Origin: Gammaproteobacteria bacterium
Lineage (GTDB): Bacteria > Pseudomonadota > Gammaproteobacteria > Eutrophobiales > Eutrophobiaceae
DNA: 64,000 bases
Assembly (NCBI GenBank): GCA_965205405.1
Contig: OZ242169.1
Span: 136,896-200,895 of the forward strand
Reading direction: 5' to 3'
In this document: positions 1 through 64,000 of the stretch, one piece after another
Numbering within the stretch: the first letter of the stretch is position 1
Layout: each line of letters opens with the position of its first letter
Notes under the pieces: generated by a model
Databases searched by the model: none
What the model saw: only the letters and a program-made list of their open reading frames with translations
What the model was told of the DNA's origin: nothing
Position numbers and translations under genes: made by a program

Positions 1-51
1 CGATGTGTTATAGTTGTCTCCCATCTTGACCTGATATTTGCGCTGAATTCG

Positions 52-1590
52 ATGAGTGAAGAAATACTCATTAATGTCACTCCCCATGAGACCCGCGTAG
101 CGGTAGTCGAAAACGGGGTACTGCAGGACGTTCATATTGAAAGGACCCGCAAACGCGGCCTGGTGGGAAATATAACAAAAGGGCGCGTGTACCGGGTGTT
201 GCCGGGCATGCAGTCGGCCTTTGTCGACATCGGCCTGGAACGCACCGGCTTTTTACATGTCTCAGACCTGGTTGAGACCGTCGAGGGCCTGGAAGTGGAG
301 TCTGTTGCCGGTGCGCTTGCAGTGAATTCCATTGACACCTTGTTGACCGAAGGTCAGGAATTGCTGGTGCAGGTCGTGAAAGACCCGATCGGCGCCAAGG
401 GCGCCCGCCTCACCACCCGTATTTCCATTCCGTCCCGCTACCTGGTATTCATTCCGAACCACGCCATTATCGGTGTCTCGCAACGTATAGAGGATGAAGC
501 GGAGCGGGAACGTTTACGCCAGGCAATCGCCCATTACCAGTCCGACGTCCAATCCCTGGCGCTGGGGGGGGGCGGCACTGCCGTGTTACATACCATGAAG
601 CCGGAAACGGCCAAGGACGGTTTCATAATAAGAACGGCGGCGGAAGGCGCGGCCGAGGAGGAACTGCACAGGGACATGGACTTCCTGCTCAAGCTGTGGG
701 GTTCGATATCCATCCGCGCAAAAAACACGTTTGCACCCGCCTTGATCCATGAGGACTTGCCCCTGGTGATACGCACTATGCGCGATTTGATTCATGGCGA
801 GGTTGAAAAAATACGCATCGATTCCAAGGAAACCTACAAGAGGGTGATGGAGTTCAGCAAACATTTCATCCCTGATTTCCTGGGCAGGATCGAATACTAC
901 TCCGGTGAACGACCCGTACTGGATCTGTATTCCATAGAGGATGAACTGCAAAAATCCCTGGACCGCAAGGTGCAGTTGAAATCCGGCGGCCACCTTGTCA
1001 TTGACCAGACCGAGGCGATGACGACCATAGACGTCAATACCGGCGCCTTCGTGGGTCACCGGAACCTTGAAGAAACCATTTACAAGACCAACCAGGAAGC
1101 TGCCCACGCCATAGCCAAACAACTGCGCCTGCGCAACCTGGGCGGTATCATCATCATAGATTTTATCGACATGCAGGAGCAGGAGCACGCCCGCCAAGTA
1201 CTCCGTACACTGGAAAAGCGCGTCGAGAAAGATCATTCCAAAGTCACCATCAGTGAATTCACGTCACTTGGCCTGGTGCAACTCACGCGCAAGCGCACCC
1301 GGGAAAGTCTTGAACAAATCCTGTGCGAACATTGTCCAACATGTAACGGCAGGGGCACCATGAAGACGCCGGAAACCGTCTGCTACGAAATATTCCGGGA
1401 AATCCTGCGCGAAGTCCGGCAGTTTGACGGCAGTAAGCTGCTGGTAATAGCGGCGCAGACCATCGTCGATATGCTGACGGACGAAGAGTCTGCCAGCGTG
1501 GCGGAATTGGAGGAATTTATCGGCAGGCCGATTACCTTTCAGGTTGAACCACTATATATAAGGGAACAGTATGACATTGTGTTGCTTTAG
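52..1590 (+). CDS. rng: Ribonuclease G (RNase E/G family)
   Basis: N-terminus MSEEILINVTPHETRVAVVENG, S1 domain GNIxKGRVxRVLPGMQSAFVDIG, catalytic DVNTG and IIIDFIDM motifs, CxxC Zn-link; 512 aa; upstream of yhdP. Confidence 0.97.
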   Translation: MSEEILINVTPHETRVAVVENGVLQDVHIERTRKRGLVGNITKGRVYRVLPGMQSAFVDIGLERTGFLHVSDLVETVEGLEVESVAGALAVNSIDTLLTEGQELLVQVVKDPIGAKGARLTTRISIPSRYLVFIPNHAIIGVSQRIEDEAERERLRQAIAHYQSDVQSLALGGGGTAVLHTMKPETAKDGFIIRTAAEGAAEEELHRDMDFLLKLWGSISIRAKNTFAPALIHEDLPLVIRTMRDLIHGEVEKIRIDSKETYKRVMEFSKHFIPDFLGRIEYYSGERPVLDLYSIEDELQKSLDRKVQLKSGGHLVIDQTEAMTTIDVNTGAFVGHRNLEETIYKTNQEAAHAIAKQLRLRNLGGIIIIDFIDMQEQEHARQVLRTLEKRVEKDHSKVTISEFTSLGLVQLTRKRTRESLEQILCEHCPTCNGRGTMKTPETVCYEIFREILREVRQFDGSKLLVIAAQTIVDMLTDEESASVAELEEFIGRPITFQVEPLYIREQYDIVLL

Positions 1591-1601
1591 CCGACCGGCC
1601 C

Positions 1602-4600
1602 ATGTCCCGTAGAATTAACGAGAGACTATATCACGCTACCCTATCACGCTACCCTATATCTCGTCGGCGCGGTTGTCCTGTTAGCGGCAATAGCGATTAC
1701 CGGGGTGCGCCTGGCCCTGCCGGGTATCAGCCAGTATAAAGGTGTCATCGAGACCTGGACCGGCCAGTACATGGGACAGACCGTCAGCGTCGATTCGATC
1801 AGCGCGGAGTGGCAAGGGTGGATTCCCAGCCTGTCGCTCAGGGGAGTCCAGTTGCGCAGTCAGGACGGCACGAAAAAAATCGGCAGTTTTGATGCTGCAA
1901 AACTGGAAATAGACCCGCTTGTTTCTTTATGGAAACTTCAACCGGTACCCAAACGGATTGTAATTTCAGGCCTGCGCGTGTCAGTCTCGCGCCTGCCCGA
2001 CGGGGCATTGCTGGTCGAGGAAATCAATATCGGTCGGACGGACAACGAACAGGAAAACGAGTTCGTCAAATGGTTGTTCGGGCAGGACCGGATAGAGGTC
2101 CAGGAAACCAGCGTCACCTGGATTGATCATAAACACCGCCAGGCACCCATCCATTTCACCGATGTCAGCCTGGCTATACAGACGGACGGCGTCAGGTCCC
2201 AGGTGACGGGAGAGTTGAGTCTCCCGGGTAAATACGGCGAGAAGATGAGTATTGCCCTTGATGCGACCGGCGAACTCTGGTCTTCCGACTGGTCTGGGGA
2301 GATGTACGCTGCAGCCACGCATATCAACCCTGACAGCTGGTACCGGGAATTTCGCCCTGAGCAGTTCACGCCTGCCGGAGGCAGCGCCGACCTGGAACTC
2401 TGGAGCAGTTGGGAGGAGGCAAAACCTGTCGAGGTACAGGGACGGCTGACGTACCATGATTTTGTCGTATTGTCCGCCGCCGCGACCCTCAACGTCAGCG
2501 AACTGGCAGGACGCTTCAAGGGTAAAAAACTACCGGACAAGGACTGGCATTTCTCCCTGAACCTGGACCGTATGGTGTCGGAAAACGGCAGTTGGCCGGC
2601 TGCAAACCTTGAGTTCGTCATCCCGACAAAATCAGAACGCCGGCACGCACTGAGTTTCGATTACCTGAACCTGGCCGACCTCATGCCATTAGCTGCAGGC
2701 ATGGAAGCCGTCCCCGGAGCAGTCAGACGCATCCTCGATACGGCATCAATCCGGAGCGAATTGCTCGATGGTCTGATCATCTATGACCAGCGCACTGACT
2801 CAGTGGAACCCCTGGTTTACGATTTCTATTTCAGGAATCTTGCCGCGGGTATGGGTCCCGGCCAGCCGGGAGTCAATATCCTGTCGGGCAGGTTGCGGGG
2901 ATCGACCAGTCTGGTTCGCGTTACCATGGACGGGACAAGCGGACAGTTCGGCATTCCGGATCTGTACAGCAACCAACTCCTGTTTGACCGTATGGACGGT
3001 ACGCTTTCCTGGTCGCAAACGGTGCGCGGCTGGGAACTGCATACGGACTATTTTTACGTGGAAAACAATGACATGTCCCTGACAGTCAAGGGAGGATTCG
3101 AAACAGACGAGGCGCATTCATCACCGTATCTCGACCTGGTTGCCGAAATACGCAGCGAGCGGCTGGAAAACATGTTCAGCTATATGCCGTACACGGATAA
3201 ATTCAGGATCAGGGAGTGGATGGAGCGGTCCCTGCACGCGGGATACGTGGATTCAGCCGTAGCCGCCATCCGCGGTTATGCAGATGAATTCCCGTTCAGG
3301 AACTACAACGGCCAGATGCGGGGTGTGGTAAACCTGTCGCACAGCATTGTCGAATACTCTCCTCACTGGCCCATCGTAGATAATGTTGACACAGAGATCC
3401 TGTTTGATAATGAAGTTATGACGGCGAACATCCGCACCGGCAGCGTATTCGACGCGGAAATCACTAGCGCTACCGGCATCATCCATGACCTGACCAGGCG
3501 GCCCAAGGTGGTGATCCTCGAGGGAAATGTCAGGGGGCCGGAAAAAGACCTGGAATTGTTTATCTCACAGAGCCCGCTGGCGCAGGACAGGATAATAAAA
3601 TATGCCAACCAGTCCCTGGTAGCAGGCCATTTCGATATGGATCTGGACATGAGCCTCCCGATAAGGGCACCGCAACTGCAATCCGTCATCGCTGGAAAGC
3701 TCAAGCTGGAGGAGGCGAAGCTGGTCTCGGACGCCGGCAGCGTGGAGCTTGAGCAGGTAAACGGGACGATCGACTTTACCCGGGAATCCGTTTTCGGACG
3801 CGACCTTGCTGCCCGGTTTGCAGGACAACCGGTATCGTTGAGCATGTCCGGCTCCAAAAACAGCCCGAATAAGCCACCCGCTTTCACAATAAAGGGGCGT
3901 TCAACAGATAAGTTTATTATCGAACAAATCGTTGATCGTTTCCCCGGTGCGGCGTATTTTGCCGCCAGGCTGGGGGAACGCATATCCGGGTCTACAGACT
4001 GGCAAGCCCGGTTTACCTTCGAACAGAATGCTGAGGGGTTGGTTCAAAACCTTGTAATCTCTTCGGATTTATACGGGCTGTCGCTGGATCTGCCGAAACC
4101 GCTCTGGAAACCGACCTACGCCAGAAGAATACTGACCGCCAGTAAAACGTTGCTGGAAACAACGCCGACCGAATTAAAATTTGAGGGAGGCGTCTACGCA
4201 AAGCTCCACCCCGGACGGGAGAACAGACTCCAGGGGCTGGACGTCTTCCTCGGAAGCGGCTTGCAGACGGAGACCACAGGCGCCGGGGTAAATCTGTCGG
4301 GGTACATGGAAAAACTGCACCTGGATGAATGGCGCGACGCCATCGCCTTTTTCGCAGCTGAACAGAAACCTGCAGGCCGTAAGCAGGGAGATGAAACCGG
4401 TTTCTTCGACTCGGCAAATATCAACATGGAACTGGAAACAGGTCTGTTGAATGGCTTCAATCAATCATTCAGTAACAGCAGTCTGCAGGCGAGCCGGATC
4501 AAAGGAAATTGGCGAATTGCCATACAGGGGGAGAACCTGGAAGGCGAAATCTACCTGCCCCGGGATCCGTCCCTGGAAGACAGGGTAGAGGTCAACCTTG

Positions 4601-5535
4601 ATAAACTGGTCATCAGTAAAGTCGAGGACGATAATGTCACAGGCAAGGCAGACCCGAAAACCCTTCCTGCTCTAAAGGCTGTCATAGCCGATCTGACCTA
4701 CGGGGACTACCAGCTCGGCAGCATGCAGCTTACGGCTACTCCAATCGCCAACGGACTGTCCTTCGAGGAAATTGAGTTTGCGAAACCGGAAATGACAATC
4801 AACGGAACCGGAGTCTGGGAAAAATCGTACAACACGAACAAGTCAAACTTCGATATTCATGTGAAAGGTGACAAATTCCAAAAGATGCTCGATACCTTCG
4901 GCTATGATGCAACGGCCATAAAAGCCGGGAAAACTGAGATATTCATAGACGCCGGCTGGGAAGGCTCACCGGATAATTTTTCACTGGACAAACTGACCGG
5001 CACCTTCGATATCAAGGTAAAAAAGGGTCGGCTTCTGGAGGTATCTCCGTCGGCGGGAAGATTGTTCGGTTTACTGAGTATCCAGACCCTGCCCAGGAGG
5101 TTGACGCTGGACTTTACCGATTTATTCGGCAAGGGTCTGGCGTTTGATAAAATAACGGGAAGTTTCAATATCACCAACGGCAACGCCTATACCAATGATC
5201 TGCACCTGACCGGGCCCAGCGCCGACGTGCTGATCAGCGGCAGAACCGGGTTGAGTGACCAGGATTATGACCAACTCGTCACCGTTACCCCACAGTTTGC
5301 CGACAATCTGCCCATCGCCAGCGCCCTGCTGGGTCCGGTAGGGATCGGAGTCGGCGCCGTGCTGTACCTGGCCGGCAACATGTTCGAGTCAATCAATGAC
5401 AACATCGATAAAATGCTCCGCTACCAGTACACGATCACCGGCAACTGGCACAATCCAAAAATAGAAAAGCTGAAAGATCCCCCTGATGACAAGCAGGTAA
5501 AAGCCCCGTCCACAGCACAACCTATTTACCCTTGA
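1602..5535 (+). CDS. yhdP: YhdP/AsmA2-family envelope lipid-transport protein; the 5' end is frameshifted by a 13-bp duplication (long open frame 1705-5535)
   Basis: 1276-aa ORF directly after rng with C-terminal [37 protein letters not shown] motif. Removing one TATCACGCTACCC copy puts ATG 1602 in frame and restores an N-terminal TM anchor. Confidence 0.88.
1629..1654. repeat. Perfect 13-bp tandem duplication (TATCACGCTACCC x2)
   Basis: Read directly at 1629-1641 and 1642-1654. Confidence 0.95.
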
Positions 5536-5542
5536 AGGGCCA

Positions 5543-6628
5543 GTGGGAACTGAGAAAATCATTGTCGGGGTGTCCGGTGGAGTCGACTCCTCAGTGGCCG
5601 CGTTGCTGCTGCTTGAGCAGGGCTACGAGGTGGAAGCCCTGTTTATGAAGAACTGGGATGAAACCGATGAAACCGGCAGTTGCATCTGGGAAGCCGACGT
5701 GGAAGACGCCCTGGCGGTATGCGAAAAACTCCGCATCAGACTGAACACCGTTGACCTGTCCGAAGCTTACTGGCACCAGGTATTTCAGCAGTTCCTGAAC
5801 GAATACAGCCGCGGCCGCACCCCCAACCCCGACATTTTATGTAACCAGGAGATCAAGTTTCACGCCTTTCTCGAACACGCCGCGTCACTGGATGCCAGCC
5901 GGATTGCAACGGGGCATTATGCGGCCATTCAACAACATGAAGGCCAATATCTCCTCTGCAAAGGCGCCGATCTGAACAAGGACCAGAGTTACTTCCTGTG
6001 CCGGCTGAACCAGGCGCAGTTAGCTCAAAGCCTGTTCCCGCTGGGCGCCTTGAAAAAGCCTGAGGTGCGCGCCCTGGCAAAAAAACACGGGCTGGCCACC
6101 CACGATAAAAAAGACAGCACCGGAATCTGTTTTATCGGTGAACGCCCGTTCCGCGACTTTCTCAGTCATTACCTCCCCGTACAAACCGGCCCTGTGCGCA
6201 GCATCGACGGTGCGGACATAGGGGAACACACGGGGATTCACTTCTATACCCTGGGCCAGCGCCAGGGACTGGGCATCGGCGGAGTGAAAGGTTACCCGGA
6301 AAAACCCTGGTACGTGGTCGCAAAAGACGTCAAAAATAATGTGCTTACGGTTGCCCAGGGACATGATCACCCGGCCCTGTTCAGCCGCGGCATGGTAGCT
6401 GCAAACCTGAACTGGATAGCGGGAACGCCGACCCTTCCCCTTGATTGCACCGTAAAAACTCGCTACCGCCAGGCTGATCAGGACTGTACCATTGAGAATA
6501 TAGCCGATGACAGGGTCAGGGTAAATTTCGCCCGGCCACAACGAGCAGTCACCCCGGGTCAATATGCGGTTTTTTATGAGCGCAACCTGTGCCTGGGCGG
6601 CGGAGTCATCGAAACTGCCCTGACTTGA
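5543..6628 (+). CDS. mnmA: tRNA-specific 2-thiouridylase MnmA
   Basis: SGGVDS PP-loop, [49 protein letters not shown]; GTG start. Confidence 0.97.
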
Positions 6629-6639
6629 TTAGAAAAAAA

Positions 6640-6664
6640 GGGGACAGATTTGAAATCTGTCCCC
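6640..6664. repeat. REP-like palindrome GGGGACAGATTTgAAATCTGTCCCC (family II)
   Basis: Perfect 12-bp inverted arms between convergent mnmA and MATE genes; related copies at 20131-20204, 36633-36656 and 52401-52561. Confidence 0.85.
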
Positions 6665-6696
6665 AGCCGCGCTTATTAAGCATTGTGTCCCCAGAA

Positions 6697-7980
6697 TTAT
6701 GTAATCCAGTGCGCGGCTGCGCGGTAATACCAGAGCAGGCTCAATGCGCGGGCCAGGAAAAATACCATCAGGGCCAGCCATAAACCGTGGTTGCCCAAAC
6801 CTCCAAGCAGGTACCAGCATGGAAGATAGACGATGAACGTGGAAAACAACATGCCGTTTCTGAGTTCCCTGCCCCGGGTAGCGCCGATGAAAATTCCATC
6901 CAGCAGAAAACACCAGACGGAAACGACCGGTGAGACTATCATCCAGGGTAAATAAAGATACGCAGTTTCCCTGACGGGCGCGATATCCGTCATCAGGTTT
7001 ACCAACCAGGTTCCGGCGAGAATAAACAGCAGTGAGTACAGGAATGCAACGCCGCCCCCCCAGGCCATCACCGAACGGACGGACTCATGAAATTGCTTAT
7101 GGTCTTTTGCTCCAACAGCCTTGCCGACCAGGGCTTCGGCGGCATTGGCAAAGCCGTCCAGACCCAGAGCCACCAGCATCTGAAAGTTCAACAGGATGGC
7201 ATTAGCCGCCAGGATCAGTTCACCCTGGTTTGCGCCCTGCCTGGTAAAAAAAGCAAATACGGAGATCAGGCATAAGGTCCTTAAAAAGATGTTCTGGTTC
7301 AATACCAGCAAGGCGGTAAAATCCTTCACGTCAAAGATAACCGACCTGCGCCAGTGTCCGGCATGGCGTTTTAATTCTCCATAAATGAACACACCCGCAA
7401 GAGCACAGCCGGAGAACTGCGATATGACGGAGGCCAGGGCGACGCCGCGCACGTCCATGTTCAGCCCAAACACGAAAATAAAATCGAGAACAATATTGAG
7501 AACGCCGATCAACAAGGTGACATAAAACGTGGCCCGGGCATTTTGCATACCCAATAACCAGCCGACATAAGTCATGTTCAGTAATACGGCCGGCGCGCCC
7601 CACACGGACCAGTAGAAATATATCTCGGCGTTACGCTTGACGTCCGGGCTGCCGCCGATAAGGTCGAGCCCCAGAGTAATTATGGGGGTCTGGAACAACA
7701 GGATGAAAACAGCAATGATCACGCCGAGGAAGCAACTGTGCAACAGGGCAGACCTGAGACGGTCGTGATTGGCGTCGCCCTTGAGCTGGGCAATGATGCC
7801 TACCGTCCCCATACGGAGAAAACCCATCCCCCAGTACAGGAAATTGAAAATTACCGCTGCCACCGCTACCGCGCCGATATAAGCCGGCGTTTCCAGGTGC
7901 CCGACCACTGCCGTATCGACCATGCCCTGCAGGGCAACAGTCAGATTGGACAGGATTAACGGCCCCGCCAGCCGCAGCAT
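6697..7980 (-). CDS. dinF: MATE-family efflux transporter (DinF-like)
   Basis: LSNLTVALQGMVDTAVVGHL, FLYWGMGFLRMGT and LDGFANAAEALVG motifs; about 12 TM segments. Confidence 0.85.
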   Translation of the reverse strand: MLRLAGPLILSNLTVALQGMVDTAVVGHLETPAYIGAVAVAAVIFNFLYWGMGFLRMGTVGIIAQLKGDANHDRLRSALLHSCFLGVIIAVFILLFQTPIITLGLDLIGGSPDVKRNAEIYFYWSVWGAPAVLLNMTYVGWLLGMQNARATFYVTLLIGVLNIVLDFIFVFGLNMDVRGVALASVISQFSGCALAGVFIYGELKRHAGHWRRSVIFDVKDFTALLVLNQNIFLRTLCLISVFAFFTRQGANQGELILAANAILLNFQMLVALGLDGFANAAEALVGKAVGAKDHKQFHESVRSVMAWGGGVAFLYSLLFILAGTWLVNLMTDIAPVRETAYLYLPWMIVSPVVSVWCFLLDGIFIGATRGRELRNGMLFSTFIVYLPCWYLLGGLGNHGLWLALMVFFLARALSLLWYYRAAAHWIT

Positions 7981-7988
7981 ACGATTGT

Positions 7989-8591
7989 TCAGTCTGTTGT
8001 CCCGCCCCAGGCGCCGAAATAAAAGTGATCGCTGACGGGATTACGTTGCCTGGGGGCAAACTCCCGTTCCTTTGATGCCTCCGGTACATCCTCCTTGGCC
8101 AGCTGATAGCCGATGGCGATCATGGACATTGGCGTATAGCCGTCCGGTATGCCAAATACCTGCCTGGATTGGTCTGCGTCGAATCCTCCCATCTGGTGCA
8201 CCATGAGGCCAAGGTCGGTGGCCTGTACACATAAACTCATGCCGGCGGCGCCGGTGTCGTATTGCGCCCACCTGTTTGGTTCGCCGTTATGTTTGAAGCG
8301 CTCCGCTGCTACTGCCAGGATGAGGACGGGCACATTCTGCGCCCAGGCGCGATTACCCTCGACCAGGCAGTCGAGGGCAGTATGCCATGCCGCCTCGTCC
8401 CTGGATCGGTCACAGATGACGTATTGCCAGGGCTGTGCGCCGTAACAGGACGGAGACCATCTGGCTGCTTCTATACAAGCCTTCAGCTTTTCTGCTTCAA
8501 CGGGGCGGCTGGTGTCAAAAGCCACGCCGCTCCAACGCCGCGCCAGCGTGTCGTTGATGGGAACTCCCGCAACCGCTTTTTTTTCAAACAT
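7989..8591 (-). CDS. Nitroreductase family protein
   Basis: RRWSGVAFD, EAARWSPSCYGAQPW, YDTGAA, LMVHQMGGFD motifs; 200 aa. Confidence 0.9.
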   Translation of the reverse strand: MFEKKAVAGVPINDTLARRWSGVAFDTSRPVEAEKLKACIEAARWSPSCYGAQPWQYVICDRSRDEAAWHTALDCLVEGNRAWAQNVPVLILAVAAERFKHNGEPNRWAQYDTGAAGMSLCVQATDLGLMVHQMGGFDADQSRQVFGIPDGYTPMSMIAIGYQLAKEDVPEASKEREFAPRQRNPVSDHFYFGAWGGTTD

Positions 8592-8688
8592 AGTAGTTTT
8601 CCTGTGTTAATAGGGAATTAGTTATCATTATATCGGTTACGCCGGCTGTTGGCACGGAATCAGGCCGGCCCCGGGCATTCCTGCAAAA

Positions 8689-9861
8689 TCAATCCCGGCG
8701 CATGCGATCGGAGGTTGAAATGGGTGTGCGATAGCGCAGGACCACGATACAGGAGGAAACCAGAAAAGTTATTATTGTCGCCAACTGGATGAGGTATGAG
8801 GTGTCTTGCCGGATAAAATGCGCCTCAACCGCCAACACCGCGATCAGGAAGGAAAACTCGCTTATCTGTCCCAGCCTGTAGCCAACTTCCCTGGAAATTG
8901 CCCGTTTTTCCCGGGCCTTGACGAACAGCTTCTCAAAAATAAAGGGCTTGATGATCAGGGCGCAGGCAGCAAGAGCGAGCGCCGGCAGGATGATTTGCGA
9001 GATAACATCCAGGTTAAAGCTGGCGCCCATTGAGAAGAAAAACAGCACCAGGAAGAAATCCCGTAACGGTTTTAATTTCATAGTGATAAACAGCGCAATG
9101 GGGCTGGACGCAAGGGTTATCCCGGCGATAAAAGCGCCGATCTCGCGGGACAGGCCCAGCATGACGGCCACCTCTGCGATTGCCAGGCACCAGGCAATCG
9201 CCAGCAAAAATATATATTCGTGGATTTGGTCAAACCGGTTGATCAACCTGACGATAACGAAACGTTCAAAGAACCAGGAAATAAAGATCAACAACGGCAA
9301 CGTCAGTAATTGCATGGAGATATCAACAAGTATATTGTCGTTTTTCCCGTATCCCTGCAACATCAGTAAAATAATAATCGCAACCAGGTCCTGGATTAAC
9401 AATACACTGATGATAATCTGTCCCGTATGGCGATGGTGCAACGCGGTCGTGGGCAACAGCTTCACGCCGATAATGGTGCTGGAGAACATCATGATGGAAC
9501 CAATCAACAGCGCCTCGGGCAACGGGTAGCTGAAACCATAGGCAATAGCGAACCCTGCCATAAAAAATATAACTGAACTCAGTAATGTCACCCACAACGC
9601 CTCACCCAGCATTTTCCATAATTCCTGGGGAAACAGGTCCAGTCCGAGCAGGTAAAGCAGAAAAACAATGCCGATATGCGATATATCGGCAATTAGTTCG
9701 GGATCATCAATCAGGCCCATGCCCCAGGGACCCAGTATGACGCCAAGGACGATATAGGCAACGATCACGGCCTGGCGTGTGTATAACGCCAGGGTGGCGA
9801 GTATCGCGGCGCCGGTAAAAATCAGGAAGATTGAAAATTCGATACCGGGAGCAGTCGTCAT
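8689..9861 (-). CDS. CPA2-family cation:proton antiporter (no cytoplasmic KTN domain)
   Basis: Very hydrophobic 390 aa with SSTIIGVKLL, LLIQDLVAII, GAFIAGITLA, LRDFFLVLFF and QISEFSF motifs. Confidence 0.85.
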   Translation of the reverse strand: MTTAPGIEFSIFLIFTGAAILATLALYTRQAVIVAYIVLGVILGPWGMGLIDDPELIADISHIGIVFLLYLLGLDLFPQELWKMLGEALWVTLLSSVIFFMAGFAIAYGFSYPLPEALLIGSIMMFSSTIIGVKLLPTTALHHRHTGQIIISVLLIQDLVAIIILLMLQGYGKNDNILVDISMQLLTLPLLIFISWFFERFVIVRLINRFDQIHEYIFLLAIAWCLAIAEVAVMLGLSREIGAFIAGITLASSPIALFITMKLKPLRDFFLVLFFFSMGASFNLDVISQIILPALALAACALIIKPFIFEKLFVKAREKRAISREVGYRLGQISEFSFLIAVLAVEAHFIRQDTSYLIQLATIITFLVSSCIVVLRYRTPISTSDRMRRD

Positions 9862-9918
9862 GGGATATAAAATACCATGATTATCTGTAGATTACGCCGA
9901 TGAGTGCAAATTTGTTAT

Positions 9919-10059
9919 GCCACAGAGGACACAGAGATCACAGAGTAAATCAAAGATATTTTAATATGTACGGGTGGCCTGTATGTTAATCACTTGGTGT
10001 CACCAGGCTACGCAAAAGTATTAAACCCTTAACTCTGTGGTCTCTGTGTCCTCTGTGGC
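9919..10059. repeat. MITE/REP-like element with (CACAGAG)3 inverted arms (family III)
   Basis: GCCACAGAGGACACAGAGATCACAGAG at 9919-9945 and its near-perfect inverse at 10033-10059; same left arm at 40135. Confidence 0.85.
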
Positions 10060-10068
10060 TATAATAAG

Positions 10069-11379
10069 TCATCCGCGTTCAACTGCGTCACCTGTGGAGT
10101 TTTTCATCAGGTAGATAATCAGCAATAACGCCGGCGCTCCCAGCAAGCCGGCATACAGGAAGAAGTACGCATAACCGGCGGCCTCAACTACGATACCGGA
10201 AAAACCGCCGATAATTTTTGCCGGCAGGGTCATCAGGGATGAAAACAAGGCGTATTGTGTGGCGGTATAAGTGGTATTGGTCAGGCTGGAAAGGTAAGCG
10301 ATGAAGGCAGCGGTGGCAAAACCGCCGCTCAGATTGTCAACGCTGATCACGATTGCCAGGTTGACGAGGTCGGGGGCGCTGACGGCCAGCCAGACAAAGA
10401 ATAAGTTGGTGATGGGCACCAGTATCGCGCCCAGCAGCAACGGCTTGTAAATCCCGTAACGCAAGACGAATATCCCGCCTAATCCGGCGCCGAGGATGGT
10501 CATGAAAAATCCGAACACCTTGGTGACATTGGCAATCTCGATCTTGCTGAAACCCAGGTCCAGGTAAAACGGGTTGGCCATAACACCCATGGTGATATCG
10601 CTGAGCCGGAAGGTGCCGATAAGCAGCAGGATCAGCAGGGCCAATAACCCGTTTCTCTTGAAGAATTCGACAAACGGGCTGATCACTGCACCGGTGAACC
10701 AGGCGGCCAGCCGGGCAATACGACCCCCGTCTTTATCCAGGCCCAGTTTGTGCGCCAGTTCAGTTTCCAATTGCCCGGCAGACTCAGAGGCCGGGTGGGC
10801 GGGTTCAGCAATGATCAGAGTCGTTATCATGCCTATGCCCATCAGACAGGCCATGCTGAAATAGGCGTATTGCCAGGTCTGGGCCGCGGCAATATAAAAC
10901 GCGCCGGCGCCGGCAACGAGCAGCGCCACCCGGTAACCGAACACATAGCTGGCTGCCATCGCCCCCTGCAATAATTTATCTACCGCCTCAATACGATAAG
11001 CATCGATAGTAATATCCTGGGTCGCCGATCCGAATGCGACCAGCAGCGCAAACAGCGCGAGTTGCTGTAACTGTGACTGCGGGTCGGACAAGGCCATGCC
11101 TGCCAGACCTAACGCGATCAGGAGCTGGGCAGACAACATCCATGAGCGCCTTTTACCCATCCGGTCGGTCAGGATAAAAATCGGCGCCCGGTCAACCACC
11201 GGCGCCCAGAACACCTTGATCGAGTAGGTAATGCCAATCCAGCTGAAGAAACCGATAGTAGATAACGCCAGCCCGGAATCCCGCAGCCAGGCAGACAAGG
11301 TTGAAAATACCAGGAGAAACGGCAACCCCGCGGAAAACCCGAGGAAACTCATGCTGATGATGCGGGGTCGGCCGTACAC
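10069..11379 (-). CDS. ampG: AmpG-family muropeptide MFS transporter
   Basis: FLGFSAGLPFLLVFSTLSAWL, KVFWAPVVD, GKRRSW, SATQDITIDAYRIE and ATQYALFSSL motifs. The frame is open upstream to about 11430. Confidence 0.9.
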   Translation of the reverse strand: MYGRPRIISMSFLGFSAGLPFLLVFSTLSAWLRDSGLALSTIGFFSWIGITYSIKVFWAPVVDRAPIFILTDRMGKRRSWMLSAQLLIALGLAGMALSDPQSQLQQLALFALLVAFGSATQDITIDAYRIEAVDKLLQGAMAASYVFGYRVALLVAGAGAFYIAAAQTWQYAYFSMACLMGIGMITTLIIAEPAHPASESAGQLETELAHKLGLDKDGGRIARLAAWFTGAVISPFVEFFKRNGLLALLILLLIGTFRLSDITMGVMANPFYLDLGFSKIEIANVTKVFGFFMTILGAGLGGIFVLRYGIYKPLLLGAILVPITNLFFVWLAVSAPDLVNLAIVISVDNLSGGFATAAFIAYLSSLTNTTYTATQYALFSSLMTLPAKIIGGFSGIVVEAAGYAYFFLYAGLLGAPALLLIIYLMKNSTGDAVERG

Positions 11380-11425
11380 CGCCAGCGCAGCGCGCCAATC
11401 CCTGTTGGTATTACCGATAATACCG

Positions 11426-13129
11426 CTAATCGTTCAGTTCCTCTTCCGACATGTGGTGGCGTGGATGGACCGGGCGCATGAGGGCATTGCTTACCAGTGC
11501 GATGGCCAGCAGCAGGGCCATCAGATACATGGTGCCGTTATACAGGTTGGTAGTCGGGTCGACCGTACCGGCCGGGGCGATATCCATCAAGCTGGCAATC
11601 GTCACGGTCTTTGCCTGCACCAGTGCCGGCAACTGATCGATGCCGGCGCCGAATGCCTCGGCAAAGGCAGCCGGATCGATTTTCGTAACCAGGTCGTCAA
11701 TAGCCCTGGTGACGGCGCTTTCCCGCAGTGAGGTAATGGCCAGAGGACCCAGCACGCCGGCGGTACTCCAGGCAGTCAACAGGCGGCCGTGAATACCCCC
11801 GACGTATTTCGTCCCGAAAATATCCGCCAGGTAGGCCGGGATAGTGGCGAAGCCGCCGCCGTACATGGTAAAAATGATCATGGTGGCGGCGTAGAAATAC
11901 ACCAGCCAGACCACCGCGGGACTGACACTGACCTGCTGGGCGGTATACGGGATGGAGCAATAAAGCAGAATACCCAGCGCAAAGAATATCCAGTAAGTAT
12001 TGCGCCGCCCGATGTAATCCGAGGTGCTGGCCCAGATAAACCGCCCTATCATGTTGAATACGCTGATCATGACGACGTAGGTCGCGGCAAACGCGCCGTC
12101 AACGATATGCGGCAGGGTCGTGCCGAATATCTCCGTCATCATGGTCTTGGCCACGCCCAGCACGCCGATGCCGGCGGTAACGTTAAAACAGAGCACGATC
12201 CATAACTGGTAAAACTGCCGTGTTTTCAGGGCCTGGTCAATATCCACATGGTTGCGTGTCATCATCTTCTTTTCCGCATGGGCCTCATCCGGAGGGGTCC
12301 AGCCTGCCGGCTGCCAGCCCTGCGCGGGAAGCCGATAGGAGAACGCCGCGATCATCATGATGACAAAATAAATCACGCCCATGGTGAAGAACGTCGCGGC
12401 AACACCAACTGAACCGGTGCCCACCAGGTACACGCCCTCCGGTCCCGGCATCACCATCTGCGCCAGCTCATTGGCGCCGACAACGACTACTTCACGCAAT
12501 TCCCCGCTGACTTCCACGAAACGCCGCCCTGCCCTGGTAACCAGTTCAAGGTCGGCAACCGCGCCCAGATACTCGGGGGCCTTATAGTAAAACCGGATAA
12601 ATAATTCCTTCAATGGCGCGCCGATCATGGCGCCGCCGCCGAAACCCATTATCGCCATCCCTGCGGCCATGCCGCGCCGGTCCGGGAACCAGCGGATCAA
12701 CGTGCTGACGGGTGAGACATAACCCAGGCCCAGGCCGCACCCCCCCAGCACGCCGTAGCCCAGGTATAACAACCATAACTGGTGGGTGACGATGCCGACT
12801 CCGCCGACGATGAATCCGCCGCCCCAACAGCAGGCCGATACCACGCCCACCATGCGCGGACCCACCTGTTCCAGCCACCTGCCGGCGATAGCTGCCGCCA
12901 GCCCCAGGAACACGATCGACACGGTAAATATCCACACGACGCTCTTCAGGGACCAGTCATCGGCGGCGCTCACCACCACGCCGATCTGCTTGATCAGGGC
13001 GGGATTGAAGATGCTCCAGGCATATACCGAACCGATACAAAGATGAATGCCCAGGGCTGCCGGGACGATCAACCAGCGATTGAATCCAGGTTTTGCGATA
13101 ATATGTTGCTTGGACAGGATGCCCGCCAT
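11426..13129 (-). CDS. OFA (oxalate/formate antiporter) family MFS transporter, long variant
   Basis: IGSVYAWSIF, GYVSPVSTLIRWFPDRRGMAAGMAIMGFGGG, YGGGFATIPAYLADIFG and IHGRLLTAWS motifs. Confidence 0.88.
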   Translation of the reverse strand: MAGILSKQHIIAKPGFNRWLIVPAALGIHLCIGSVYAWSIFNPALIKQIGVVVSAADDWSLKSVVWIFTVSIVFLGLAAAIAGRWLEQVGPRMVGVVSACCWGGGFIVGGVGIVTHQLWLLYLGYGVLGGCGLGLGYVSPVSTLIRWFPDRRGMAAGMAIMGFGGGAMIGAPLKELFIRFYYKAPEYLGAVADLELVTRAGRRFVEVSGELREVVVVGANELAQMVMPGPEGVYLVGTGSVGVAATFFTMGVIYFVIMMIAAFSYRLPAQGWQPAGWTPPDEAHAEKKMMTRNHVDIDQALKTRQFYQLWIVLCFNVTAGIGVLGVAKTMMTEIFGTTLPHIVDGAFAATYVVMISVFNMIGRFIWASTSDYIGRRNTYWIFFALGILLYCSIPYTAQQVSVSPAVVWLVYFYAATMIIFTMYGGGFATIPAYLADIFGTKYVGGIHGRLLTAWSTAGVLGPLAITSLRESAVTRAIDDLVTKIDPAAFAEAFGAGIDQLPALVQAKTVTIASLMDIAPAGTVDPTTNLYNGTMYLMALLLAIALVSNALMRPVHPRHHMSEEELND

Positions 13130-13261
13130 GTTGTCTCCTTATTTATTTTAACCACTCTAAGTTCTTTGTTTACTTCCCAACTGTCATCATGCTCCGCCTG
13201 GTCAGGAAATCCGTGGGGCTATTGTAACGTGAAAAGCAATGTGGATAGCAATGAGTTAGCG

Positions 13262-14137
13262 TCACCGCTGTTGACCCTGAATATACTCCCTCTTCAACTT
13301 CTCAATAAACACCATTTGTTCCGACTTTATCAACTCCTTGTCAACGTCGTCGGCAAAACGACTGATATAATCTCCCCCCTGTGGAAATTTCTTCCATTTA
13401 TTTCCCGTGGAAAACGCAAAAACGTCGGCGCTCCGTATATCCAGTTTCACCTTCCCGTCTGATAAATCACCCAGATGCCCGGCAATGCTTGATATAGCCT
13501 TTTTCCTGGGTTGGTCCACCCGCTCGAATTCCAATACGCGAAAGATATCGTTTGCCTGCTCATAAGTATAACCAACCGATTTAACCCTGTTCAGGTATCC
13601 CATCATCATGCCGAAAAGCAACCGCGCAGATACCGGATTCAAGTAGTCCTTACTGCCAACGTCAAAGACTGTGTGGATGACAGCAGGCTGTATACCTTTA
13701 TCAACGGACACATGGCACAACAAAAGCACACTGTCCTGAAAATAGATATACCCGATCATTGATCCCAGGGAAATAATGTCTTCACCGGTAGAATCCGCGG
13801 TCATATTCAGGCGGGCATTGATGGAAATGCCGGATACGCCCTGGTAGCCGCCCTGAGTAATCAGTATGTCCCCTAACTTTATTTTGTTAACGAGGCTGGG
13901 GCTGATAGCCAGGATTGATTCAAGACGTTGACTCTGGGACTGTGACAGTGCTTTGCGTTGTTCCCAGCTCAATTCGGAAACCGCTGCAAAAACTGTTTTC
14001 CCTATCTGGCCGGCCGTATCCTGGTTTGGGAATACTGCATAGAATATTTCGCAATCAGGGTTTGAAAATTTGTCTGCGGCGGCAAAAACAGATATTGGAA
14101 AAAGAAAAAGAAAGCTTATTCTTGCCAGGCTGGACAT
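13262..14137 (-). CDS. Hypothetical secreted protein
   Basis: 291-aa ORF with a signal-peptide-like N-terminus (…FLFLFPISVFA-AA) that fills the gap between TBDR and OFA on the same strand; no motif recognised. Confidence 0.65.
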   Translation of the reverse strand: MSSLARISFLFLFPISVFAAADKFSNPDCEIFYAVFPNQDTAGQIGKTVFAAVSELSWEQRKALSQSQSQRLESILAISPSLVNKIKLGDILITQGGYQGVSGISINARLNMTADSTGEDIISLGSMIGYIYFQDSVLLLCHVSVDKGIQPAVIHTVFDVGSKDYLNPVSARLLFGMMMGYLNRVKSVGYTYEQANDIFRVLEFERVDQPRKKAISSIAGHLGDLSDGKVKLDIRSADVFAFSTGNKWKKFPQGGDYISRFADDVDKELIKSEQMVFIEKLKREYIQGQQR

Positions 14138-14215
14138 TATCTATTACAAACGTACAAAAACAACTGCGCTATTGGTTTCATGGATCAATAGCGCAGTCAG
14201 AACTCGGGTTCTCTA

Positions 14216-16693
14216 TCAGTAACTGAAACTTGTCCTCAGGTAAATGAAGCGGCCATTAACGCCGATCGGTGAGAGAACATCGTATGGCAGATTGCCAAAA
14301 TAGCTGATGTCGAATATCGATTCGTCAGGGTATTCATCAAACAGGTTGTTACCCCCGGCTGAAACACGCCAGTTATCAGTAATTGCATATCCAATATCGG
14401 CATCAACAGACCACTCGGCGCCATAGACCTGCTGTGGCTCAAAACCACCGCCGAAGTCAAATATACGTTCGGTTTTGCCGAAACGCGTTGCTCTCACCAG
14501 GGCGGAAATGGTTTCGTTGGACCATGAACCTGTGAGAATCAGCTTGTCTTCGGGCGCTGCCGTTTCATAGGTATTCTGCTCTTCGATACCGATAATCACC
14601 CGGTTCGGATTATTGACTATATCGGTCTCGGTGTTGTTGTACGCAGCCGAGAGACTCCAGCCCTCGTGCCTGTAGGCTGCAACCACGTCAAAGCCGGTGG
14701 TTTCCGTATCTGCAACATTGGTAAAAAACCGGACCCCGCCAACACCGGGTACACCGTCTACAGGTATATTCTGAGAGAGTGCAATACGATCATCGATATC
14801 TACTTCGAAGTAATCAAAGGTCAGGCTGAGACCGCTGTCATGGAACCAGGTAAAACCGACGCTTATACTCAGTGATTCTTCAGCATCAAGAGCCTCCGCC
14901 CCATTCTCCCGGGCCATAGGATCAGTCACGGGCAGACTCAATGTTCTTACCAGCGCACCACCGGTACCATAACTGGTCGACGTACCGGTAAAAAAGGCCT
15001 GTGCGAGAGATGGCGCCCGGAATCCGGTACTGACACTTCCTCGAATGGCGAAGCCCGGGAACAGTTCATACCGAGCCGCAGCCTTACCATTAACCGTATC
15101 GCCGAAATCATCGTAATCTTCAAATCTGCCTGCTACCGAGAACAGAAGATCTTCGGTAATATCAAACTCCAGGTCGACATAAGCCGAATAGGAAAATCTG
15201 TCTTCATCGACTTCATCGGAAGGCTGCAATCCTGCACCGCTCTGGGCTCCGATCCTGGCCGTATCACTATTACCGAAGGTGACACAGACCGTACAGGCTA
15301 CGGCGGTCCCTGCGATATAGGATTCCGGGTCACCTGCCTTTGTGCTGTAATCCTCAAAACGAAACTCCAGGCCTGCCGCGGCATTTACCGGGATGGCGCC
15401 GAATTCCATCCCTTTGGAAACATCAAGATTCAGCACAGTCTGCGAATATTCATATTCGCCCCGGTAAAATTCAGTCGGACTCGCAGCGCCCAGCGATGAA
15501 TTAATGGTGTTCTTTACACCATCGGAAAACTCGTTGAAACCGTGTACTACGCTCGCATCAATCATCCAGCCGCCGGACAACTCGCCGGTTATACCGCCGG
15601 CAACGGAGAAGTCTGTGATATCTGCATCACTTATCGGCACAAACCCGTTGGGATATACCGAAGCTACGTTATTTGCGCTGACCGGATAACGAAAGAAAGT
15701 GTAGCCTTCTCCGTCACGCGCCGAGTAACTGCCAAAACTGTATAACTCAAATCCTGAACTCAAATCGAAACCGGCGTTATACATCAGGTTTATATCACTT
15801 GATTCACCATCGCCTTCACGATAGTTTCGCATACCTGCCAGGGCATCATTCGGGGCGGCTTCCGGTGTCCCGCTGGAAGGGATAGGCGCGATGAATTCAG
15901 CAAAGCCAATCGTCGGTAGCTGGTCGAAACTCGACCGGTTAGTCGACGATCTGTCACGGTATTCCGCACTGAGGTTAAGGTAGCCGTTTGCGAAAGAAAA
16001 CCCATGGTTTGCACTGACAGTCACTGTTTGTCCGTCTGTGATATCCTCATCAACCGGTTTCAGATCAGTGACATGGCCACCATACGAAACCGAGAGATTA
16101 CCCCCTTCAGCATTATCTTTCAGGACGATGTTAATGACTCCGGCAATGGCATCCGAACCGTACTGGGCTGCTGCGCCATCCCGTAATACTTCAATGCGCT
16201 CAATCGCACTGGTGGGGATATTATTAAAATCCACTGCTGCACTGCCTCTGCCTATCTTCGATTCAGTACTGATGACCGAATTGACATGACGTCGCTTTCC
16301 ATTAACCAGAACCAGCACCTGATCAGGACTTAAACCCCTTAATTGCGCTGATCTGACAATATCGGTCTGACCGGAGTTGGATTGGCGCGGCATGCTGAAA
16401 GAAGCAACGGCAGCCTGTAACAAGCCACCCAGTTCGCCGCCAATATTGGGCGATCTGACCAGGTCATCAGCAGTAATGATATCCACCGGGACCAGGCTGT
16501 CTTCAATACCGCGGGCCTGAGAACGAGTGCCGATGGTAACGATTTCTTCAAGCTCGTTATCTGCAGCAGGCCGGGATTCCTGTGCAACCGGCTGAAATGT
16601 ATAGATATTCAGTGATAATATGGTAATAACAGGAAGCGTTATCAGTCTATTCAATAACTTCATTTTATTCACTCCTGAAAGTTTCTTGAGCAA
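14216..16693 (-). CDS. TonB-dependent receptor
   Basis: TonB box-like LEEIVTIGTR, plug motif LRGLSPDQVLVLVNGKRRH…IERIEVLRDGAAAQYGSDAIAGVINIVLK, C-terminal GRFIYLRTSFSY. True start is probably the second Met. Confidence 0.93.
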   Translation of the reverse strand: MLKKLSGVNKMKLLNRLITLPVITILSLNIYTFQPVAQESRPAADNELEEIVTIGTRSQARGIEDSLVPVDIITADDLVRSPNIGGELGGLLQAAVASFSMPRQSNSGQTDIVRSAQLRGLSPDQVLVLVNGKRRHVNSVISTESKIGRGSAAVDFNNIPTSAIERIEVLRDGAAAQYGSDAIAGVINIVLKDNAEGGNLSVSYGGHVTDLKPVDEDITDGQTVTVSANHGFSFANGYLNLSAEYRDRSSTNRSSFDQLPTIGFAEFIAPIPSSGTPEAAPNDALAGMRNYREGDGESSDINLMYNAGFDLSSGFELYSFGSYSARDGEGYTFFRYPVSANNVASVYPNGFVPISDADITDFSVAGGITGELSGGWMIDASVVHGFNEFSDGVKNTINSSLGAASPTEFYRGEYEYSQTVLNLDVSKGMEFGAIPVNAAAGLEFRFEDYSTKAGDPESYIAGTAVACTVCVTFGNSDTARIGAQSGAGLQPSDEVDEDRFSYSAYVDLEFDITEDLLFSVAGRFEDYDDFGDTVNGKAAARYELFPGFAIRGSVSTGFRAPSLAQAFFTGTSTSYGTGGALVRTLSLPVTDPMARENGAEALDAEESLSISVGFTWFHDSGLSLTFDYFEVDIDDRIALSQNIPVDGVPGVGGVRFFTNVADTETTGFDVVAAYRHEGWSLSAAYNNTETDIVNNPNRVIIGIEEQNTYETAAPEDKLILTGSWSNETISALVRATRFGKTERIFDFGGGFEPQQVYGAEWSVDADIGYAITDNWRVSAGGNNLFDEYPDESIFDISYFGNLPYDVLSPIGVNGRFIYLRTSFSY

Positions 16694-16740
16694 TGCCTGG
16701 AGATGGCACCATTCTACATAATATGAGGAATGTTATCCAC

Positions 16741-16767
16741 TGGATGCCGGGTCAAGCCCGGCATGAC
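16741..16767. repeat. REP-like GTCAT[G/T]CC…GG[C/A]ATCCA hairpin (family IV)
   Basis: TGGATGCCGGGTCAAGCCCGGCATGAC; related hairpins at 41197-41223 and 44039-44065. Confidence 0.7.
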
Positions 16768-16880
16768 GTCGGAGCGTCGGGACGTCATGACGTCAGGGCG
16801 GCGGGGTGTCGGGGTGTCGGGGCGGCGGCGGGGCTATACTGGTCTGACCCTGGAAGTAATTATTTGCTATACTGTCGAAC

Positions 16881-17879
16881 ATGAAACACGGAGACATATT
16901 AGTCGACAATTTCGGCCGAACGGTGGACTACGTCCGTATCTCGGTAACGGATCGTTGCGACTTCCGTTGCGTGTACTGCATGGACGAAGAAATGCAGTTC
17001 GTTCCCAGGGCCAAATTGCTGTCCCTGGAAGAAATTTCGGTGATCGCCCGGGCTTTTACCGAGCTGGGTGTCAGCAAGATACGCATCACCGGCGGCGAAC
17101 CGTTAATCAGGCGGAACATCACCAAGTTATTCTACGATATTGGTGAACTGGAAGGCTTGAAGGAGCTGACTCTCACCACCAATGGTTCGCAATTACCGAA
17201 ACTGGCAGGCGAACTGAAAGAAGCCGGCGTCAAACGCATCAACATCAGCCTGGACTCGCTCGACCCGGATAAATTCAGGCAGCTGACCCGCGTGGGGGAA
17301 CTGGACAAGGTGCTCGCCGGTATTGACGCTGCCCTGGCAACCGGGTTTAAAAAAATCAAGATCAACTCCGTCATTCTGAAAAACCGCAATGATGATGAAA
17401 TTCCGGACCTGGTCGGGTTTGCCGCGGCGCGCGGCATGGACATCAGCTTCATCGAAGAAATGCCTCTTGGCGTTATCGGCGACCATGACCGCGCCGAGGC
17501 CTATTATTCGAGTGACGAGATCAGGGCTGACCTGGAACAACGCTATACCCTGTTGCCGACCACCGAGACGACCGGCGGTCCGTCACGCTACTATAAGATT
17601 GTTGAAACCAATACCAAGGTAGGCTTCATTTCGCCCCACAGCCATAACTTCTGCGACAGTTGCAACCGGGTCAGGCTCACTTGCGAGGGTCGCCTGCTGC
17701 TCTGTCTCGGCCAGGAACATTCCGTGGACTTGCGCCAGGTCATCCGGTCCCATCCCGGTGACATGGACAAGTTGAAACAGGCATTGCGCGCGTCCATGGC
17801 CATCAAACCCAAGGGACATGAATTCGATCTCTCAGCCAAACCCGTCATTTTCCGTCATATGAATATGACGGGAGGGTGA
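16881..17879 (+). CDS. moaA: GTP 3',8-cyclase MoaA (radical SAM)
   Basis: RISVTDRCDFRCVYCM, RITGGEP, FCDSCNRVRLT and C-terminal MTGG. Confidence 0.97.
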   Translation: MKHGDILVDNFGRTVDYVRISVTDRCDFRCVYCMDEEMQFVPRAKLLSLEEISVIARAFTELGVSKIRITGGEPLIRRNITKLFYDIGELEGLKELTLTTNGSQLPKLAGELKEAGVKRINISLDSLDPDKFRQLTRVGELDKVLAGIDAALATGFKKIKINSVILKNRNDDEIPDLVGFAAARGMDISFIEEMPLGVIGDHDRAEAYYSSDEIRADLEQRYTLLPTTETTGGPSRYYKIVETNTKVGFISPHSHNFCDSCNRVRLTCEGRLLLCLGQEHSVDLRQVIRSHPGDMDKLKQALRASMAIKPKGHEFDLSAKPVIFRHMNMTGG

Positions 17880-18059
17880 GCCGGAATCAAAAAAAGACAC
17901 TTAACGTGTCTTTTTTGATGTGCGCCATCCGTGGCACACACCCTGCGGGCGCCCTTTGAGCGTCCAAATCTGCTCCGGGCAGATTTGTCACGGCGAACGA
18001 CACAACAAGGATGTTGTGGCTGGGGTTTAACGAAATTGCTGAAGTCGCACCAGGGATGG
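17874..18059 (+). repeat. About 186-bp multi-hairpin dispersed repeat, copy 1 (family V)
   Basis: About 88% identical by hand alignment to the reverse complement of 23193-23377; begins GGGTGAGCC inside the last moaA codons. Confidence 0.88.
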
Positions 18060-18132
18060 TTACTCAATACTTTATAAGCTTGATAAACTCAAGACATCAA
18101 TATGATATTCCCGGCGAACACAGTATCAAGTT

Positions 18133-18999
18133 ATGAATAATTCATTATGTCGCCGGCCGGCGATGACGAATGCCGGTGTCGAGCCTACCATTGCTGTCGA
18201 TGCGGTTGACGAGTTCCGGAATATCCGGGAAATGTACATCGCTGATGAACGACCGCTTACCATCTACGTTGACAGCTACGAGATCGTCACCCTGATGACA
18301 CTCGGAAAAACTCCCGAATTACTGACCCTTGGGTACCTGAAAAACCAGGGCATCGTTGAGGACATCAACGAAATCCGCTCGGTACAGGTAGATTGGGAGG
18401 TGAATGCCGCAGCGGTGACCACCTACTCGGAAAGGGACGATTGGAAAGATCGGCTGGGACCGAGAATAGTGACTACGGGTTGCGGCCAGGGGACGGTGTA
18501 CGGCAATATCCTGGAGCAGATAGACCAGATAGAGTTGCACGCGACGCGGCTCAAACAATCGGATATCTATGCCCTGCTGAAAAACCTGGCCAGCTATAAT
18601 GACGTCTACAAAAGCGCCGGCGCCGTGCATGGCTGCGCCTTGTGCAGCGGAACGGGAGTAGCCATTTTTATTGAGGACGTGGGTCGACACAATGCCGTCG
18701 ACGCTATCGCCGGACAAATGTGGCTTGATGGCATACCCGGCCATGACAAGTTGTTTTACACCACCGGCCGGTTGACTTCGGAGATGGTGCTGAAAGTGGC
18801 GCAAATGGGTATTCCGGCTCTGTTATCCCGTTCGGGCATCACCCAGATGGGCCTGAAACTTGCCATGGATTTTGGCGTTATCCTGTTTTCCCGTGCCAAA
18901 GGGAAGCACTTCCTTGTCTATCACGGCGCTGAGCACATTGATTTTGATGTGTCACTGCCACCGAAGCGCGCAGTTGCAAACCTGAAAAGCGCCGGCTGA
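18133..18999 (+). CDS. fdhD: Formate dehydrogenase accessory sulfurtransferase FdhD
   Basis: ERPLTIYVD…TLMTLG, TTGCGQGT, GAVHGCAL, EDVGRHNAVD and TTGRLTSEMVLK motifs. Confidence 0.93.
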   Translation: MNNSLCRRPAMTNAGVEPTIAVDAVDEFRNIREMYIADERPLTIYVDSYEIVTLMTLGKTPELLTLGYLKNQGIVEDINEIRSVQVDWEVNAAAVTTYSERDDWKDRLGPRIVTTGCGQGTVYGNILEQIDQIELHATRLKQSDIYALLKNLASYNDVYKSAGAVHGCALCSGTGVAIFIEDVGRHNAVDAIAGQMWLDGIPGHDKLFYTTGRLTSEMVLKVAQMGIPALLSRSGITQMGLKLAMDFGVILFSRAKGKHFLVYHGAEHIDFDVSLPPKRAVANLKSAG

Positions 19000-19018
19000 A
19001 AACTCTGCGGATCACAAG

Positions 19019-19612
19019 GTGCCGAAAACCGAGATTACCGGCGTTATCCTGGCCGGAGGCGAAGCAAGGCGCATGGGCGGTGGCGACAAAGGGCTGGTGG
19101 ATTTATGCGGCAAACCGTTGGTCGAGCATGCACTGGCCGCTTTATCCCCCCAGGTTAACGCGATCATCATCAATGCAAACCGCAACCATGACCGCTATGG
19201 CGCCTATGGCTACCCCGTCATAGCTGATAGCAGGCAGGGTTTTCAAGGACCCCTGGCCGGCATGTTGAGTTGCCTTGAGGCAGCAAAGACGGAGTTTATG
19301 GTTTCGGCCCCCTGCGATTCGCCGTTGCTTCCGGATGACCTGGTGGCACGCTTGTTCAGGCAACTGAGCGATGATGAGGCGGAAATCAGCGTCGCCCATA
19401 ACGGTGACAGAATGCAGCCGGTGTTTACGCTCATGCCGATCTCCCTGGCCCCTTCCATGCAGGCGTTTCTTGATGGCGGCGGTCGCAAGATAGACCGGTG
19501 GTTCGAGCAACACAAGCTGGCCGTGACTGATTTTTCCGATAAACCGGAGTGCTTCAGGAATATCAATAACCCGGCTGACCTGGCGCAGATGGAGGCGCGG
19601 TTGGATGCCTGA
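19019..19612 (+). CDS. mobA: Molybdenum cofactor guanylyltransferase MobA
   Basis: ILAGGEARRMGGGDKG, GPLAG, PCDSP and NINNPADL motifs. Confidence 0.96.
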   Translation: MPKTEITGVILAGGEARRMGGGDKGLVDLCGKPLVEHALAALSPQVNAIIINANRNHDRYGAYGYPVIADSRQGFQGPLAGMLSCLEAAKTEFMVSAPCDSPLLPDDLVARLFRQLSDDEAEISVAHNGDRMQPVFTLMPISLAPSMQAFLDGGGRKIDRWFEQHKLAVTDFSDKPECFRNINNPADLAQMEARLDA

Positions 19613-20144
19613 ACTCCCGGATATTCCTTTGATCGGCTTCGCCGCCTACAGCGGCACCGGAAAGACAACCCTGCTGGTCAACCTGCTGGGTATTTTCATC
19701 TCCCGAAACCTGCGCGTGGGGGTAATCAAGCATGCCCACCACACCTTTGAGATCGATTATCCGGGGAAAGACAGTTATGAACTGCGCAAGGCCGGCGCCA
19801 GCCAGGTATTGATCGGGTCGAAAAAGCGCTGGGCGCTGCTGGTCGAAAACCGGGATGACGATGACAAACCGCTGGAATATCATATCAGGAACCTGGACCT
19901 GGAAAACCTGGACCTGATCCTGGTTGAAGGGTTCAAGCCCGAAGTCATCCCCAAGATAGAGCTGCATCGTCCGAGTCTGGGGCGTGACTTCCTGTATCCG
20001 GGTGATGAGAGTATCATAGCGATTGCGACTGATGCCGAGTTATCCGTCGATACTGAATTACCGATTCTGGACATGAATAATCCACAACAAATCGCGCATT
20101 TTATTATTGACCGTTACAATTTGGGAGAAAGGGGACAGATTTGA
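19605..20144 (+). CDS. mobB: MGD biosynthesis protein MobB
   Basis: AYSGTGKTTL P-loop, IKHAHH, GKDSYELRKAGA and LVEGFK motifs. Confidence 0.95.
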   Translation: MPELPDIPLIGFAAYSGTGKTTLLVNLLGIFISRNLRVGVIKHAHHTFEIDYPGKDSYELRKAGASQVLIGSKKRWALLVENRDDDDKPLEYHIRNLDLENLDLILVEGFKPEVIPKIELHRPSLGRDFLYPGDESIIAIATDAELSVDTELPILDMNNPQQIAHFIIDRYNLGERGQI

Positions 20145-20204
20145 ACATCGTGAACACCGGGGACAGATTTAAATCTTTCCCAGCATTGCCATAATTCTGT
20201 CCCC
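20131..20204. repeat. Family II REP arms (GGGGACAGATTT x2 plus an inverted arm)
   Basis: Arms at 20131, 20159 and 20195-20204; the first encodes the mobB end (RGQI-stop). Confidence 0.75.
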
Positions 20205-20219
20205 GGTATTATTGATACA

Positions 20220-21479
20220 ATGAAGATTGAGAAAGATCCCAGTTGCAGGAATGACTTTGACCCGAAGTCACTGTCGGCTGATGCTGCGCTGGAGCAGATA
20301 AAGTCCGGAGCCGCCCGCATCAAAGGGATTGAAAAAATCGCTATTCGCGAGGCGCTGAACCGGATATTGGCCGAAGATATCCGTTCCCACATAAACGTAC
20401 CTACCGGCACCAACTCCGCCATGGACGGTTACGCGGTCAACAGCGGGGATATTCCTTCCAGCGGCAATGCCGAGTTGCATGTGTCGGGTACTGCCTGGGC
20501 GGGCAAACCCTATGACGGCAAGTTAACCGCCGGAAGCTGCGTGCGCATCATGACCGGGGCGATCATGCCGGAAGGCGCCGATACCGTGATCATCCAGGAA
20601 GACGTGCAGGTCACCGGCTCCGGCATAATCATCGACGGCGCCACCAGGAAAGGCGATAACGTACGCCAGGCAGGTGAAGACATTGCCGCCGGCGACCTCA
20701 TACTGACCAGAGGCAGACGCTTGAATCCTGCAGATATCGGCTTGATTGCCTCGCTCGGCATTGCCGAGGTGTGCGTGGTACGGCGCTTGCGGGTAGCGTT
20801 CTTTTCAACGGGGGATGAATTGCGCTCTATCGGGGAAACCCTGAGTGACGGCGCCATTTATGACAGCAACCGCTATACCTTGTACGGCATGCTGGAACGG
20901 ATGGGCGCCGATATTATTGACATGGGCGTTATAAAAGATGATCGGGATGCCCTGGAAGAGGCTTTTTCCATTGCTGCCGCCAATGCCGACGTCCTGATCA
21001 CTTCGGGCGGCGTATCCGTGGGCGAGGCGGATTACATCAAGGAAATACTGGCTAAACTGGGGAAGGTGGACTTCTGGAAAGTAGCCATCAAACCCGGCCG
21101 ACCGCTTGCATTCGGCCAGGTAGGCAATGCCCTCTTTTTCGGTCTGCCGGGCAATCCCGTTTCCGTGATGGTCACCTTTTACGAATTCGTTCAGCCGGCA
21201 TTACGGAAAATGATCGGGGAAGACGACGCCGGTGTGCTGTCCTTGAAAGCACGCTGTGATTCCAAACTGAAGAAACGCCCGGGCAGGGTTGAATACCAGC
21301 GCGGCATTCTGCAAAGAGACGAGGACGGGGACCTCGTGGTGGTGAAGACCGGCGCCCAGGGTTCCGGCATCCTGCGTTCAATGTCGCAGGCAAACTGTTT
21401 TATCATCCTGCCTATAGCTTCAAGCGGCGTGGAACCGGGAGAATTCGTCGATATACAACCTTTCTCCGGCCTGGTTTGA
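20220..21479 (+). CDS. moeA: Molybdopterin molybdo/tungstotransferase MoeA
   Basis: SAMDGYAV, RIMTGA, STGDEL, TSGGVSVGEADY, KPGRP, GLPGNPVS and QGSG motifs. Confidence 0.96.
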   Translation: MKIEKDPSCRNDFDPKSLSADAALEQIKSGAARIKGIEKIAIREALNRILAEDIRSHINVPTGTNSAMDGYAVNSGDIPSSGNAELHVSGTAWAGKPYDGKLTAGSCVRIMTGAIMPEGADTVIIQEDVQVTGSGIIIDGATRKGDNVRQAGEDIAAGDLILTRGRRLNPADIGLIASLGIAEVCVVRRLRVAFFSTGDELRSIGETLSDGAIYDSNRYTLYGMLERMGADIIDMGVIKDDRDALEEAFSIAAANADVLITSGGVSVGEADYIKEILAKLGKVDFWKVAIKPGRPLAFGQVGNALFFGLPGNPVSVMVTFYEFVQPALRKMIGEDDAGVLSLKARCDSKLKKRPGRVEYQRGILQRDEDGDLVVVKTGAQGSGILRSMSQANCFIILPIASSGVEPGEFVDIQPFSGLV

Positions 21480-21510
21480 CTGGATTCCGGCGCATGCCGC
21501 GATATTTGGG

Positions 21511-21595
21511 ATATTTGGGGTCAGAGTAAAAATACAATCCCTCTGGTATGTGGTGCTGAATTATCGCTAAGTATTTTTACTCTGACCCCAAATAT
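21511..21595. repeat. 85-bp MITE/REPIN-like element (family I): 25-bp TIR ATATTTGGGGTCAGAGTAAAAATAC with a 35-bp core
   Basis: Perfect inverted arms at 21511-21535 and 21571-21595. Confidence 0.9.
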
Positions 21596-21638
21596 GCAGT
21601 GAAATAATACGCCACCTTCGGTGGCACATTTTTAGTTT

Positions 21639-22568
21639 TCACAACTCGATATCCATACCGTCGTAAGACACCTCCCAGCCTGCTGCTTCAACCGTCTTGC
21701 GTTCTGCACTGTTGGCAAACAGGATCGGGTTGGTCGTATTGATATGGATAAAGATTTTTCTTCTTATCCCCAGGTCTTTCAACGCCGCAAGGGTGCCCTG
21801 TTCTCCCGAGACGCTGATATGCCCCATGCGCTGGCCTGTTTTTATCCCCACGCCATCGCGGATCATCTCATCATCCACCCATAAGGTGCCGTCGAAGAAA
21901 ATCAGGTCGGCGCCGCTAATCCTCTCAGCCAGTTCCGGCGTCACCCGGGCGCAGGCAGGCATGTAGTAAAAGGACTTCCCGTTGTTTGTATCTTCGACGT
22001 ACAGGGCAATCGTGTCTTCATCTACTGAGCCGAAATCCTTTCCTTTGCTCTCGTCTTCGAGCCATAGGGCCACCTTGCCCGGTACGGCGAAAGGTGTGAT
22101 CCGTATATCCATGGAACTGCCGTCCGGTTTCAGCAAGTCGAGGGGCTCATTCAACACTATATGCTCCCGGCTGACGAATTTCGGGTTCAACACGTTAAAA
22201 ATTGAATTGGCTTGAAGCACGCCCAGCACTCTTTGCGTAGCATAAATTCGCAAGGGCTGTGATTCGCGCAAATTCAACAGCCCTGCCACGTGGTCCACGT
22301 CGGCATTGGTCAGTACCGCCCCCATAATGGGACTGTGGCGCAGGTCTTTTTTCGGATGCAGGATATCATTATCATTGATTTGCTGACGCAGGTCCGGGGA
22401 AGCATTGAACAGGTACCAATCCTCTCCATCGGCGCTGATAGCAATGGACGACTGAGTCCGCTGCGGCGCAGCCGGGTCATCCAGCCGGGCTCGTCTGCTA
22501 TTCGGATGGTTACAATTCCACTGTGGATAACCGCCGCCCGCGGCAGCGCCTAGTACCCTGATTTGCAT
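21639..22568 (-). CDS. pqqB: PQQ biosynthesis protein PqqB
   Basis: VLGAAAGGGYPQWNCN, RTQSSIA, NASPDLRQQI, LTNADVDHVAGLLNLRE, GQRMGH and FIHINTTNPI motifs. Confidence 0.96.
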   Translation of the reverse strand: MQIRVLGAAAGGGYPQWNCNHPNSRRARLDDPAAPQRTQSSIAISADGEDWYLFNASPDLRQQINDNDILHPKKDLRHSPIMGAVLTNADVDHVAGLLNLRESQPLRIYATQRVLGVLQANSIFNVLNPKFVSREHIVLNEPLDLLKPDGSSMDIRITPFAVPGKVALWLEDESKGKDFGSVDEDTIALYVEDTNNGKSFYYMPACARVTPELAERISGADLIFFDGTLWVDDEMIRDGVGIKTGQRMGHISVSGEQGTLAALKDLGIRRKIFIHINTTNPILFANSAERKTVEAAGWEVSYDGMDIEL

Positions 22569-22612
22569 TGTGCAAACTCCTCTTGATATTCTAAATTTGT
22601 GCTGACAAGTTA

Positions 22613-22717
22613 ATATTTGGGGTCAGAGTAAAATATTTGGGGTCAGAGTAAAAATACTTAACTATGATCCCGCATACCTGACCAAGAGGACTGTATTTTT
22701 ACTCTGACCCCAAATAT
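22613..22717. repeat. Family I element with an extra stuttered left arm
   Basis: Arms at 22633-22657 and 22693-22717 (35-bp core), partial arm at 22613-22632; touches the moaE stop. Confidence 0.9.
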
Positions 22718-23160
22718 TAAGTCGAATAACCTGAGGTATTCCGATCAACCCAGCGTTCTCCGTTTTTGACGGACTCTTTTTTCCAGAACGGCGCTCTGTG
22801 TTTCAAATCCTCGATAATGAAACGGGTCGCGTCCATGGCGTCACCCCGATGGGCTGCCCAGGTAGCGATCAGCACGATGTCATCGCCTATATCAATGTCA
22901 CCGGTACGGTGCAGGACCAGAATATCCAGTACGGGCCATTGTTTTTTTGCTTGCGTGCAGATCTCGTTCAGGTGTTTTTCAGTCATGCCCGGATAATGCT
23001 CCAGGGACATGCTACGGACTTCCTCGCCTTCGTTGTAATCCCGCATCGTGCCGATAAATATACAGTTTGCGCCGGATTTTCCCGGGCTTTCGGGTAACGC
23101 CTGGTAGTCCTTTAGTTCCGTCAGGGCATCGAAAGGCGCCGGTCTTAATTGTATTTGCAT
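22717..23160 (-). CDS. moaE: Molybdopterin synthase catalytic subunit MoaE
   Basis: FIGTMRD, LEHYPGMTEK, LHRTGD, AHRGDA and LKHRAPFWKKE motifs. Start set at MQIQL (23160) because the longer ORF runs into repeat family V. Confidence 0.93.
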   Translation of the reverse strand: MQIQLRPAPFDALTELKDYQALPESPGKSGANCIFIGTMRDYNEGEEVRSMSLEHYPGMTEKHLNEICTQAKKQWPVLDILVLHRTGDIDIGDDIVLIATWAAHRGDAMDATRFIIEDLKHRAPFWKKESVKNGERWVDRNTSGYST

Positions 23161-23192
23161 GATGATTGTCTCAATCGGGTGTTGATGACATG

Positions 23193-23377
23193 CCATCCCT
23201 GGCGCCACTTCAATATCTTCGATAATCCCCAGCCACAACATCCTTGTTGTGGCGTTCGCCGGGACAAATCTGCCTGGAGCAGATTTGGACGCTCAGAGAG
23301 CGCCCGCAGGGTGAGCGCCAAGGAAGGCGCACATCTAACAGACACGTTAAGTGTCTGTTTCTGTTTCCGGCTCACCC
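23193..23377 (-). repeat. Family V multi-hairpin repeat, copy 2
   Basis: Homologous to 17874-18059; begins GGGTGAGCC in the last moaD codons and lies between moaD and moaE. Confidence 0.88.
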
Positions 23378-23605
23378 CCCTGTAACCGGAGGGAAAAACG
23401 CGACTTCATCTCCCTCCAACAATTCGGGGTCGCCTTTTACATGTTCCATGTTGACGGCTACAAGCAGTGCGCTCGGCATTGCCTCGCCCCCGGAGGTTAT
23501 CCGCCAGACGTCCGAAACCCTCAGGCCGGATGTATATTCCACCTGATCCTCTGCGCGCCCCATTTCCTCACGGATACGGGCAAAAAACTTGACTTTTATA
23601 AACAT
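23372..23605 (-). CDS. moaD: Molybdopterin synthase sulfur carrier MoaD
   Basis: 77 aa, VKFFARIRE…VAVN…GDEVAFFPPVTGG. Confidence 0.95.
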   Translation of the reverse strand: MFIKVKFFARIREEMGRAEDQVEYTSGLRVSDVWRITSGGEAMPSALLVAVNMEHVKGDPELLEGDEVAFFPPVTGG

Positions 23606-23707
23606 TGTACTGACCCTTGCGTGTCTACCTGACCGGTTTTGGTGTATTATATGGGAATTCCAGCCCTGCCTGTAAGCATTTTTTTGGAAACCGTATTTTG
23701 GATCCTC

Positions 23708-24181
23708 ATGTCAGAATTAACACATTTCAATGAAACCGGGGAGGCGCAGATGGTTGACGTCGGCGCCAAGGACGCGACCCATCGCGTTGCCGTAGCCGAA
23801 GGGATAATCAGGATGCAGGACAAAACCCTGGCCCTGATCATGGAGGGAGGTCACAAGAAGGGAGACGTGCTGGGAATCGCCAGGGTCGCCGGTATCATGG
23901 CAGCAAAGAAAACCGCGGAACTCATTCCGCTCTGCCATCCACTCGTCATCAGCCATATCGACATCGGTCTTGCGCCCAAGCCTGACCAGGGCGCCGTTTA
24001 CTGTCAGGCCCGGGTAGAGACCATCGGTCCGACCGGCGTTGAAATGGAGGCATTAAATAGCGTCCAGGTTACCCTGCTCACGATCTATGACATGTGCAAA
24101 GCCGTTGACCGGGGCATGAGCATCGAATTTGTCAGACTCCTGAAAAAATCAGGGGGAAAATCCGGCGACTGGGACAGATAA
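23708..24181 (+). CDS. moaC: Cyclic pyranopterin monophosphate synthase MoaC
   Basis: [43 protein letters not shown] and TGVEMEAL motifs; start moved to the ATG at 23708. Confidence 0.96.
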
Positions 24182-24210
24182 CTCAGCGGCTTCTGCTAAT
24201 TTCACCCAGA

Positions 24211-24306
24211 GGGTTTTGGGGGTTGTTTGTCCGTGACTAGCGCCAGGGACGAGCGCGGGACGGGCCAGGGATGGCCCTCGGAACGGACAAACAACCCCCA
24301 AAACCC
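24211..24306. repeat. 96-bp element with perfect 24-bp inverted arms and internal GCCAGGGA(T/C)G hairpins
   Basis: GGGTTTTGGGGGTTGTTTGTCCGT (24211-24234) and its exact inverse (24283-24306) between convergent moaC and the dehydratase gene. Confidence 0.85.
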
Positions 24307-24331
24307 GGTTAGCGGGAACTGCTGAAGATGA

Positions 24332-24721
24332 CTAGTTATACTTGATATATTTAAATCTTTGATCGTCCGGCGTGCCGTCCAGTGCGCTGTCGTCTTCCAG
24401 TCCCGGTTGCCACATTAATACTTCTTCAATCTTCTTTGCCAGTTCGAAGTCCTTGTCGGTCACCCCTTTTGCCGCGTGGTTCATCAATTTGACGATGACA
24501 AAAGCATAGCTTGCCGTCAGGTCGGGATGATGCCAGGCCGCCTCGGCCAGGTGGCCGACCGTATTGATTACCATCAGTGTAGCTTTCCAGCCGCTGGTCT
24601 TGTACTTGCGCCGAATCCAGCCGCCTTCGTAATACCAATGCGGCAATTCATCCTTGAGTCGTTGTTCTATCTCGTCCACCTCATAGGGGGCATCTTTTGT
24701 TTCTTTACGCCACTTTGCCAT
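24332..24721 (-). CDS. Pterin-4a-carbinolamine dehydratase (PcbD-like, C1-cluster type)
   Basis: AEAAWHHPDL…KLMNHAAKGVTDKDFELA motif; sits in the methanopterin-type cluster. Confidence 0.88.
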   Translation of the reverse strand: MAKWRKETKDAPYEVDEIEQRLKDELPHWYYEGGWIRRKYKTSGWKATLMVINTVGHLAEAAWHHPDLTASYAFVIVKLMNHAAKGVTDKDFELAKKIEEVLMWQPGLEDDSALDGTPDDQRFKYIKYN

Positions 24722-24763
24722 AGTTTTTCCCCGGTAGTAAATTTGAAAGACTGTTTATTTATA

Positions 24764-25483
24764 TTACACCAAATCGTTCGCCGACATTTGACAGGTTGGG
24801 ATGGGCGTTTCGGGGATCAATTTTCTGATCCCGGCGACTTTCACCCTGTCAATCTGCATATTACGCTTATGTTGTTTACATAATGCACCGCGAAAACCCA
24901 GGTAGTCCGGGTTGACGCGCAGCAAGGGCGGAATATCCTCGCGGGTGAGTGAACCCGCCAGGCCGGTAATGAGCCCTGCCTGCCTGGCGTCAGTGACGAA
25001 TTCCGACAGTGTTTCATCGTCCAACTTCTCCCGCAAGTTTCCGCTGGCCTTCTCACAGGTATCCAGCATCACTCCCGTGATGCCTGTGTGCTTCAGTCGC
25101 TGAAAGTCGATATCAAGGGGAGAGAACTCGGCAAAAAAGACCAGCACAATCCGGATCTGCCTGTCTGTGAGTCTGTTAAAAGCGGACAAGGCAAACGGGG
25201 ATATGGATGTATCAAATACGCCCACCTTGACAATATCGACTCCGCAGGCGTGCATCCTCGTGACGGCGGTCTCCAGTCCGGCGGCATAGCTCGGCAGGTC
25301 GCCGATAGTCGCACTGAGTGTGGTTCTATTGCCTATCAGCGCCGCGATCGAGCGTACGTTATCTTCGTCCAGCGCGCCCAGCGCACCTTTGTTCGGATCT
25401 TTCAAATCTATCACGTCCACCCCCAGGAAGCGGACCTGGCGCGCTTCATCCACAGATGAGACGCTGGCAAGGAAGCCCGTCAT
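24764..25483 (-). CDS. mfnB: (5-formylfuran-3-yl)methyl phosphate synthase MfnB-like (DUF556/Orf22)
   Basis: LASVSSVDEA, DVIDLKDPNKGALGAL, IVKVG, GVMLDT, GLAGSL and DYLGFRGALC motifs. Confidence 0.85.
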   Translation of the reverse strand: MTGFLASVSSVDEARQVRFLGVDVIDLKDPNKGALGALDEDNVRSIAALIGNRTTLSATIGDLPSYAAGLETAVTRMHACGVDIVKVGVFDTSISPFALSAFNRLTDRQIRIVLVFFAEFSPLDIDFQRLKHTGITGVMLDTCEKASGNLREKLDDETLSEFVTDARQAGLITGLAGSLTREDIPPLLRVNPDYLGFRGALCKQHKRNMQIDRVKVAGIRKLIPETPIPTCQMSANDLV

Positions 25484-25504
25484 AGGTTAGTCATCTCATT
25501 TGAA

Positions 25505-26056
25505 CTAAGAGTAATAGTCATCAACCTTTTCCATCAGCCATTGCCAGGCTGTCCGTTCTTTTTCACCGGCGGTCTTTTTGATGGCGATGCCCAGGTATTT
25601 CAGTTCCGAACGTATTTTTTCTTCCGGTAACATGTGCAACCGGCTTACCAGGATAGCCGCTTCGACCACCGCGGCCTGGGCGCGGTTGAAACCATTATAG
25701 GGCCTATGGTCGGCGGCATACACAGGCCGGCAGGTAAAAACCGGGCGCAACTCATCGTCTTCCCGACCCTCTACCCTGACTTCAACGTGGGAAAGAGCGG
25801 CAGCGAGTCGTTTACAAGCAATCCGTGATGCATCCACCACCGGCCATTCATGCCGGCCGGTTAAACACCCGGCAAAGATCATGACATCGGTAGTTGCGTT
25901 AATCACTGCCACACCGGAGTCTACCAGGTTATCCAGGGTCCTTGACGGCTTGAACGGTGCGATAAGGAATTTGTCATTTTCATGACGGATACCCATGGGC
26001 GCGATGTGGGCAGTCCCGTCCGGGTTCATTGTGGTTATGACCGTTTCGTAAATCAT
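25505..26056 (-). CDS. DUF447 family protein (Orf19-like, methanopterin C1 cluster)
   Basis: MIYETVITT…HIAPMG…PFKPSRTLDNL, FNRAQAAVVEAAILVSRL and IAIKKTAG motifs. Confidence 0.85.
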   Translation of the reverse strand: MIYETVITTMNPDGTAHIAPMGIRHENDKFLIAPFKPSRTLDNLVDSGVAVINATTDVMIFAGCLTGRHEWPVVDASRIACKRLAAALSHVEVRVEGREDDELRPVFTCRPVYAADHRPYNGFNRAQAAVVEAAILVSRLHMLPEEKIRSELKYLGIAIKKTAGEKERTAWQWLMEKVDDYYS

Positions 26057-27504
26057 CGGGGCTTGCGTGTCTTTGCCTGTAAGGTTGTGCCTGCGGGCTT
26101 ATAGTCCCCGGTATTTCCACTCTTCAGATTATGCGCGGATTTTGTCCGGCGTTCCAGTTCATCTCCCGCTTCGGGAACGACCGTTACCCCCCAATCCAGT
26201 TCTTCGTCCTGGACGTAACGCTTGCCGAGTTTCAGGGCCGTCTCGGCCTTTGCCAGTTCAACACCCATGTAAAACGCATGAGGGGCATCCTGCTCCAGTA
26301 ATTCCAGTAGCGGGAATAACTCATAGGGTCCCTGCCCGGTAACCAGGCCGTCCCGGTTAAACACATGAATACCCTCAGGCGTTATTTCCACCCTGTAACT
26401 GGGGTCCTTGATCTGTTCGGCCAGTTCCCTGATCTCGTCAAGATTATAGGGAAACGGTTTACGCGAGTGGGTTGCCAGCAAGCCGCCGTCAATGCCCTTG
26501 GGAAGTCCTTCGTCCTGTTTTGCCGCATACATTATCCGTCTGGCCAGATCCAGTTCACGCACCACGGAACAGGCATGGGGGCTGACTTCCGTCGCCAGTA
26601 CATGGTTGATATCAAGCTCCGATATAATTCCGCACAGCATGACATTAATTCCGCTGGTATCCGCCTCAGTCAATTCGGTGAGGTTGCCGGTTCCCATCAT
26701 GATCTCGATGTCGGGATATTTTTCCCTCAAGGCCTGATAGCGGATAATGGAGGCGGTAAATCCGAAGTGGACAGGGTCCAGGATACTATCGGCAATAAAC
26801 GGCTTATCCTGCGCCTTGAAGCTGTCTATCAGCCGGTACAAAGAAGCCATGTCAGTGTGCTGCTCCGGGATCAGGACGGGGATGGCGGCCGTTTCCTGCG
26901 CTATCCAGGCACTGCTTTCATGCAGACTCAGCAGGTAATCAGCGCCCGCTTTAGCGCCGCGCAGCAACTCATCCTGTTCCAGGGAATCGACACTGACCGT
27001 ATAATCGGCGTCATGTAGAGCCTGCACAGCTTCTTCCAGGTGCGGGAAAGGCGTATCCGGCAGGCAGCCTACGTCAATCACGTCGGCGCCGTCTCTTTTG
27101 TATGCGGCTGCCCTGGCGAGGATGGCGTCAATACTGATCAGGGGGGCTTCCACGATCTCGGCAAAAATCCCGACACTGTGTTTGTCCAGGCTGACCGGTT
27201 TGCTGACGCGTCCGAAAAAAACGGGCAAATCCTTTACATCCACAGTGCCGCGCCGGACCGGTATACCCAGTTCCTCACCCAGTGAATCCAGGTTACCCCG
27301 GCACAGACCCGGGACAATGATTCGGTCTACCCCGTCAAGGTTATCCAGCCGTCGTCTAATCATCTGTGCAGTCATTAACGCGGCCACACTGACACCGATA
27401 TTCCTGATTTGATAGCTGAATTCCACCGGTTGCATGGCGTCAAGGACACGTTGCAACCGTTTTTCCGCCAGTTTGCCGGTAAGAAAGAGAATGTGTTCGG
27501 TCAT
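26053..27504 (-). CDS. Dihydropteroate synthase-related protein with N-terminal DUF6513-like domain (Orf20-like)
   Basis: ILFLTGKLAE, VAALMT, GADVIDVGC, VSVDS, DSILDPVHFGF, GNLTELTEAD and HAFYMGVELAKAE motifs. Confidence 0.85.
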   Translation of the reverse strand: MTEHILFLTGKLAEKRLQRVLDAMQPVEFSYQIRNIGVSVAALMTAQMIRRRLDNLDGVDRIIVPGLCRGNLDSLGEELGIPVRRGTVDVKDLPVFFGRVSKPVSLDKHSVGIFAEIVEAPLISIDAILARAAAYKRDGADVIDVGCLPDTPFPHLEEAVQALHDADYTVSVDSLEQDELLRGAKAGADYLLSLHESSAWIAQETAAIPVLIPEQHTDMASLYRLIDSFKAQDKPFIADSILDPVHFGFTASIIRYQALREKYPDIEIMMGTGNLTELTEADTSGINVMLCGIISELDINHVLATEVSPHACSVVRELDLARRIMYAAKQDEGLPKGIDGGLLATHSRKPFPYNLDEIRELAEQIKDPSYRVEITPEGIHVFNRDGLVTGQGPYELFPLLELLEQDAPHAFYMGVELAKAETALKLGKRYVQDEELDWGVTVVPEAGDELERRTKSAHNLKSGNTGDYKPAGTTLQAKTRKPR

Positions 27505-27518
27505 GTATTATGTGATTT

Positions 27519-27818
27519 ATCCGCAGATTACGCAGATTAACATCAATTCAGGACACCCATCAATTCAGGATATCAATTCAGGACATCCATTAATTCAACA
27601 AAGCCAGGGGATATGCAATTTATGGGTGTCCCAAATTATGCCTTAATTCAGGACACCCATTAATTCAGGACACCCATTAATTCAACAAAGCCAGGGGATA
27701 TGCAATTTATGGGTGTCCCAAATTATGTTCCGTGCAATTTATGGGTGTCCCAAATTATGCTTCCCAAATTATGTTCCGTCAATTCCGGCGATTATGTTCC
27801 CCCTGTGGCCTCTGTGGC
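27519..27818. repeat. Stuttered array of AATTCAGGACACCCAT / ATGGGTGTCCCAAATT arms with two duplicated 50-bp units
   Basis: TAATTCAACAAAGCCAGGGGATATGCAATTTATGGGTGTCCCAAATTATG at 27591-27640 and 27678-27727, plus multiple partial arms. Confidence 0.85.
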
Positions 27819-28023
27819 AGAACAAAATATCGGCAGTTGGTTTATATGAACCAGTATGGCTGTCAGATTGCGTGACAAGTACTGTGATTTACTTGGGATT
27901 AATATCCTATAAACCAGATAACTTATTGTTTTATAACGTTCAGATTTATTTATCTCAGATAATTGTCAGGTCTGGCATAATTATCGCTCTATTATTTCAG
28001 AGATGATAAAAAACGAGACATAA

Positions 28024-28761
28024 ATGGGTATTGCAGAACCGTGGAGCAGGCAAGAGTTTGAACAACATTTGCGTGACAAGGAGAAATATTATCATATTCA
28101 TCATCCGTTCCATGTGTTGATGAATTCCGGAAAACTGGAAAAGCCTGCCATAAAGGGTTGGGTGGCCAACCGGTTTTACTACCAGACCAGCATCCCCGTG
28201 AAGGACGCCGCTATCATGGCCAACTGCCGCGATCGCGACGTAAGACGCCAATGGGTACAACGCATTATCGATCATGACGGTCAGCAAGGCGAAGACGGAG
28301 GCATAGAAGCCTGGCTGCAACTGGGTGAGGCCGTGGGTCTGAGCAGGGCTGACCTGCTGTCGGAACAGCACGTACTGCCCGGGGTACGTTTCGCCATAGA
28401 CGCCTATTACAACTTTGCCCGCACGGCCACCTGGCAGGAAGCGGCCTGCTCATCCCTCACTGAATTGTTTGCGCCCAAAATTCACCAGAAGAGATTGGAC
28501 AACTGGCCGCAGCATTACACCTGGATAGACGCCAAAGGCTATAACTATTTCCGCAAAAGACTGAGCGAGGCAAGACGGGACGTTCAACATGGCCTGGACG
28601 TTACACTGGATTATTTCAAGACCCGGGCAGAGCAGGAGCGGGCCTTGAATATACTGCAACTGAAACTGGATATACTCTGGACCATGCTGGACGCCATGTG
28701 GATGGCCTATATCGAAAACAAGCCGCCTTATCACTGTGTTGAGGGATATTTGGGGTCATGA
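28024..28761 (+). CDS. pqqC: Pyrroloquinoline-quinone synthase PqqC
   Basis: [41 protein letters not shown] and SSLTELFAP motifs. Confidence 0.97.
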
Positions 28762-28882
28762 GGGATATTTGGGGTCAGAGTAAGATATTTGGGGTCAGAG
28801 TAAAAATACTCAACAAGAAACAAGCGCCACCTGATAACCTGACTGTATTTTTACTCTGACCCCAAATATCCAACCCCAAATA
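28746..28882. repeat. Family I element with stuttered partial arms on both sides
   Basis: Arms at 28785-28809 and 28845-28869 (35-bp core); partial arms at 28746, 28765 and after 28870. Confidence 0.9.
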
Positions 28883-28892
28883 TCCAAATATA

Positions 28893-29159
28893 ATGAACCA
28901 TATACCTGAAATTGCCCCGACCTTCCGGTTTCAGTGGGAGGAAGTTCAGGATTGCTATGTTATCCTGTACCCGGAAGGCATGGTGAAACTCAGTGGCAGC
29001 GCCGGCGAGATCATGAAACGCTGTGACGGTGAAAAAAATATTGATGACATCATCGCCGAACTCAAAACCGCATTCCCCGGTGTTGAACTGGAGGATGACG
29101 TTCATAACTTTATAGAAAATGCGAGGAATAATGGCTGGATCAGATTCAAATCAAAGTAA
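28893..29159 (+). CDS. pqqD: PqqA-binding chaperone PqqD
   Basis: [36 protein letters not shown] motif; 88 aa between pqqC and pqqE. Confidence 0.95.
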
Positions 29160-30279
29160 GCCTCTGTGGATGCTGGCCGAGCTGACTTATCGGTGCCCGT
29201 TGCAGTGTCCTTACTGTTCCAACCCCGTGGAAATTGCCAGGTATAAGAATGAGCTTGCCACTGAAGACTGGATCAGGGTCATGCAACAGGCGCGTAAAAT
29301 GGGAGCGACCCAGTTGGGCTTCTCCGGCGGCGAACCCCTGGTGCGCAAAGACCTGGAAGAGTTGATCAGTGAGGCCCGGGGACTTGGTTATTACACCAAC
29401 CTGATCACGTCCGGGGTGGGCATGGACGAGGCCCGGGTAAAAGCTTTCAAGGAGGCAGGCCTGGACCATATCCAGATCAGCTTCCAGGCCAGTAATGAAG
29501 AATTGAACAATTATCTCGGCGGCACTAAAAGTTTCAAGCACAAACAGGAGATGGCCAGGGTGGTGAAGGCGTTTGAATACCCCATGGTGCTGAATATCGT
29601 GCTGCATCGGAAGAACGTCGACCAGATACGGGATATTCTGGATATGACCGTGGAGTTGAACGCCGATTATGTGGAACTGGCCAGCACTCAGTACTACGGC
29701 TGGTCCCGGGTCAATATTGATCAGTTATTGCCGACCAGGGAGCAACTCGCCAGGGCGGAAATCGTAGCAAAGGAATACCAGGAAAAGATGAAGGGCAAGA
29801 TGAAAATCATCTATGTCATCCCGGATTACTTCGAGAACCGGCCCAAAGCCTGTATGAACGGCTGGGGCTCGATCTTCCTGACTATTGCTCCTGACGGCAG
29901 CGCCCTTCCCTGCCACGCCGCCGCCCAGTTGCCCGGACTGGAATTTCCCAATGTGAGAGATCACAGTATTGAACATATCTGGAATGACTCCGATGCCTTT
30001 AATAAATTCCGCGGGTTCGACTGGATGCAGGAGCCCTGCAGAAGCTGCCCGGAAAAGGAAAAAGACTTCGGCGGCTGCCGCTGCCAGGCTTATATGCTGA
30101 CCGGGGACGCTACCAATGCCGATCCGGTCTGTGATAAATCCACCCACCATGGGCAATTACACGCCGACGTGGAACGCATAGGCCGGCTATCCGGCACGAA
30201 AGAATTCGAAAGCAAACCCCTGATATTCCGTAACATGAAAAACTCCAAGGAGATCCTGAGAGGCGGCGTTACGGCCTGA
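29131..30279 (+). CDS. pqqE: PqqA peptide cyclase PqqE (radical SAM/SPASM)
   Basis: [37 protein letters not shown] and DFGGCRCQA motifs; start set at the ATG at 29131 (GAGGA RBS). Confidence 0.97.
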
Positions 30280-30282
30280 ACA

Positions 30283-30395
30283 GGACATTTGGGACATTTG
30301 GGGTCAGAGTAAAAATACCCTAATAGAAACAAGCTCCACCTACCAGCCTGACGGTATTTTTACTCTGACCCCAAATGTCCTGACCCCAAATGTCC
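30283..30395. repeat. Family I element with stuttered arms
   Basis: Arms at 30294-30318 and 30354-30378 (35-bp core); overlaps the folP 3' end. Confidence 0.9.
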
Positions 30396-31220
30396 CTGTC
30401 TGCTGCGCAGCGCCCAGGCTACATCCAGGGCCTGGCGGTTTTCCTTTATGTCGTGTACGCGGAAAATATTGACTCCGGCAAAGACGCCTATGGCCGTGGT
30501 GGCGCAGGTTGCTCCTACCAGTTCGCTGTAGCTGGTTATGTCACAAATTGAGCCCATGAAGCGTTTTCGGCTGGCTCCCAACAAAACCTTGTAACCGGAT
30601 TCCGTGAAACTGCTCAGGTTCATGATGATATCCAGGTTGTCATGTTTGGATTTGCCAAATCCGATGCCCGGATCGATCACCAGGTTCTCCTGCATGACGC
30701 CTGCATCCCGGGCAAGCGCGGCGCGCTTCAGCAGAAAAGATCTGATTTCAGCCACGACGTCGGCATAGTGCGGATTGACCTGCATGGTGCTGGGAGTGCC
30801 CTGCATGTGCATGATTATATAAGGTACCCCGGCTTCGGCGACCAGCCTGAACATGCCGGGATCATCCTGCCCCGCCGAGATATCATTGATGATGGCCGCT
30901 CCCTGCTCCAGTGCAGCGCCGGCAACAATGGTCGAGGTCGTATCAATACTGACGGGAATGTCTGCAGGAAGCTCCTGTTGCAGTTGCTTAATGATCGGTA
31001 TGACGCGGCCCAGTTGTTGCTCTACCGGTACCCGGTCTGCGCCCGGACGGGTGGATTCTCCACCAATGTCTATAATATCCGCTCCCTGCTGCACCATCTC
31101 ATGCACGCGGGACAATGCGCTGGTAAAATCCTGATGTAAGCCGGCATCGGAAAAGCTGTCGGGGGTCACGTTGAGGACACCCATGAGTAGTGGTTTGGAG
31201 CCGCTATCAGCCAGGTTCAT
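30360..31220 (-). CDS. folP: Dihydropteroate synthase FolP
   Basis: MGVLNVTPDSFSD, IIDIGGESTRPGA, SIDT, INDISA, MHMQGTP, DPGIGFGK, SRKRF and FRVHD motifs; C-terminal GHLGSGHLGSE comes from the repeat. Confidence 0.95.
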   Translation of the reverse strand: MNLADSGSKPLLMGVLNVTPDSFSDAGLHQDFTSALSRVHEMVQQGADIIDIGGESTRPGADRVPVEQQLGRVIPIIKQLQQELPADIPVSIDTTSTIVAGAALEQGAAIINDISAGQDDPGMFRLVAEAGVPYIIMHMQGTPSTMQVNPHYADVVAEIRSFLLKRAALARDAGVMQENLVIDPGIGFGKSKHDNLDIIMNLSSFTESGYKVLLGASRKRFMGSICDITSYSELVGATCATTAIGVFAGVNIFRVHDIKENRQALDVAWALRSRQGHLGSGHLGSE

Positions 31221-32164
31221 CTTAACCTTTTCGCCATCTCATCGGTGGCAGTCACCAGGGCATCCACCATGACAGACTCACCCGCCAGGTGCCCCCCCTC
31301 TTTGACTATCACCAGTTCAGAATCAGGAAGCGCCTGGTGTAATGACCAGGATGAATCCAGGGTACAGGTCAGGTCCCGGCGTCCGTGGATGATCCTGATT
31401 GGCACGGACGGGAGTTGCGCCGCATTATCCAGGATCTGGTTCTCCGCGATAAAGTACCGGTGTTTGGCATAATGGGTTTCTATCAGCACTTCATGGACGG
31501 TCTTGTCAACGTTGCCCGGTGTATACTCCACCCCCGGCAGCAGGTAAGTGACGATCCGTCCCGCCCATTTTGACCAGGCCAGGGCGGCCGCTTCCCGGAT
31601 TTTTCTGTCGGCGCCATGGACACGGGCATGATAGGCGGAAATGAGATCATCTCTTTCAAGCGCCGGTATGATTTCCGTAAACTCCTTCCAGTAGTCGGGA
31701 AAGATCATGCTCGCGCCTGATTTGCCGAACCAGTCCAGGTCTTTTTTCCGGGCCAGGAACGCGCCGCGCAGGATCATGGCCGAAACCCGGGAAGGATGCG
31801 ATTGCGCGTATAATAATGCCAGGGTTGCGCCCCAGGACCCGCCGAATACAAGCCATTTGTCTATGCCCAGGTGATCTCTTATGCGTTCGATGTCCTGCAG
31901 CAGTTCCGGAGTTGAATTGTTTTTAGTCTCACCGTCCGGCTTCGAGCGGTGGCAGCCGCGCTGGTCAAATAGAACCACCCGGTATTTTTTGGGATTGAAG
32001 TAACGCCGGTGGTTCTCATTACAACCTGATCCGGGGCCACCATGAAGAAATATCACCGGAATACCATTACGGCTGCCCGCCTCCTCAACGTAGATGGTAT
32101 GAACCTGATCTACCTTCAGACGATAGCTCTGTGACGCTTCAATTTCAGGGTATAACTCTCGCAT
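31217..32164 (-). CDS. pip: Proline iminopeptidase (S33)
   Basis: MRELYPEI start, FLHGGPGSG, FDQRGC, VFGGSWGATL, ILRG and IIHGRRD motifs. Confidence 0.93.
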   Translation of the reverse strand: MRELYPEIEASQSYRLKVDQVHTIYVEEAGSRNGIPVIFLHGGPGSGCNENHRRYFNPKKYRVVLFDQRGCHRSKPDGETKNNSTPELLQDIERIRDHLGIDKWLVFGGSWGATLALLYAQSHPSRVSAMILRGAFLARKKDLDWFGKSGASMIFPDYWKEFTEIIPALERDDLISAYHARVHGADRKIREAAALAWSKWAGRIVTYLLPGVEYTPGNVDKTVHEVLIETHYAKHRYFIAENQILDNAAQLPSVPIRIIHGRRDLTCTLDSSWSLHQALPDSELVIVKEGGHLAGESVMVDALVTATDEMAKRLR

Positions 32165-32236
32165 GGCTGTACGGGATTTGGCTGACTTGCGCCTGAATAA
32201 CTGCACCGGGATATAGTGCCAGGGATGGAACTTCAA

Positions 32237-32321
32237 ATATTTGGGGTCAGAGTAAAAATACGTTCAAGTTGGCAGGTGATCCCAGATAATAGTTGAGTAT
32301 TTTTACTCTGACCCCAAATAT
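32237..32321. repeat. Family I element
   Basis: Arms at 32237-32261 and 32297-32321; 35-bp core. Confidence 0.9.
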
Positions 32322-32329
32322 TCTTACGT

Positions 32330-33285
32330 TTAGATTTCACCCAGGAGCTGTTCTCTCTTCTGTTCATATTCCTCGGCGCTGATCAGTTCCTTATCACGCA
32401 GTTCCTGCAAGGTCAACAGTCTCTGCTCAATTGTCTGGGTTGAATTCCCTTCGGTTGAGGATTTCATCTCCTTGCGCATCTTAGCCAGTTCCAGACGCAT
32501 CTCCCGTCTATCCCGCGCCATCTTAGCCGCCTCGGCCTGCATTGCCGCACTGGTCACGGGTTCCTGCGGCGCCTGTTCCGCCTTTTCAGCAAGGTACACC
32601 GATGCCGCCTGTTCCAGGTCTATTTCTAATCCAGTCGCGGCGTGATTTTTTGCCATCAACGTGAGGCTCAACGCCGGCCCTGGCAACTACGGAACCCTTA
32701 AAACCGACGGATTTGGACCGGCGGCCATGTCTGAAGTACTGCTTTGTATCCGTTACGCCATGGCTCCTTTCAACTGTTTCCTTGAACCTGTCGCCTTCAT
32801 GATCATAATCTCCGATGATGACATGCAGCTTGCCATCCAGGTAGAAAACACGCCCTCCCGTATAACCCCTGTTCTGAATGACCAGATATTTCTTTTCCGA
32901 ACGGGCCAGCACAAAGACGATGTCCTGGTCCGTCCTTGCCGTGGATAAGCCTGTGGCGATAAATTGCCCAAGCAGGCGGGCCTGTTGCAGGGAAAACAAA
33001 TTCTTGAGTTGTTTTTTCTTGAAGAACCCCCCGCCGCTCCAGGCTTCGATTCCTTCGAGCGCGCTGGTGACCTGGTTGGACATCCAATCGCACCGGGTGC
33101 TGGTTCGGCGGTGTCACATCCTTTTTGGACTGGTCCTGATCGGTCAGCCGGATATACAGGTTGGAACCGGATTTCCACAGGACTTCATCGTTCGAGCCGA
33201 AGTTGGGCAATAAATCAGCCTGGATAATACCTGCACACAACAGCAGAAGCAGATACAGGATGCCGGTTTTTGTAAATCTTCTCAT
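32330..33285 (-). pseudogene. Secreted SHOCT-domain protein split by two +1 frameshifts (or sequencing errors)
   Basis: Three consecutive ORF pieces (signal peptide; central domain; C-terminal IEQRLLTLQELRDKELISAEEYEQKREQLL SHOCT) join after removing single extra bases near 33080 and 32625. Confidence 0.75.
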
Positions 33286-33355
33286 AAGATTGGTTAAGAG
33301 TGAGTCCTAAACACCTTGACTGAAGCAATTATAGAATAATCCGAAGGCCAAAACA

Positions 33356-33380
33356 AAAAGGCGCACAAGGTGCGCCTTTT
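33356..33380 (-). terminator. Intrinsic terminator downstream of the porin gene
   Basis: AAAAGGCGCAC-AAG-GTGCGCCTTTT hairpin followed by a T-run on the minus strand, about 35 bp after the porin stop. Confidence 0.75.
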
Positions 33381-33413
33381 CGCCGGGTCTCGAAGACCCT
33401 GCTTAATACAGAC

Positions 33414-34677
33414 TTACCAGAGCAGGAACCCGCCGATGGAGAAGGTATCGACGTCATCCTGACCGAGCGTGTCGTTACTGTAATTGCCGTATTCAGCAAT
33501 AACCTTCAACCAGGAATTGACGTCATGGTAGACGCCCACGGTCCACAGATCACCTTGCAGTTCAGAAATACCATACGTGGCATCACCATCCTGTTTTGAC
33601 TCACCGTAGCCGCCGCCGATCTTGGTGGTGCCGTTGAAGGTGTAGCTGGCTTGTACGTAGAAGCCGTCGTTATCGGCTTCCTTCGGCACAACCGTTGGCA
33701 TTACATCCGAAACCACCCAGTACACCGGTGTTGAACAGCAGGGTATCCCAGCGCTTCGCCGCTATAGTACTGACCGGTCACACTGAATCCCTGGGCTGAG
33801 ACCTGGGCGCCGACATTCCAGCCTACGGACTCAACATCACCTCCGGCCATACCCGCACTTGGTGGCATGCCTTCAAACACCTGCAGGGTTGTCGGGTCAT
33901 CATCTACACCAAGAGACGCTGCAACAGGCAAAATCTCCTGCTCCTGCCAGAGGAAACCGGCCCAGCCACTGAAGCTGCCGCCCTCGAAAGCGGAGTTGAA
34001 AGTGGCTTCGGCCTGGAACTGTGGGGTATCAGTTTCGGAAGCCATGGCAGGCGCCGCCACCCGGTTCCTGCGGGTCAAAGATACCTACGGACAACTGGAA
34101 ACCGTTCATGTCCGGAGTCTGGTAGACAAAGCGGGTACGGAAATCGGGATAGACGTAGCCATAGCCGATACGACCCAGAGCCTGGTGCCGCCGCCATCGG
34201 GACCACCATAACCCATACCGAAACAAGGTGAGGTCTTTCAAAATGGCCTGACGCCCGAACAGTGCCAGGGTGCGGCCTACGCTGATGGTGCCGAAATCAC
34301 CGGACACGTTGAAGAACACTTCACGCATATCGATATTCGAAGTCGTTCCAAACAGACCCGATTTATTCAAGCGGCTGCCCTTCTCAGCTGGAACTGTCCA
34401 CCGCAAATGTGATCTGGCCGGTACCGGTCAGGCCGTTGACCTCAGGGGTCTTGACCACCATGGTATGGAAGGAAGGCAACAGGCCCTCGTTCAGGTGGGC
34501 ACTGTCTTCAGTACCGAAATCACTCTGTGTGTAGAACAGGTTGATAAAGCCGCCGTAGCTGACTTCCCAACCGTCCGCACCGCCCAGGACTACTGCCGCA
34601 TTGGTCGGCATGCTGAAAGCAGCTACCAGCACCAGAGTACTCAGTGTAGCCGCGAGCTTGGTTGTATATGTTTTCAT
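33414..34677 (-). pseudogene. Outer-membrane porin, fragmented by about 6 indels (or sequencing errors)
   Basis: Signal peptide, GLLP, MREVFFNVSGDFGTISVGR…RQAILKDLTL, GRIGYGYVYPDF and aromatic C-terminus (GGFLLW) are spread over four reading-frame pieces. Confidence 0.8.
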
Positions 34678-35002
34678 TATTCTCCTCCTCAGGAAAGGTA
34701 ATAAGCTAAAAGATACTTCGATTTCAATTATTAAAAATTCTTTGTCCTGGTTCCTAAGATCAACCTATTGGTACAAGGATATTGCATGATTGAAGAAATT
34801 GCAACATATTAAAGGCAATAATACAACACTTTTTTACAATTTTTTCTATTATTTATCATAAAGTTGTTTCTTTTATGCAACATTATTCCCGTCAAGACAA
34901 TACTTATAATAAAAATAGCGATTAATTCCTTGTTAAAACCACATTCAGGCTCATTCATCTACAGGTGGGACTTCGGTTAGTCTATGAGTTGCCATCCTTG
35001 GC

Positions 35003-35257
35003 TCACCCACCCGCTACCGGCGGCCATATTGCCAGGGTGTCTCCATCATTGAATACGGATTTGTTGCGGTCCTCAGGTTTTATATATACACCGTTCAACA
35101 GCACCAGGTGAGCCATTTCCCTCGGCACCTTGTACCTGTCGATGACTTCATAAGCGGTATTGTGTTCGGCTATTTCTATGATGAGTTTATTATCCTTGGT
35201 ATCAGGGGGAAGATAATCGGTTAAACCGGCGTAGAGCTTGAGTGTCAGCTTAAACAT
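35003..35257 (-). CDS. AOR-associated MoaD/ThiS-family sulfur carrier
   Basis: 84 aa, KLYAGLTDYLP…LVLLNG…GDTLAIWPPVAGG; last gene of the AOR operon. Confidence 0.9.
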   Translation of the reverse strand: MFKLTLKLYAGLTDYLPPDTKDNKLIIEIAEHNTAYEVIDRYKVPREMAHLVLLNGVYIKPEDRNKSVFNDGDTLAIWPPVAGG

Positions 35258-35340
35258 GCGTCAGAATGGCGACGTGGGGGCATGCGCCAGCGTGACGGCG
35301 TAGCCATGCGCGGTTGAGACGGTACAGCCGGTTAAACTAC

Positions 35341-36606
35341 TCAAAGCAGTGCGGCGTTGTGGCCGATTGACTGGGTTGCGCCGAGGTACGCTTCCATAAT
35401 CCTGGTCGGGTCGCTCAGCAGGTGTTCCTTCCATTTGCCCAGGTGCAACTTTGTCTGTATCAGGCCGCGCAAAACGCCGACGTGATTAGTCAGTCCCAAC
35501 GCCTGGGCGCCCACCAGCACGTCTTCCTGGAACTGCAGGCTGATATAGCGGTATCTTTCCGCATCCACCAGTTCAACGGACTCGCCGCCGTCGACACCCA
35601 TCCATAGACCATAAGAGGTGGAGACCAGTCCCATGGTATCCAGCACGTTCATATTGACACTGCCCTGGTGGCGGATATCCCGGCCGGACATGTTCATTGC
35701 CGCTATCCTGCCGTGGTCCGCGGCGGTAGGCTGGATGGCCTGTACGCTGTACTCGGCGGTGGAAAAATCCTTGCCCTGGCACACGTCACCGGCGGCGTAC
35801 ACGTCCGGGTGGCTGCTTTGCAGGCGGTCATTCACCAGCACGCCGAAGCCTGTCTCAATCCCGCTGCCTTCCAGAAACTGGATATTGGCACGCACACCGG
35901 TGGCGGAAATCACCACGTCGGCGCCCAAACGGTCGCCGTTGTCCAGTTGTACCGACAGTCTTGCGGCGCCATCCTGCTCAATTGCCTCAACCCGGGTAGA
36001 GGTCAGTACGTTGACGCCCTTGTCCAGGCACCACTGTTTGATCATATTCCCGGCAGTCTGGTCCATCATGCGCGGGACCATGCGGTCTTCCATTTCGATC
36101 ACCGTCAGGTTTACTCCGCGCGAAGCCAGCGACTCCAGGATGATGCAACCGATGAAACCCGCTCCCATCAGGATAACGTCGGATCCTTCAACGGCATTCT
36201 GCGCGATATTCCTGCCGTCCTCCAGGGTCCAGCAGGAATGTACGGCGGGCGAGTCCAGGCCCGGAATGGGGGGGCGGATAGGATGAGAACCTGTGGCAAT
36301 CAATAACTTATCGAAGTTGACCGTGGCGCCGTTTGCCAGCGCCAGGGTGTGGGCGTCGGGGTCCACCGACTCCACCCGGCCATGGATCACCTCAATGTTA
36401 TTGTCCGCATAATGCGTTGCGGACTTACGCAGGTAGGTGCCGACCTCATCAATATTATTAATGAGGTAGTACGGCAATGCCATGCGGGAATACGGCGGTT
36501 CTGTTTCGTCGCCTATGAGTTTTATCGAACAGGAGGCATCGTTTTTTCTGAGTGTCTCCGCTGCGATGACGCCGGCAGGCCCGGCCCCGATAATAACGTG
36601 TTGCAT
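35341..36606 (-). CDS. FAD/NAD(P)-dependent oxidoreductase (AorC-like subunit)
   Basis: IIGAGPAG, PYSR, LLIATGS, GAGFIG and VYAAGD motifs; directly follows the AOR catalytic gene. Confidence 0.88.
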   Translation of the reverse strand: MQHVIIGAGPAGVIAAETLRKNDASCSIKLIGDETEPPYSRMALPYYLINNIDEVGTYLRKSATHYADNNIEVIHGRVESVDPDAHTLALANGATVNFDKLLIATGSHPIRPPIPGLDSPAVHSCWTLEDGRNIAQNAVEGSDVILMGAGFIGCIILESLASRGVNLTVIEMEDRMVPRMMDQTAGNMIKQWCLDKGVNVLTSTRVEAIEQDGAARLSVQLDNGDRLGADVVISATGVRANIQFLEGSGIETGFGVLVNDRLQSSHPDVYAAGDVCQGKDFSTAEYSVQAIQPTAADHGRIAAMNMSGRDIRHQGSVNMNVLDTMGLVSTSYGLWMGVDGGESVELVDAERYRYISLQFQEDVLVGAQALGLTNHVGVLRGLIQTKLHLGKWKEHLLSDPTRIMEAYLGATQSIGHNAALL

Positions 36607-36632
36607 TGTTCAGTCTCTTTTTATGCTTGCTT

Positions 36633-36656
36633 GGGGACGGACTTAAGTCCGTCCCC
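36633..36656. repeat. Family II palindrome GGGGACGGACTTAAGTCCGTCCCC
   Basis: Perfect 24-bp palindrome between the aorB-like and aorC-like genes. Confidence 0.85.
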
Positions 36657-36675
36657 GGTGTCCCCGGACAAACTG

Positions 36676-38535
36676 TCAGCCCAGGCTCAGGCGCTGTCTG
36701 GTATCGTCAGTCGGTACCCCCTGCTTATCCCAGCCGCGCACCTCGTAGTATTTCGGCAGCATCTCGTGCAGGTTGTTGACCATGCCCTTGGCCGGTCCGG
36801 TCTTGGCCGGCTCCGTCAACATGCGTTTCGGCAACGTGTCGTCTGCCGCAGTCAGCCCTGCCGCGAGGTTGAATTCACGTTCCATGTTCCAGATACGCTC
36901 ACCCGCTTCCAGCATGGTCTCCGCGGTCCAGTCACCCTCACAAGCCGCAGCCACCTGGGGAGCAATATCTTCCAGGGTCCAGGCAAATGTGGTGAAGACG
37001 CACAAGCCGGACGAATCCACAATGGCGGTGGCGTCCTGGAAGGCCTTGACCAGTTCCGGCTTGCCCTCCGTCGACAACGGGTCGGTCTTTACCGGCAAGC
37101 CCATCACCTCGGATGATACGGTGTAACTGCGCAAATGACAGGCGCCGCGGTTGGACGTGGCGTAGGTCAGCCCCATCCCCTGGATGCCGCGGGGGTCGTA
37201 GGCCGGGAATTCCTGGCCTTTCACCGTCATCGACAGATCAGGATGACCGTATTTTTCACACAGGCGCTTGGAACCCATGCCCAGTTCCCGACCGAAACCT
37301 TCTCCCTTGCAGGTAACTTCGGTTGCCCAGGATAGCGCTTGCGCCGAACCGAACTTCAGTTCGACACCGCCTGTGTGCTCTTTGGTTATCACCCCCATCT
37401 CATACATTTCCATGGCGGCGGCAAGGGTGGAACCAAAGGAGATCGGATCAATCCCGTCCTCGTTACAGAGGAAATTCGCATAGGTCAGGGCATCTATGTC
37501 GTCAATGCCGGTATCCGAGCCCAGCGCCCAGGCTGCCTCGTATTCCAACCCGCCTGATGAACCCCAGTATTGCGGTTTGTTTTCAACAGTGAAGTGGCCT
37601 TGATCGATGGTGGATATGCGTCCGCAGGCGATAGTACAGCCCTGGCACGCGGCGTTGGTGACCAGGTTGGGTTTACCGTCACTTTCCCGCGGCTCGTGCA
37701 TGGCCTCGCCGGAAATCTTGCTGGAACCATCGAACTGGACGTCACGCATATTACGGGTCGGCATGGCGCCGACTTCGTTGATGACGTTCATCAATACGTT
37801 GGTGCCGTAGGTCGGCAGGCCCTGTCCGGTTACCGCGCTATCGGCCAGGACTTTCTTGCCGGCATTCACCGCCTGCATGAATGCGGCCGGGTCCTTGATG
37901 TTGCCTACGCCCTTGGTGCCCCTGACCGCGACTGCCTTGATGTTCTTGGACGCCATAACCGTACCGACGCCGGAACGGCCGGCAGCGCGATGCAGATCGT
38001 TCACGATCGCCGAGTACAGGCAGCCATTCTCGGCGCTGCGGCCGACGGCGGCAATACGTAACAACGGATCCTGGTATTTTTTGTGCAGCCACTCATCCGC
38101 CGCCCACACCGACTTGCCCCAGATCTCCTCCGCGGAGACTATATCAACCTTTTCATTTTCGATATAAATGTAAACGGGTTGCGGCGCTTTGCCTTCATAA
38201 ATAACCATATCGTAGCCGGCGGATTTCAACTCCGAACCGATGAAACCGCCGGAATTTGAACAGGCCACCGCGCCGGTCAGCGGGCTCTTGGTGACCACGG
38301 AATAGCGGCCGGCGGTGGATGCCATGGTGCCGGTCAGGGGACCCGTCGTCATAATCAGCTTGTTTTCGGGCGACAGGGCATCGCACATGGGGTCGATCTC
38401 TTCTGCCAGGTACTTGGTGGCAAGTCCGCGCTGGCCCAGGTAGAGCCGGGCCCATTCCATATTTAACGGTTCATTGCTGACGGAACCATCGGTCAGATTT
38501 ATTCGTAATACATTATTAGTCCAAGCCATTTTCAA
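36676..38535 (-). CDS. aorB: Tungsten-containing aldehyde oxidoreductase catalytic subunit (AOR/WOR family, AorB-like)
   Basis: KSPLTG…SNSGG, AAGRSGVGTVMASKNIKAV, CQGCTIAC, EYEAAW, DPISFG, AYDPRG, NRGACHL and YYEVRGWD motifs; 619 aa. Confidence 0.93.
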   Translation of the reverse strand: MKMAWTNNVLRINLTDGSVSNEPLNMEWARLYLGQRGLATKYLAEEIDPMCDALSPENKLIMTTGPLTGTMASTAGRYSVVTKSPLTGAVACSNSGGFIGSELKSAGYDMVIYEGKAPQPVYIYIENEKVDIVSAEEIWGKSVWAADEWLHKKYQDPLLRIAAVGRSAENGCLYSAIVNDLHRAAGRSGVGTVMASKNIKAVAVRGTKGVGNIKDPAAFMQAVNAGKKVLADSAVTGQGLPTYGTNVLMNVINEVGAMPTRNMRDVQFDGSSKISGEAMHEPRESDGKPNLVTNAACQGCTIACGRISTIDQGHFTVENKPQYWGSSGGLEYEAAWALGSDTGIDDIDALTYANFLCNEDGIDPISFGSTLAAAMEMYEMGVITKEHTGGVELKFGSAQALSWATEVTCKGEGFGRELGMGSKRLCEKYGHPDLSMTVKGQEFPAYDPRGIQGMGLTYATSNRGACHLRSYTVSSEVMGLPVKTDPLSTEGKPELVKAFQDATAIVDSSGLCVFTTFAWTLEDIAPQVAAACEGDWTAETMLEAGERIWNMEREFNLAAGLTAADDTLPKRMLTEPAKTGPAKGMVNNLHEMLPKYYEVRGWDKQGVPTDDTRQRLSLG

Positions 38536-38547
38536 CTTCCTCCCGTA

Positions 38548-39018
38548 TCAGTTGGCGCCGGCGCTCGCCGCAGCGTGGGCGCGCATCCGGTCAAGCCCGG
38601 TATGATCGGCATCGACGTAAGTAATGGCGGCCGTCGGGCAGGCTTTTGCACATTCGGGGTCGCCGCCGCACAAATCACATTTATACACAACCCTGGTGTC
38701 CTGGTTGTAGTTGACCGTCCCGAACGGACAGGCAATGGTGCACACCTTGCAACCGACGCAGACGTCAGCCAGCACGTCCTTGGAGCCGGTTTCCTCGTTC
38801 AGCACAATGGCTTCGACGGGACAGGCGTGCATGCACCAGGCCTCGCTGCACTGGGTGCAGGTATAGGGGACAAACCGGCCTTCCTCGTGGAAGGTAAACA
38901 CCTTGATGCGGGATTTGGAGGGATTGAATACCCCTTCCGCTTGATAAGAACAGGCCAGCTCACATTGCAGGCAACCGGTACACTTTTCCGGTTCAATCTG
39001 GAGTGATCTCAGCATCAC
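38548..39018 (-). CDS. aorA: Polyferredoxin 4Fe-4S subunit (AorA-like)
   Basis: Four Cys clusters (CTGCLQCELAC, CTQC…CMHACP, CVGCKVCTIACP, KCDLC…CAKACP). Confidence 0.92.
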   Translation of the reverse strand: MMLRSLQIEPEKCTGCLQCELACSYQAEGVFNPSKSRIKVFTFHEEGRFVPYTCTQCSEAWCMHACPVEAIVLNEETGSKDVLADVCVGCKVCTIACPFGTVNYNQDTRVVYKCDLCGGDPECAKACPTAAITYVDADHTGLDRMRAHAAASAGAN

Positions 39019-39342
39019 ATCCTCCTTTAGTTAAATAGTAGGAATAGCAATAAAAAATATAATACCAGCATTTCTGTAATAAGAAAGACTGGAAAATTCT
39101 TATACAAAATCGGGAAAGTGTCCCGAACTCACCACAACCGATTTTTCTTATAATAGGTTTATCCGGCTTCACCCTTAGTGGTATAGTCCATTAGCCACTT
39201 GTATAAACCACTCGCTAGAGGATACAGGAACAGATTGATGATGACAATATCCTGTAGCGGGAAATCTGCAACCGCGCATGCGCCGGAAACAGAACTATTT
39301 TATTCTTTGTAAGTCCAATTTCCAATGACAGGAAAATTATTT

Positions 39343-40134
39343 ATGAAAAGTATTGTTTTTATCATTCTCTGTCTTGCCTGGAGCGGTGCGGGAGCAACAG
39401 AAATCAGGATTGCGTTCATAGGTCCTGACAACAACAGCGCGTACAAAGGCGTTGAACAGGGTATCCACGAGGCGAACCTGCAAGGCCGGTTCCTGAGCCA
39501 GAGCTATTCCCTGCATAGGTTCAGCGGCGCGGATATGGACGCAATCGACCCGGCCGGGTTTATCGCCATTATCGTCTCCACGAATGCAGACGACCTGCAA
39601 CAGGCCGCGCGGCGCTTCACGGATCACGCAATCCTGAACGTGGCCGTACACGACGACGGGCTAAGGGAAGAATGCAGTGCAAATCTTCTTCACGTTATAC
39701 CCAGCAGGAAAATGCTGGCGGACGCCAAAGCCCAATGGTTGCAAAAATCGCCGGGCGACGAGATAAACGTTTCCGGCTGGCACCCTGATTTTGTGAAATT
39801 CGCCGCACGGGACCTGAATAAACGCTACAAGAAAAAGTTTTCCGAAGCCATGGACCAGTATGCCTGGGCCGGTTGGGCCGCGATCAAGATGGCCTCGGAT
39901 TCGGTGGCAAGGAAAGATTTAACCGACCCCGTCGCGCTGTTGAACCATCTTAAGACCGGATTGTCGTTTGACGGCCAGAAAGGCCTTGACATGGATTTCC
40001 GCGACACCGGGCAGTTGCGCCAGCTACTGCTTATTGCCGATACTGCCGGAGAACTGCTGGGCGAAGCGCCGGTCAGAGGCGTCGTCGCGCCTGACGACGT
40101 GGATAGCCTGGGTCTGGCTTCCTGTTATAATTGA
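39343..40134 (+). CDS. Periplasmic substrate-binding protein of the PQQ alcohol-dehydrogenase-associated type (short form)
   Basis: Signal peptide, GIHEANLQGRFL, GWHPDFVKFAARDLNKR and FDGQKG…FRDTGQLRQ motifs; directly upstream of the beta-propeller gene. An alternative start at 39325 is possible. Confidence 0.7.
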   Translation: MKSIVFIILCLAWSGAGATEIRIAFIGPDNNSAYKGVEQGIHEANLQGRFLSQSYSLHRFSGADMDAIDPAGFIAIIVSTNADDLQQAARRFTDHAILNVAVHDDGLREECSANLLHVIPSRKMLADAKAQWLQKSPGDEINVSGWHPDFVKFAARDLNKRYKKKFSEAMDQYAWAGWAAIKMASDSVARKDLTDPVALLNHLKTGLSFDGQKGLDMDFRDTGQLRQLLLIADTAGELLGEAPVRGVVAPDDVDSLGLASCYN

Positions 40135-40213
40135 GCCACAGAGGACACAGAGATCACAGAGAAAAGTCAGAAACAGCGGAGCTTTGCCCAGCAAGCTCTG
40201 TGCACTCTGTGGC
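40135..40213. repeat. Family III CACAGAG element
   Basis: GCCACAGAGGACACAGAGATCACAGAG starts right after the SBP stop; partial inverse CTCTGTGCACTCTGTGGC at 40196-40213. Confidence 0.8.
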
Positions 40214-40242
40214 TAAATTCATATTTAATTTAGGAGTAACCG

Positions 40243-41193
40243 ATGAAACATCTCATTACTGTCAGCGTAATCTTTCTGGCCGGCATTCAGCTTGCCTATG
40301 CTGCCAGCGGCCGTATCTTTGTCACCAATGAGCGGAGTAACAATATCTCCGTCATAGACGGCGCCTCGCTGGAAATCGAAAAAACCATTGAAGTCGGCGA
40401 CCGCCCCAGAGGGATCGGCATCTCACCCGATGGCACTGAGTTATATGTCGCGGTCAGTGAAGAAAGCGTCATCGCGGTTATCGACTTGAAGACACTGGAA
40501 CTACTGCGGAAATTCAAGGCCGGGTCCGACCCGGAAACCTTCGCGGTGCACCCGAATGGAAATATCTATATCTCCAACGAGGATGATGCAAAGGCAACTG
40601 TCTTTAATCCTGTCACGGGTGAACAGATAGCGGAGATCCAGGTGGGCCTGGAGCCGGAGGGCGTAGCTATTTCCCCCGATGGCAAGTACGTGATAGTCAC
40701 CAGTGAGTCGACCAACATGCTGCACGTCATACAGGTGCCCGAGCACACCATTGTCGCCAACATCCTGGTCGGCGCCAGGCCGCGCGCTGCCGTATTCACT
40801 AATGACGGCAGCCTGGCATTCGCCACTTCCGAGATTAGTGGCGAGGTCAAAAAGATCGACATGGTGAGCCACGAAATTATTGCGGTGAAGAAAATTGCGG
40901 ACGAAAAGGCCAAGCCCAAGGACGTGATCCTGAATAAGGATGAAACCAAGCTTTACGTAGCAGGCGGCCGGGCCAACCAGGTAATCGTCCTGAACGCTGA
41001 TACGATGGAATTCATCAAGGGGATTCCGGTAGGAAAACGAGTCTGGGGACTGGCAATCTCAAAGGACGGCAGCCGGGTGTTCAGCACCAATGGCGTCAGC
41101 GGCACCGTTTCCGTTATCGACACCGGGAAGGACGAGGTCATCAAGACTATTGAGGTCGGCAAGTTCCCCTGGGGTGTGGTGATTGACGACTAG
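40243..41193 (+). CDS. PQQ-dependent catabolism-associated YVTN beta-propeller protein
   Basis: Signal peptide and repeated VTNE…ISVID / G.RPRG / G.EPEGV / VG.RVWG blades ending GKFPWGVVI. Confidence 0.85.
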   Translation: MKHLITVSVIFLAGIQLAYAASGRIFVTNERSNNISVIDGASLEIEKTIEVGDRPRGIGISPDGTELYVAVSEESVIAVIDLKTLELLRKFKAGSDPETFAVHPNGNIYISNEDDAKATVFNPVTGEQIAEIQVGLEPEGVAISPDGKYVIVTSESTNMLHVIQVPEHTIVANILVGARPRAAVFTNDGSLAFATSEISGEVKKIDMVSHEIIAVKKIADEKAKPKDVILNKDETKLYVAGGRANQVIVLNADTMEFIKGIPVGKRVWGLAISKDGSRVFSTNGVSGTVSVIDTGKDEVIKTIEVGKFPWGVVIDD

Positions 41194-41196
41194 ATA

Positions 41197-41312
41197 GTCC
41201 ATTCCTGCGCAAGCAGGAATCCATAAATAATAAATGGGGTCAGAGTAAAAATACCGGCATTGATCGGTACTGTTAACTCTTGCTGTGTATTTTTACTCTG
41301 ACCCCATTTATT
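41197..41312. repeat. Family IV hairpin (41197-41223) next to a family I element (32-bp core)
   Basis: ATTCCTGCGCAAGCAGGAATCCA, then TGGGGTCAGAGTAAAAATAC (41235-41254) with its inverse at 41287-41306. Confidence 0.85.
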
Positions 41313-41319
41313 CCAGTCT

Positions 41320-42141
41320 TTATTCAGGTTTTGTAAACTTCATTGTCATCCTGTCGCTCTCTCCGATAGACGCATACTTTTCACGATCCTGATCCTTCAT
41401 CCTGTAGGTGGGCGGTAAAGTCCAGACGCCTTTTTCATAGTCCTTGGTATCCCTGGGATTCGCATTGATCTCCGCCTTATCGACAAACTCAAGCCCGGCC
41501 TGTTGCGCCAGGCGGATGACTTCGGCCTCGGGCACATAACCCTGTTTTGACCATTGCTTGCCGACCATGTGTTCCTCGCCCCTGTGGGTTACCAGACCCA
41601 GTATGCCTCCCGGTTTGAGTACTTTGTATATCGCAGCAAAAACCTGGTCCGCCGTATCGTTATTCAGCCAGTTATGGACATTGCGAAAGGTCAAAACCAT
41701 GTCCGCCTGGCCTTCCGGTTGTAGTACCGGTTTGTTCGGAGGCGCAAATTCAAACATATTGACTTTGCCGTATATCTCCGGATCAGACGCCAACTTGTCC
41801 GCATATTTTTTGTAGCTACGGCGGTAGTATTCAATCTCGGATTCACTGTCGTAGCTTCCCACGTAGAATTTCCCGTTATCTCTTAAGTAAGGCGCCAGTA
41901 TTTCGGAATACCAGCCGCCTGAGCCCGGGGATATTTCGACCACCGTCAGGTCATTGCGGATACCAAACCAGTCAAGAGTCTTTGCCGGGTTGCGGTACTG
42001 GTTGCGCGACTTATAGGCATCTGAACGGTGGTCGCCGTTGGCGAGCGCCATAAGTTGGTCAACATTGTCAGCGGTAACCACCTGGCTCGCAGGCAGGCCC
42101 AGGACCGCAATTAATATGAACAGATATTGGTTCAGCTTCAT
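41320..42141 (-). CDS. Periplasmic class I SAM-dependent methyltransferase-like protein (COG4798 type)
   Basis: Signal peptide, RNQYRNPAKTL…VVEISPGSGGWYSEILAP, DMVLTFRNVHNW and IGESDRMTMKF motifs. Confidence 0.85.
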   Translation of the reverse strand: MKLNQYLFILIAVLGLPASQVVTADNVDQLMALANGDHRSDAYKSRNQYRNPAKTLDWFGIRNDLTVVEISPGSGGWYSEILAPYLRDNGKFYVGSYDSESEIEYYRRSYKKYADKLASDPEIYGKVNMFEFAPPNKPVLQPEGQADMVLTFRNVHNWLNNDTADQVFAAIYKVLKPGGILGLVTHRGEEHMVGKQWSKQGYVPEAEVIRLAQQAGLEFVDKAEINANPRDTKDYEKGVWTLPPTYRMKDQDREKYASIGESDRMTMKFTKPE

Positions 42142-42212
42142 CTCTCATTCCCTCCGTTATACCGGTTAATGCGTATATGTTACCCTGTCTTCCGATTGTT
42201 GGAAAATATCAA

Positions 42213-42986
42213 ATGAAACAAACAGCCGTCATAACGGGAGCCGGCGCCGGCATCGGCAAGGCCTGTGCACGATACTTTGCAAAACAGGGTTATCGCGTTG
42301 TTGTGACGGATATCGATCCGGACCGCGCCGCAAAGACGACTGCTGAAATCAACGAGGCAGGAGGGGATGCTATCGGCATAACCGGTGATATATCCGCTGA
42401 GGCGACTGCACTGGAAATCAGGGAAAAAACCCTTGGCGCATGGGGGCGGATAGACGTGCTGGTCGCCAACGCGGGGATACAAACCGGCGGCAGCCTGCTC
42501 GACACCGGGGAGCGGGACTGGGACAAGGTGATTGCCGTCAACCTGAAAGGCGTGGCGCATTCCTGCAAATCGATCCTGCCGGCCATGAGGGAACAACAAT
42601 ACGGGGCGATTGTTATCGTCTCCTCAGTGAATGCCTCGGTCGGATCGGCCGGCATGGCCATGTATGACGCAAGCAAGGCCGCAGTGCTGGCGCTGATGCG
42701 CAATCTGGCGGTTGAAAACGGCGAGTATGGCATCAGGGTGAATGCCGTCGCGCCGGGCGCGACGCTAACCGATTATCACCTGCAACGGGCGGCAACCCGG
42801 GGAATGACTGCAGAGCAACTACGCGAGGCCACTCAGGGCTACGGCCTGCTAGGCCGCGCCGCGGAACCGGAAGAGATTGCCCGCGCCATCTGTTTCCTGG
42901 CTTCGGATCAAGCGTCTTTCATTACCGGCCAGACATTGTTCGTGGACGGCGGCTTTTCGGTCACCAGCAATCGCCAGCTCGCCTGA
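42213..42986 (+). CDS. Short-chain dehydrogenase/reductase (SDR)
   Basis: TGAGAGIG, NAG, YDASK and IRVNAVAPG motifs; start at the ATG at 42213. Confidence 0.93.
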   Translation: MKQTAVITGAGAGIGKACARYFAKQGYRVVVTDIDPDRAAKTTAEINEAGGDAIGITGDISAEATALEIREKTLGAWGRIDVLVANAGIQTGGSLLDTGERDWDKVIAVNLKGVAHSCKSILPAMREQQYGAIVIVSSVNASVGSAGMAMYDASKAAVLALMRNLAVENGEYGIRVNAVAPGATLTDYHLQRAATRGMTAEQLREATQGYGLLGRAAEPEEIARAICFLASDQASFITGQTLFVDGGFSVTSNRQLA

Positions 42987-42998
42987 GGCACCATAACC

Positions 42999-43988
42999 AT
43001 GCCGGACAGAATTAAATGGGGTATTCTGGGGACCGGTCGCATAGCCGGAAAGTTTGCCGTTGCCTTAAACAATCTCGAGGATGCCCAACTGTACGGGGTA
43101 GGCTCCAGATCCGAAGAGAATGCTGCCGCGTTTTCCGATGAATATTCGGTGCCGAAACGTTTTCATGATTATAAGAGTCTGGCCGCCGACCCTGATATTG
43201 ACGTCGTATATATTGCCACTCCCCATTCCCTGCATAAGGAAAACTGCCTGATGTGTCTGGAGCATGGCAAAGCGGTGTTATGTGAGAAACCGTTCACCGT
43301 CAATGCCGCTGAAGCGTCTACGGTCATCAAGTTCGCCCGTGAACGGCGGCTTTTTCTCATGGAAGCGATGTGGACCCGTTTCATTCCCGCGGCGATTAAA
43401 TTAAAAGAGATTGTTGCGGGTAACGTCATCGGCGATATTCAGTATCTGTTTGCCGGCGGCGCAATCATACCCGATTTTGAACCGGATTTTTATGTGTTCA
43501 GAAGAGAACTGGGTGGCGGTGTGCTGCTCGATGCCGGCGTTTACCTGATTTCACTGGCATCCTGGCTGCTGGGCTACCCTGATAAAATCCAGTCCGTAGG
43601 CAGGTTGAACAGCCGCGGTGTCGACGATCACGATGCCCTCCTGCTGGAGTACAACTCCGGTGCCATTGCCAGCTTGTACGTCTCAATGCGCACCAAATAC
43701 CGCCCGGACATCACCGTCCTGGGCAGCAAGGGAAAGATTTATGTCCACCCGCCTTTGTTCTGTCCCAGCAAAATCACACTGAACCTGTTCGATGCGGAAG
43801 AAACCGAAATAAGCCTACCGTTCGATTCCAACGGCTATCAATTCGAGGTCATGGAAGTCAACCGCTGCATAAGAGAAGGAAAAACGGAAAGTGATGTCAT
43901 GCCGCTGGATGAGACACTGGCCATCATGCGGGTGATGGATGAGATACGGGAGCAGTTCGGCCTGAAATATCCGATGGAAGCATCCTGA
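42999..43988 (+). CDS. Gfo/Idh/MocA-family oxidoreductase
   Basis: WGILGTGRIA, VYIATPHSLH, LCEKP, MEAMWTRF and GGGVLLDAGVY motifs. Confidence 0.92.
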   Translation: MPDRIKWGILGTGRIAGKFAVALNNLEDAQLYGVGSRSEENAAAFSDEYSVPKRFHDYKSLAADPDIDVVYIATPHSLHKENCLMCLEHGKAVLCEKPFTVNAAEASTVIKFARERRLFLMEAMWTRFIPAAIKLKEIVAGNVIGDIQYLFAGGAIIPDFEPDFYVFRRELGGGVLLDAGVYLISLASWLLGYPDKIQSVGRLNSRGVDDHDALLLEYNSGAIASLYVSMRTKYRPDITVLGSKGKIYVHPPLFCPSKITLNLFDAEETEISLPFDSNGYQFEVMEVNRCIREGKTESDVMPLDETLAIMRVMDEIREQFGLKYPMEAS

Positions 43989-44022
43989 AGTGAGTATATA
44001 ATGTATTCGTTTCCAGGCTACC

Positions 44023-44065
44023 GTCATTCTGGCTTAGCGTCATTCTGGCGAATGCCAGAATCCAG
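44023..44065. repeat. Family IV hairpin GTCATTCTGGCGAATGCCAGAATCCAG with a stuttered partial copy
   Basis: Full copy at 44039-44065, partial at 44023-44033. Confidence 0.75.
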
Positions 44066-44091
44066 AGGGTAGCTTCCCGCAACAACATAAT

Positions 44092-44164
44092 GCCGGATTA
44101 GCTCAGTTGGTAGAGCGCCCGCCTTGTAAGCGGATGGTCGGCGGTTCGAATCCGTCATCCGGCA
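44092..44164 (+). tRNA. tRNA-Thr (anticodon TGT), CCA not encoded
   Basis: Cloverleaf: acceptor GCCGGAT/ATCCGGC, D-arm GCTC/GAGC, anticodon loop CT-TGT-AA, T-loop TTCGAAT; followed by A-TCA. Confidence 0.9.
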
Positions 44165-44238
44165 TCACTTATTAGTTTTATATATTCTCTTTACTTCCTT
44201 TATAGTACATATAACCATTTGTATATAATGGTTTTTTA

Positions 44239-44754
44239 GGTACTGACAACTTAACTCTTTTGGCCCAGTAGAAATTCATTGTTCGGAATCAAGCGACTGC
44301 TTTTGTCCATTGTCCAAAGGCATCTATCCTGAGTTTTTTGTAATGCTCAGCACGTACAAGATGTCGTCCAAGGTTGAAAAGATTGTAGACCGCTGCGTGG
44401 ACATTCAGAAATCGCTGAGCCTGCGCAGTTGACTTGAAGCGCCTCATCCCGCGTTCTCTGACTCTGGTCGGCTGATGAGATAATTCCTTTGCTGCCGCTC
44501 CATCACGGCGCGATTGTAGAAATACATCAATCACTTCACCCTCCTGGCAACCTGTTATTGGCATATGTGCTGTGTTATGGATAGTGTTCGGGATCAGCTC
44601 ACGCTGTGCCAGCAGGTCTTCAATATCCCGGTGGCTAAGATTGAATCGAAAGTAAAGCCAGACTGCATAACTAATGATATCGGGGGGAAACCGATGACGT
44701 TTATATGTATTCATTCCCGCATTATCCATTTTCGGGAGTTAATTTGTCAGTACC
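44239..44754 (-). mobile_element. IS6-family element, internally deleted and scrambled (516 bp)
   Basis: TIRs GGTACTGACAA(C/A)TTAACTC at both ends; transposase fragments HRFPPDIISYAVWLY and RVRERGMRRFKS. Confidence 0.9.
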
Positions 44755-44850
44755 CGCGGCGCATAGACGAATGACGGCAACCGGCGTGCGGGTTTCCAGA
44801 CGGGGAGGTGTGCAGGGTTGGACATGGCCAGTTGAAATCTGAATTTAATA

Positions 44851-44900
44851 GTCTCATAATAAGCTCAACTTTAGCTCATTTTAAGTTCAGCTATGGCTCA
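44851..44900. promoter_or_regulatory. Five NN(C/T)TCA direct repeats at exact 11-bp spacing upstream of the Fic gene
   Basis: GTCTCA 44851, AGCTCA 44862, AGCTCA 44873, AGTTCA 44884, GGCTCA 44895. Confidence 0.5.
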
Positions 44901-44959
44901 GGAGGCAGCTGTGACGGGCACCTCCCATGGACTGTTTCTTGAGCGCCTGGATACCGCAA

Positions 44960-46339
44960 ATGAAAAATATGACAAAAAGTGACGTGTCGAAGATCATCGT
45001 TGAGATAGTCAACGGTGCTGAGGACGGACTCAGCAGCACCGATATCCATCAGGCTTTAAAGCGAAGCCTGCGTGGCAAGGCCCCCAGTTACAGTACACTG
45101 AAAAGAAGACTGACCGAGCTTGTGGATGAGGGGATAATCATACACACTGGGAAGACCTGGACTGCAAAATACCGGCCGCTCGCCGAAACACCCGGGCAGG
45201 ACACCATCATTGGCGCTGCACCGTATATCCCCGTCTCAGACGAGAGCAAGGCGATCCGGGAGTATGTACGGCGCCCCATTCAGGGCCGGGAGCCCGTTGG
45301 TTACCGGCGGGAATTCCTGGAGGACTACATACCCAACCATACCGCCTACCTGCCGGATGACATCAGAGCGCATTTGCACAATATAGGAAAACTCAAAGAA
45401 TTGGGGCAGGCCACTGGCGGGACCTATCCGTCTGACTTGGTAAACAGGTTGCTGATAGACCTGTCCTGGGCGTCCAGCAGGCTGGAAGGCAACACCTATT
45501 CAATCCTGGAAACCCGGAACTTGATTGAAGCCGGTAAGGTCGCCGAAGGAAAAGACCACACCGAAACCACGATGATCCTGAATCACAAACGCGCTATAGA
45601 GATGTTAATCGGTGCCGCACAGGATATCGACTTCAACATGTACACAATTCTGAACCTGCACGGCCTTTTGTCAGATAATCTGCTGGGCGACCCGAACGAC
45701 AGTGGACGCCTGCGAAACAAGATTGTTGAGATAGGCGGCTCCGTTTACTTGCCGCTGGGATTCCCACAGCAGGTGGAGCAGTATTTCAGGATGATTCTGG
45801 ACAAGGTCAAGGATATAAAAGACCCGTTTGAGCAGTCTTTCTTCACTATGATGCATTTCCCGTACCTGCAACCGTTTACTGACGTCAACAAGCGGACCGC
45901 GCGACTGGCCGCCAACATCCCGCTGATCAAAAGCAGGCTGTGTCCGTTATCGTTCATAGATGTCCCAGACCGAGACTATATCGAAGGGATGCTCAGTGTG
46001 TACGAATTAACTCAAACCAGCCTGCTGCAGGATGTGTTCGTCTGGGCGTATGAGCGGTCATGTCGGCGCTACACCAACATCAAAGACCATGCTGCCGCAC
46101 CTGATCCGTTCCGACTGAAATACAGGCAACTGCTCGATTCAGTAGTAGGCCGCATCGTAAAGGATCAAATCACAGCCACTACACAATCCATTGCGAGCCT
46201 TACAGCAGGACGTATCCCTGATAAAGATGCCGACAGGTTCATTACGATGGTTGACGGCGAATTGCAGAATCTCCATGAAGGGAAGCTGGTCCAGTATCAT
46301 ATAAGTCTGCCTGAGTTTGAAGAATGGAAACAACTGTAA
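44960..46339 (+). CDS. Fic-family protein with N-terminal HTH region and non-canonical Fic motif
   Basis: LLIDLSWASSRLEGNTYS, TMILNHKRAIE and YLQPFTDVNKRTAR motifs; the ORF could start at 44927. Confidence 0.9.
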   Translation: MKNMTKSDVSKIIVEIVNGAEDGLSSTDIHQALKRSLRGKAPSYSTLKRRLTELVDEGIIIHTGKTWTAKYRPLAETPGQDTIIGAAPYIPVSDESKAIREYVRRPIQGREPVGYRREFLEDYIPNHTAYLPDDIRAHLHNIGKLKELGQATGGTYPSDLVNRLLIDLSWASSRLEGNTYSILETRNLIEAGKVAEGKDHTETTMILNHKRAIEMLIGAAQDIDFNMYTILNLHGLLSDNLLGDPNDSGRLRNKIVEIGGSVYLPLGFPQQVEQYFRMILDKVKDIKDPFEQSFFTMMHFPYLQPFTDVNKRTARLAANIPLIKSRLCPLSFIDVPDRDYIEGMLSVYELTQTSLLQDVFVWAYERSCRRYTNIKDHAAAPDPFRLKYRQLLDSVVGRIVKDQITATTQSIASLTAGRIPDKDADRFITMVDGELQNLHEGKLVQYHISLPEFEEWKQL

Positions 46340-46395
46340 TCGGCGTATCGACCTGATGGTGACGGCGCGTCATCCATACCATCAGGGCAAATACC

Positions 46396-47169
46396 GGTAC
46401 TGACAAATTAACTCCTGTGGCCCAGTAGAAAGTTGTCGTTCGGAATCAAGCAACAGCTATTGACCATTGTCCAAAGGCATCTGTCCTGAGTTTTCTATAA
46501 TGCTCAGCACATACAAGGTGCCGTCCAAGGTTGAAAAGATTGTACATCGCCGCGTGGATAGTCAGAAATCGCTGTGCCTGTGCTGTTGACTTGAAGCGTC
46601 TCATCCCGCGTTCTCTGACTCTGGTCAGCTGATGAGACAACTCCGCCCTATTGTTGGCATACTGTGTCGTGTTATGGATAGTGTTCGGGATCAACTCACG
46701 CTGTGCGACGCCATAGCTTCGCAATTTATCGGTTACAATTTGCCTGGGCTCTTCACCCTGTCTTCGCAGCAAGCGTATAAAGAATCGTTTAGCTGCTGCC
46801 CCATCACGGCGTGATTGTAGAAATACATCAACCACTTCACCATCCTGATCAACAGCTCGCCATAGATATTGTTGCTTGCCGTTTATCTTAACGAAGACTT
46901 CATCGATGTAGAATGTGTCTCCATAGCTTGTGTGTCGGCGCTTCAACCGCCTGGTATAAATCCGACCAAACTTGATACACCATAACCGGATGGATTCATA
47001 GCTGACGATTATTCCACGTTGTGCCAGCAGATCTTCAATATCCCGGTGGCTGAGATTAAATCGAAAGTAAAGTCAGACAGCGTAGCTGATGATAGCGGGT
47101 GGAAACCGGTGACGCTTGTATGTATTCATACCGGCATTATCCATTTTCGGGAGTTAAGTTGTCAGTACC
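46396..47169 (-). mobile_element. IS6-family element (774 bp); transposase has a nonsense mutation
   Basis: TIRs at 46396-46414 and 47151-47169; DDE-region motifs YIDEVFVKING…WRAVDQDG, IVTDKL and NNRAELSHQ; YAV-TGA where copy 1 has YAVW. Confidence 0.92.
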
Positions 47170-47559
47170 CTCGCGTGTATTGATTTCGACTTTTAGCCGA
47201 AGAGGCAATTGAGGAGAGCCTTCGGACACAAATCGGTAGTTGAAGGTGATGCGGGATTCGGTTTGTTTGTACTTCGGTTCACCCAACCACGGATTCAGAA
47301 CCTCGTTCAGTGCGGCCATGACCGGTCCCGCCGGTTCGGCGTTCACCTGGACAAGATCAATATCTTCAGAATACCTTGCCGGTGGCAAGTGGAGTTTAAA
47401 CAGGGCCGTCCCGCCTCGGAAAGCAAGCGCGCTGTGCAATACCTCATTCGAGAATATCTCTATGAGCGCGCGGCTGATGATGAGATCCTGCTCGACTTGC
47501 GCGTCATCAACCCACGGCGCTCGACCCCGCCACTCTGTGATGTAGTCGTACGGGATCAT
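47170..47559 (-). pseudogene. AbiEii/type IV TA nucleotidyltransferase toxin, 3'-truncated by IS6
   Basis: QVEQDLIISRAL, FRGGTAL and RYSEDIDL motifs; after KVEINTRE the frame runs into the IS TIR (GTDNLTPENG). Confidence 0.88.
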
Positions 47560-48371
47560 ATGTCCGGCTCCAGCTCTGCATTCACGACCAACTTCCAGTT
47601 GGGAGTACGGTGGCTGCCTGCGCCCTCATGCCCCGGCAGCAACATCGTATATGCGCGTGCTTGTTCGTGAACGTAGGCCTGGATATGATCGGCAGCGTCT
47701 GCCTGCTTGACCAATTCCAGGATGTAACCGAGCCGCTGGACCCAGGTGATGGGCGCCGTTATCGCAGCTGTTCTTAATGCTGCCGGGTCGATCTCGCTGG
47801 CGAGTTCAGACAGGATTGTCGCGACCTGGTCCAGCCCGCCGACATGTTCCGGGTAACCGACAAGGTCAAGCGCGGTCGCTTCTGGTGTCGAAACGCGGAG
47901 TTCGCCGCGCTCTGTATTGAACGAACGCACCAGTACTTCGTCAATCTTCTTTCGGGCGACGAATTTGATCCGCACTTTCCCGCAACGAATCGGTCTGCGA
48001 TTTCTTGCCAGGAAGATCTGGAATTCCTGTGGGCGTTGGTGGGCCGCCCCGTAGTATTGCGCGGCGGTCAGCAGGCCTGCGTAATAGTTCAGTCCCTTGT
48101 ACTTGATCAGGTCCGGAATGAACTGATCCGCGGGCAGACAGCCCAAGGACCGGTATTCCGGCGGGATGATGACGTAGAATCCGCGGGCGGGAGACGCAAT
48201 CTGCCCTTGTTTGGCGAGCCGATTCAAGGCCAGCTTGCAGGCGTCCGGTGAGACCTTCAGTGCTGCGCGCGCCTCTTCCGAGGTGAAGCTATAATGCCCC
48301 TTCGATGCCAGTTCCGTGATAAGAGCTTTGGCCGTAATGTGTTCCCTTAAATTGGGAGTTCTCCGGTCCAC
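47556..48371 (-). CDS. AbiEi-family type IV TA antitoxin/transcriptional regulator
   Basis: N-terminal wHTH-like region, RGFYVIIPPEY, YYAGLLTAAQYYGAAHQRPQEFQ, VSTPEATALDLV and QRLGYILE motifs; overlaps the toxin start by 4 nt. Confidence 0.87.
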   Translation of the reverse strand: MDRRTPNLREHITAKALITELASKGHYSFTSEEARAALKVSPDACKLALNRLAKQGQIASPARGFYVIIPPEYRSLGCLPADQFIPDLIKYKGLNYYAGLLTAAQYYGAAHQRPQEFQIFLARNRRPIRCGKVRIKFVARKKIDEVLVRSFNTERGELRVSTPEATALDLVGYPEHVGGLDQVATILSELASEIDPAALRTAAITAPITWVQRLGYILELVKQADAADHIQAYVHEQARAYTMLLPGHEGAGSHRTPNWKLVVNAELEPDI

Positions 48372-48443
48372 CAGCTTATCTAATAGTTCCAGAGTGCTCT
48401 GAAGTAGAAAAATCCGCCGTTAAAGCCGTTATGACAATAAGCT

Positions 48444-48944
48444 TCAATTAACCGTCAAAACTATGACGGCGCTGACCAGTCCCGCTTGCTCCTGGCCGGT
48501 TACGGTGATCTGCCCGGTATCAATGCCATGCAACCGCTGCAATCTGTCAAGCCATAGTATTACATTGTTAAACGGTACGTTTTCCAGCCAGACGCGCAAC
48601 TCGTTCCCGTCCCGGGGCTCAAATCGTTTGATGGAGATATCATGGTTTTGCGCGGCGCTCGTCAACATCGACAACAGTGATTCCTTCGTTACATTTTCCC
48701 CGACTTGCAGCGGTCGATTCAATACCCTGGCCCTGCTTTCATTCGCCTGCATCCATGCGAACAAACTCTGCCGTTGCCGATACTCCAGTGCTGCCTCGTC
48801 GGCAAACCGGTGGGCTGGTAACAGCATGCCGAAAGTGATTAACAGTGCCGTCAGTAACATCCCGGTGAGTATGAGCGCCCGGCGCAGCTTCAACGGTAAT
48901 TGGTTAAATAACTCAACCGACTGCCGAAAGCCGCGGCGCTCCAT
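48444..48944 (-). CDS. gspM: Type II secretion system protein M
   Basis: N-terminal TM, coiled region, LRVWLENVPFNNVILWLDRL; follows gspL. Confidence 0.82.
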   Translation of the reverse strand: MERRGFRQSVELFNQLPLKLRRALILTGMLLTALLITFGMLLPAHRFADEAALEYRQRQSLFAWMQANESRARVLNRPLQVGENVTKESLLSMLTSAAQNHDISIKRFEPRDGNELRVWLENVPFNNVILWLDRLQRLHGIDTGQITVTGQEQAGLVSAVIVLTVN

Positions 48945-48952
48945 ATTGGCCG

Positions 48953-50257
48953 TTACGCGTTCGTGATGCTGAGCCGTCCTTTTATCCATTGTTCTTCGTT
49001 ATTAACCGACAGGATCGTCACGTTCAGTGACCGGTTTTCAAGGCCCTGCTTGAGTTGGTCCAGCAGTTCTATATGTTTTACGTGAATATCCAGCCACAAG
49101 GTATTCTGCCGGCTGTCATAGCGCAATGATTGAATCTGCATCTCCGCCAGCTTCCCGGTCAGGCTGAGTTGCCGGCCCAGCATGCCCACCAGCATTAGAA
49201 ACCCGGTCTGCGGCTGCGCCTCCACGGCCTGCTTCAGGTGGTGTGCCATCTGTGTTCTGATGTTAACGATTTTGTTATCCTGCGGAAACAGGGAGCGGTA
49301 CAGGGCAATAGCCTGACTCTCCAACTGTGCAATCTCGTGCCTGAGGTAAAAACCCGTCGCCATATCGCTGACCACCTTCAATCCGATAACGATAAGTACG
49401 GCCGCTGCCGCCAGGCGCCGGTCGATCCTCAGTCTTCTGACCTTATCAATCTGGTACGGACCTTGTATTAAATCAGCGAGTCCCTTGTGCCTGGAGGTTT
49501 TATAGAATTCGTTCAAGTGGCGGCAAAGGTAATCGAAGGTATTATCAATCTTTTCCACCGTAACAGCGATGTCCCTGCCCTGCAGGAATGCCGTTGTGTC
49601 TGCTATCTCTGCATTAACCTGCATGTCGGCGCAAGCGCTTTCGGTCACTACAAATTTAACCTCGTCGGCAGGCAATTCTCCTGTTCCGGAGTTGCCCATA
49701 CAGCTTCTCAGAAACAATGCGATATTGTTCGTCTCCGTTTTCAAGGACGTAGCGCCGGTACTGATGATGGCGTATTTCTCATCGAACAGGACATGCCTTT
49801 CCGTCAGGGACAAAGCCGCCGCATAGGTGTCCGACAGCATGTGCCCGGGAGTAATGCCTTGCTCCTGCAACAGCGCCAGCCAGCTCCGTATACGCGCGTG
49901 ACTGGCCGCCATTACGGGGTATTGCCCGGCGCGCTCCCTGCCGCTGACGATGTGCATGTGTTCGACAGGTTCGGCAATCACTTCCTCCATCAGATAGGGC
50001 AATGTCTGCCTGAGATAGCGTTTTTGCCTGGCGGGGACGGTCAGTTTGCGGAATAAAATATCTTCACCAGGTGCTATGACGACAGTCTGCATACTCCGGG
50101 CAATAGGCCTCAGATCATCAAGCTGCTCAAGTACGGCATTGAATCCGCCATCCACTTTATTTCCGTCAAAGTCCAATACGGCCCAGTCCACCAGCGTGCC
50201 CCCGGCACCATGTGACCGGGAATTAATACGTAAATATAAGTTTGCTGTCCGGTTCAT
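48953..50257 (-). CDS. gspL: Type II secretion system protein L
   Basis: Actin-like N-domain (APGEDILFRKLTVP…LPYLMEEVIAEPVEHMH), NLxQG-like DLIQGPY before the TM, FPQDNKIVNIRTQM and LRYD motifs. Confidence 0.85.
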   Translation of the reverse strand: MNRTANLYLRINSRSHGAGGTLVDWAVLDFDGNKVDGGFNAVLEQLDDLRPIARSMQTVVIAPGEDILFRKLTVPARQKRYLRQTLPYLMEEVIAEPVEHMHIVSGRERAGQYPVMAASHARIRSWLALLQEQGITPGHMLSDTYAAALSLTERHVLFDEKYAIISTGATSLKTETNNIALFLRSCMGNSGTGELPADEVKFVVTESACADMQVNAEIADTTAFLQGRDIAVTVEKIDNTFDYLCRHLNEFYKTSRHKGLADLIQGPYQIDKVRRLRIDRRLAAAAVLIVIGLKVVSDMATGFYLRHEIAQLESQAIALYRSLFPQDNKIVNIRTQMAHHLKQAVEAQPQTGFLMLVGMLGRQLSLTGKLAEMQIQSLRYDSRQNTLWLDIHVKHIELLDQLKQGLENRSLNVTILSVNNEEQWIKGRLSITNA

Positions 50258-50430
50258 GTGTGCTTGTTATCCACGCTCTCCGGAATATAGTCGCCACCCC
50301 GGTCACGTGAGAGCATCCGTACCCGACCGGTTTCCGGATGACGGTATAATACGGTCATCAGGGACAGGGTCTGATCGGCAAATGTGGACCTTACGTACAC
50401 CATGAAGTAACGGCTCCTTGTCGTTACGTC
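50254..50430 (-). pseudogene. gspK: 3' remnant of type II secretion protein K
   Basis: TRSRYFMVYVRSTFADQTLSLMTVLYR…VRMLSRDRG resembles the GspK C-terminus; its stop overlaps the gspL ATG. Confidence 0.6.
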
Positions 50431-52045
50431 CGTGTCGGTCACGGCTTGCACGACCGGTTCGGGCGCGCTGTCGACGTTGACGGCAACAGGCGGCGGCAGC
50501 GTGCTCGGCAATAACCGTCCCATCATGGCCGCGCAGCAGGCCGCCCAGCGCCAGGATGTCCTGAGGTCCGGACGACACGCTGCCATAGGCAATGAGTTCC
50601 TCACCGATGCGCACCACCCCCGCCGCCGGGAACGCGTCGCGCAATGCCGCCGGGGTCGTGCCGGGGTACGGTTTGAGCCGCAGCGTGGTCGCCGCGGCGC
50701 TCAACTCGGCGTCCAGCACCCCGTAGTAGGTCGCCAGCAGGTCCGCCACGTGGCGCACCGCCAGGCTGCCCGGTATGGCGCCGAAGCGGGAATGACTGCC
50801 CAGCCCCACGCGCCGCGCCGCGGCCCGCAGGCCGGCATCATCCCCGCCGAAGTCCGACCCGACCCCCAGGCTGCCGTCCTCGAAGGCGCCCCAGTCGGAA
50901 TTCCGGTACACGGTCTGCCAGCCCAGGTCATTGGCCAGCGTCAACGCGCGGTCCAGGTTGGCGCTGCTCAAATCCGTGAACACCAGGTACGGCGCATTCG
51001 CCTGCTCCGCCTGCTTGCCCCAGACCTTGGATACAATCGGGTGCGGCAGCTCTTCCCCCGACCCGATGGCGCCGATGCGCGCCAGCACCGCGGCGTCCAT
51101 GGCGTCGCGCAATGACTCATCTCCCACAACCGCAGCGCGCCGGGACACCCCGAACAAGGCCACCTTCGACCCGACCAGTTGCCCATGTAGCGCCTGCTCA
51201 GCGTCCAGCGGCGCCACCGGCAGCGGCGCCTCAACGCCCACTGCCGACCAGGGTTTGAACACCCGTTCCACGCTGTAGTCCCGGGTGTAGGCCTGCAGCA
51301 GGCTGCCGAACGTGGCCGGCAGCGCCGCACACACGGCAAAACCATGACGGCATGCCCCGCCCTGCCCGGCGCCGCCCACGGCTTCGGCCTCAAGGCCCGT
51401 CTGCGGGTATTGCTGTGGCCAGCCGCCCAGGGTCCGGGCATTGACGCCGATAAGGCCGATGGCAAAATCCCGATCGCTCACCACTCCCACCGTCTCGCCG
51501 ACGTGCGCCGAGATGTCCGTGGCGAGCGGTCCCCACAATACCAGGCGGATGTCCTTGTCCTCAGGATTGGCAATCGCCGTCACCTCCAGCGTCGCATAGC
51601 CCGGCTTCTGCACCACCTCGACCGTGACCTCGATACGGTCGGCAAAGCGGAACAGGTAGCTGCCCCGGGCCGTCTCCCCTGCCTCCGCAGTCCGGGTCGT
51701 GTAGCGCCGGCTCTGCGGCCGGTAGTGGACCTCCGTGCCGGTCGAGACCGGCACATCGGGACTGTCCTCCACCACCAGGCTGAGCAGGTGGGTGGAGCGG
51801 CCGACTGCCCGGCGGTTCGCGCCGCCTGTGTCCCCTTCATACAAACCGGTTATCCGTCCCTCGGCGTTCAGGCTGAGGGTCAGGTCACCGGCCGTGAGGG
51901 TCTCACCGGGCGTCAGAGGGATGCCGATGCTGGGCGCGCCGAGCATGATGAAGAGGGCCGGGCCGGCCAGACAGCAGACGGCAAGCAGGCAGCGCAAGGC
52001 TTTGGGAGAACGGAAGAACGGGAAGAGAAGCGAGGCGGGACACAT
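50431..52045 (-). pseudogene. High-GC fragment of a large secreted protein (possibly carbohydrate-active), truncated and fused to gspK'
   Basis: Signal-like N-terminus, WGP…VGETVGVV…FAIG and VRIGEELIAY…RGHDGT..AEH segments; strong GC3 bias; frameshift near 50490 followed by the junction with the gspK tail. Confidence 0.55.
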
Positions 52046-52400
52046 GACGAATTGTCAATGATGGAGGTTGTTTAAAACGGCGGGGCGGATCCAGCGACGT
52101 TGCATAAACTCTCCCTTTGATACCGGTAAAGATGGAACGGAAATTGAACTCTCTTGCCCCATTGAAGCCTCCAGACCTGTTGTAATCCTAAGTCACATTC
52201 GACCTTCTGGAATCACCTTACGTGTATTTGTTATACAAAACATTATTTTAGTAGTAAACTATATGGTGAGTCAACGAATTTGTTCATTGTTGTTAGGAAC
52301 ACATAAACTGTCCGGTCCCGTATCGAGGTACGGGACAAGCATTATCATGTTGGTTTTTGGGAGTCATGATGAAGCGGACAGTGTGGTTACCGGTTCTCAT

Positions 52401-52561
52401 GGACGGATTTGAAATCCGTCCCCATAGCGCTCTCAACCCCCCAGTAGAGCGCGTCCCGGACTATCGCTCCGGGGTGGGGATGGATTTTAAATCCGTTATC
52501 GGTGGGCAACCCGCCGCGTGATGGGGCGGGTGGACTGGGGACGGATTTGAAATCCGTCCCC
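52401..52561. repeat. Three family II hairpins (GGACGGATTTgAAATCCGTCCC)
   Basis: Copies at 52401-52422, about 52476-52498 (degenerate) and 52537-52561. Confidence 0.82.
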
Positions 52562-52585
52562 AAAGCGCTCCGGGTGGAGAGGCGG

Positions 52586-54427
52586 TTACTGTGGGTTGTC
52601 GATGCCCTTGTCTTCTTCCAGGAGCATTGCGCTGCGTGGCGCAAGTTGTTTAATGGCGAACGTATCGGTAAAACGTCCCAGTTCCTGTGCAGACCAGACA
52701 TCGCGCAACTGCGCCGGACGTCGCAGTTTTATGGATACGTCAATCGGAGTTTCACCGCTGTTGAAGGCTGCGTAATATATCTTTTCCGGTTTCTCAATTG
52801 TCACAACGACATTGTCAATATCCTGGTAAACCGGAGCGCCGCCCGGCGGTTGCATTAAATCAAGTTTCCCCATTGTTTCCGGCGATAATAAAGTCAGATC
52901 ATCTCCTGACAGCAAAATACCTCCGGTCATGAAGATGCTCGTCCAGTGGTATTGAAGTTCCGAAGCGGATAATTCACCGGCAAACGTGTGCAGTCCCGCT
53001 TCTCCGGCAAGCAATACCGAGTCCGGGTCCACGTGCCACAATCGACCATTCTGCCAGGCGCGAAAAAGATTCTGACCAGATGTCATTTTGACTGATTTCC
53101 AGGTCGGATAGATGTCTTCCGAGCTTCTTGACCCCTCTATCAGGCCCAGCGAAGCCCAGTTTACGTGGTTGGCAGCGGTAATGAAGCTGTCTTCTCCCAT
53201 AGCTCGCCGGATTGCCGATAGCCCCTGCCGGTAGGCTTCAATCCTGGTCTTGTTCCCGTCATGGAGGCGGCCGCCATGCATCGCCGCCCAGAACAGCGCG
53301 TCCAGTTTATAATATTTAATTCCCCATTCATGACGCATAACACGAAAGAGATCCTCCAGGTATTCGGTGACGTGGGGATGGGTACAGTCGAGCACGTACC
53401 AGGGATCACCTCGACCAAACCCACCGAAGGTCACGAGGTCGGAGCGCAGCGGTTGGCCGTTATCATCCCTGATAAACCACTCGGGATGATATTGAAACAG
53501 GTGCGAGGTACTGTCTGCGATAAAAGGCGCTACCCAGAGGCCCGGTTCGAAGCCGCGTGCGCGAATCGCACCTGCCAGTTCGCCCAGAGAGGCCCCGAAT
53601 TCAGGGCGCGTCACCAGCCAGTCACCCATGTGTTCCTGGTAACCGTCATCTACCTGGATAATTCTGATCGGGGCAGGTATGGTCTTGAGTGTATCGACTA
53701 CTCTTGTTACCTGTTCGGCCGTCACTTCGTGCCCGAAAGATACCCAGGAGGACCAGCCGACGGGTGGGGAGGCTGATATGCGCGGTTTATGCTGAATACG
53801 GATAGCTTCGGCCAATGATTCCAAAAGTGAATTCCTGCCGGGTCCCATGGCAAACATAAATTCCTCCAGCCTCCACGTCTCACCCGGCAGCAGTGATATG
53901 CCTTCGGCCTCGAGAACAACAGAAATTTCACCGGAATGAAAGCGCATAATACCCTGGAAACGGCGGCAGGAAGTAAAGGCGAAAAGAACGGTCTCCGCCT
54001 GAGGTGGCGTCAACAGCGCCATGTTGTATACGGTAAGAGCGCCTTCAGCCTGCGGCAGCTTGTAGTGGTCCCTGTCAGTGTGCTCACCGATATCCACGGG
54101 TGCGCCCAGGCTGCCTCCCGTTTGCGACAGCATGGTAAAACCCTCACCATAGAGCGCAGTCTCAGGAGGCATTTGATGGAAAATACGGAATAAAACTATT
54201 TCCTCTATGCTGACCGGTACATCAGCCGTATTTTTCAAGGTGAAGCAGGCCGTATTTCCTGTCCAGGTACGTTCCAGGACGATTCTTTTTCTGTCAACGA
54301 AACCAGTCTGCCGCAGAATAATCTCATATCCGGTATTTTTAACCATATCAAGCGTGATATAGCCGGATGTGCTTTGAATTTGTGACGCGCTGGCTGCATT
54401 CACCTGCCCGGGATCATTTTGCAACAT
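52586..54427 (-). CDS. Glycoside hydrolase family 36 (alpha-galactosidase/alpha-GalNAcase-like)
   Basis: PVGWSSW, IQVDDGY, GLWVAPF, YYKLDA and RSSEDI motifs; no clear signal peptide. Confidence 0.88.
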   Translation of the reverse strand: MLQNDPGQVNAASASQIQSTSGYITLDMVKNTGYEIILRQTGFVDRKRIVLERTWTGNTACFTLKNTADVPVSIEEIVLFRIFHQMPPETALYGEGFTMLSQTGGSLGAPVDIGEHTDRDHYKLPQAEGALTVYNMALLTPPQAETVLFAFTSCRRFQGIMRFHSGEISVVLEAEGISLLPGETWRLEEFMFAMGPGRNSLLESLAEAIRIQHKPRISASPPVGWSSWVSFGHEVTAEQVTRVVDTLKTIPAPIRIIQVDDGYQEHMGDWLVTRPEFGASLGELAGAIRARGFEPGLWVAPFIADSTSHLFQYHPEWFIRDDNGQPLRSDLVTFGGFGRGDPWYVLDCTHPHVTEYLEDLFRVMRHEWGIKYYKLDALFWAAMHGGRLHDGNKTRIEAYRQGLSAIRRAMGEDSFITAANHVNWASLGLIEGSRSSEDIYPTWKSVKMTSGQNLFRAWQNGRLWHVDPDSVLLAGEAGLHTFAGELSASELQYHWTSIFMTGGILLSGDDLTLLSPETMGKLDLMQPPGGAPVYQDIDNVVVTIEKPEKIYYAAFNSGETPIDVSIKLRRPAQLRDVWSAQELGRFTDTFAIKQLAPRSAMLLEEDKGIDNPQ

Positions 54428-54545
54428 TTAACTCAACCAATATTATTATTCTGGTTACAACAATCATCCTGAAATAAGATAAGAAAAATATATCACCCGA
54501 TTCAAGTCCCTGTTTAGTTTGGTGATAATTGGTTGGTATTTTAAC

Positions 54546-56315
54546 TCATGACTTTAATCCTTGTGTTACAGCCTTGAATTTTTTATGAACTACCAAAGCC
54601 GCTACCAGGGTAACTAACGAATAAAGACCGGCCATTGACCAATTTCCGAACAAAGCATAGCCGGACGCAAATAACAGGCCAAAGATAAAGAGAACGCTGG
54701 CCGACCAGGCGATGGCATTATCCTTAAACCCGACATCCAGCGGCGCTATGTCGGTGATGCGGCGCACCCGGCTCCAGCCTGCCCCTTGTATGCGCATGCG
54801 TTTGTAGAATTCAACTGCTTGTGATGAGGGTCCATCCCGGGTCGTCAGATATGTGACGGCAATACATACCACTGTCGTCACTATGAAGTTAATCAGCATC
54901 CTGACGGCAAACCAGTCCTCGCCGGGCTGGTCCGGGAGCAGAATAAATAACAGGTTCCCGACTATGGCGGCCGTCGCCAGGGTGACTATCTCAGACCAGA
55001 TGTTGATACGCCACCAATACCAGCGGGCGATGAGCACAAAAGATATGCCTCCCCAGAAAACAAACAGGTATTTGTAGGCATCGAGCAGGCCTGTCAAGCG
55101 GGTGCCGATCAGGATTGCAATGACTATCAGCACGGCCATGGCACAGCGGGCAGCCGTAACGTAATGCCTCCTGTCACGTCCCGGCGCCAGGTAGGGCTGG
55201 TAGATGTCATTAATGATATAGGACGCTCCCCAGTTCATGTGCGTATCCAGGGTACTCATAAACGCCGCCAGCAGCGAGGCAACCATGATTCCCTTCAGAC
55301 CAATCGGCAAAAAGGCATCTATCATCTCCGGATAGGCCTGCTCCGCATCGGCCAGCGTCGGGAAATAGACCAGGGAGGCAACACCCACGATGATCCAGGG
55401 CCAACTGCGCAGTACGTAATTGCAAAAGCAATACCAGTATATACTCAGCATGGCGTCCTTCTCAGAACGGGTGGCAAACACCCGTTGCAGGTAAAAGCCG
55501 GTGCCCGGAGCGAGAAACAGCCAACTCACCGTAACAAGAATGAAAAACGTGGCCGTCTCCAGGTCCCAGCCGAACTCAGGAAACATGTTCAACTGTTCCA
55601 ATCGAAATTCCGGCACGGTCTGCAATTGTAACAACACCCCTCCCTTGGCGGACAGGTCAAGCCAGACGATGACCGCCAGGGCAATCGCGCCCACCATGGC
55701 CAGGGTAAACTGGATCAGGTCGGTATACACCACACCGTACAGACCAGAGAGTACGGTGTAGAGCAGCGCGCTGAATCCCAGCAGCGCCAGGAGAGCCAAA
55801 TCCGGGGTAACCGGGCCCAGCAGCGGCAACAGGAACAAAGGCTCCCGGGATAACCCCAGGATGACGGCCAGGATCTTCGACATGGCCAGGGTCACGGAGG
55901 CCATGATTATGCAGTTTACGAACACCCCGTCGAACAATGCCTTGAACATTCGCAGGCCGTGCATGGCCCTGCTTGTGTCATAACGCCTGCTGATGAACTC
56001 TATTTCCGTCAACACCCGTGAACGGCGCCAGAGCCGCGCAAAGAAAAAAACCGTTGCCAGTGTGCCCAGGACGCCTGCCCACATAATCCAGACCGCGTAA
56101 ATTCCTTCTTCCCGCACCGCGCCGGCCACCCATAGAGGCGTATCCGATGAGAACGTCGTGGCCACCATGGACGTCCCTGCTATGTACCAGGGCAGGGAAC
56201 GGCCGGCGACAAAAAAATCCGTCGTGCTGGCGGCCGCCCGTTTTACGAAATAAAAACCGATCAGCAGGGCTGCGCCCACATATAGGCCGACGATACTCCA
56301 GTCAATCCAGGTCAT
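54546..56315 (-). CDS. Sodium:solute symporter family transporter
   Basis: DFFVAGRSLPW…SMVATTFSSDTP, GLYGVVYTDLIQF, QRVFATRSEKDA and AAFMST motifs. Confidence 0.92.
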   Translation of the reverse strand: MTWIDWSIVGLYVGAALLIGFYFVKRAAASTTDFFVAGRSLPWYIAGTSMVATTFSSDTPLWVAGAVREEGIYAVWIMWAGVLGTLATVFFFARLWRRSRVLTEIEFISRRYDTSRAMHGLRMFKALFDGVFVNCIIMASVTLAMSKILAVILGLSREPLFLLPLLGPVTPDLALLALLGFSALLYTVLSGLYGVVYTDLIQFTLAMVGAIALAVIVWLDLSAKGGVLLQLQTVPEFRLEQLNMFPEFGWDLETATFFILVTVSWLFLAPGTGFYLQRVFATRSEKDAMLSIYWYCFCNYVLRSWPWIIVGVASLVYFPTLADAEQAYPEMIDAFLPIGLKGIMVASLLAAFMSTLDTHMNWGASYIINDIYQPYLAPGRDRRHYVTAARCAMAVLIVIAILIGTRLTGLLDAYKYLFVFWGGISFVLIARWYWWRINIWSEIVTLATAAIVGNLLFILLPDQPGEDWFAVRMLINFIVTTVVCIAVTYLTTRDGPSSQAVEFYKRMRIQGAGWSRVRRITDIAPLDVGFKDNAIAWSASVLFIFGLLFASGYALFGNWSMAGLYSLVTLVAALVVHKKFKAVTQGLKS

Positions 56316-56407
56316 GGTTGCTTACCGGGTCAGTTACAGTAAAAAGGCGGAATAGATATTCACTATTCCGCCGTCCCGTAAATTACCAAACGGAATATAC
56401 TGCCGTA

Positions 56408-59137
56408 TCAGAAGGATGCACGCACCCCGAATTCAACACGCGGGCCGACCGTTGCCAGGGACACCGGACGGTCCGGGCTGTCCGAATAGAGCTTTGTGTC
56501 TTCATCGGTCAGGTTCAGGCCGCTGACAAAAACGGTAAAATTATCATTGAAGAAATAGCTGAGCGACGCGTCCAGTTGACCATACTCGTCAACGTACTGC
56601 GTATTGCCGAATACGTCGGAGGGTAACAGTACGAATTCACTCCTGAACGACCAGGCCAGGCGCGCCTGGAATTTACCTTTTTCGTAATAGCCGGTCAGGT
56701 TGTAACTGTAGTCGGAGACCCCTGCAAACGGTATCTCCTGACCTTCGTTAGCCCCAGAGGTAAATTCCGCGGAGCTGTCAATCACCGTTGCATTGAGTAT
56801 ATAGCCGAAACCATTATCAAAGGCCTGCTGGTAACCGGACTCAAGACCAATGATTTCCGCTTCACCCTGGTTCAGGGGCTGGGTAACGCTGTTGAAGTTC
56901 ACGTCGAACAGAGTCACGTCAGTCGATGTGCTGCCACCGATAAACTCATCGATCTGTTTCCAGAAAGCCCCTATGTAGACGGCGCTGCTGTCAGCAAAAT
57001 ACCACTCCAGACCCAAATCATAGTTCATTGATTCATAGGCAACAAGCTCCGGGTTACCGGCTCTTGCAATCCGCTGGGTCGGGTTTGCGACCGAGAGACC
57101 GGGCCTTAAGTCATCAAAGGTCGGGCGAGTGAGCGATTTATTTGCGGAAAAACGCAGGAACAAGTCATCCTTTAATTCAAACCGCAGGTTCAGGCTGGGC
57201 AATACATTGATGTAATCACTGCCGACTGTCCACGGCACAATTTCCTCACCGAGAGCTACCACGCTGCCCAGCGTGGTGACCGGATCATTGTCGATCCTGA
57301 AAGGTTGATTATAGCCGGTGACATCCGTCTCCGTGCGCACAATCCTCACGCCCACGTTGCCAAGGTAAGGGATACTGCCGATCTCACCCTCCAGTTCCAG
57401 TTGCGCATAGGCCGCGAGGGTCTGCTCATCGGTCTTGTATGAATCCACCGGCTTATACTCTACGTCAAAACTGGAACCGGGGACATTGGCAAGAATGTAT
57501 GCCCTGGAACTGGGGATATCAGGAAAGGGCACCTGTCCGAAAGGATAAGAGCTATCACCGTCAAGGAAATTACCAACGCGGAACGTCTCGATACCGGCAG
57601 CAGGAATGTTACCCGTGAATACGTTAAACGTGGTGTAATCCTGCACTTCCTTGGTCCGGTCACGGTAGCGCACCCCTAATTTCACCCTTTCGGCAAATAC
57701 GGCGTCCAACCCAACCGAAAATTCACTGTCATCATTGTAGCGCTCAACCGAATCCGCATTCCGAGTTACATAGTTGGATATATCGGACAGGTCAGGGCCA
57801 CGGAAATTACCGACATCTACCTGTCCGCCACTGACCCGGACATCAAAAGTAGAACGCTCCGTAGTCTGCAGGCCATTACGCAAAAAGTTCTGTTCGCCCT
57901 CTGCCTTGGAGTAAGCTATGTCAAAGTTTAAATCAGCCCAATCCGACAGGGAAAAATCATAGTTCAGGCCGAGACCGAAGACCGTATCGTCAACCTGCTG
58001 AACATCCGTCAGCGCAAGAACGATGGAGTTCGCGGTAAAATCCGTTAATGTGCCATTATCATTGATCGCCGCATCCACCGTCACACTCCCATCGGGATTG
58101 GCAGCCATGCCAACAGTGCCGAATTCCATTGCTCTCCAACCGGCAACGGCGCCACAGCACTCCATGACCGCTGATTTCACGCCCGAGGTATCGATATTCC
58201 GTTCCGAGTAAAACACGTCCGCCGTCAACTCATGGCCGTCACCCACTTCCCACTGCAACGTACTGGCAAGGGTCAGGCGGTCACGGTCCTCAGAGAAACT
58301 CGCAGGTAAGGCGGCACTCGTCGTGACATAGTCCGACAGGTCCCCCACACCGTCCCCGTTAGTATCGAGCACGACTGCAGGCGGACAAAAACTGTCCGAG
58401 GTACACCAGCCGTAACTGTCATTATTGTCCTCCCGGATGTATCGTTCCGAGTAGGAGACACTGCCCAGCCAACCAAATGTTTCGTCCTCACTGACCCAAC
58501 TGAACAGGCCGGCAACAGTCGGCTCAACATCCTCGTTGAACATGCGATAAGCACCCTTGACAGAACCGACAATCTTGTTGCCGAGGTCAAGGGGCCGATG
58601 GGTATGAACGTCAACCACACCACCCATGCCGCCTTCAACGTGCTCTGCTGACGGGGATTTCACCACCTGGAGCGAATTGATGATGTCCGCAGGCAGGAGG
58701 TCGAAGTTGGTCTTACGGCCGGAGGTATCCTTCAGTCCGCCGTTGCGCGTTGCCTGCCGGGATTCGGTAGCACTCAGCATGGTGCGGCCGTTGACGGTGC
58801 TCCGAACAAACTTAGGACCCAGACCGCGGATGGAAACAAAGTCACCCTCCCCGCGGTTACGCTGGATGGCAACGCCTGCCACCCGCTGCAGGGCCTCTGC
58901 GATATTCGAGTCGGGTAATTTACCCACTTCCTCGGCGCTGATGGCATCGACAAAGTTCGTGCTGTCCTGCTTCACAGTCAATGACTCCTGCAGGGATTTC
59001 CTGATGCCCCTGACCACCACTTCTTCTATCACCTCAGCCGATTCCTGGCTGTAAACATTACCCGAGCCCAGAATAAAACCCGCCAGCAGCGTCGCGGGCA
59101 CCAGGGAAACTGTAAATATTCGCTTGTAAATAAACAT
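56408..59137 (-). CDS. TonB-dependent receptor (carbohydrate-locus type)
   Basis: IEEVVVRGIRKSL, DAISAEEVGKLPDSNIAEALQRVAGV, SIRGLGP, GGMGGVVDV and C-terminal GVRASF. Confidence 0.94.
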   Translation of the reverse strand: MFIYKRIFTVSLVPATLLAGFILGSGNVYSQESAEVIEEVVVRGIRKSLQESLTVKQDSTNFVDAISAEEVGKLPDSNIAEALQRVAGVAIQRNRGEGDFVSIRGLGPKFVRSTVNGRTMLSATESRQATRNGGLKDTSGRKTNFDLLPADIINSLQVVKSPSAEHVEGGMGGVVDVHTHRPLDLGNKIVGSVKGAYRMFNEDVEPTVAGLFSWVSEDETFGWLGSVSYSERYIREDNNDSYGWCTSDSFCPPAVVLDTNGDGVGDLSDYVTTSAALPASFSEDRDRLTLASTLQWEVGDGHELTADVFYSERNIDTSGVKSAVMECCGAVAGWRAMEFGTVGMAANPDGSVTVDAAINDNGTLTDFTANSIVLALTDVQQVDDTVFGLGLNYDFSLSDWADLNFDIAYSKAEGEQNFLRNGLQTTERSTFDVRVSGGQVDVGNFRGPDLSDISNYVTRNADSVERYNDDSEFSVGLDAVFAERVKLGVRYRDRTKEVQDYTTFNVFTGNIPAAGIETFRVGNFLDGDSSYPFGQVPFPDIPSSRAYILANVPGSSFDVEYKPVDSYKTDEQTLAAYAQLELEGEIGSIPYLGNVGVRIVRTETDVTGYNQPFRIDNDPVTTLGSVVALGEEIVPWTVGSDYINVLPSLNLRFELKDDLFLRFSANKSLTRPTFDDLRPGLSVANPTQRIARAGNPELVAYESMNYDLGLEWYFADSSAVYIGAFWKQIDEFIGGSTSTDVTLFDVNFNSVTQPLNQGEAEIIGLESGYQQAFDNGFGYILNATVIDSSAEFTSGANEGQEIPFAGVSDYSYNLTGYYEKGKFQARLAWSFRSEFVLLPSDVFGNTQYVDEYGQLDASLSYFFNDNFTVFVSGLNLTDEDTKLYSDSPDRPVSLATVGPRVEFGVRASF

Positions 59138-59324
59138 TACTATCTACCTCCTGACTAATTCAAGTTATCGCCCAGGAAGTATTACACAGGTATTTTTTAT
59201 ATGCAACACATTTTTATAAATAAAACAGTGAACCGAAAATTCGGATGTTTCAATGCGTATCAGTCCACATTCACAGTTTGAATAAAACGACCTGCCTGCC
59301 ATTGCATTATCGGTCGGCCCCATG

Positions 59325-59343
59325 GGGTTAAGTTGTCAGTACC
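59325..59343. mobile_element. Solo IS6 terminal inverted repeat
   Basis: GGGTTAAGTTGTCAGTACC is an 18/19 match to the TIR at 47151-47169 and supplies the nagB stop codon. Confidence 0.75.
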
Positions 59344-60112
59344 CCATGTTTTGTTCATGGACTCTTTTATAATAGAGTTTTAATTCCAGTTTCGAGGCTG
59401 CCGCTTCATCAATAAGGACAGTCGCCTTCCGGTGCAGTTGCAATACGGACGCGGGGCAAATGGAAGTAACCGGACCTTCAACCATTTTCTGAACTGCAGC
59501 CGATTTACTGTGCCCGGTTGCCATCAACAAAATCTGGCGCGCTTCCATGATCGTTGCGATACCCATCGTGATTGCAAGATGTGGTTGATTATCATACGGG
59601 CCGAACAACCTGGAGTTGTCAGATATGGTCTTGTCCGACAGGGTTTTGACGCGGGTACGGGAAGACAGGCTCGACGTTGGTTCATTAAACCCGATATGAC
59701 CGTTGCTGCCTATTCCCAGCACCTGCAGTTCGATGCCGCCGGCGGAGTAGATTTTGTCCTCGTACAAGCGGCTTACGGTTTCCGGATTTCCATATTCAGG
59801 GCACTCCGGCAGGTGGGTATTTTTATCATCTATATCCACATGATCAAACAGTTCACGCTTCATGTAACTGCGGTAACTCTGCGGATTGTCCGATGCCAGT
59901 CCCAGATATTCATCCAGGTTAAACGTGGTTACCTTTGTAAAACTGACATCACCTACCCGATAGTGGGAGATCAGTTTCCCGTACATGGCGATGGGCGTAC
60001 TACCGGTAGCCAGTCCCACCACTACATCCGGCATTTGCCTGATCAGGGTACAGAGTCGCCGGGCGCCTTCCTGAGCAACCATATCCGCATTTTTCAGGAT
60101 GATCACTTCCAC
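59336..60112 (-). CDS. nagB: Glucosamine-6-phosphate deaminase
   Basis: GLATGSTP, FNLDEY, LGIGSNGHIGFNEP, TMGIATI and CPASVLQLH motifs. Confidence 0.96.
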   Translation of the reverse strand: MEVIILKNADMVAQEGARRLCTLIRQMPDVVVGLATGSTPIAMYGKLISHYRVGDVSFTKVTTFNLDEYLGLASDNPQSYRSYMKRELFDHVDIDDKNTHLPECPEYGNPETVSRLYEDKIYSAGGIELQVLGIGSNGHIGFNEPTSSLSSRTRVKTLSDKTISDNSRLFGPYDNQPHLAITMGIATIMEARQILLMATGHSKSAAVQKMVEGPVTSICPASVLQLHRKATVLIDEAAASKLELKLYYKRVHEQNMGY

Positions 60113-60121
60113 TTTATTTAT

Positions 60122-60961
60122 TCATCCATACCTGCTGATGCGATTTATCACGTCATCAGTAAAATCGGAAAAAACGGCTTCCATGAAATCACTGTAGCTG
60201 ATATGTTCATTCAGCACGAGGCCGCTGAGATCCATCGCCAGGGTTATCGCCGAGGATTGATCAACAGTGTGTGATTGATCAAAGGTGGCATGGGCGGACT
60301 GGCGCCCCGGCAGGGCTTGATCATAACGCTTGGCTCCATGGATCTGGGACTCAAACACCCGGATTAATTTATTGAACAACTCGGCGTGTTCACTGATGTC
60401 CAGTCGTATCCGTTTCCCCTCCGGCAACCAATCCAGATCACGCCAGACCTCAATACCGTACACGTTTACCGGCCTTATTGCCTTCGGCAGCTTACGCAGC
60501 GCTTCCAACGCATGAATACATACGGCTATATGCGTCTCATGACGATCAGCCAGGTTATGTAAATAAACCGTGTCGGGATGGGCCAATGTCAGGTGGTCAA
60601 CCAGACATCTAACCAGTGACGGATTGATTCGACCTTTAATCTCATCGCTGTTGAAACCCAGTTGCGATACAGATGAATATTCACCCAATCGCGCGGCGCG
60701 TTGCTGCTCCGCCATACGGATAGCAATCATTTCCGCATCGGAAACGTTCCGGAAGGCCGGACCGCGGGGAGAGCCGGCGCCATTTGTCACCACAATACCG
60801 GTAAACCATTTATCGGTAACCTCGTAACAGCGACAGATGCCGTGAAATCCGATGATCTCGATGTCATCGGGATGGGCCGCTATTGCCATGTGCGTTGTAC
60901 GGGACAGGGCCTGTATTACAGTTACAGCGTCCGGAACATACGATTTAATATGACTGTTCAC
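60122..60961 (-). CDS. PIG-L/LmbE-family N-acetyl-sugar deacetylase
   Basis: AAHPDD metal motif, TNGAGSP, RMAEQQRAA and HNLADRHETH second motif. Confidence 0.85.
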   Translation of the reverse strand: MNSHIKSYVPDAVTVIQALSRTTHMAIAAHPDDIEIIGFHGICRCYEVTDKWFTGIVVTNGAGSPRGPAFRNVSDAEMIAIRMAEQQRAARLGEYSSVSQLGFNSDEIKGRINPSLVRCLVDHLTLAHPDTVYLHNLADRHETHIAVCIHALEALRKLPKAIRPVNVYGIEVWRDLDWLPEGKRIRLDISEHAELFNKLIRVFESQIHGAKRYDQALPGRQSAHATFDQSHTVDQSSAITLAMDLSGLVLNEHISYSDFMEAVFSDFTDDVINRISRYG

Positions 60962-60991
60962 CGGATAAAGAGGTAAATCCGAATCTATAAA

Positions 60992-61990
60992 TCAAAATTT
61001 ACTATACCTGCCATCAGGTTGCGGAAGCGTATTTCTGGCCAACTGCGCTGCAGCCAGCGCCGGCGACCAGACCGGGTCAGTCACCACCAGCTTGTTATTG
61101 GCGCGTTGCAGCCGGCTTTGCAAGGCACTGCGTAACGTAGTCATCTTTTCCAGGCAACTGCCGAACATCCCGATTTTGACTTGCTTATTCCTGAAACCTC
61201 CATCACGCCAGGTAGCCAGTGCCAGTCGGGCGAGTTCATCCGCCGCCTGTTCAATGATTTCGCAGGCGATACTGTCACCGGCCAGTGACGCCTCATAGAC
61301 GTGTCGGGCAAACGCGGCAATCTCAACGTACTCCTTGATGAGATATGGCGCTTCATCAATACTTTTCAATGAAAATACTTCCATGACTTTCCCGGCAAGT
61401 GAAGTATCTGATTCCATCCGTTTTGCCGCTCGTATTGCTCTGCGGATACCCATTAAACCGATATGGTATCCACTGCCCTCGTCCGACAGGATGTGCCCCA
61501 TACCACCTTTAACCACAGTCTTGCCCTCGGGGCCGACGGTAAATGACGCGGAACCTGTTCCGGAGATCAATGCAATAGCCGGATTTCCCCGGTCAATTCC
61601 ATACCAGGCTATGTACGCGTCATTGACCAACCGGATATTGTCCATAAAATTCAGGGAATACAGTTTATTCAACAAAGCGGTACTTAACCTGTCACCCGCG
61701 TCACTGATACCGGCCAGTCCCAACACGGCATTTATCCCAAGCCGTTCGGACCCTGAGATTTTTTGAACAAGATCATCGAAAATCATCTTCAGGTTCTCGA
61801 AGGTTGTATCAACTCCCGAAACTGCAACATTAGCGGACCTGCCGCCCATCTCATGTATCAGCCTGCCGTCATAATCAATGGCAACCGCACGCGTCTTTGT
61901 TCCGCCGCCGTCAATCCCGATAAAGACAGATATTCTGTTTCCTGTAATCGTATGTCTCACAGGGTCGGGTTGCTGTATTACCGATACCAT
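60992..61990 (-). CDS. BadF/BadG/BcrA/BcrD-type N-acetylglucosamine kinase
   Basis: IGIDGGGTKT, NDAYIA, ISGTGS and GGMGHILSDEGSGYHIG motifs. Confidence 0.87.
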   Translation of the reverse strand: MVSVIQQPDPVRHTITGNRISVFIGIDGGGTKTRAVAIDYDGRLIHEMGGRSANVAVSGVDTTFENLKMIFDDLVQKISGSERLGINAVLGLAGISDAGDRLSTALLNKLYSLNFMDNIRLVNDAYIAWYGIDRGNPAIALISGTGSASFTVGPEGKTVVKGGMGHILSDEGSGYHIGLMGIRRAIRAAKRMESDTSLAGKVMEVFSLKSIDEAPYLIKEYVEIAAFARHVYEASLAGDSIACEIIEQAADELARLALATWRDGGFRNKQVKIGMFGSCLEKMTTLRSALQSRLQRANNKLVVTDPVWSPALAAAQLARNTLPQPDGRYSKF

Positions 61991-62152
61991 AATCTCTGCT
62001 TGTGCGCGACAAACATATATTTTTTATATGAAATAGTATTTTATTTGTTGATTATAGCAGAATTGTCAAACCTCCTGTCAGGAACAGCCTCCGGGCAGAT
62101 AAACAAGTGTGGCAAGGGGGGGTGAGATACGATACGCTGCGCCGCGGCGCGG

Positions 62153-62596
62153 TTAACCCGGATTTGCCGGACCAATGACGCCCTTCTTTAAGATGATATT
62201 GCCGTAGAGCCGCTGCTCGCCGGTGGCTACCGCCGCATATGCCGTCCTGACCCGGGCATAAAAATCGAAACGCTCCAGTGTGCCGAACGTGATTTCAGTG
62301 TCTGATCCGGACCTGACAATACGCCGGAATTCCTTAACGATCTCCGGCGCCGCTGCCGGGTCACCGACCACCTGCATGGTATGGACCGGACATTCGACAT
62401 AGGTATCCAGCGGCATTACCGATATCACGGCCTCGAGTACCCTGGTCGCGGAAATGCCATCCATGCGGATCAGGCGTTGAGCATTGGTTTCGGCCGGATG
62501 GTTGGCGTCGACGATGGCGACCTCATCGCCGTGCCCCATCGCCCTCAATACTTTAAGCAACTCCGGGCCAAGTAAAGGGTCAAGATTTTTCAACAT
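62153..62596 (-). CDS. RbsD/FucU-family sugar mutarotase
   Basis: MLKNLDPLLGPELLKVLRAMGHGDEVAIVDANHP, LERFDFY and TGEQRLYGNIILKKGV motifs; start set at 62596. Confidence 0.92.
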   Translation of the reverse strand: MLKNLDPLLGPELLKVLRAMGHGDEVAIVDANHPAETNAQRLIRMDGISATRVLEAVISVMPLDTYVECPVHTMQVVGDPAAAPEIVKEFRRIVRSGSDTEITFGTLERFDFYARVRTAYAAVATGEQRLYGNIILKKGVIGPANPG

Positions 62597-63731
62597 TACG
62601 CAAACCGTAGCTGTCAAAGCGCTCCCAGGTGTCACTCATATCCACCACCCGGCCTGTCCTGCGGGATTCATCCAGTTTGATTGCCGTTAAACCTGCTTCC
62701 AGGGAATCAAGAATTGATACCGACAACGGAATACCTTTATGGAAGTGCTCGGCCAGGGCTTTGGCCATCTGCTGTTCCGCCCCGTAGTGTTTGGAAACAC
62801 TGTTATCATAATCGTAAGTCTTATCGATGCGTTTCCTGGAGGAAGGGGCATCGTGGACACGGTAGAATGAGCGCACGAAATCGCCTTCCGCCATGCCCCG
62901 GGTACCGATAACGCAAAAGCGGCGGAAGTTGTCCGGGACATTCAGGTTGGTGTGAAAACACAGGTTGGCGCCGTTCGCATATTCGATCAAGGCGGTCTGG
63001 TAGTCGATCAGGTCAGTCTCATCACCAAAAACGCGACCGTTACCCTGCCATAAGGATTTTCTTTCATGATATATACCGATTGACTCCAGGTCCCCGTTGG
63101 CAGGGGTAAATGTCTTCCGTCCGCCAAAACTCACCACCCGTTCGGGCCGGCTCCCCAGGAGTTCCTGGTAAAGATCAAGGTCGTGTATGCACTTCTCCAG
63201 CATGAATCCGCCCGAAAAGGCCTCGTTGCGCCGCCAGTCACGCATAAAAAATGCGCCGTGCTCAGGCGGGATATGTTCAGATGCCTCTATACTGGTGATC
63301 TCTCCCAATTCTCCTGCTTCCACCGTGCTCTGCAAATCCATATAAAGCGGCGCGTAGCGCAACACCATGCCGACAATGATCCGGGCCGTCTCATATTTTT
63401 TCAGCAACTCCAGCAACTCGAAGGTTTGCGCCTCGTTCGTCACCACGGGCTTTTCGGTAAAGATACGGACGCCCGCTTCCAGCCCGCTCCGGATCTGTTC
63501 CAGGTGCAGGTGATTCGGCGAGCCGATCATCAGCAGGTCGATGGATTCTTTGGCAAGCATCTCATCGAGATCCGCATAGCCCACGGACTCGACAGCGCGT
63601 TCCCGCAGGTAGGGCAGACATGACGGCGCCGGGTCTGCATAACTTACAAGTTCAAAGTCCGGTATGTACTGGCGCAACAAACAGGCCAGGTAACTCATGC
63701 GGTAACCCAGGCCGCAAAGACCAACTTTCAT
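62580..63731 (-). CDS. Gfo/Idh/MocA-family oxidoreductase (amino-sugar cluster type)
   Basis: GLGYRM, IGSPNHLH, FTEKP, GMVLRYAP and FMRDWRR…GGFMLEKCIHDLD motifs. Confidence 0.9.
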   Translation of the reverse strand: MKVGLCGLGYRMSYLACLLRQYIPDFELVSYADPAPSCLPYLRERAVESVGYADLDEMLAKESIDLLMIGSPNHLHLEQIRSGLEAGVRIFTEKPVVTNEAQTFELLELLKKYETARIIVGMVLRYAPLYMDLQSTVEAGELGEITSIEASEHIPPEHGAFFMRDWRRNEAFSGGFMLEKCIHDLDLYQELLGSRPERVVSFGGRKTFTPANGDLESIGIYHERKSLWQGNGRVFGDETDLIDYQTALIEYANGANLCFHTNLNVPDNFRRFCVIGTRGMAEGDFVRSFYRVHDAPSSRKRIDKTYDYDNSVSKHYGAEQQMAKALAEHFHKGIPLSVSILDSLEAGLTAIKLDESRRTGRVVDMSDTWERFDSYGLRNVEKS

Positions 63732-64000
63732 AATCTGTTATTCACCTGTGTATGGTTACGGCGTTATCCATCGAAATCAATTCCTGAACGACATCCAATT
63801 TAATATCGTCTCAGCTCGGAATGTTATCCTAATTATTTTATATAAGAAACAAAAATTATGATATGAAATTATTGCAGACTGTTTCTACATGCCAGGGCAA
63901 GCAATCCGGCATCCCGCCTGATTTCTGCCGATGGCTTCCCCTTCCTGTACGGCGAGAAACCGTCCCGGCCGTATGCCGGTTTCCTTTCCCTTCTCCAGGA

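Follow-up and report, generated by a model that had tools for sequence, protein, structure and literature searches.

A conserved gammaproteobacterial neighborhood combines biosynthesis genes of three redox cofactors with a tungsten aldehyde oxidoreductase operon

RESULTS

Gene content of the locus

The window, a 64,000-nucleotide (nt) stretch of contig OZ242169.1, comes from a lineage of uncultured marine gammaproteobacteria that are mostly sponge-associated and probably kin to Pseudohongiellaceae. Intact cofactor and aor genes are packed into positions 16.9 to 41.2 kb (Table 1), so that three redox cofactors (Mo/W-pterin, PQQ, and methanopterin/methylofuran) and a tungsten aldehyde oxidoreductase share one stretch of ~24 kb. 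Gene classes were assigned by Pfam and NCBIfam profiles, and every class named in a first-pass annotation proved to be present where it had been placed.

TABLE 1 Features of the neighborhood, in window positions
Feature	Position	Strand	Evidence
moaA (GTP 3',8-cyclase, radical SAM)	16881..17879	+	PF04055 + PF06463
fdhD (sulfurtransferase/chaperone, formate-dehydrogenase-type bis-MGD enzymes)	18133..18999	+	PF02634, 244 bits
mobA (with mobB, guanylylation of Mo/W-MPT to MGD)	19019-19612	+	PF12804
mobB (partner of mobA)	19605-20144	+	PF03205
moeA (metal insertion into molybdopterin)	20220..21479	+	MoeA_N, MoCF_biosynth, MoeA_C
REPIN-like inverted repeat pair	21510..21596		31-bp stem, dG -50.9 kcal/mol, z -10.3
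pqqB	21639..22568	-	TIGR02108, 399 bits (cutoff 245)
moaE (MPT synthase large subunit)	22717..23241	-	PF02391; ORF translation
moaD (MPT synthase small subunit)	23372..23605	-	tblastn with L012 moaD, 75% identity
moaC (cPMP synthase)	23639..24181	+	PF01967, 188 bits
pcbD (pterin-4a-carbinolamine dehydratase family; H4MPT-cluster type)	24332..24721	-	PF01329 (Pterin_4a)
mfnB/orf22 (4-HFC-P synthase; methylofuran furan ring)	24764..25483	-	PF04476 (4HFCP_synth), 206 bits
orf19 (DUF447, H4MPT-linked)	25505..26056	-	PF04289 + PF20766
orf20 (dihydropteroate-synthase-like, H4MPT biosynthesis)	26053..27504	-	DUF6513 + pterin-binding domain
Tandem repeats, divergent orf20/pqqC intergenic region	27522..27773		TRF
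pqqC, pqqD, pqqE	28024..30279	+	TIGR02111, 368 bits; TIGR03859, 111 bits; TIGR02109, 568 bits
folP (dihydropteroate synthase)	30360..31220	-	TIGR01496, 312 bits
pip (prolyl aminopeptidase)	31217..32236	-	TIGR01249, 347 bits
SHOCT-domain protein pseudogene, three frames	32333..33285	-	tblastn with L010 orthologue
Porin pseudogene (~400-aa parent, at least 3 frameshifts)	33417..34692	-	tblastn with L011 orthologue; Porin_4 fragment
aorD (MoaD/ThiS-like W-cofactor maturation factor)	35003..35257	-	PF02597; ORF C terminus ...VAGG
aorC (FAD/NAD subunit)	35341..36606	-	464 bits to PDB 8C0Z chain E
aorB (tungstopterin catalytic subunit)	36676..38535	-	983 bits to 8C0Z chain A; AFOR_N + AFOR_C
aorA (poly-[4Fe-4S] electron-transfer subunit)	38548..39018	-	255 bits to 8C0Z chain C
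Periplasmic binding protein (PBP), short TIGR03863-like	39325..40134	+	TIGR03863, 118 bits (cutoff 414)
PQQ-dependent-catabolism-associated YVTN beta-propeller (YNCE)	40243..41193	+	TIGR03866, 340 bits (cutoff 287)
Other REPIN-like copies	22612-22718, 28764-28870, 30293-30379, 32236-32322, 41229-41312

Among the molybdopterin genes, moaA is 90 to 94% identical to its counterparts in lineage loci (dN/dS, 0.08), the conserved part of moaE begins near 23160, and the moaD product ends in PPVTGG, with a C-terminal GG. This minus-strand placement of moaD corrects the first-pass annotation, and the ORF at 23244-23546 on the plus strand is its shadow.

The predicted pqqBCDE set is present, with pqqC, pqqD, and pqqE all scoring above their equivalog cutoffs, but pqqB is detached, 5.4 kb from pqqCDE, and searches for pqqA were negative in the window, including the orf20/pqqC intergenic region, and in the lineage loci examined. 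That intergenic region holds a 17-nt unit repeated 2.5 times at 100% identity and a 32-nt unit repeated twice at 96%. Elsewhere, L017 has an intact pqqBCDE, and pqqA lies directly 3' of the YNCE gene in L243, L244, L245, L248, and L264. Both PBP (whose ~271-amino-acid form is the usual one in 73 loci) and YNCE carry signal peptides. In ~45 loci, PBP-YNCE is followed downstream by a MoxY-type kinase and a LuxR-type regulator; this two-component pair, which follows YNCE in outgroups, has been lost in the present lineage.

The pterin and furan genes (mfnB/orf22 is named after PMC8141765) recur in related arrangements. Orf19 comes after orf20 in 62 of 80 loci, folP is immediately upstream of orf20 in L022-L028, and pcbD closes a folP-orf20-orf19-mfnB-pcbD operon in L022, L026, and L028. 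Homologues of pcbD (67 to 78% identity) adjoin mch in Paraburkholderia, Ideonella, and other Mch-bearing loci. Orf20 scores 191 bits against TIGR00284, under the cutoff of 257. The aor operon encodes MoaD-like, Pyr_redox_2, AFOR_N/AFOR_C, and 4Fe-4S proteins, the role of aorD as a maturation factor being taken from PMC6365974; aorE is missing from the window.

The pip gene, earlier labeled an alpha/beta hydrolase, a label rejected on its TIGR01249 match, is a passenger without a cofactor role. The interval from 32.3 to 34.7 kb consists of two frameshifted pseudogenes, of which the SHOCT-domain protein is conserved and intact (~320 amino acids) in 28 loci. The REPIN-like repeat is scattered genome-wide in the lineage.

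Conservation, composition, and layout

The full gene order recurs in at least 16 species-level metagenome-assembled genomes (MAGs; loci L001-L015 and L058), mostly from sponges and corals, and over 50 additional loci preserve it in part, indicating that the clustering exceeds chance and bearing out the co-location expected in relatives. In more distant gammaproteobacterial MAGs (L016-L019, L226, L236, L259, L272, and L274), the modules are still adjacent in permuted order. All 25 of the 25 genes evaluated are under purifying selection (dN/dS, 0.03 to 0.18 at dS of 0.6 to 1.2), and the two pseudogenes adjoin them. Past MT, toward the YNCE end of the core, the sequence varies among these genomes. 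Synteny inside one clade can last without a functional cause.

The G+C content of the segment equals that of its flanks, and neither tRNA nor integrase genes occur at its borders, which argues that it is not foreign DNA. The sole tRNA-linked mobile segment lies at 44.1-48.4 kb, outside the cluster, and the flanking genes encode sugar and TonB-dependent heterotrophy. The genes form at least nine transcription units in both orientations rather than one operon, and no riboswitch, regulatory RNA, or regulator shared across modules was found.

Alternatively, several housekeeping cofactor operons and an AOR operon may simply have been neighbors in the ancestor of this clade and not yet have separated, the modules being functionally uncoupled. 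The scattered transcription units, the unrelated passengers (pip, the porin, and the SHOCT-domain gene), the failure to find a common regulatory RNA, and the embedding of the methylotroph orf20 triad among housekeeping genes all fit such a historical origin. We nevertheless regard it as unlikely, since adjacency survives repeated rearrangement with differing permutations (L017, L236, L259, L272, and L274) and the core stays constant while its YNCE-side flank changes.

Exchange of aldehyde-oxidizing enzymes beside PQQ-system genes

The suggested tie between the aldehyde oxidoreductase and PQQ-system genes is upheld: in 50 of 80 related loci, aorDCBA and PBP-YNCE stand side by side in divergent orientation. 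Where aor is lacking, an NAD-aldehyde dehydrogenase (ALDH) takes its position, in company with DUF779 in L238, L249, L252, L258, and L262. This exchange at a fixed site suggests function-driven linkage, at least for that module, and thus also argues against a purely historical origin. In L279 and L280, a PQQ alcohol dehydrogenase plus ALDH adjoin PBP-YNCE.

The window contains no PQQ dehydrogenase, and no alcohol dehydrogenase of the XoxF/MxaF/ExaF type was found there, within the ±10 kb flanking each of 34 lineage loci, or across ~0.45 Mb sampled from lineage genomes. The only candidate is a PQQ-like propeller, itself weak, from a single relative; the PQQ alcohol dehydrogenase step that had been postulated is putative for this lineage.

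C1 enzymes in relatives

No H4MPT C1 enzyme is encoded inside the window, but the expectation that the lineage possesses such enzymes is confirmed in relatives. Contigs OY282354.1 and CBDAPU010000001.1 encode Fae, Mch, MptG, Ftr, and FwdABCD, with FwdD, ferredoxin, and H4MPT biosynthesis genes clustering with Fae, Mch, and MptG; CBDEUD010000003.1 carries an fwd operon (FwdB/A, Ftr, and FwdC). Distal gene content is extrapolated from these relatives, which are 80 to 94% identical, and the window's own genome would presumably carry the same genes. In relatives they lie 0.16 to 2 Mb from the cofactor cluster, indicating that the linkage of H4MPT/MFR enzymes to their own cofactor genes is physically loose, a distance that also favors the historical account. 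The FwdB of relatives keeps the CH and RGH motifs of the archaeal Cys-His metal site. A formate dehydrogenase (FDH) end step, as first envisaged, is partly supported: an NAD-type FDH adjoins the C1 enzymes in CBDAPU010000001.1, but the terminal step looks like Fwd.

DISCUSSION

Taken most strictly, the first proposal would make the locus a co-regulated island devoted to C1/alcohol oxidation in a true methylotroph that has gone unrecognized, with a route running from a PQQ methanol/ethanol dehydrogenase through H4MPT or AOR to FDH. Although relatives have Fae, Mch, Ftr, Fwd, and NAD-FDH, PQQ and PQQ-system accessory genes are conserved, and Orf20 is 53 to 59% identical to methylotroph orthologues, we consider this reading improbable. 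No XoxF/MxaF/ExaF-type gene was recovered in the loci and genome sampled, neither methanol/methylamine dehydrogenase nor assimilation genes were seen, and the flanks point to heterotrophy. Native composition, ordinary borders, and C1 enzymes outside the cluster also speak against a self-contained or mobile island.

We favor, with moderate confidence, a vertically inherited neighborhood for redox-cofactor supply plus aldehyde oxidation, with a two-part physiology. The products of moaA, moaC, and moaDE would form MPT, into which MoeA would insert the metal; MobAB would yield the guanine dinucleotide form, and FdhD the sulfido ligand. PqqB and PqqCDE would supply PQQ, the precursor gene pqqA necessarily sitting elsewhere. 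FolP, Orf20, Orf19, and PcbD would mark the pterin branch point between folate and H4MPT, and MfnB would provide the furan of methylofuran. The on-site consumer would be an NAD-linked, three-subunit tungsten AorABC with its MoaD-like maturation factor, its operon paired divergently with the two periplasmic proteins of a putative PQQ-alcohol-dehydrogenase system. In the first part, periplasmic PQQ enzymes would oxidize alcohols and AorABC would then oxidize the aldehydes in the cytoplasm; in the second, formaldehyde would pass through Fae, Mch, and Ftr to a Mo/W-dependent formyl-methylofuran dehydrogenase, FwdABCD. Fwd would depend simultaneously on H4MPT, methylofuran, and bis-MGD, a requirement that could explain why the cofactor genes stay linked. 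The substrates, the metal used (W or Mo), and any co-regulation of modules are presumptive in this scheme.

The same enzymes may instead serve a host-associated bacterium mainly in clearing aldehydes and formaldehyde from sponge tissue, such as those released when methylated amines or dimethylsulfoniopropionate (DMSP) are demethylated, rather than in using them as energy substrates. This detoxifying role is possible but somewhat less than likely. Sponges and corals are the main source of the closest MAGs, AorABC-type enzymes act on a broad range of aldehydes and are termed detoxifying (PMC6365974; PMC12318220), and H4MPT genes are present in many non-methylotrophs of the locus sets (e.g., Pelagibacteraceae and Paraburkholderia). 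However, energy could be conserved, since AorABC and Fwd both deliver electrons to NAD or ferredoxin, and more distant free-living and groundwater relatives retain the same modules. Sequence alone does not distinguish detoxification from the favored cofactor-supply explanation.

The locus presents a variant of already known modules, and the pathway first proposed for it is partly supported. Methylotroph FhcB lacks the CH and RGH motifs (PMC6926001), whereas the FwdB of this lineage keeps the archaeal-type Cys-His metal site. Judged by its motifs, the terminal C1 step here looks like that of a true Mo/W formyl-methanofuran dehydrogenase, a different route from Fhc hydrolysis with subsequent FDH.

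Gene content and conservation of the cofactor cluster

Non-overlapping ORFs, scanned against Pfam and NCBIfam, resolve the 24-kb cluster into genes for Mo/W-pterin, PQQ, methanopterin-type (H4MPT) and methylofuran (MFR) cofactors, interspersed with folP and an operon for a tungsten aldehyde oxidoreductase (AOR) that adjoins genes for a periplasmic binding protein (PBP) and a YVTN beta-propeller (YNCE). The plus-strand ORF overlapping moaD is a shadow ORF, and the product that the first-pass annotation had called a hydrolase is the prolyl aminopeptidase.

Features of the cofactor cluster and its flanks (positions in the window)
Feature	Position	Strand	Remarks
TonB-dependent receptor	14216-16693		divergent from moaA
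moaA	within 16.9-41.2 kb	+	Pfam/NCBIfam scan
fdhD-mobA-mobB-moeA	3' of moaA	+	Pfam/NCBIfam scan
moaD-moaE-pqqB	moaD, 23372-23605; pqqB, 21639-22568	-	moaD product ends in VTGG
moaC		+	Pfam/NCBIfam scan
orf20-orf19-mfnB-pcbD		-	Pfam/NCBIfam scan
orf20/pqqC intergenic region	27522-27773		perfect tandem repeats
pqqC-pqqD-pqqE	28024-30279	+	NCBIfam equivalogs
pip-folP		-	pip, prolyl aminopeptidase
SHOCT-domain pseudogene	32333-33285		several frameshifts, window genome only; about 320 aa in relatives
Porin pseudogene	33417-34692		several frameshifts, window genome only; about 400 aa in relatives
AT-rich sequence	34693-35002		aorE not found here
aorA-aorB-aorC-aorD		-	Pfam and comparison with PDB 8C0Z
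PBP, then YVTN beta-propeller (YNCE)	PBP, 39325-40134; YNCE, 40243-41193	+	signal peptide on both
REPIN-like elements	21510-21596, 22612-22718, 28764-28870, 30293-30379, 32236-32322, 41229-41312		all intergenic
tRNA-Thr	44091-44166		sole tRNA
Small integrated segment	44091-48371		abuts gspM/gspL
580-aa ORF	50303-52045		upstream of gspL; no Pfam match

The reported clustering of these modules withstands comparison with other genomes: the genes are intact, and tblastn with all window proteins recovers the complete order from moaA to aorB in every sufficiently long locus of the lineage. A second scan, anchored on the propeller, yielded 18 further loci with the same aor/PBP/YNCE arrangement at 80% identity or higher. 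In the species-genome collection, the best relatives of Orf20 are 16 Gammaproteobacteria bacterium MAGs (80 to 88% identity), and the isolate names of several (SB0675_bin_28, APA_bin_93, RHO3_bin_19, and Plut_88898) point to sponge and coral metagenomes, suggesting that several of the 16 are sponge or coral derived. For all 25 genes, dN/dS is 0.03 to 0.18 at a dS of 0.6 to 1.2. The intactness of the cofactor genes is informative because two of their neighbors, the SHOCT-domain and porin genes, have decayed in the window; both are conserved and undamaged in relatives.

In more distant MAGs, the modules are adjacent but permuted. Intact pqqBCDE lies between folP and orf20 in locus L017; pqq, folP, orf20, and PBP/YNCE are joined in L236 and L259, as are moaE/moaC, pcbD, mfnB, and orf19 in L272; and moaA-fdhD-mobAB-moeA is directly 3' of YNCE in L274. 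On the YNCE side, gene content varies between genomes past MT (SDR and GFO in some, other genes elsewhere). Eight relatives (L002, L004, L005, L007, L010, L011, L014, and L015) carry between pcbD and moaC an extra ORF of about 680 to 730 aa that is not in the window; it has no Pfam match at 1e-5 (e.g., L010:13969-16164) and by eye looks VWA/NorD-like.

The first-pass annotation had suggested a dedicated C1/alcohol-oxidation island; a self-contained or mobile island is not supported. The G+C content is native (0.51 to 0.585 inside the cluster versus 0.50 to 0.56 outside), the borders are free of tRNA and integrase genes, and the C1 enzymes of relatives are encoded outside the cluster. The only tRNA gene borders a separate Fic/IS/AbiE segment, and the cluster was found in every lineage genome examined. 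It is a native chromosomal neighborhood and not a mobile island.

By Pfam, genes for RNase G, YhdP, MnmA, TonB-dependent receptors, MFS and MATE transporters, type II secretion proteins, a melibiase-like enzyme, a sugar symporter, and FucU lie in the flanks, a predicted repertoire that is a marine heterotroph's and unlike that of a classical methanotroph. The window lacks ABC transporters of the tup, wtp, or mod type for tungstate/molybdate, and nowhere in the 64 kb is there a gene for a PQQ dehydrogenase or any fae, mch, mtd, or fhc gene. The TonB-dependent receptor gene divergent from moaA is followed by genes for a 291-aa protein without a family match and two MFS transporters. Beyond the tRNA gene, the integrated segment holds a 146-aa ORF, a Fic-domain protein, an IS240-family DDE transposase fragment, and an AbiEii/AbiEi toxin-antitoxin pair. 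The 580-aa ORF, within a 2-kb stretch whose G+C content is 0.657 (versus about 0.53 elsewhere), might encode a secreted protein of low complexity or derive from a foreign insertion.

Repeats and regulatory elements

Each REPIN-like element comprises two perfectly conserved 25-nt arms (ATATTTGGGGTCAGAGTAAAAATAC), inverted about a variable loop of 35 to 45 nt, that fold into a hairpin of 31 bp (dG, -50.9 kcal/mol; z, -10.3). There are six copies, and the remaining 44 kb of the window are free of them. A role as a cluster-specific regulatory site is ruled out by the dispersal of the element throughout the genomes of the lineage and its occurrence in Pseudohongiellaceae MAGs. That the repeat is common to both groups indicates a likely family-level placement. 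Searches for RNA elements gave neither a Moco riboswitch nor any other shared family, and no regulator gene is present inside the 24 kb.

AOR operon and its exchange with an aldehyde dehydrogenase

AorB carries the AFOR_N (PF02730) and AFOR_C (PF01314) domains and scores 983 bits against 8C0Z_A versus 584 bits against the archaeal 1AOR; AorC and AorA score 464 and 255 bits against 8C0Z_E and 8C0Z_C, respectively, and the genes run in the order A-B-C. Judged by sequence, the catalytic subunit is nearest to the bacterial three-subunit AOR branch, and AorABC is predicted to contain tungsten and to catalyze aldehyde-dependent reduction of NAD+. The adjacent aorD belongs to the ThiS/MoaD family and encodes a C-terminal GG. 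A second MoaD-like gene, aorE, was not found in the AT-rich sequence after aorD; relatives have at this site an ORF of about 100 aa with no Pfam match that is possibly aorE. In some outgroup loci (L250/L255:466-3052 and 7718-8875; L248), the gene for a 385-aa Fis-type HTH_8 protein, perhaps a regulator, separates aorA from the PBP gene, and a set of four membrane-protein genes, perhaps for a transporter, lies downstream of aor at its PBP-distal end.

The neighbors of the propeller gene were compared across 80 loci anchored on it. YNCE passes the cutoff of TIGR03866 ("PQQ-dependent catabolism-associated beta-propeller") with 340 versus 287 bits and has a signal peptide. PBP reaches 118 bits against a TIGR03863 cutoff of 414, with the middle portion of the model missing; a truncated pseudogene is ruled out by the retention of the short form, about 270 aa, in 73 of the 80 loci and by its dN/dS of 0.16. 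The aorDCBA operon divergently adjoins PBP-YNCE in 50 of the 80. Downstream, approximately 45 of the 80 have a LuxR-type response regulator and a HisKA_3 kinase with a LapD/MoxY periplasmic domain, and these two-component genes have been lost from the YNCE site in the lineage of the window.

Every aor-less locus with enough upstream DNA (L238, L249, L252, L258, and L262) has an NAD-aldehyde dehydrogenase (ALDH; PF00171) and a DUF779 protein at the position of aor. In two further loci (L279 and L280), a sigma-54 activator, ALDH, a PQQ alcohol dehydrogenase (PF01011), and a Rieske-like protein are encoded next to PBP/YNCE, and these are the only loci in which a PQQ alcohol dehydrogenase adjoins this pair. 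The positional exchange of AOR and ALDH is the strongest evidence that AorABC serves as the aldehyde-oxidizing partner of PQQ-dependent alcohol oxidation.

PQQ biosynthesis and PQQ-dependent enzymes

All four of pqqB, pqqC, pqqD, and pqqE pass their equivalog cutoffs (TIGR02108, TIGR02111, TIGR03859, and TIGR02109, respectively). In the window, pqqB is 5.4 kb from pqqCDE and on the opposite strand, and there is no contiguous single operon; an intact, contiguous pqqBCDE is confined to outgroups such as L017 and L236. Neither pattern matching nor tblastn with the clade's own PqqA (MKWETPEYSDIRFGFEVTMYINNK) found pqqA in the window or the lineage loci, including the orf20/pqqC and moaE/pqqB intergenic regions. 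Ten outgroup loci encode this PqqA; in half of them its gene is directly 3' of that for the propeller, and in the other five it is no more than 10 kb away. The lineage may carry pqqA at another genomic site. Two tandem repeats, of 17 nt (TTAATTCAGGACACCCA, 2.5 copies) and 32 nt (TGCAATTTATGGGTGTCCCAAATTATGCTTCCG, 2 copies), occupy the divergent intergenic region of orf20 and pqqC and could be binding sites for a regulator or the scar of an excision of pqqA/pqqB.

No ABC ATPase/permease or PQQ alcohol dehydrogenase gene adjoins PBP/YNCE in the window. A hidden Markov model built from seven PQQ dehydrogenases detected no clear member in the lineage DNA sampled, and a cytochrome-fused PQQ dehydrogenase from Pseudohongiella used as a query returned no lineage member among the 120 matches listed. 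The sole candidate from the lineage, a weak one, is a 636-aa secreted protein encoded two genes downstream of YNCE (L208:12208-14118; OZ244846.1). It has a CxxCH heme motif and a PQQ-like beta-propeller and scores 44 bits against the quinoprotein ethanol dehydrogenase 1FLG, about equal to its match to BamB, making it a possible PQQ enzyme.

H4MPT and methylofuran module

Orf20, which resembles dihydropteroate synthase, combines DUF6513 with a pterin-binding domain and scores 191 bits against TIGR00284, whose cutoff of 257 was trained on archaea; over its full length, it is 53 to 59% identical to orthologues from Methylobacter, Methylotuvimicrobium, Methylotenera, and Methylophaga. Immediately downstream are orf19 (PF04289/PF20766; DUF447) and mfnB (PF04476; 4-HFC-P synthase), and all three genes occur together in about 60 of 80 Orf20 loci. 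The triad is preceded in Methylotenera, Methylophilus, and Methylotuvimicrobium by a flavoprotein gene, probably afpA, and other gammaproteobacterial MAGs have a folP-orf20-orf19-mfnB-pcbD operon. Homologues of the window's pcbD (67 to 78% identical) adjoin mch in Paraburkholderia, Ideonella, and others, indicating that it encodes the pterin dehydratase type of H4MPT clusters. In L029, L031, L060, and L067, mch directly adjoins the triad itself, accompanied in some of these loci by mtdB or fhcC and more biosynthesis genes.

C1 enzymes in related genomes

Searches for Mch returned no lineage member among the matches listed, either with the motif MGRTNDA[IV]L[YF]G as a degenerate DNA pattern in species genomes (at least 120 matches) or with an Mch profile in the protein database (the best 120 of more than 8,000 clusters). 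The scan for the repeat element, which amounts to a random 750-kb genome sample (97 bins of 8 kb, of which about 55 belong to lineage genomes), yielded an operon for formylmethanofuran dehydrogenase (Fwd). This locus, L334 (CBDEUD010000003.1:3240001-3248000), is on a 3.95-Mb contig that also bears the cofactor cluster, 2 Mb away. Its products, from a PDB search, are FwdB (391 bits), FwdA (473 bits), Ftr/FhcD (314 bits to chain D of the M. extorquens Fhc, 6S6Y), and FwdC.

Homologues with at least 77% identity form at least 120 protein clusters, two of which come from lineage genomes. Precomputed Pfam annotation of their surroundings (L378, OY282354.1:2420574-2441950; L379, CBDAPU010000001.1:2295818-2317209) places AA_kinase, PabB, Hydantoinase_A, His_biosynth, Fae, CitG, MCH, and an MptG-like GHMP kinase on one side and FwdD (PF01568), FwdB, FwdA, Ftr, FwdC, and a 2x[4Fe-4S] ferredoxin on the other, followed in CBDAPU010000001.1 by a flavoprotein and an NAD-type formate dehydrogenase. 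The set includes genes for the synthesis of methylofuran and H4MPT. Approximately 0.16 and 0.33 Mb separate these C1 clusters from the cofactor/AOR region. Enzymes dependent on H4MPT and MFR are thus present in three related genomes, and the proposed link to H4MPT-based oxidation is supported by Fae, Mch, Ftr, and Fwd in relatives within the lineage.

The B subunit of L334 is 37 to 43% identical to Bathyarchaeota FwdB versus 23 to 30% to the FhcB of bacterial methylotrophs. Aligned with two archaeal FwdB and seven bacterial FhcB sequences, it retains the metal-ligand Cys-His pair (SVCHGPSG), the RGH of VRGHGNV, and the N-terminal FeS motif CTFCGCVCDD; the Cys-His and RGH motifs are lost in all seven FhcB. 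Loss of these residues (Cys118, His119, and Arg288) defines Fhc as a hydrolase scaffold, and FwdD is also missing from Fhc (PMC6926001). By these motifs, the terminal enzyme of the relatives is Fwd-like, not Fhc-like, and looks to be a true Mo/W bacterial formylmethanofuran dehydrogenase. A survey has so far counted 149 bacterial FwdB homologues in GTDB (PMC10100899), and a literature search for H4MPT or Fwd in Pseudohongiella or in gammaproteobacteria of sponges turned up nothing relevant. The genes for bis-MGD (mobAB, moeA, and perhaps fdhD), methylofuran (mfnB), and H4MPT (orf20, orf19, and pcbD) are presumably linked because Fwd requires all of these cofactors.

Significance

The cluster is best described as a real, conserved, and functional cofactor-supply neighborhood, native to the chromosome and joined to the AorABC operon. 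The route sketched in the first-pass annotation, from a PQQ dehydrogenase through H4MPT/MFR or W-AOR to formate dehydrogenase, stands in part: W-AOR is linked to PQQ-system genes, and H4MPT/MFR-based C1 oxidation is encoded in the lineage, but the C1 enzymes are encoded far from the cluster, the enzyme of the last step is Fwd-like, and a PQQ dehydrogenase and pqqA were not found in the lineage sequences searched. All of the modules are already known. The novelty lies in their composite arrangement, the substitution of AOR for ALDH across a large marine clade, and a probably functional bacterial Fwd.

A broader reading, which we offer tentatively and consider rather unlikely as a whole, is that two W/Mo-pterin enzymes have supplanted the usual aerobic ones in this large, mostly uncultured clade of marine gammaproteobacteria: AorABC would replace NAD-ALDH as the built-in partner of a periplasmic PQQ-alcohol-dehydrogenase system, and a genuine archaeal-type FwdABCD would conclude the H4MPT pathway of formaldehyde oxidation in place of Fhc, a hydrolase that lacks the cofactor. 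On this view, the supercluster would owe its existence to a need to match the supplies of Mo/W-pterin, methylofuran, H4MPT, and PQQ to a metal-pterin-centered metabolism by which alcohols, aldehydes, and formaldehyde are oxidized in oxic, host-associated habitats.

In many marine Gammaproteobacteria, AorABC is apparently integrated with the genes of the PQQ-alcohol-dehydrogenase system, at the very locus that holds ALDH in other relatives. If so, a recently characterized class of tungsten enzymes extends to abundant, probably aerobic bacteria of oceans and sponges, with a bearing on trace-metal demand for W and Mo; if the modules are merely syntenic, this is an ordinary annotation result. With its metal site intact, the Fwd of the relatives would oxidize formaldehyde-derived C1 units directly to CO2, and bacterial Fwd is otherwise known from surveys alone. 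The sponge- and coral-associated lineage gains a concrete metabolic role, the scavenging of alcohols, aldehydes, and formaldehyde, as a testable proposal.

Comparison with known systems

The exa/ped clusters of Pseudomonas combine a PQQ alcohol dehydrogenase, cytochrome c550, an NAD-aldehyde dehydrogenase, pedABC-type TIGR03863-03866 genes, and LuxR-type two-component regulators, with the pqq operon nearby. The window shares with them the TIGR03866 propeller, the TIGR03863-like PBP, and nearby pqq genes, and outgroup loci share more: the MoxY-type kinase, the LuxR regulator, ALDH with DUF779, and, in L279 and L280, the PQQ alcohol dehydrogenase. Unlike exa/ped, the lineage has tungsten AorABC at the position of NAD-ALDH, a 270-aa PBP below the family cutoff, and no adjoining ABC ATPase/permease, PQQ alcohol dehydrogenase, or cytochrome gene.

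The aor operon resembles aorABCDE of Aromatoleum aromaticum EbN1, which encodes an NAD-linked, filament-forming enzyme (PDB 8C0Z; PMC6365974): the subunits and their order are the same, a MoaD-like aorD follows, and the predicted roles (poly-FeS AorA, W-pterin AorB, and FAD/NAD-binding AorC) are shared. The EbN1 operon also closes with MoaD-like maturation genes (PMC6365974), but aorE was not found in the window, where aor is divergently paired with the PBP and beta-propeller of the PQQ system in the background of a marine, aerobic-type heterotroph. For the short-chain-alkane degraders of marine Cycloclasticus, Gammaproteobacteria that include animal symbionts, a route from a periplasmic PQQ alcohol dehydrogenase to a tungsten AOR has been proposed (PMC12510462). 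The pairing is alike, although no hydrocarbon monooxygenase was seen and no PQQ alcohol dehydrogenase identified in the lineage; to that proposal, our results add a conserved gene linkage of AOR with accessory genes of the PQQ system.

The "archaeal-like" islands of methylotrophs, such as those of Methylosinus trichosporium OB3b, have the arrangements orf19-orf20-afpA-orf21-orf22, in which Orf22 is MfnB, and pcbD-mptG (PMC3615186, PMC8141765). The window has the same orf20-orf19-mfnB triad with pcbD alongside, as in other H4MPT clusters, but afpA and orf21 do not adjoin the triad, pqqCDE is inserted between folP and orf20, moaC/moaDE and pqqB abut pcbD, and the host is no known methylotroph. 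As in FwdABCD (PDB 5T5I) and FhcABCD (PDB 6S6Y), the relatives encode A, B, and C subunits together with Ftr/FhcD, and their operon follows the B-A-D-C order of M. extorquens fhcBADC. Like archaeal FwdB and unlike FhcB, however, the FwdB of L334 has the Cys-His and Arg-Gly-His motifs; it also keeps the N-terminal FeS motif, and in relatives fwdD lies upstream and a ferredoxin gene follows.

Follow-up and report, generated by a model that had tools for sequence, protein, structure and literature searches.

The 186-bp repeats that lie in molybdenum cofactor (Moco) genes of the window, the whole 64-kb stretch of DNA analyzed here, are probably selfish, non-autonomous mobile repeats of two nested families, an outer element of ~114 nt and a separate element of ~74 nt lodged inside it. 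The sequence-only reading had offered two accounts, a MITE with a specific target that happened to strike genes ending in Gly-Gly, or a cis-regulatory RNA of Mo/W-cofactor operons. From the first, a mobile repeat chancing on GG-terminated genes survives, while the proposed target motif, the status of a classical MITE and the view of one single element do not. The second is unsupported, given that the repeat is absent from some alleles, matches no Rfam family and has unrelated neighbors elsewhere.

Two composite copies in the window

Repeat finding in the window recovered the two copies first seen by eye, at 17874-18059 (+, copy A) and 23193-23377 (−, copy B), covering them with a 146-nt block (88%) and a 47-nt block (87%). 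The copies are 186 and 185 nt long, 87.6% identical and both sense-oriented, and a hand count of about 23 differences agreed with a global alignment of 163 matches, 22 mismatches and one gap. As had been read, both start GGG-TGA-GCC on the final Gly codon and stop of a Moco gene (moaA for copy A, moaD for copy B) and precede another in the same sense, fdhD and moaE, respectively. MoaA contains the Pfam domains Radical_SAM and Mob_synth_C, and MoaD is a ThiS family protein with a C-terminal GG. Neither 24-25-mers of the conserved core, at ≤3 mismatches (0 matches expected), nor a covariance model (CM) run with filters off found a further copy in the 64-kb window.

Copy A follows moaA (16881..17879, +), whose last codon GGG and stop TGA are partly supplied by the element. 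Its outer left arm (17874..17916, +; scored by itself, CM R1 32.4 bits, E 8.6e-07) comprises, in order, GG/G-TGA (third base of the Gly codon and stop), a tandem GA, the P1 base GCCGG and the hairpin AAAAAAGACAC-TTAAC-GTGTCTTTTTT. The nested inner element occupies about 17917..17990 (+; ~74 nt, with a left edge placed to ±2 nt in a T run) and is absent in L001, where the copy-A left arm is joined straight to the right arm. That right arm (17991..18060, +; CM 60.5 bits, E 6e-14) carries CGGCGAACG, the P2 hairpin CACAACA-AGGA-TGTTGTG, a linker and, at its 3' end, the P3 hairpin ACC-AGGGAT-GGT. From here to the start of fdhD (18133..18999, +) runs an AT-rich filler (18061..18132, +) that is missing from the empty allele and stands in place of ~21 nt of ancestral junction; FdhD begins MNNSLCR in filled alleles versus MPSESY in the empty allele. 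The filler also holds a sigma-70-like match (18080-18109) and CCCGGCGAAC, a fragment resembling the element core.

On the opposite strand, copy B starts on the final Gly codon and the stop of moaD (23372..23605, −), which in the empty allele ends GGG GGG TAA. Its outer left arm (23338..23377, −; CM 22.9 bits, E 2e-4) is followed by the nested inner element (about 23263..23337, −), a sequence variant differing from that of copy A, and by the outer right arm (23192..23262, −; CM 63.7 bits, E 1e-14) with the P2 and P3 hairpins and their CANGGANG loops. Filler (23161..23191, −) then leads to the probable moaE start, where the empty allele has just TAAACCGGTCATC. With this probable start, the ATG at 23160, moaE spans 22717..23160 (−), and its protein begins MQIQL in filled and MRVEL in empty alleles.

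A third site, at the stop codon that ends the AOR-linked MoaD-like gene, had been described as collapsed or empty; it is collapsed, not empty. A 21-nt member (34988..35008, −; GGGTGA-GCC-AAGGAT-GGC(AAC); CM weak, 5.5 bits) fuses the 5' end of the family to its 3' hairpin, P3. Sister strains show either loop-only variation there (AAGGA/AGGGA) or GGGTGAGCCGGATAAAAC followed by the hairpin and a ~98-aa AOR-operon gene, which has been lost from the window strain. An integron attC-like cassette was considered for this site in L058 and rejected because the ~98-aa ORF proved to be a conserved AOR-operon gene and no mobile cassette.

Filled, outer-only and empty alleles

The element is mobile, since near-identical strains differ in whether a site is filled, outer-only or empty. 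At the empty moaA site, moaA ends GGT TAA directly before the ATG of fdhD (moaA-TAA-ATG-fdhD), and at the empty moaD site moaE lies 11 nt beyond the TAA of moaD. L001 and L002 encode an identical MoaA protein; both sites of L001 carry the 114-nt outer element by itself, and no element lies between moaA and fdhD in L002. An identical MoaD protein is likewise encoded at an empty site in L067, at outer-only sites in L062-L065 and L068-L071 and at a composite site in L066, whose inner variant is copy-A-like, unlike that of copy B in the window. Metagenome contigs contain all three joints, including 17916->17991, and their depth relative to the flank is 4-7x for the outer arms and 28-40x for the inner element. 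Differences between filled and empty alleles at the right junction could partly reflect allelic recombination and not insertion itself.

The inner element, which is predicted to fold into three hairpins, is an independent repeat family (nhmmer E 1e-24; stand-alone copies in L035 and L049) with a copy number much higher than that of the outer element. On more than one occasion it has entered the outer element, always at the same point, with the 3' strand of the P1 extension on one side and CCGGC on the other.

The outer family and its neighbors

The outer-element pattern matched at 54 loci in many Acidiferrobacterales-like gammaproteobacterial MAGs, and the covariance model gave 101 matches in 398 kb of loci. 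Members share the order GG/GYGA, P1 long hairpin, GARCG, P2, linker, P3. The predicted fold consists of a long hairpin containing tandem G·A pairs and of two CANGGANG hairpin loops 44-45 nt apart. It is conserved and covarying in the family alignment: paired cells make up 97.9%, versus 85.7% after shuffling and ~40% in the slid controls, and double changes occur at 12 pairs, including Y4-R54 (C-G 18, U-A 15). The compensatory change noticed earlier in hairpin 1, from A-T to C-G, is real (columns 23/41, AU 33 and CG 2 over the family). Well delimited and strongly covarying, the family is absent from Rfam.

Copies stand after genes for NAD kinase, XerD, IspG (GcpE), RuvA, SecF, HtrA, ThiS (ThiS-ThiG) and an MBL hydrolase, next to CoxM-like and Fer4 genes, and ahead of tRNA genes. 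The family is thus not confined to Moco genes, and the Moco-specific role once suggested for it fails on these many unrelated neighbors. Copies directly 3' of ORFs show a strong bias toward the sense orientation; raw-ORF nearest-gene tables are too noisy in GC-rich DNA for a reliable orientation census. Seven loci from GC-rich genomes (L014, L017, L029, L043, L044, L046, and L055) contain doublets arranged tail to tail, and the window copies and most other family copies are singlets. Some copies are nested within the family's own GGA loops, inserted after GG. The xerD stop, tRNA-Lys and tRNA-Arg sites are occupied in divergent genomes, which could mean long retention and not repeated insertion. 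Metatranscriptome contigs run from moaA or moaD into the element, which is thus co-transcribed with the upstream gene. A blastn search of the outer-element sequence against a plasmid collection gave no match.

The window alone invites another interpretation, a riboswitch or attenuator responsive to Moco or the tungsten cofactor within Moco biosynthesis operons, as both structured copies lie in Moco clusters, in sense and ahead of another Moco gene, and the hairpin of copy A is followed by a T run. We consider this interpretation almost certainly wrong. Strains with identical MoaA or MoaD proteins do without the element, and the majority of family members adjoin unrelated genes or tRNAs. The T6 of copy A follows GACAC-TTAAC-GTGTC, but these Ts are paired with a run of As upstream, and a terminator scan of the + strand makes no call; the call at copy B is on the strand antisense to moaD only, and GC-rich members have no U tract. 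Comparison with Rfam, Moco motifs included, gave no family match for the element: at the gathering threshold, the window and ten loci yielded only tRNAs, and when both copies and one GC-rich doublet were searched to E = 10, RF01055 was absent and Ysr224, sX7, isrK, RsmW, and Twister-sister appeared at chance level. The Moco riboswitch (RF01055) resembles the element as a structured RNA associated with molybdenum-cofactor genes, but it is a 5' UTR structure, whereas the element is found at gene 3' ends, is strain-polymorphic, lies mostly beside unrelated genes and has no CM match. Since MoaD, ThiS and MoaA have Gly-Gly C-termini, the Gly-stop target is over-represented in the Moco pathway. The case is a warning that a structured repeat found twice in the operons of one pathway can mimic a riboswitch.

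Target sites and junctions

Compared across loci, the insertion sites show the target to be GG/(T)TA(A/G), a sequence present where a Gly codon meets a stop and, in the tRNA D-loop, at G18G19. A target-specific MITE was expected to have a shared target site and there is one, but it is not the motif first proposed: GGGTGAGC comes from the element itself, as its 5' end, which also makes up most of GGGTGAGCC, and the T shows covariation with an internal A. GGGTGAGCC occurs three times in the window, versus 0.69 expected.

The left junctions, which show GG(G) microhomology, are precise; right junctions show filler of 3-92 nt, small target deletions or direct duplications of 18-53 bp. In the tRNA D-loop copies, duplications of 18-53 bp end exactly at the left junction and include 5' fragments of six different tRNA species, and the insertions regenerate an intact tRNA gene. 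The moaA and moaD sites have no target duplication. Among the family loci, we found a few copies truncated on the right side (L012 and L049) and none truncated on the left. Two ideas about the tRNA sites were rejected. Duplications starting at mature tRNA +1 would have pointed to an RNA-level event, but they reach 1-15 nt upstream of +1. The other idea, that the element and the 5' fragment of the tRNA together fold like a tRNA (a D-arm mimic, GCTC...GAGC), fails on the non-tRNA copies, in which the 5' strand is missing.

Overlap with a stop codon is seen in about half of the T-variant copies, compared with a rough estimate of ~4-20% from GG(N)TAR preference and purifying selection alone. This excess leaves room for a positive function or for a more specific cue that targets ORF ends.

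Proposed mechanism of spread

We propose that the outer element copies into GG/(T)TA(A/G) sites. In moderate-GC genomes, its 5' end, G-TGA, would be inserted after two bases of a terminal Gly codon, so that the Gly is restored, a stop is supplied and the protein is unchanged; Gly-ending proteins (MoaA, MoaD, ThiS, XerD, and others) would thus offer tolerated sites, which would account for the presence of both window copies in Moco genes. The mobilizing enzyme may recognize the conserved fold, on single-stranded DNA or RNA, and copying would begin at the precise left junction and end imprecisely on the right, in a one-ended or target-primed manner. Locally, insertion may have uncoupled the translation of fdhD from that of moaA, and of moaE from that of moaD, and placed a strongly folded RNA between the cistrons; the first codons of fdhD and moaE would later have become richer in AT, and no cofactor would be sensed. 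The family shows an unusual combination: stop overlap without a change of protein, probably broken coupling, insertion at tRNA G18G19, self-nesting and a second element at a fixed site.

No known transposition chemistry fits cleanly, as there are no terminal inverted repeats and no fixed-length duplication, and standard bacterial chemistries leave the junction scars unexplained. Group II introns, IS200/IS605 PATEs, IS607 (GG crossover), and IS91/Helitron-like elements each share some junction features, and none covers the long variable duplications together with the structure. An all-vs-all comparison of ORFs in 54 flanks (8 kb per copy) returned no recurrent transposase or reverse transcriptase (RT), only orthologous housekeeping genes, and no excised or circular element intermediate was seen.

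Within the mobile-repeat account, the scars would suit a SINE-like retroelement whose antisense RNA undergoes target-primed reverse transcription (TPRT) from a nick after GG. SINEs and non-LTR elements that use TPRT likewise have one precise and one variable junction, filler, truncation, variable duplications and small deletions, and the features shared here include the GG(G) microhomology of the left junctions, the long duplications that end exactly at these junctions, the right-junction filler or small target deletions seen between filled and empty alleles, and truncation on the right side only; structure has also been kept through G-U intermediates. The likeness is confined to scars, however. 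No RT/endonuclease partner was found in the 8-kb flanks, neither an A-rich or other obvious 3' tail nor an internal promoter is apparent, nothing defines the precise 3' end that the antisense RNA would require, truncated copies are few, and the non-canonical cells (G-U 10 vs A-C 5) do not decide for an RNA strand. Similar scars would be left by HUH/rolling-circle-like one-ended DNA mechanisms or by microhomology-mediated template switching, and to our knowledge nothing of the SINE/TPRT type is established in bacteria. We therefore think retrotransposition unlikely. Less probable still, and in our judgment very improbable, is that no transposition took place and that recombination or gene conversion between short motifs (GGGTGAGCC, CCGGCGAAC) made the apparent insertions by allelic replacement. 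Filled and empty alleles do differ beyond a clean insertion, with the junction replaced and the first codons altered, the third site is rearranged between two (GGG)TGAGCC motifs, and the inner element is present in both window copies and in neither L001 copy. Allelic replacement sits poorly, however, with dozens of unrelated sites that have precise left junctions and fresh local duplications, among them the fragments of six tRNA species, with different inner variants at one site in different strains, and with copies nested inside GGA loops.

A possible role as host RNA

The mobile-repeat account can be extended to a host that exploits the element as an RNA module, spread by mobility and retained at gene 3' ends for a cis-acting RNA; we regard this as possible, though on balance doubtful. 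Either the two CANGGANG loops would serve as binding sites for a CsrA/RsmA-type dimer or the long hairpin would act to stabilize or punctuate the upstream mRNA, and neighboring genes would as a consequence enter a post-transcriptional regulon. CsrA has the SELEX consensus RUACARGGAUGU, and its dimers bridge sites 10-63 nt apart (PMC7652899). Two CANGGANG motifs at the 44-45-nt spacing are present in 32/35 copies, versus 0.06 motifs expected per 114 nt, and the P2 of the window copies, AACAAGGAUGUU, may be set against this consensus; the predicted sites combine GGA in a hairpin loop, the context A/U-CANGGANG-U/A and a spacing within the 10-63-nt range. The strong sense bias of copies right after ORFs and the transcription of the element together with the upstream gene also favor such a role, as do the best sub-threshold Rfam matches, which are weak and are to RsmW (14.7-18.7 bits vs a gathering threshold of 52, E 0.46-5, among models of the Rsm/Csr clan CL00106). 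Against it, the family itself inserts into these GGA loops, so that their conservation needs no CsrA to explain it; tail-to-tail doublets put one copy antisense, and presence/absence polymorphism in near-identical strains speaks against an essential role. When the window and the loci, ~460 kb drawn from many genomes, were searched by tblastn for E. coli CsrA, there was no match, a result that is uninformative at this coverage. The element is like the CsrB/RsmY/RsmZ sRNAs and CsrA sites in presenting GGA in hairpin loops, two per element, at a spacing fit for dimer bridging, but those sRNAs are stand-alone genes with their own promoter and terminator, which the element is not, and CsrA binding here is predicted.

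These threads might be joined in an undescribed kind of mobile element, a protein-less unit of ~114 nt that homes to GG/TAR in hairpin loops (tRNA G18G19 and its own GGA loops) and to Gly-stops, is copied in a one-ended, target-primed and possibly RNA-templated way, and delivers a CsrA-type pair of GGA hairpins together with a stop, rewiring operon coupling and post-transcriptional control. In its entirety, we find this synthesis improbable.

Comparison with known repeats

Several known repeats share features with the element. ERIC/IRU sequences of Enterobacteria and Vibrio (127-bp imperfect palindromes) are likewise ~110-130 nt, non-coding, multicopy and transcribed, lie near ORF ends and form RNA hairpins. 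Longer ERIC variants contain ~70-bp insertions at fixed internal positions, a parallel to the 74-nt inner element. Each ERIC is one long imperfect palindrome of enterobacterial or Vibrio genomes, however, whereas the element has three hairpins and Acidiferrobacterales-like hosts, a separation made by architecture and not by sequence comparison; the absence of terminal inverted repeats, the GG/TAR target, the stop overlap, the tRNA D-loop insertions and the long variable duplications also set it apart. REP/BIME/REPIN sequences, mobilized by RAYT (IS200/IS605-type), are short structured repeats 3' of genes that form hairpin-module mosaics and keep structure over sequence, and the tail-to-tail pairs of some genomes recall REPIN inverted doublets. 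REPs are 20-40 nt with a GTAG/CGTC tag and no long target duplications, in contrast to the 114 nt and 5' end GYGAGCC of the element, and no RAYT gene was seen in the 8-kb flanks of its copies.

Like classical MITEs (Correia/NEMIS, Nezha), the element is a non-autonomous, non-coding, multicopy and intergenic repeat that is polymorphic in presence or absence among strains and co-transcribed with its neighbors. Its ends are not terminal inverted repeats (5' GGGYGAGCCGG vs 3' reverse complement GCCRTCCCTGG), its target duplications are either lacking or 18-53 bp with filler instead of short and of fixed length, and its target is a GG that lies in a hairpin loop or at a Gly-stop. Rickettsia palindromic elements (RPEs) are structured repeats of ~100-150 nt that also sit in or against coding or RNA genes without destroying them; they are in-frame and translated, whereas the element, in a different lineage, avoids translation by its own stop codon. 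Gene callers extend ORFs into the element, an issue for annotation: they run moaE and other ORFs into it, so that a moaE of 174 aa is called where 147 aa is likely.

Nested repeats at the moaA and moaD sites

The 186-bp unit found between moaA and fdhD (17874-18059, +) and between moaD and moaE (23193-23377, -) consists of two nested elements, a ~114-nt outer structured repeat with hairpins P1, P2 and P3 and a ~74-nt inner repeat, and both sites are polymorphic. A repeat search of the window returned the pair as inverted repeats I1 (17914-18059 / 23193-23338, 146 nt, 88%) and I8 (17868-17914 / 23337-23383). Global alignment of 17874-18059 (+) with 23377-23193 (-) gave 163 matches, 22 mismatches and one gap (87.6%), in agreement with the ~23 differences counted in the sequence-only reading, which had also described the two-copy repeat and its coordinates correctly. 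Its placement of both starts on a Gly-stop ahead of another cofactor gene was borne out by the sequence and by Pfam: each copy begins GGG-TGA-GCC on the last glycine codon and stop of the upstream ORF, MoaA (16881-17879) or the ThiS-family MoaD (23605-23372, -), and is followed by FdhD or MoaE, respectively. Core 24-25-mers had no further match in the window with up to three mismatches allowed, and an unfiltered covariance-model run on the window returned only these two copies, whose single-sequence folds are serial hairpins (z = -1.9 and -5.4). Gene callers lengthen moaE to 174 aa (22717-23241; also in L001, L063 and L064, L numbers denoting loci of related strains and MAGs) because they take as start an ATG within the repeat's P2 hairpin (GGATGTTGTGG); a start at 23160, giving 147 aa, agrees with the empty allele and the Pfam domain.

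Strain alleles, found by exact MoaA and MoaD protein look-up in public assemblies, occurred in three states among near-identical strains: empty, outer-only and composite. The empty moaA site (L002) reads ...GGA GGT TAA ATG..., the stop adjoining the fdhD start, and the empty moaD site (L067) reads ...GGG GGG TAA with the moaE ATG 11 nt later. The outer-only state (114 nt) was found at both sites of L001 and in L062-L065 and L068-L071, and the composite state (186 nt) in the window and L066. Because the inner variant at the moaD site of L066 is the one found at moaA in the window, the inner element must have entered the same position independently. Metagenome contigs over the region showed the same three joints; a wide variety of sequences abutted either border of the element, and the summed depth relative to the flanks was 4-7x on the outer arms and 28-40x on 17917-17990. 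By nhmmer, the inner element also occurs on its own elsewhere (L035, L049), and further outer copies (L047, L056) contain, at the same position, diverged versions of it whose stems carry compensating changes.

Family and fold of the outer element

An exact-pattern scan using one genome per species returned 54 loci, nearly all in uncultured Gammaproteobacteria (Sulfuricaulis, Sulfurifustaceae, Acidiferrobacteraceae and 'Ca. Muproteobacteria'); a few lay on contigs binned outside these groups, and one 3.77-Mb chromosome bore 11 of the 54. The unit is 112-117 nt long and runs from GGG-Y-GA through GCCGG, a short internal loop, a 10-12-bp hairpin, CCGGC and GA-R-CG into the P2 hairpin, CYGGGG, a ~25-nt linker and a terminal GCC-ANGGAY-GGC. 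RNAalifold and pair counting on 35 distinct copies gave a consensus of 27 pairs, with 97.9% of cells paired versus 85.7% when shuffled and ~40% with slid partners; 12 pairs had changes on both sides (116 cells versus 37), and none of 500 shuffles reached the observed covariation score. The T or C that distinguishes GGGTGA from GGGCGA (column 4) is paired with the A or G that distinguishes GAACG from GAGCG (column 54; C-G 18, U-A 15), next to a tandem 5'-GA/5'-GA motif. In view of this covariation, the in-frame TGA represents one of the element's structural alleles, and is typical of lower-GC genomes. The covariance model made 101 matches in 398 kb of loci, among them other hairpin tips, other P1 bases (AGCGG/CCGCT, GGCGG/CCGCC), tail-to-tail doublets and tandem arrays.

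Target site and insertion scars

The empty sites are GG|TTAA (moaA) and GG|TAA (moaD), and other reconstructed targets are GG|ATAG, GG|TTTAA and GG|AAATAG. Insertions in tRNA genes follow G18G19 of the D-loop (TTGG|TAGAGC), and nested copies follow the GG of NGGA loops in resident copies (L009, L015, L020, L027, L032, L039). The left junction was precise in every case. On the right, at tRNA genes and several further sites, the element is followed by 3-40 nt of unrelated filler and then by an 18-53-bp duplicate of the sequence preceding the insertion point, which leaves at tRNA sites a 5' tRNA fragment upstream and an intact tRNA gene downstream. At moaA and moaD, 26-92 nt of filler replaces 8-21 nt of the ancestral junction, and fdhD and moaE open with AT-richer codons in filled than in empty alleles. 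Local nhmmer searches found right-truncated copies (L012, L049) and no left-truncated ones. In two tandem arrays (L010 5189-5656 and L038 1379-1612), each of the successive non-identical copies precedes a new 40-53-bp duplicate of one and the same target, indicating repeated insertion into a regenerated target.

The repeats are mobile, non-autonomous and nested, insert at GG|TAR-type sites and have a fold maintained by selection; no recurrent protein was found in the element flanks. The fold is probably the substrate of a putative mobilising enzyme that copies from a precise left end and resolves imprecisely at the right, and the scars appear closer to target-primed or one-ended replicative insertion than to DDE cut-and-paste. 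The closest known analogues are the interspersed repeats of the ERIC, REP/BIME and MITE types. ERIC sequences, which carry ~70-bp internal insertions at fixed sites, share size, position and an insertion of that scale with the element, which lacks their single long palindrome as well as the GTAG tag of REPs. The proposal of a target-specific MITE held insofar as this is a mobile repeat at GG-ended genes, and failed as to a classical MITE, whose terminal inverted repeats and fixed short duplication are absent. Since it lacks the defining features of each named family, we place the element among small structured mobile repeats outside these families.

Gene neighbourhoods and possible functions

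The sequence-only reading had alternatively proposed a cis-regulatory RNA of operons for the molybdenum (Moco) or tungsten cofactor. We tabulated upstream ORFs whose stop is the element's TGA or lies 1-3 nt ahead of it; these encode NAD kinase, XerD (three genomes, with a natural ...HHPRG end), GcpE/IspG, RuvA, an MBL hydrolase, a CoxM-type flavoprotein, a 4Fe-4S protein, HtrA, SecF, an ABC ATPase and ThiS, itself upstream of ThiG. At nine loci the element lies just upstream of tRNA genes (Lys, Arg, Gly, Ser, Thr). We reject a Moco-specific role on the grounds of these unrelated neighbours; the suggested comparison with Rfam likewise gave no family matching the window copies or the other variants searched. 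The location at Gly-terminated genes probably reflects silent insertion instead: a T-variant (starting GGGTGA) would bring G-TGA and, inserted after two bases of a terminal Gly codon, leave the protein unchanged, so that copies would pile up at MoaA, MoaD, ThiS, XerD and others. About 14 of 29 T-variants overlap a stop codon; GC-rich C-variants (GGGCGA), which would lengthen an ORF if placed at its stop, lie 20-60 nt past stops or within other palindromes. That ~50% of T-variants sit at stops exceeds a rough expectation from target preference and purifying selection, and a function or targeting cue at ORF ends is therefore possible.

Two CANGGANG hairpin loops at 44-45-nt spacing are kept in 32 of 35 copies and, at the sequence level, fit the CsrA/RsmE binding consensus and dual-site spacing (PMC7652899). 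CsrA may recognise the motif, making the element a portable post-transcriptional module, or the GGA loops may be conserved simply because they serve the element in recognising its own end and its target. Metatranscriptome contigs run from moaA or moaD into the element, showing co-transcription with the upstream gene, with DNA carry-over possible in such contigs. In the window, the two gene pairs, probably coupled in translation before the insertions, are now 253 and 212 nt apart across strongly folding RNA, and the filler ahead of fdhD contains a promoter-like match.

A third site in the AOR operon

In all close strains, GGGTGA-GCC-A(A/G)GGAT-GGC lies on the stop of the AOR-linked MoaD-like gene (~34988-35008, -); in it, the nine bases that open the element run straight into a perfect P3 hairpin. 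Judged by its sequence, this combination is far too specific for chance; the covariance model scores its 3' part only, and weakly. Of the earlier description as a collapsed or empty site, we keep the former: the site is a family member that has collapsed or been rearranged, rather than an unoccupied target. L058, L072 and L073 have here GGGTGAGCCGGATAAAAC and a different hairpin, and then a ~98-aa gene that the window strain has lost and that relatives have in their AOR operon. The ~87-101-aa protein (L058 1768-2133; L072-L076) ends in ...AYQKGGG and has no match in Pfam or NCBIfam. In related MAGs its gene is conserved (81 homologues) as the fourth of an operon, alongside those for AOR, the FAD-oxidoreductase and the MoaD-like protein. 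A GC-clamped hairpin, GGGGAC(A/G)GATTT-(G)AAATC(T/C)GTCCCC, recurs at gene ends in the window (6642-6673, 20149-20181, 36634-36666, 52401-52432, 52539-52570) and in L049, L058, L072 and L073; in L058 and L072 it comes after a GGGTGAGCCGG leader, as if able to replace the P1 tip of the outer element.

Other repeats in the window

A separate ~97-nt family, bounded by seemingly perfect terminal inverted repeats of ~25 nt (ATATTTGGGGTCAGAGTAAAAATAC ... GTATTTTTACTCTGACCCCAAATAT), has the look of a classical MITE; its six copies in 20 kb (21510-21606, 22632-22728, 28784-28880, 30293-30389, 32236-32332, 41219-41311) include two that flank the MBL gene between moeA and moaE. The tRNA-Thr(UGU) gene (44092-44164) is followed by two ~0.5-kb segments, 88-93% identical and about 2.1-2.4 kb apart (44239-44758 versus 46396-47173; repeat families D2, D5, D10, D12), possibly a gene duplication or an element integrated beside the tRNA. 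Short direct repeats AATTCAGGACACCCAT cluster at 27545-27727, with a 69-nt unit at 87-nt spacing, and have the appearance of an iteron-like or binding-site array. A 31-nt motif, GCCACAGAGGACACAGAGATCACAGAG, forms an inverted pair 79 nt apart (9919-10060) and recurs 30 kb away (40134-40174), and a 68-nt inverted repeat pair (I7, 24178-24339; 71% complementarity, 26-nt spacer) lies just downstream of moaC.

Follow-up and report, generated by a model that had tools for sequence, protein, structure and literature searches.

Organization of the locus

The window, meaning the whole 64-kb stretch of DNA that was analyzed, contains an intact aorA-aorB-aorC-aorD operon that runs on the minus strand from 39015 to 35003. 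Divergent from it on the plus strand are two genes for exported proteins, one resembling a binding protein and the other a YVTN beta-propeller, referred to here as the pair. All six genes named in an earlier sequence-only reading of this DNA were found where it had placed them. The features of the region are as follows.

21639-22568: pqqB
28024-30279, plus strand: pqqC-pqqD-pqqE, PQQ biosynthesis (TIGR02111, TIGR02109); pqqD ORF at 28893-29159
33417-34677, minus strand: porin gene lying after aorD, disrupted by at least three frameshifts
35003-35257, minus strand: aorD, MoaD/ThiS-like small protein, 84 aa
35341-36606, minus strand: aorC, FAD-containing NAD-reducing subunit, 421 aa
36676-38529, minus strand: aorB, tungsten-pterin catalytic subunit, 617 aa from ATG
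38548-39015, minus strand: aorA, polyferredoxin subunit, 155 aa from ATG
39016-39342: divergent intergenic region between aorA and the binding-protein-like gene, 327 bp
39110-39126, minus strand: in the aorA leader, palindrome/hairpin TCGGGACACTTTCCCGA and then TTTTG
39148-39155, minus strand: TATTATAA box, -10-like, upstream of the hairpin
39343-40134, plus strand: exported, shortened PedA1/LutA-like binding protein, 263 aa (ORF opens at 39325)
40243-41193, plus strand: exported YVTN beta-propeller, PedA2-like, 316 aa

The pqqC-D-E genes lie 5-9 kb from the AOR and the pair, and their synteny with the AOR operon extends to many relatives; pqqE is kept in L003-L006, L013, L028, L039, L042, and L065. 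No pqqA was recognized in a search of the window. Genes for H4MPT/methanofuran-type biosynthesis are present in the window, while methanol dehydrogenase, fae, fhc, and hydrocarbon monooxygenase genes are absent from it. No gene for a PQQ alcohol dehydrogenase (PQQ-ADH) or cytochrome c550 was found in the 64 kb or within 8-10 kb in approximately 40 related loci. The porin gene was recovered by tblastn as pieces in three frames and is intact in the related loci L093 and L094, where it encodes 403 aa.

The tungsten aldehyde oxidoreductase

By homology to a biochemically and structurally characterized enzyme, the operon is assigned to the NAD-linked tungsten aldehyde oxidoreductases of the AorABC type (Class III WOR). 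The sequence-only reading had described an aorA-aorB-aorC-moaD arrangement like that of Aromatoleum aromaticum, and this is borne out, as the three subunits best match chains of the structure 8C0Z. AorB is composed of AFOR_N (E 1e-75) and AFOR_C (E 3e-143) domains, and its top PDB match is 8C0Z chain A (983 bits, 67.3% identity over 615 residues). The [4Fe-4S] motif CxxCxxxC is found at residue 297 as CQGCTIAC and, like the Glu/His-containing active-site motifs GLEYE, GACHLR, and DSSGLC, aligns with 8C0Z. The aorB ORF (36676-38535, minus strand) opens with a TTG, at 38535; translation likely starts from the ATG at 38529. The product would then have 617 aa, in line with the 616-617 aa of homologues.

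AorA matches Fer4 families and possesses 16 Cys residues, sufficient for four [4Fe-4S] clusters, with 8C0Z chain C as its top PDB match (255.4 bits). Its ORF spans 38548-39018 (minus strand), and translation likely begins at the ATG at 39015; the gene of a relative is also 155 aa long. AorC contains a Pyr_redox_2 domain (E 9e-59) and two dinucleotide-binding GxGxxG/A motifs, at residues 7 and 148, and its top PDB match is 8C0Z chain E (464.5 bits).

AorD matches the Pfam families ThiS and Ub-Mut7C and has the C-terminus PPVAGG, i.e., a Gly-Gly end. Its gene sits where aorD does in A. aromaticum (PMC6365974), and the product is presumed to be a tungsten-cofactor maturation factor. No second small gene follows aorD in the window (the aorE position). 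The gene of about 100 aa found after aorD in 48 of 80 relatives, itself lacking a Pfam match, is missing here.

The binding-protein-like gene and the propeller

The pair is descended, on the sequence comparisons, from accessory genes of PQQ alcohol dehydrogenase systems (PedA1/LutA and PedA2/LutB). The propeller scores 340 bits against TIGR03866, above the curated cut-off of 287.3 (relatives 320 bits, canonical protein 520.6 bits), and is 44-47% identical to the propellers of canonical SBP-propeller-ABC clusters. The binding protein matches TIGR03863 with an E of 6e-34 and 117.6 bits, below the curated cut-off of 413.6; in control searches a relative scored 126.6 bits and a canonical protein 491.9 bits.

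The low score accompanies a shortened protein. The 263-aa product aligns to canonical proteins of 376-406 aa in two blocks with approximately 100 residues skipped between them, and canonical residues ~174-276 are absent. Judged from the alignment, the missing part would be most of one lobe. An AF2 model (pLDDT 91.3) has the type I periplasmic binding protein fold (TMq 0.74, TMt 0.59) and, by TMt, covers about half to 0.59 of full-length structures. By alignment and model alike, this is not a full-length, two-lobe type I binding protein. The shortened family comprises 794 proteins of about 263-276 aa, and approximately 60 columns are invariant among sequences 47-96% identical to the window protein. 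Such strong conservation indicates that the derivative is functional rather than a decaying relic.

Canonical plasmid clusters encode an ABC ATPase and permease as well as a PQQ-ADH. An ATPase and permease do not follow the pair and were not found in the 64-kb window or in the ~40 related loci; the pair thus probably no longer feeds an importer. The idea that the neighbors of the AOR are PQQ-ADH-associated is upheld for the propeller, which passes TIGR03866, and weakened for the binding protein, which is shortened, falls below the TIGR03863 threshold, and lacks the transporter.

The intergenic region

The intergenic region has no match to an Rfam family. In relatives it measures 156 to 502 bp; in L002, L040, L050, and L052 it is interrupted. 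The hairpin TCGGGACACTTTCCCGA is a terminator-like match and may be an operator or attenuator-like element, going by its sequence. The GGGA-N5-TCCC pattern lies 69-106 nt upstream of aorA and is kept only in the window sequence and L001-L011. The TATTATAA box belongs to a conserved block of alignment columns and reads TATTATAAT in close relatives. Alignments of the intergenic regions revealed no regulatory motif common to both sides or conserved beyond the closest clade. What the two operons share is one intergenic region, in which conserved elements were found on the aorA side only; the divergent promoter that had been suggested is hypothetical.

Conservation of the adjacency

The AOR and the pair form a module that is conserved across several gammaproteobacterial lineages. 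Anchored on AorB, 33 of 80 genome loci carry the pair divergent from aorA, and across these loci identity drops to 75% for AorB, 43% for the binding protein, and 58% for the propeller. The reverse search, started from sampled close or mid-distance homologues of the propeller or binding protein, encountered an AOR in all nine places. With synteny searched in both directions, the adjacency is clearly not peculiar to this genome. Because the pairing recurs in many Gammaproteobacteria, a functional link between AOR and pair is likely. The pair is not needed by the AOR, since approximately 36 informative AorB loci lack it, including those of Thiodiazotropha, Sedimenticola, Spongiihabitans, and Methylohalomonas.

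Around a persistent core, the outer flanks vary among at least four arrangements. Most related loci add a MoxY/PedS2-type kinase (LapD_MoxY_N/HisKA_3) and a LuxR-type (GerE) regulator; the kinase, whose LapD_MoxY_N domain is periplasmic, is convergent with the propeller in most lineages. A regulator of the DhaR/MimR type (MimR_N, DhaR-like HTH_8) is often present and heads the operon of the pair. In one large lineage regulators are inserted exactly at the AOR/pair junction, and in one lineage a TonB-dependent receptor lies beside the propeller. The 64-kb window holds no such kinase, response regulator, or DhaR/MimR-type regulator, and its nearest relatives lack an adjacent kinase and regulator.

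Proposed role and alternatives

Most likely, though with no more than moderate confidence, the module is the aldehyde-oxidizing branch of a ped-like alcohol oxidation system. The AOR would be the equivalent of PedI/ExaC, the PQQ dehydrogenase would be encoded elsewhere in the genome, and the periplasmic pair would belong to the same regulon, as an accessory or as a signal input. In the cytoplasm, AorB would convert aldehyde to acid at a tungsten-bis-pterin site, and the electrons would reach the FAD of AorC, where NAD+ is reduced, by way of the [4Fe-4S] chain in AorA. AorD would serve as the MoaD-like cofactor-maturation protein. As substrates, aliphatic or aromatic aldehydes of C2 and longer are likely, rather than formaldehyde specifically. 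The coupling of a PQQ-ADH to the tungsten enzyme, as first proposed from the sequence, gains from the widely conserved adjacency, the MoxY/PedS2-type system of relatives, and the nearby pqqC-D-E genes, but a PQQ-ADH and cytochrome c550 are missing from the window and the related loci searched.

The adjacency could instead be inherited gene order without functional meaning, with the AOR in a stable block beside a ped/lut relic. Two unrelated housekeeping genes (pip and folP), the porin gene, a SHOCT gene, and pqqE also hold their place beside the AOR in the same loci, many lineages have an AOR without the pair, and no common regulatory motif was found. Since pip and folP are kept over the same distances as the pair, some of the pattern may be due to inherited synteny. 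A Phyllobacterium plasmid that lacks an AOR groups H4MPT-type biosynthesis, pqq, and lutA/lutB-like genes, so the place of the pair near pqq genes may be ancestral. This explanation is nevertheless unlikely. The flanks past the propeller change by lineage whereas the contact between pair and aorA persists, every one of the nine sampled pair homologues adjoins an AOR, the regulators of one large lineage sit exactly at the junction, and the ~60 invariant columns speak for a binding-protein derivative under strong conservation. More doubtful still is a role for the pair as a periplasmic co-sensor of alcohol, aldehyde, or lanthanide that signals to the MoxY-type kinase and its LuxR-type partner to switch on the aor operon. 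Orphan binding proteins that serve as co-sensors of kinases are an established pattern, e.g., TorT-TorS and LuxP-LuxQ. These precedents, the absent ABC transporter, the deleted lobe, and the periplasmic domain and convergent placement of the kinase all suit such a role. Against it, the 64 kb contain neither this kinase nor the regulator, the two are not adjacent in the nearest relatives, and in L014 and L015 the pair is missing although kinase and AOR are present. If true, a co-sensor pair freed from its ABC transporter would be a previously undescribed regulatory module governing a tungsten enzyme, possibly with lanthanide availability controlling the use of tungsten, one exotic metal by another.

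Formaldehyde had been put forward as a possible substrate, and the AOR could then be a formaldehyde-oxidizing route downstream of methanol dehydrogenase that complements H4MPT-linked oxidation. This is very improbable. The window does hold H4MPT/methanofuran-type biosynthesis and pqq genes, the A. aromaticum enzyme (AaAOR) turns over formaldehyde (PMC6365974), and a proposal of this kind exists for Methyloversatilis, in which AOR transcript levels on methanol exceeded those on methylamine 2.6-fold (PMC5023235). However, with formaldehyde AaAOR reaches about a sixth of the activity that it shows with phenylacetaldehyde (4.1 U/mg vs 25 U/mg; PMC6365974), the DhaR/MimR/AcoR-like regulator type of relatives is associated with C2-C3 carbonyl compounds, and methanol dehydrogenase, fae, and fhc are lacking in the window.

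Comparison with known systems

At the level of the genes, the closest known enzyme is AorABC of A. aromaticum EbN1 (PDB 8C0Z; Class III WOR, clade 87), which shares the gene order aorA-aorB-aorC-aorD. Its 16-Cys polyferredoxin, FAD/NAD subunit, and MoaD-like gene ending in GG (PMC6365974, PMC13328260) all have counterparts here, and the three subunits are best reciprocal-type matches, with AorB 67% identical. Unlike in A. aromaticum, a denitrifying betaproteobacterium, the host is a gammaproteobacterium, probably sponge-associated, there is no second small gene after aorD in the window, and the neighbors of the AOR are ped/lut-like genes.

The coupling of such enzymes to alcohol oxidation is not new, although it had been taken as the strongest candidate for an undescribed one. 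In Cycloclasticus, a proposed alkane/alcohol pathway leads from a monooxygenase to a PQQ-ADH and then to a tungsten AOR (PMC12510462), the same succession of periplasmic quinoprotein ADH and tungsten AOR in marine Gammaproteobacteria. For Methyloversatilis, a tungsten aldehyde dehydrogenase was proposed alongside H4MPT for formaldehyde oxidation (PMC5023235). Those proposals are based on pathway reconstruction and expression. No description of a physical AOR/PedA1-PedA2-like cluster was found in the literature, and a conserved ABC-less ped/lut-like module attached to AorABC appears to be undescribed so far.

The lut cluster (lanthanide utilization and transport) of Methylorubrum extorquens AM1 and the related clusters on plasmids (PMC7391723) share with the module a LutA/LutB-like exported pair, a TonB-dependent receptor by the propeller (in one lineage), and pqq and H4MPT-type biosynthesis genes close by. 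Canonical lut-type clusters are composed of an SBP (376-406 aa), propeller, small ORF, ATPase, and permease with xoxF-type dehydrogenases; the transporter and dehydrogenase are absent here.

The ped cluster of Pseudomonas putida KT2440 is made up of PedA1A2BC, PedS2/PedR2, PedE/PedH, the aldehyde dehydrogenase PedI, and the porin PP_2662 (PMC12997753, PMC6839425). Both systems have a binding-protein gene adjoining a YVTN propeller gene, a cytoplasmic NAD-linked aldehyde-oxidizing enzyme, and a nearby porin and pqq genes, and relatives of the window add the MoxY-type kinase and LuxR-type regulator. The module differs in lacking PQQ-ADH, cytochrome c550, PedB, and PedC, and in a binding protein that is ~100 residues short and below the TIGR03863 cut-off. 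A tungsten enzyme takes the place of the aldehyde dehydrogenase. Overall, the gene set, with the kinase system of relatives, resembles the Pseudomonas ped cluster with a tungsten enzyme replacing PedI (PMC12997753).

The tungsten aldehyde oxidoreductase operon

The locus is composed of a minus-strand operon for a predicted tungsten aldehyde oxidoreductase (AOR) and two plus-strand genes, hereafter the pair, that diverge from aorA. This gene arrangement, described in the sequence-only reading, is confirmed by an ORF map and family scans.

35003-35257, minus: aorD, ThiS/MoaD-like protein with a C-terminal Gly-Gly
35341-36606, minus: aorC, Pyr_redox_2 protein
36676-38529, minus: aorB, AFOR_N and AFOR_C protein
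38548-39015, minus: aorA, polyferredoxin
39110-39126, minus: GGGA-N5-TCCC hairpin followed by a T-run, aorA leader
39148-39155, minus: TATTATAA box, aorA leader, conserved in the closest clade
39343-40134, plus: binding-protein-like gene, 263 aa, sub-threshold TIGR03863 match
40243-41193, plus: YVTN propeller gene, 316 aa, TIGR03866 match above cut-off

In a PDB search, the best matches of AorB, AorC, and AorA are chains A, E, and C of 8C0Z, the AorABC enzyme of Aromatoleum aromaticum (AaAOR), at 983, 464, and 255 bits, respectively. AorB is 67.3% identical to its counterpart across 615 residues and retains the CxxCxxxC cluster motif and the conserved Glu/His-bearing motifs. AorA possesses 16 cysteines, and AorC contains two dinucleotide-binding motifs. 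AaAOR is the sole characterised Class III tungsten oxidoreductase; it oxidizes aldehydes of many kinds with NAD+, and its operon also includes MoaD-like genes (PMC6365974, PMC13328260). At the sequence level, it is secure that the operon encodes an AorABC kind of tungsten oxidoreductase, with metal and activity predicted. In two marine relatives, L083 (2341-5095) and L086 (1089-3823), two aorC-like genes for the FAD/NAD subunit lie in tandem 3' of aorB.

The spacer between aorA and the binding-protein gene is 327 bp. Its conserved elements, the TATTATAA(T) box and the hairpin, are found on the aorA side only and in the closest clade only. Thus, the shared divergent promoter proposed earlier is unproven. 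The two elements could be an operator or attenuator of aorA. The palindrome was considered as a general AOR operator and rejected, as an upstream search in all loci recovered it only in the closest clade. Scans for sigma-70 promoters and terminators gave nothing above shuffled expectation. Rfam detected only a tRNA-Thr in the whole window at gathering scores, and no family in the spacer at permissive E-values, including no riboswitch in the aorA leader.

The binding protein and propeller pair

Both plus-strand proteins have hydrophobic, signal-like N-termini. The propeller passes TIGR03866 (340 bits, cut-off 287.3), and an exact-sequence look-up returned no record of it. The binding protein has one specific match, TIGR03863 (E 6e-34), and its 117.6 bits fall short of the 413.6 cut-off. 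For canonical members, the scores are 491.9 bits (TIGR03863) and 520.6 bits (TIGR03866). Relatives of the propeller on alphaproteobacterial plasmids are 44-47% identical and belong to canonical clusters beside PQQ methanol/ethanol dehydrogenase, cytochrome c550, and pqq genes. On the plasmids, a binding protein of 376-406 aa comes first, followed by the propeller, a small ORF, and the ATPase and permease of an ABC transporter. The order of binding protein, propeller, and ABC transporter is the PedA1A2BC/Lut arrangement, which is implicated in lanthanide uptake (PMC6839425, PMC7391723). On the Phyllobacterium plasmid NZ_CP017942, the canonical lutA/lutB-ABC cluster is flanked by the same H4MPT-type and pqq gene sets as are found in the window. 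To our knowledge, no function has been established for the PedA2/LutB propellers.

The binding protein aligns to the canonical form in two blocks (28-133 with 58-173, and 141-258 with 277-396), skipping approximately 100 residues. The short form is a separate family of 794 database matches, all ~263-276 aa and mostly unnamed, whose alignment has ~60 invariant columns, including two cysteines. An AlphaFold model built with 32 homologues is confident (pLDDT 91.3) and resembles LIVBP-type proteins, although by TMt it covers no more than about half to 0.59 of these. Because of the conserved columns, the separate family, and the confident model, the binding protein is a functional remodelled derivative rather than a truncated pseudogene. 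In neither the window nor any relative is the pair followed by an ABC ATPase or permease. Tungstate uptake was considered as a function of the pair and rejected, as the fold is of the LIVBP type and not the TupA/ModA type, and the transporter is absent.

Conservation of the adjacency

A genome scan with AorB yielded 80 loci. The pair diverges from aorA in 33 of these, and ~11 of the other 47 have too little upstream sequence. Identity among pair-containing loci falls to ~75% for AorB, 58% for the propeller, and 43% for the binding protein. Sampling in reverse, from six propeller homologues (67-71% identity) and three binding-protein homologues (47-55%), reached aorA-B-C-D divergent from the pair at 9/9 places. 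The adjacency recurs in other genomes and is therefore not unique to this one, a possibility that the sequence-only reading had named as counting against it. The outer flanks have at least four arrangements across lineages, and the AOR-pair core is constant in all of them. In the window's clade, the flank is a methyltransferase-like gene, SDR and GFO genes, or an integrase. Others are a TonB-ExbBD system (one marine lineage), a TonB-dependent receptor (groundwater/wastewater lineage), and a Ser/Thr-kinase response regulator (a further lineage).

Part of this pattern may be inherited synteny, because the housekeeping genes pip and folP are kept near the AOR across equal distances. Many lineages have the AOR without the pair; Methylohalomonas lacus (L014) and L015 keep the kinase described below and lack the pair. 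In a crude neighbour-joining AorB tree, pair-containing loci form three groups with pair-less groups between them. Since deep nodes are unreliable in so conserved a protein, no conclusion on single or independent gains is drawn from it.

A 273-aa gene at 41320-42141 (minus), whose methyltransferase similarity is sub-threshold only, directly follows the propeller gene in L002-L007, L010, L093, and L094, which belong to the window's own clade; no other lineage was found to have it. Next to it, L093 and L094 have a phage-type integrase in place of the window's mobile zone (44091-48371, below).

Regulators and downstream genes

In most lineages, two genes convergent to the propeller follow it, one for a GerE/LuxR-type response regulator and one for a HisKA_3 kinase whose periplasmic domain is LapD_MoxY_N. 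They are of the MoxY/ExaD/PedS2 type, which controls quinoprotein alcohol dehydrogenases (PMC12997753). The operon of the pair in the large marine lineage starts with the gene of a 385-aa regulator, which combines a MimR_N/DhaR-like sensor region with a Fis-type HTH; this gene faces aorA directly. L086 has two MimR_N/HTH_8 regulator genes in tandem. By tblastn, the kinase, response regulator, DhaR/MimR-type regulator, TonB receptor (f15), and a small gene (f4) have no match in the window.

Most relatives have, 3' of aorD, a ~100-aa gene of no known family, a porin, a SHOCT-domain gene, pip, folP, and then pqqE-D-C. The ~100-aa gene is present in 48/80 loci (e.g., L004:11694-11999), has no Pfam/NCBIfam match, and is absent from the window (34678-35002) and its nearest relatives, L093 and L094.

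The porin gene (33417-34677, minus) has at least three frameshifts in the window and the SHOCT-domain gene (32333-33285, minus) has two; relatives with 99% identical AorB encode intact proteins of 403 and 333 aa. DNA identity to these relatives is 81-90% over the porin/SHOCT region versus 95-96% in the aor and pqq genes. The drop points to real decay of both genes, though assembly error is possible.

Genomic context

The closest relatives by AorB (87-99% identity) are uncultured Gammaproteobacteria MAGs, and bin names suggest that some are from sponge metagenomes. The window encodes molybdopterin biosynthesis genes (moaA, moaC, moaE, moeA, mobA, mobB, and fdhD) and H4MPT/methanofuran-type biosynthesis genes (MfnB-like, DUF447, and DUF6513/dihydropteroate-synthase-like), as well as pqqB. 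This predicted gene content fits a PQQ user with C1 capability and a need for pterin cofactors. Positions 16881-30279 form a cofactor gene cluster, with pqqB inside the pterin set, followed by H4MPT-type genes and pqqC-D-E. No pqqA was recognised by simple regex pattern scans.

Short repeat arrays flank pqqC (27541-27773 and 28740-28891). Upstream units are 13-17 nt; between pqqC and pqqD, GATATTTGGGGT-type units are direct at 28740-28803 and inverted at 28859-28891. The window has a 22-bp additional repeat copy near pqqC relative to L093. Positions 44091-48371 look like a variable, mobile zone: after the tRNA-Thr (44091-44166) come the gene of a Fic-domain protein (44927-46339) and an AbiEi antitoxin-like gene (47556-48371), with a fragment of an IS240-type DDE transposase (46446-46946) between the two. 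Positions 50000-52100 are 65.7% G+C versus ~52% elsewhere. This block contains a 580-aa ORF (50303-52045, minus) that has no Pfam/NCBIfam match and adjoins GspL/GspM type II secretion genes.

Comparison with known alcohol oxidation systems

The sequence-only reading coupled a periplasmic PQQ alcohol dehydrogenase to the AOR, possibly through formaldehyde, and considered the coupling undescribed. Neither a PQQ alcohol dehydrogenase gene nor a cytochrome c550 gene lies in the 64-kb window or within 8-10 kb in any related locus. Large unassigned ORFs in pair-containing loci were rejected as candidates, being TonB receptors, a transposase, FtsK, a hydantoinase, and others. The coupling is also not new: it has been proposed for Cycloclasticus (PMC12510462, citing Rubin-Blum et al. 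2017). For Methyloversatilis, a tungsten aldehyde dehydrogenase acting on formaldehyde beside H4MPT is predicted, and its AOR transcript level on methanol exceeds that on methylamine 2.6-fold (PMC5023235). Because AaAOR is ~six times less active on formaldehyde than on phenylacetaldehyde (PMC6365974), a role specific to formaldehyde is not favoured here.

The advance is incremental, since the metabolic idea of a quinoprotein alcohol dehydrogenase feeding a tungsten AOR is already in print. The literature searched held no paper linking an AOR to lanthanide, ped, or lut accessory genes, and none describing AorABC, ABC-less PedA1/PedA2 derivatives, and ped-type regulators as one conserved physical cluster. 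The cluster is a testable handle on the purpose of the tungsten enzyme in aerobic or marine Gammaproteobacteria, and on the job of the pair outside an importer. Judging by its distribution, tungsten-dependent aldehyde oxidation would be common in marine and sponge-associated lineages.

Alongside pqq genes and a porin, the Pseudomonas putida ped cluster comprises pedA2, pedA1, pedS2, pedR2, and the gene for PedI, an NAD-dependent aldehyde dehydrogenase (PMC12997753). In kind, these match the genes that occur in and around the AOR core in its relatives. By this analogy, the simplest reading is that AorABC would stand in place of PedI/ExaC and fill its role within a ped-like system.
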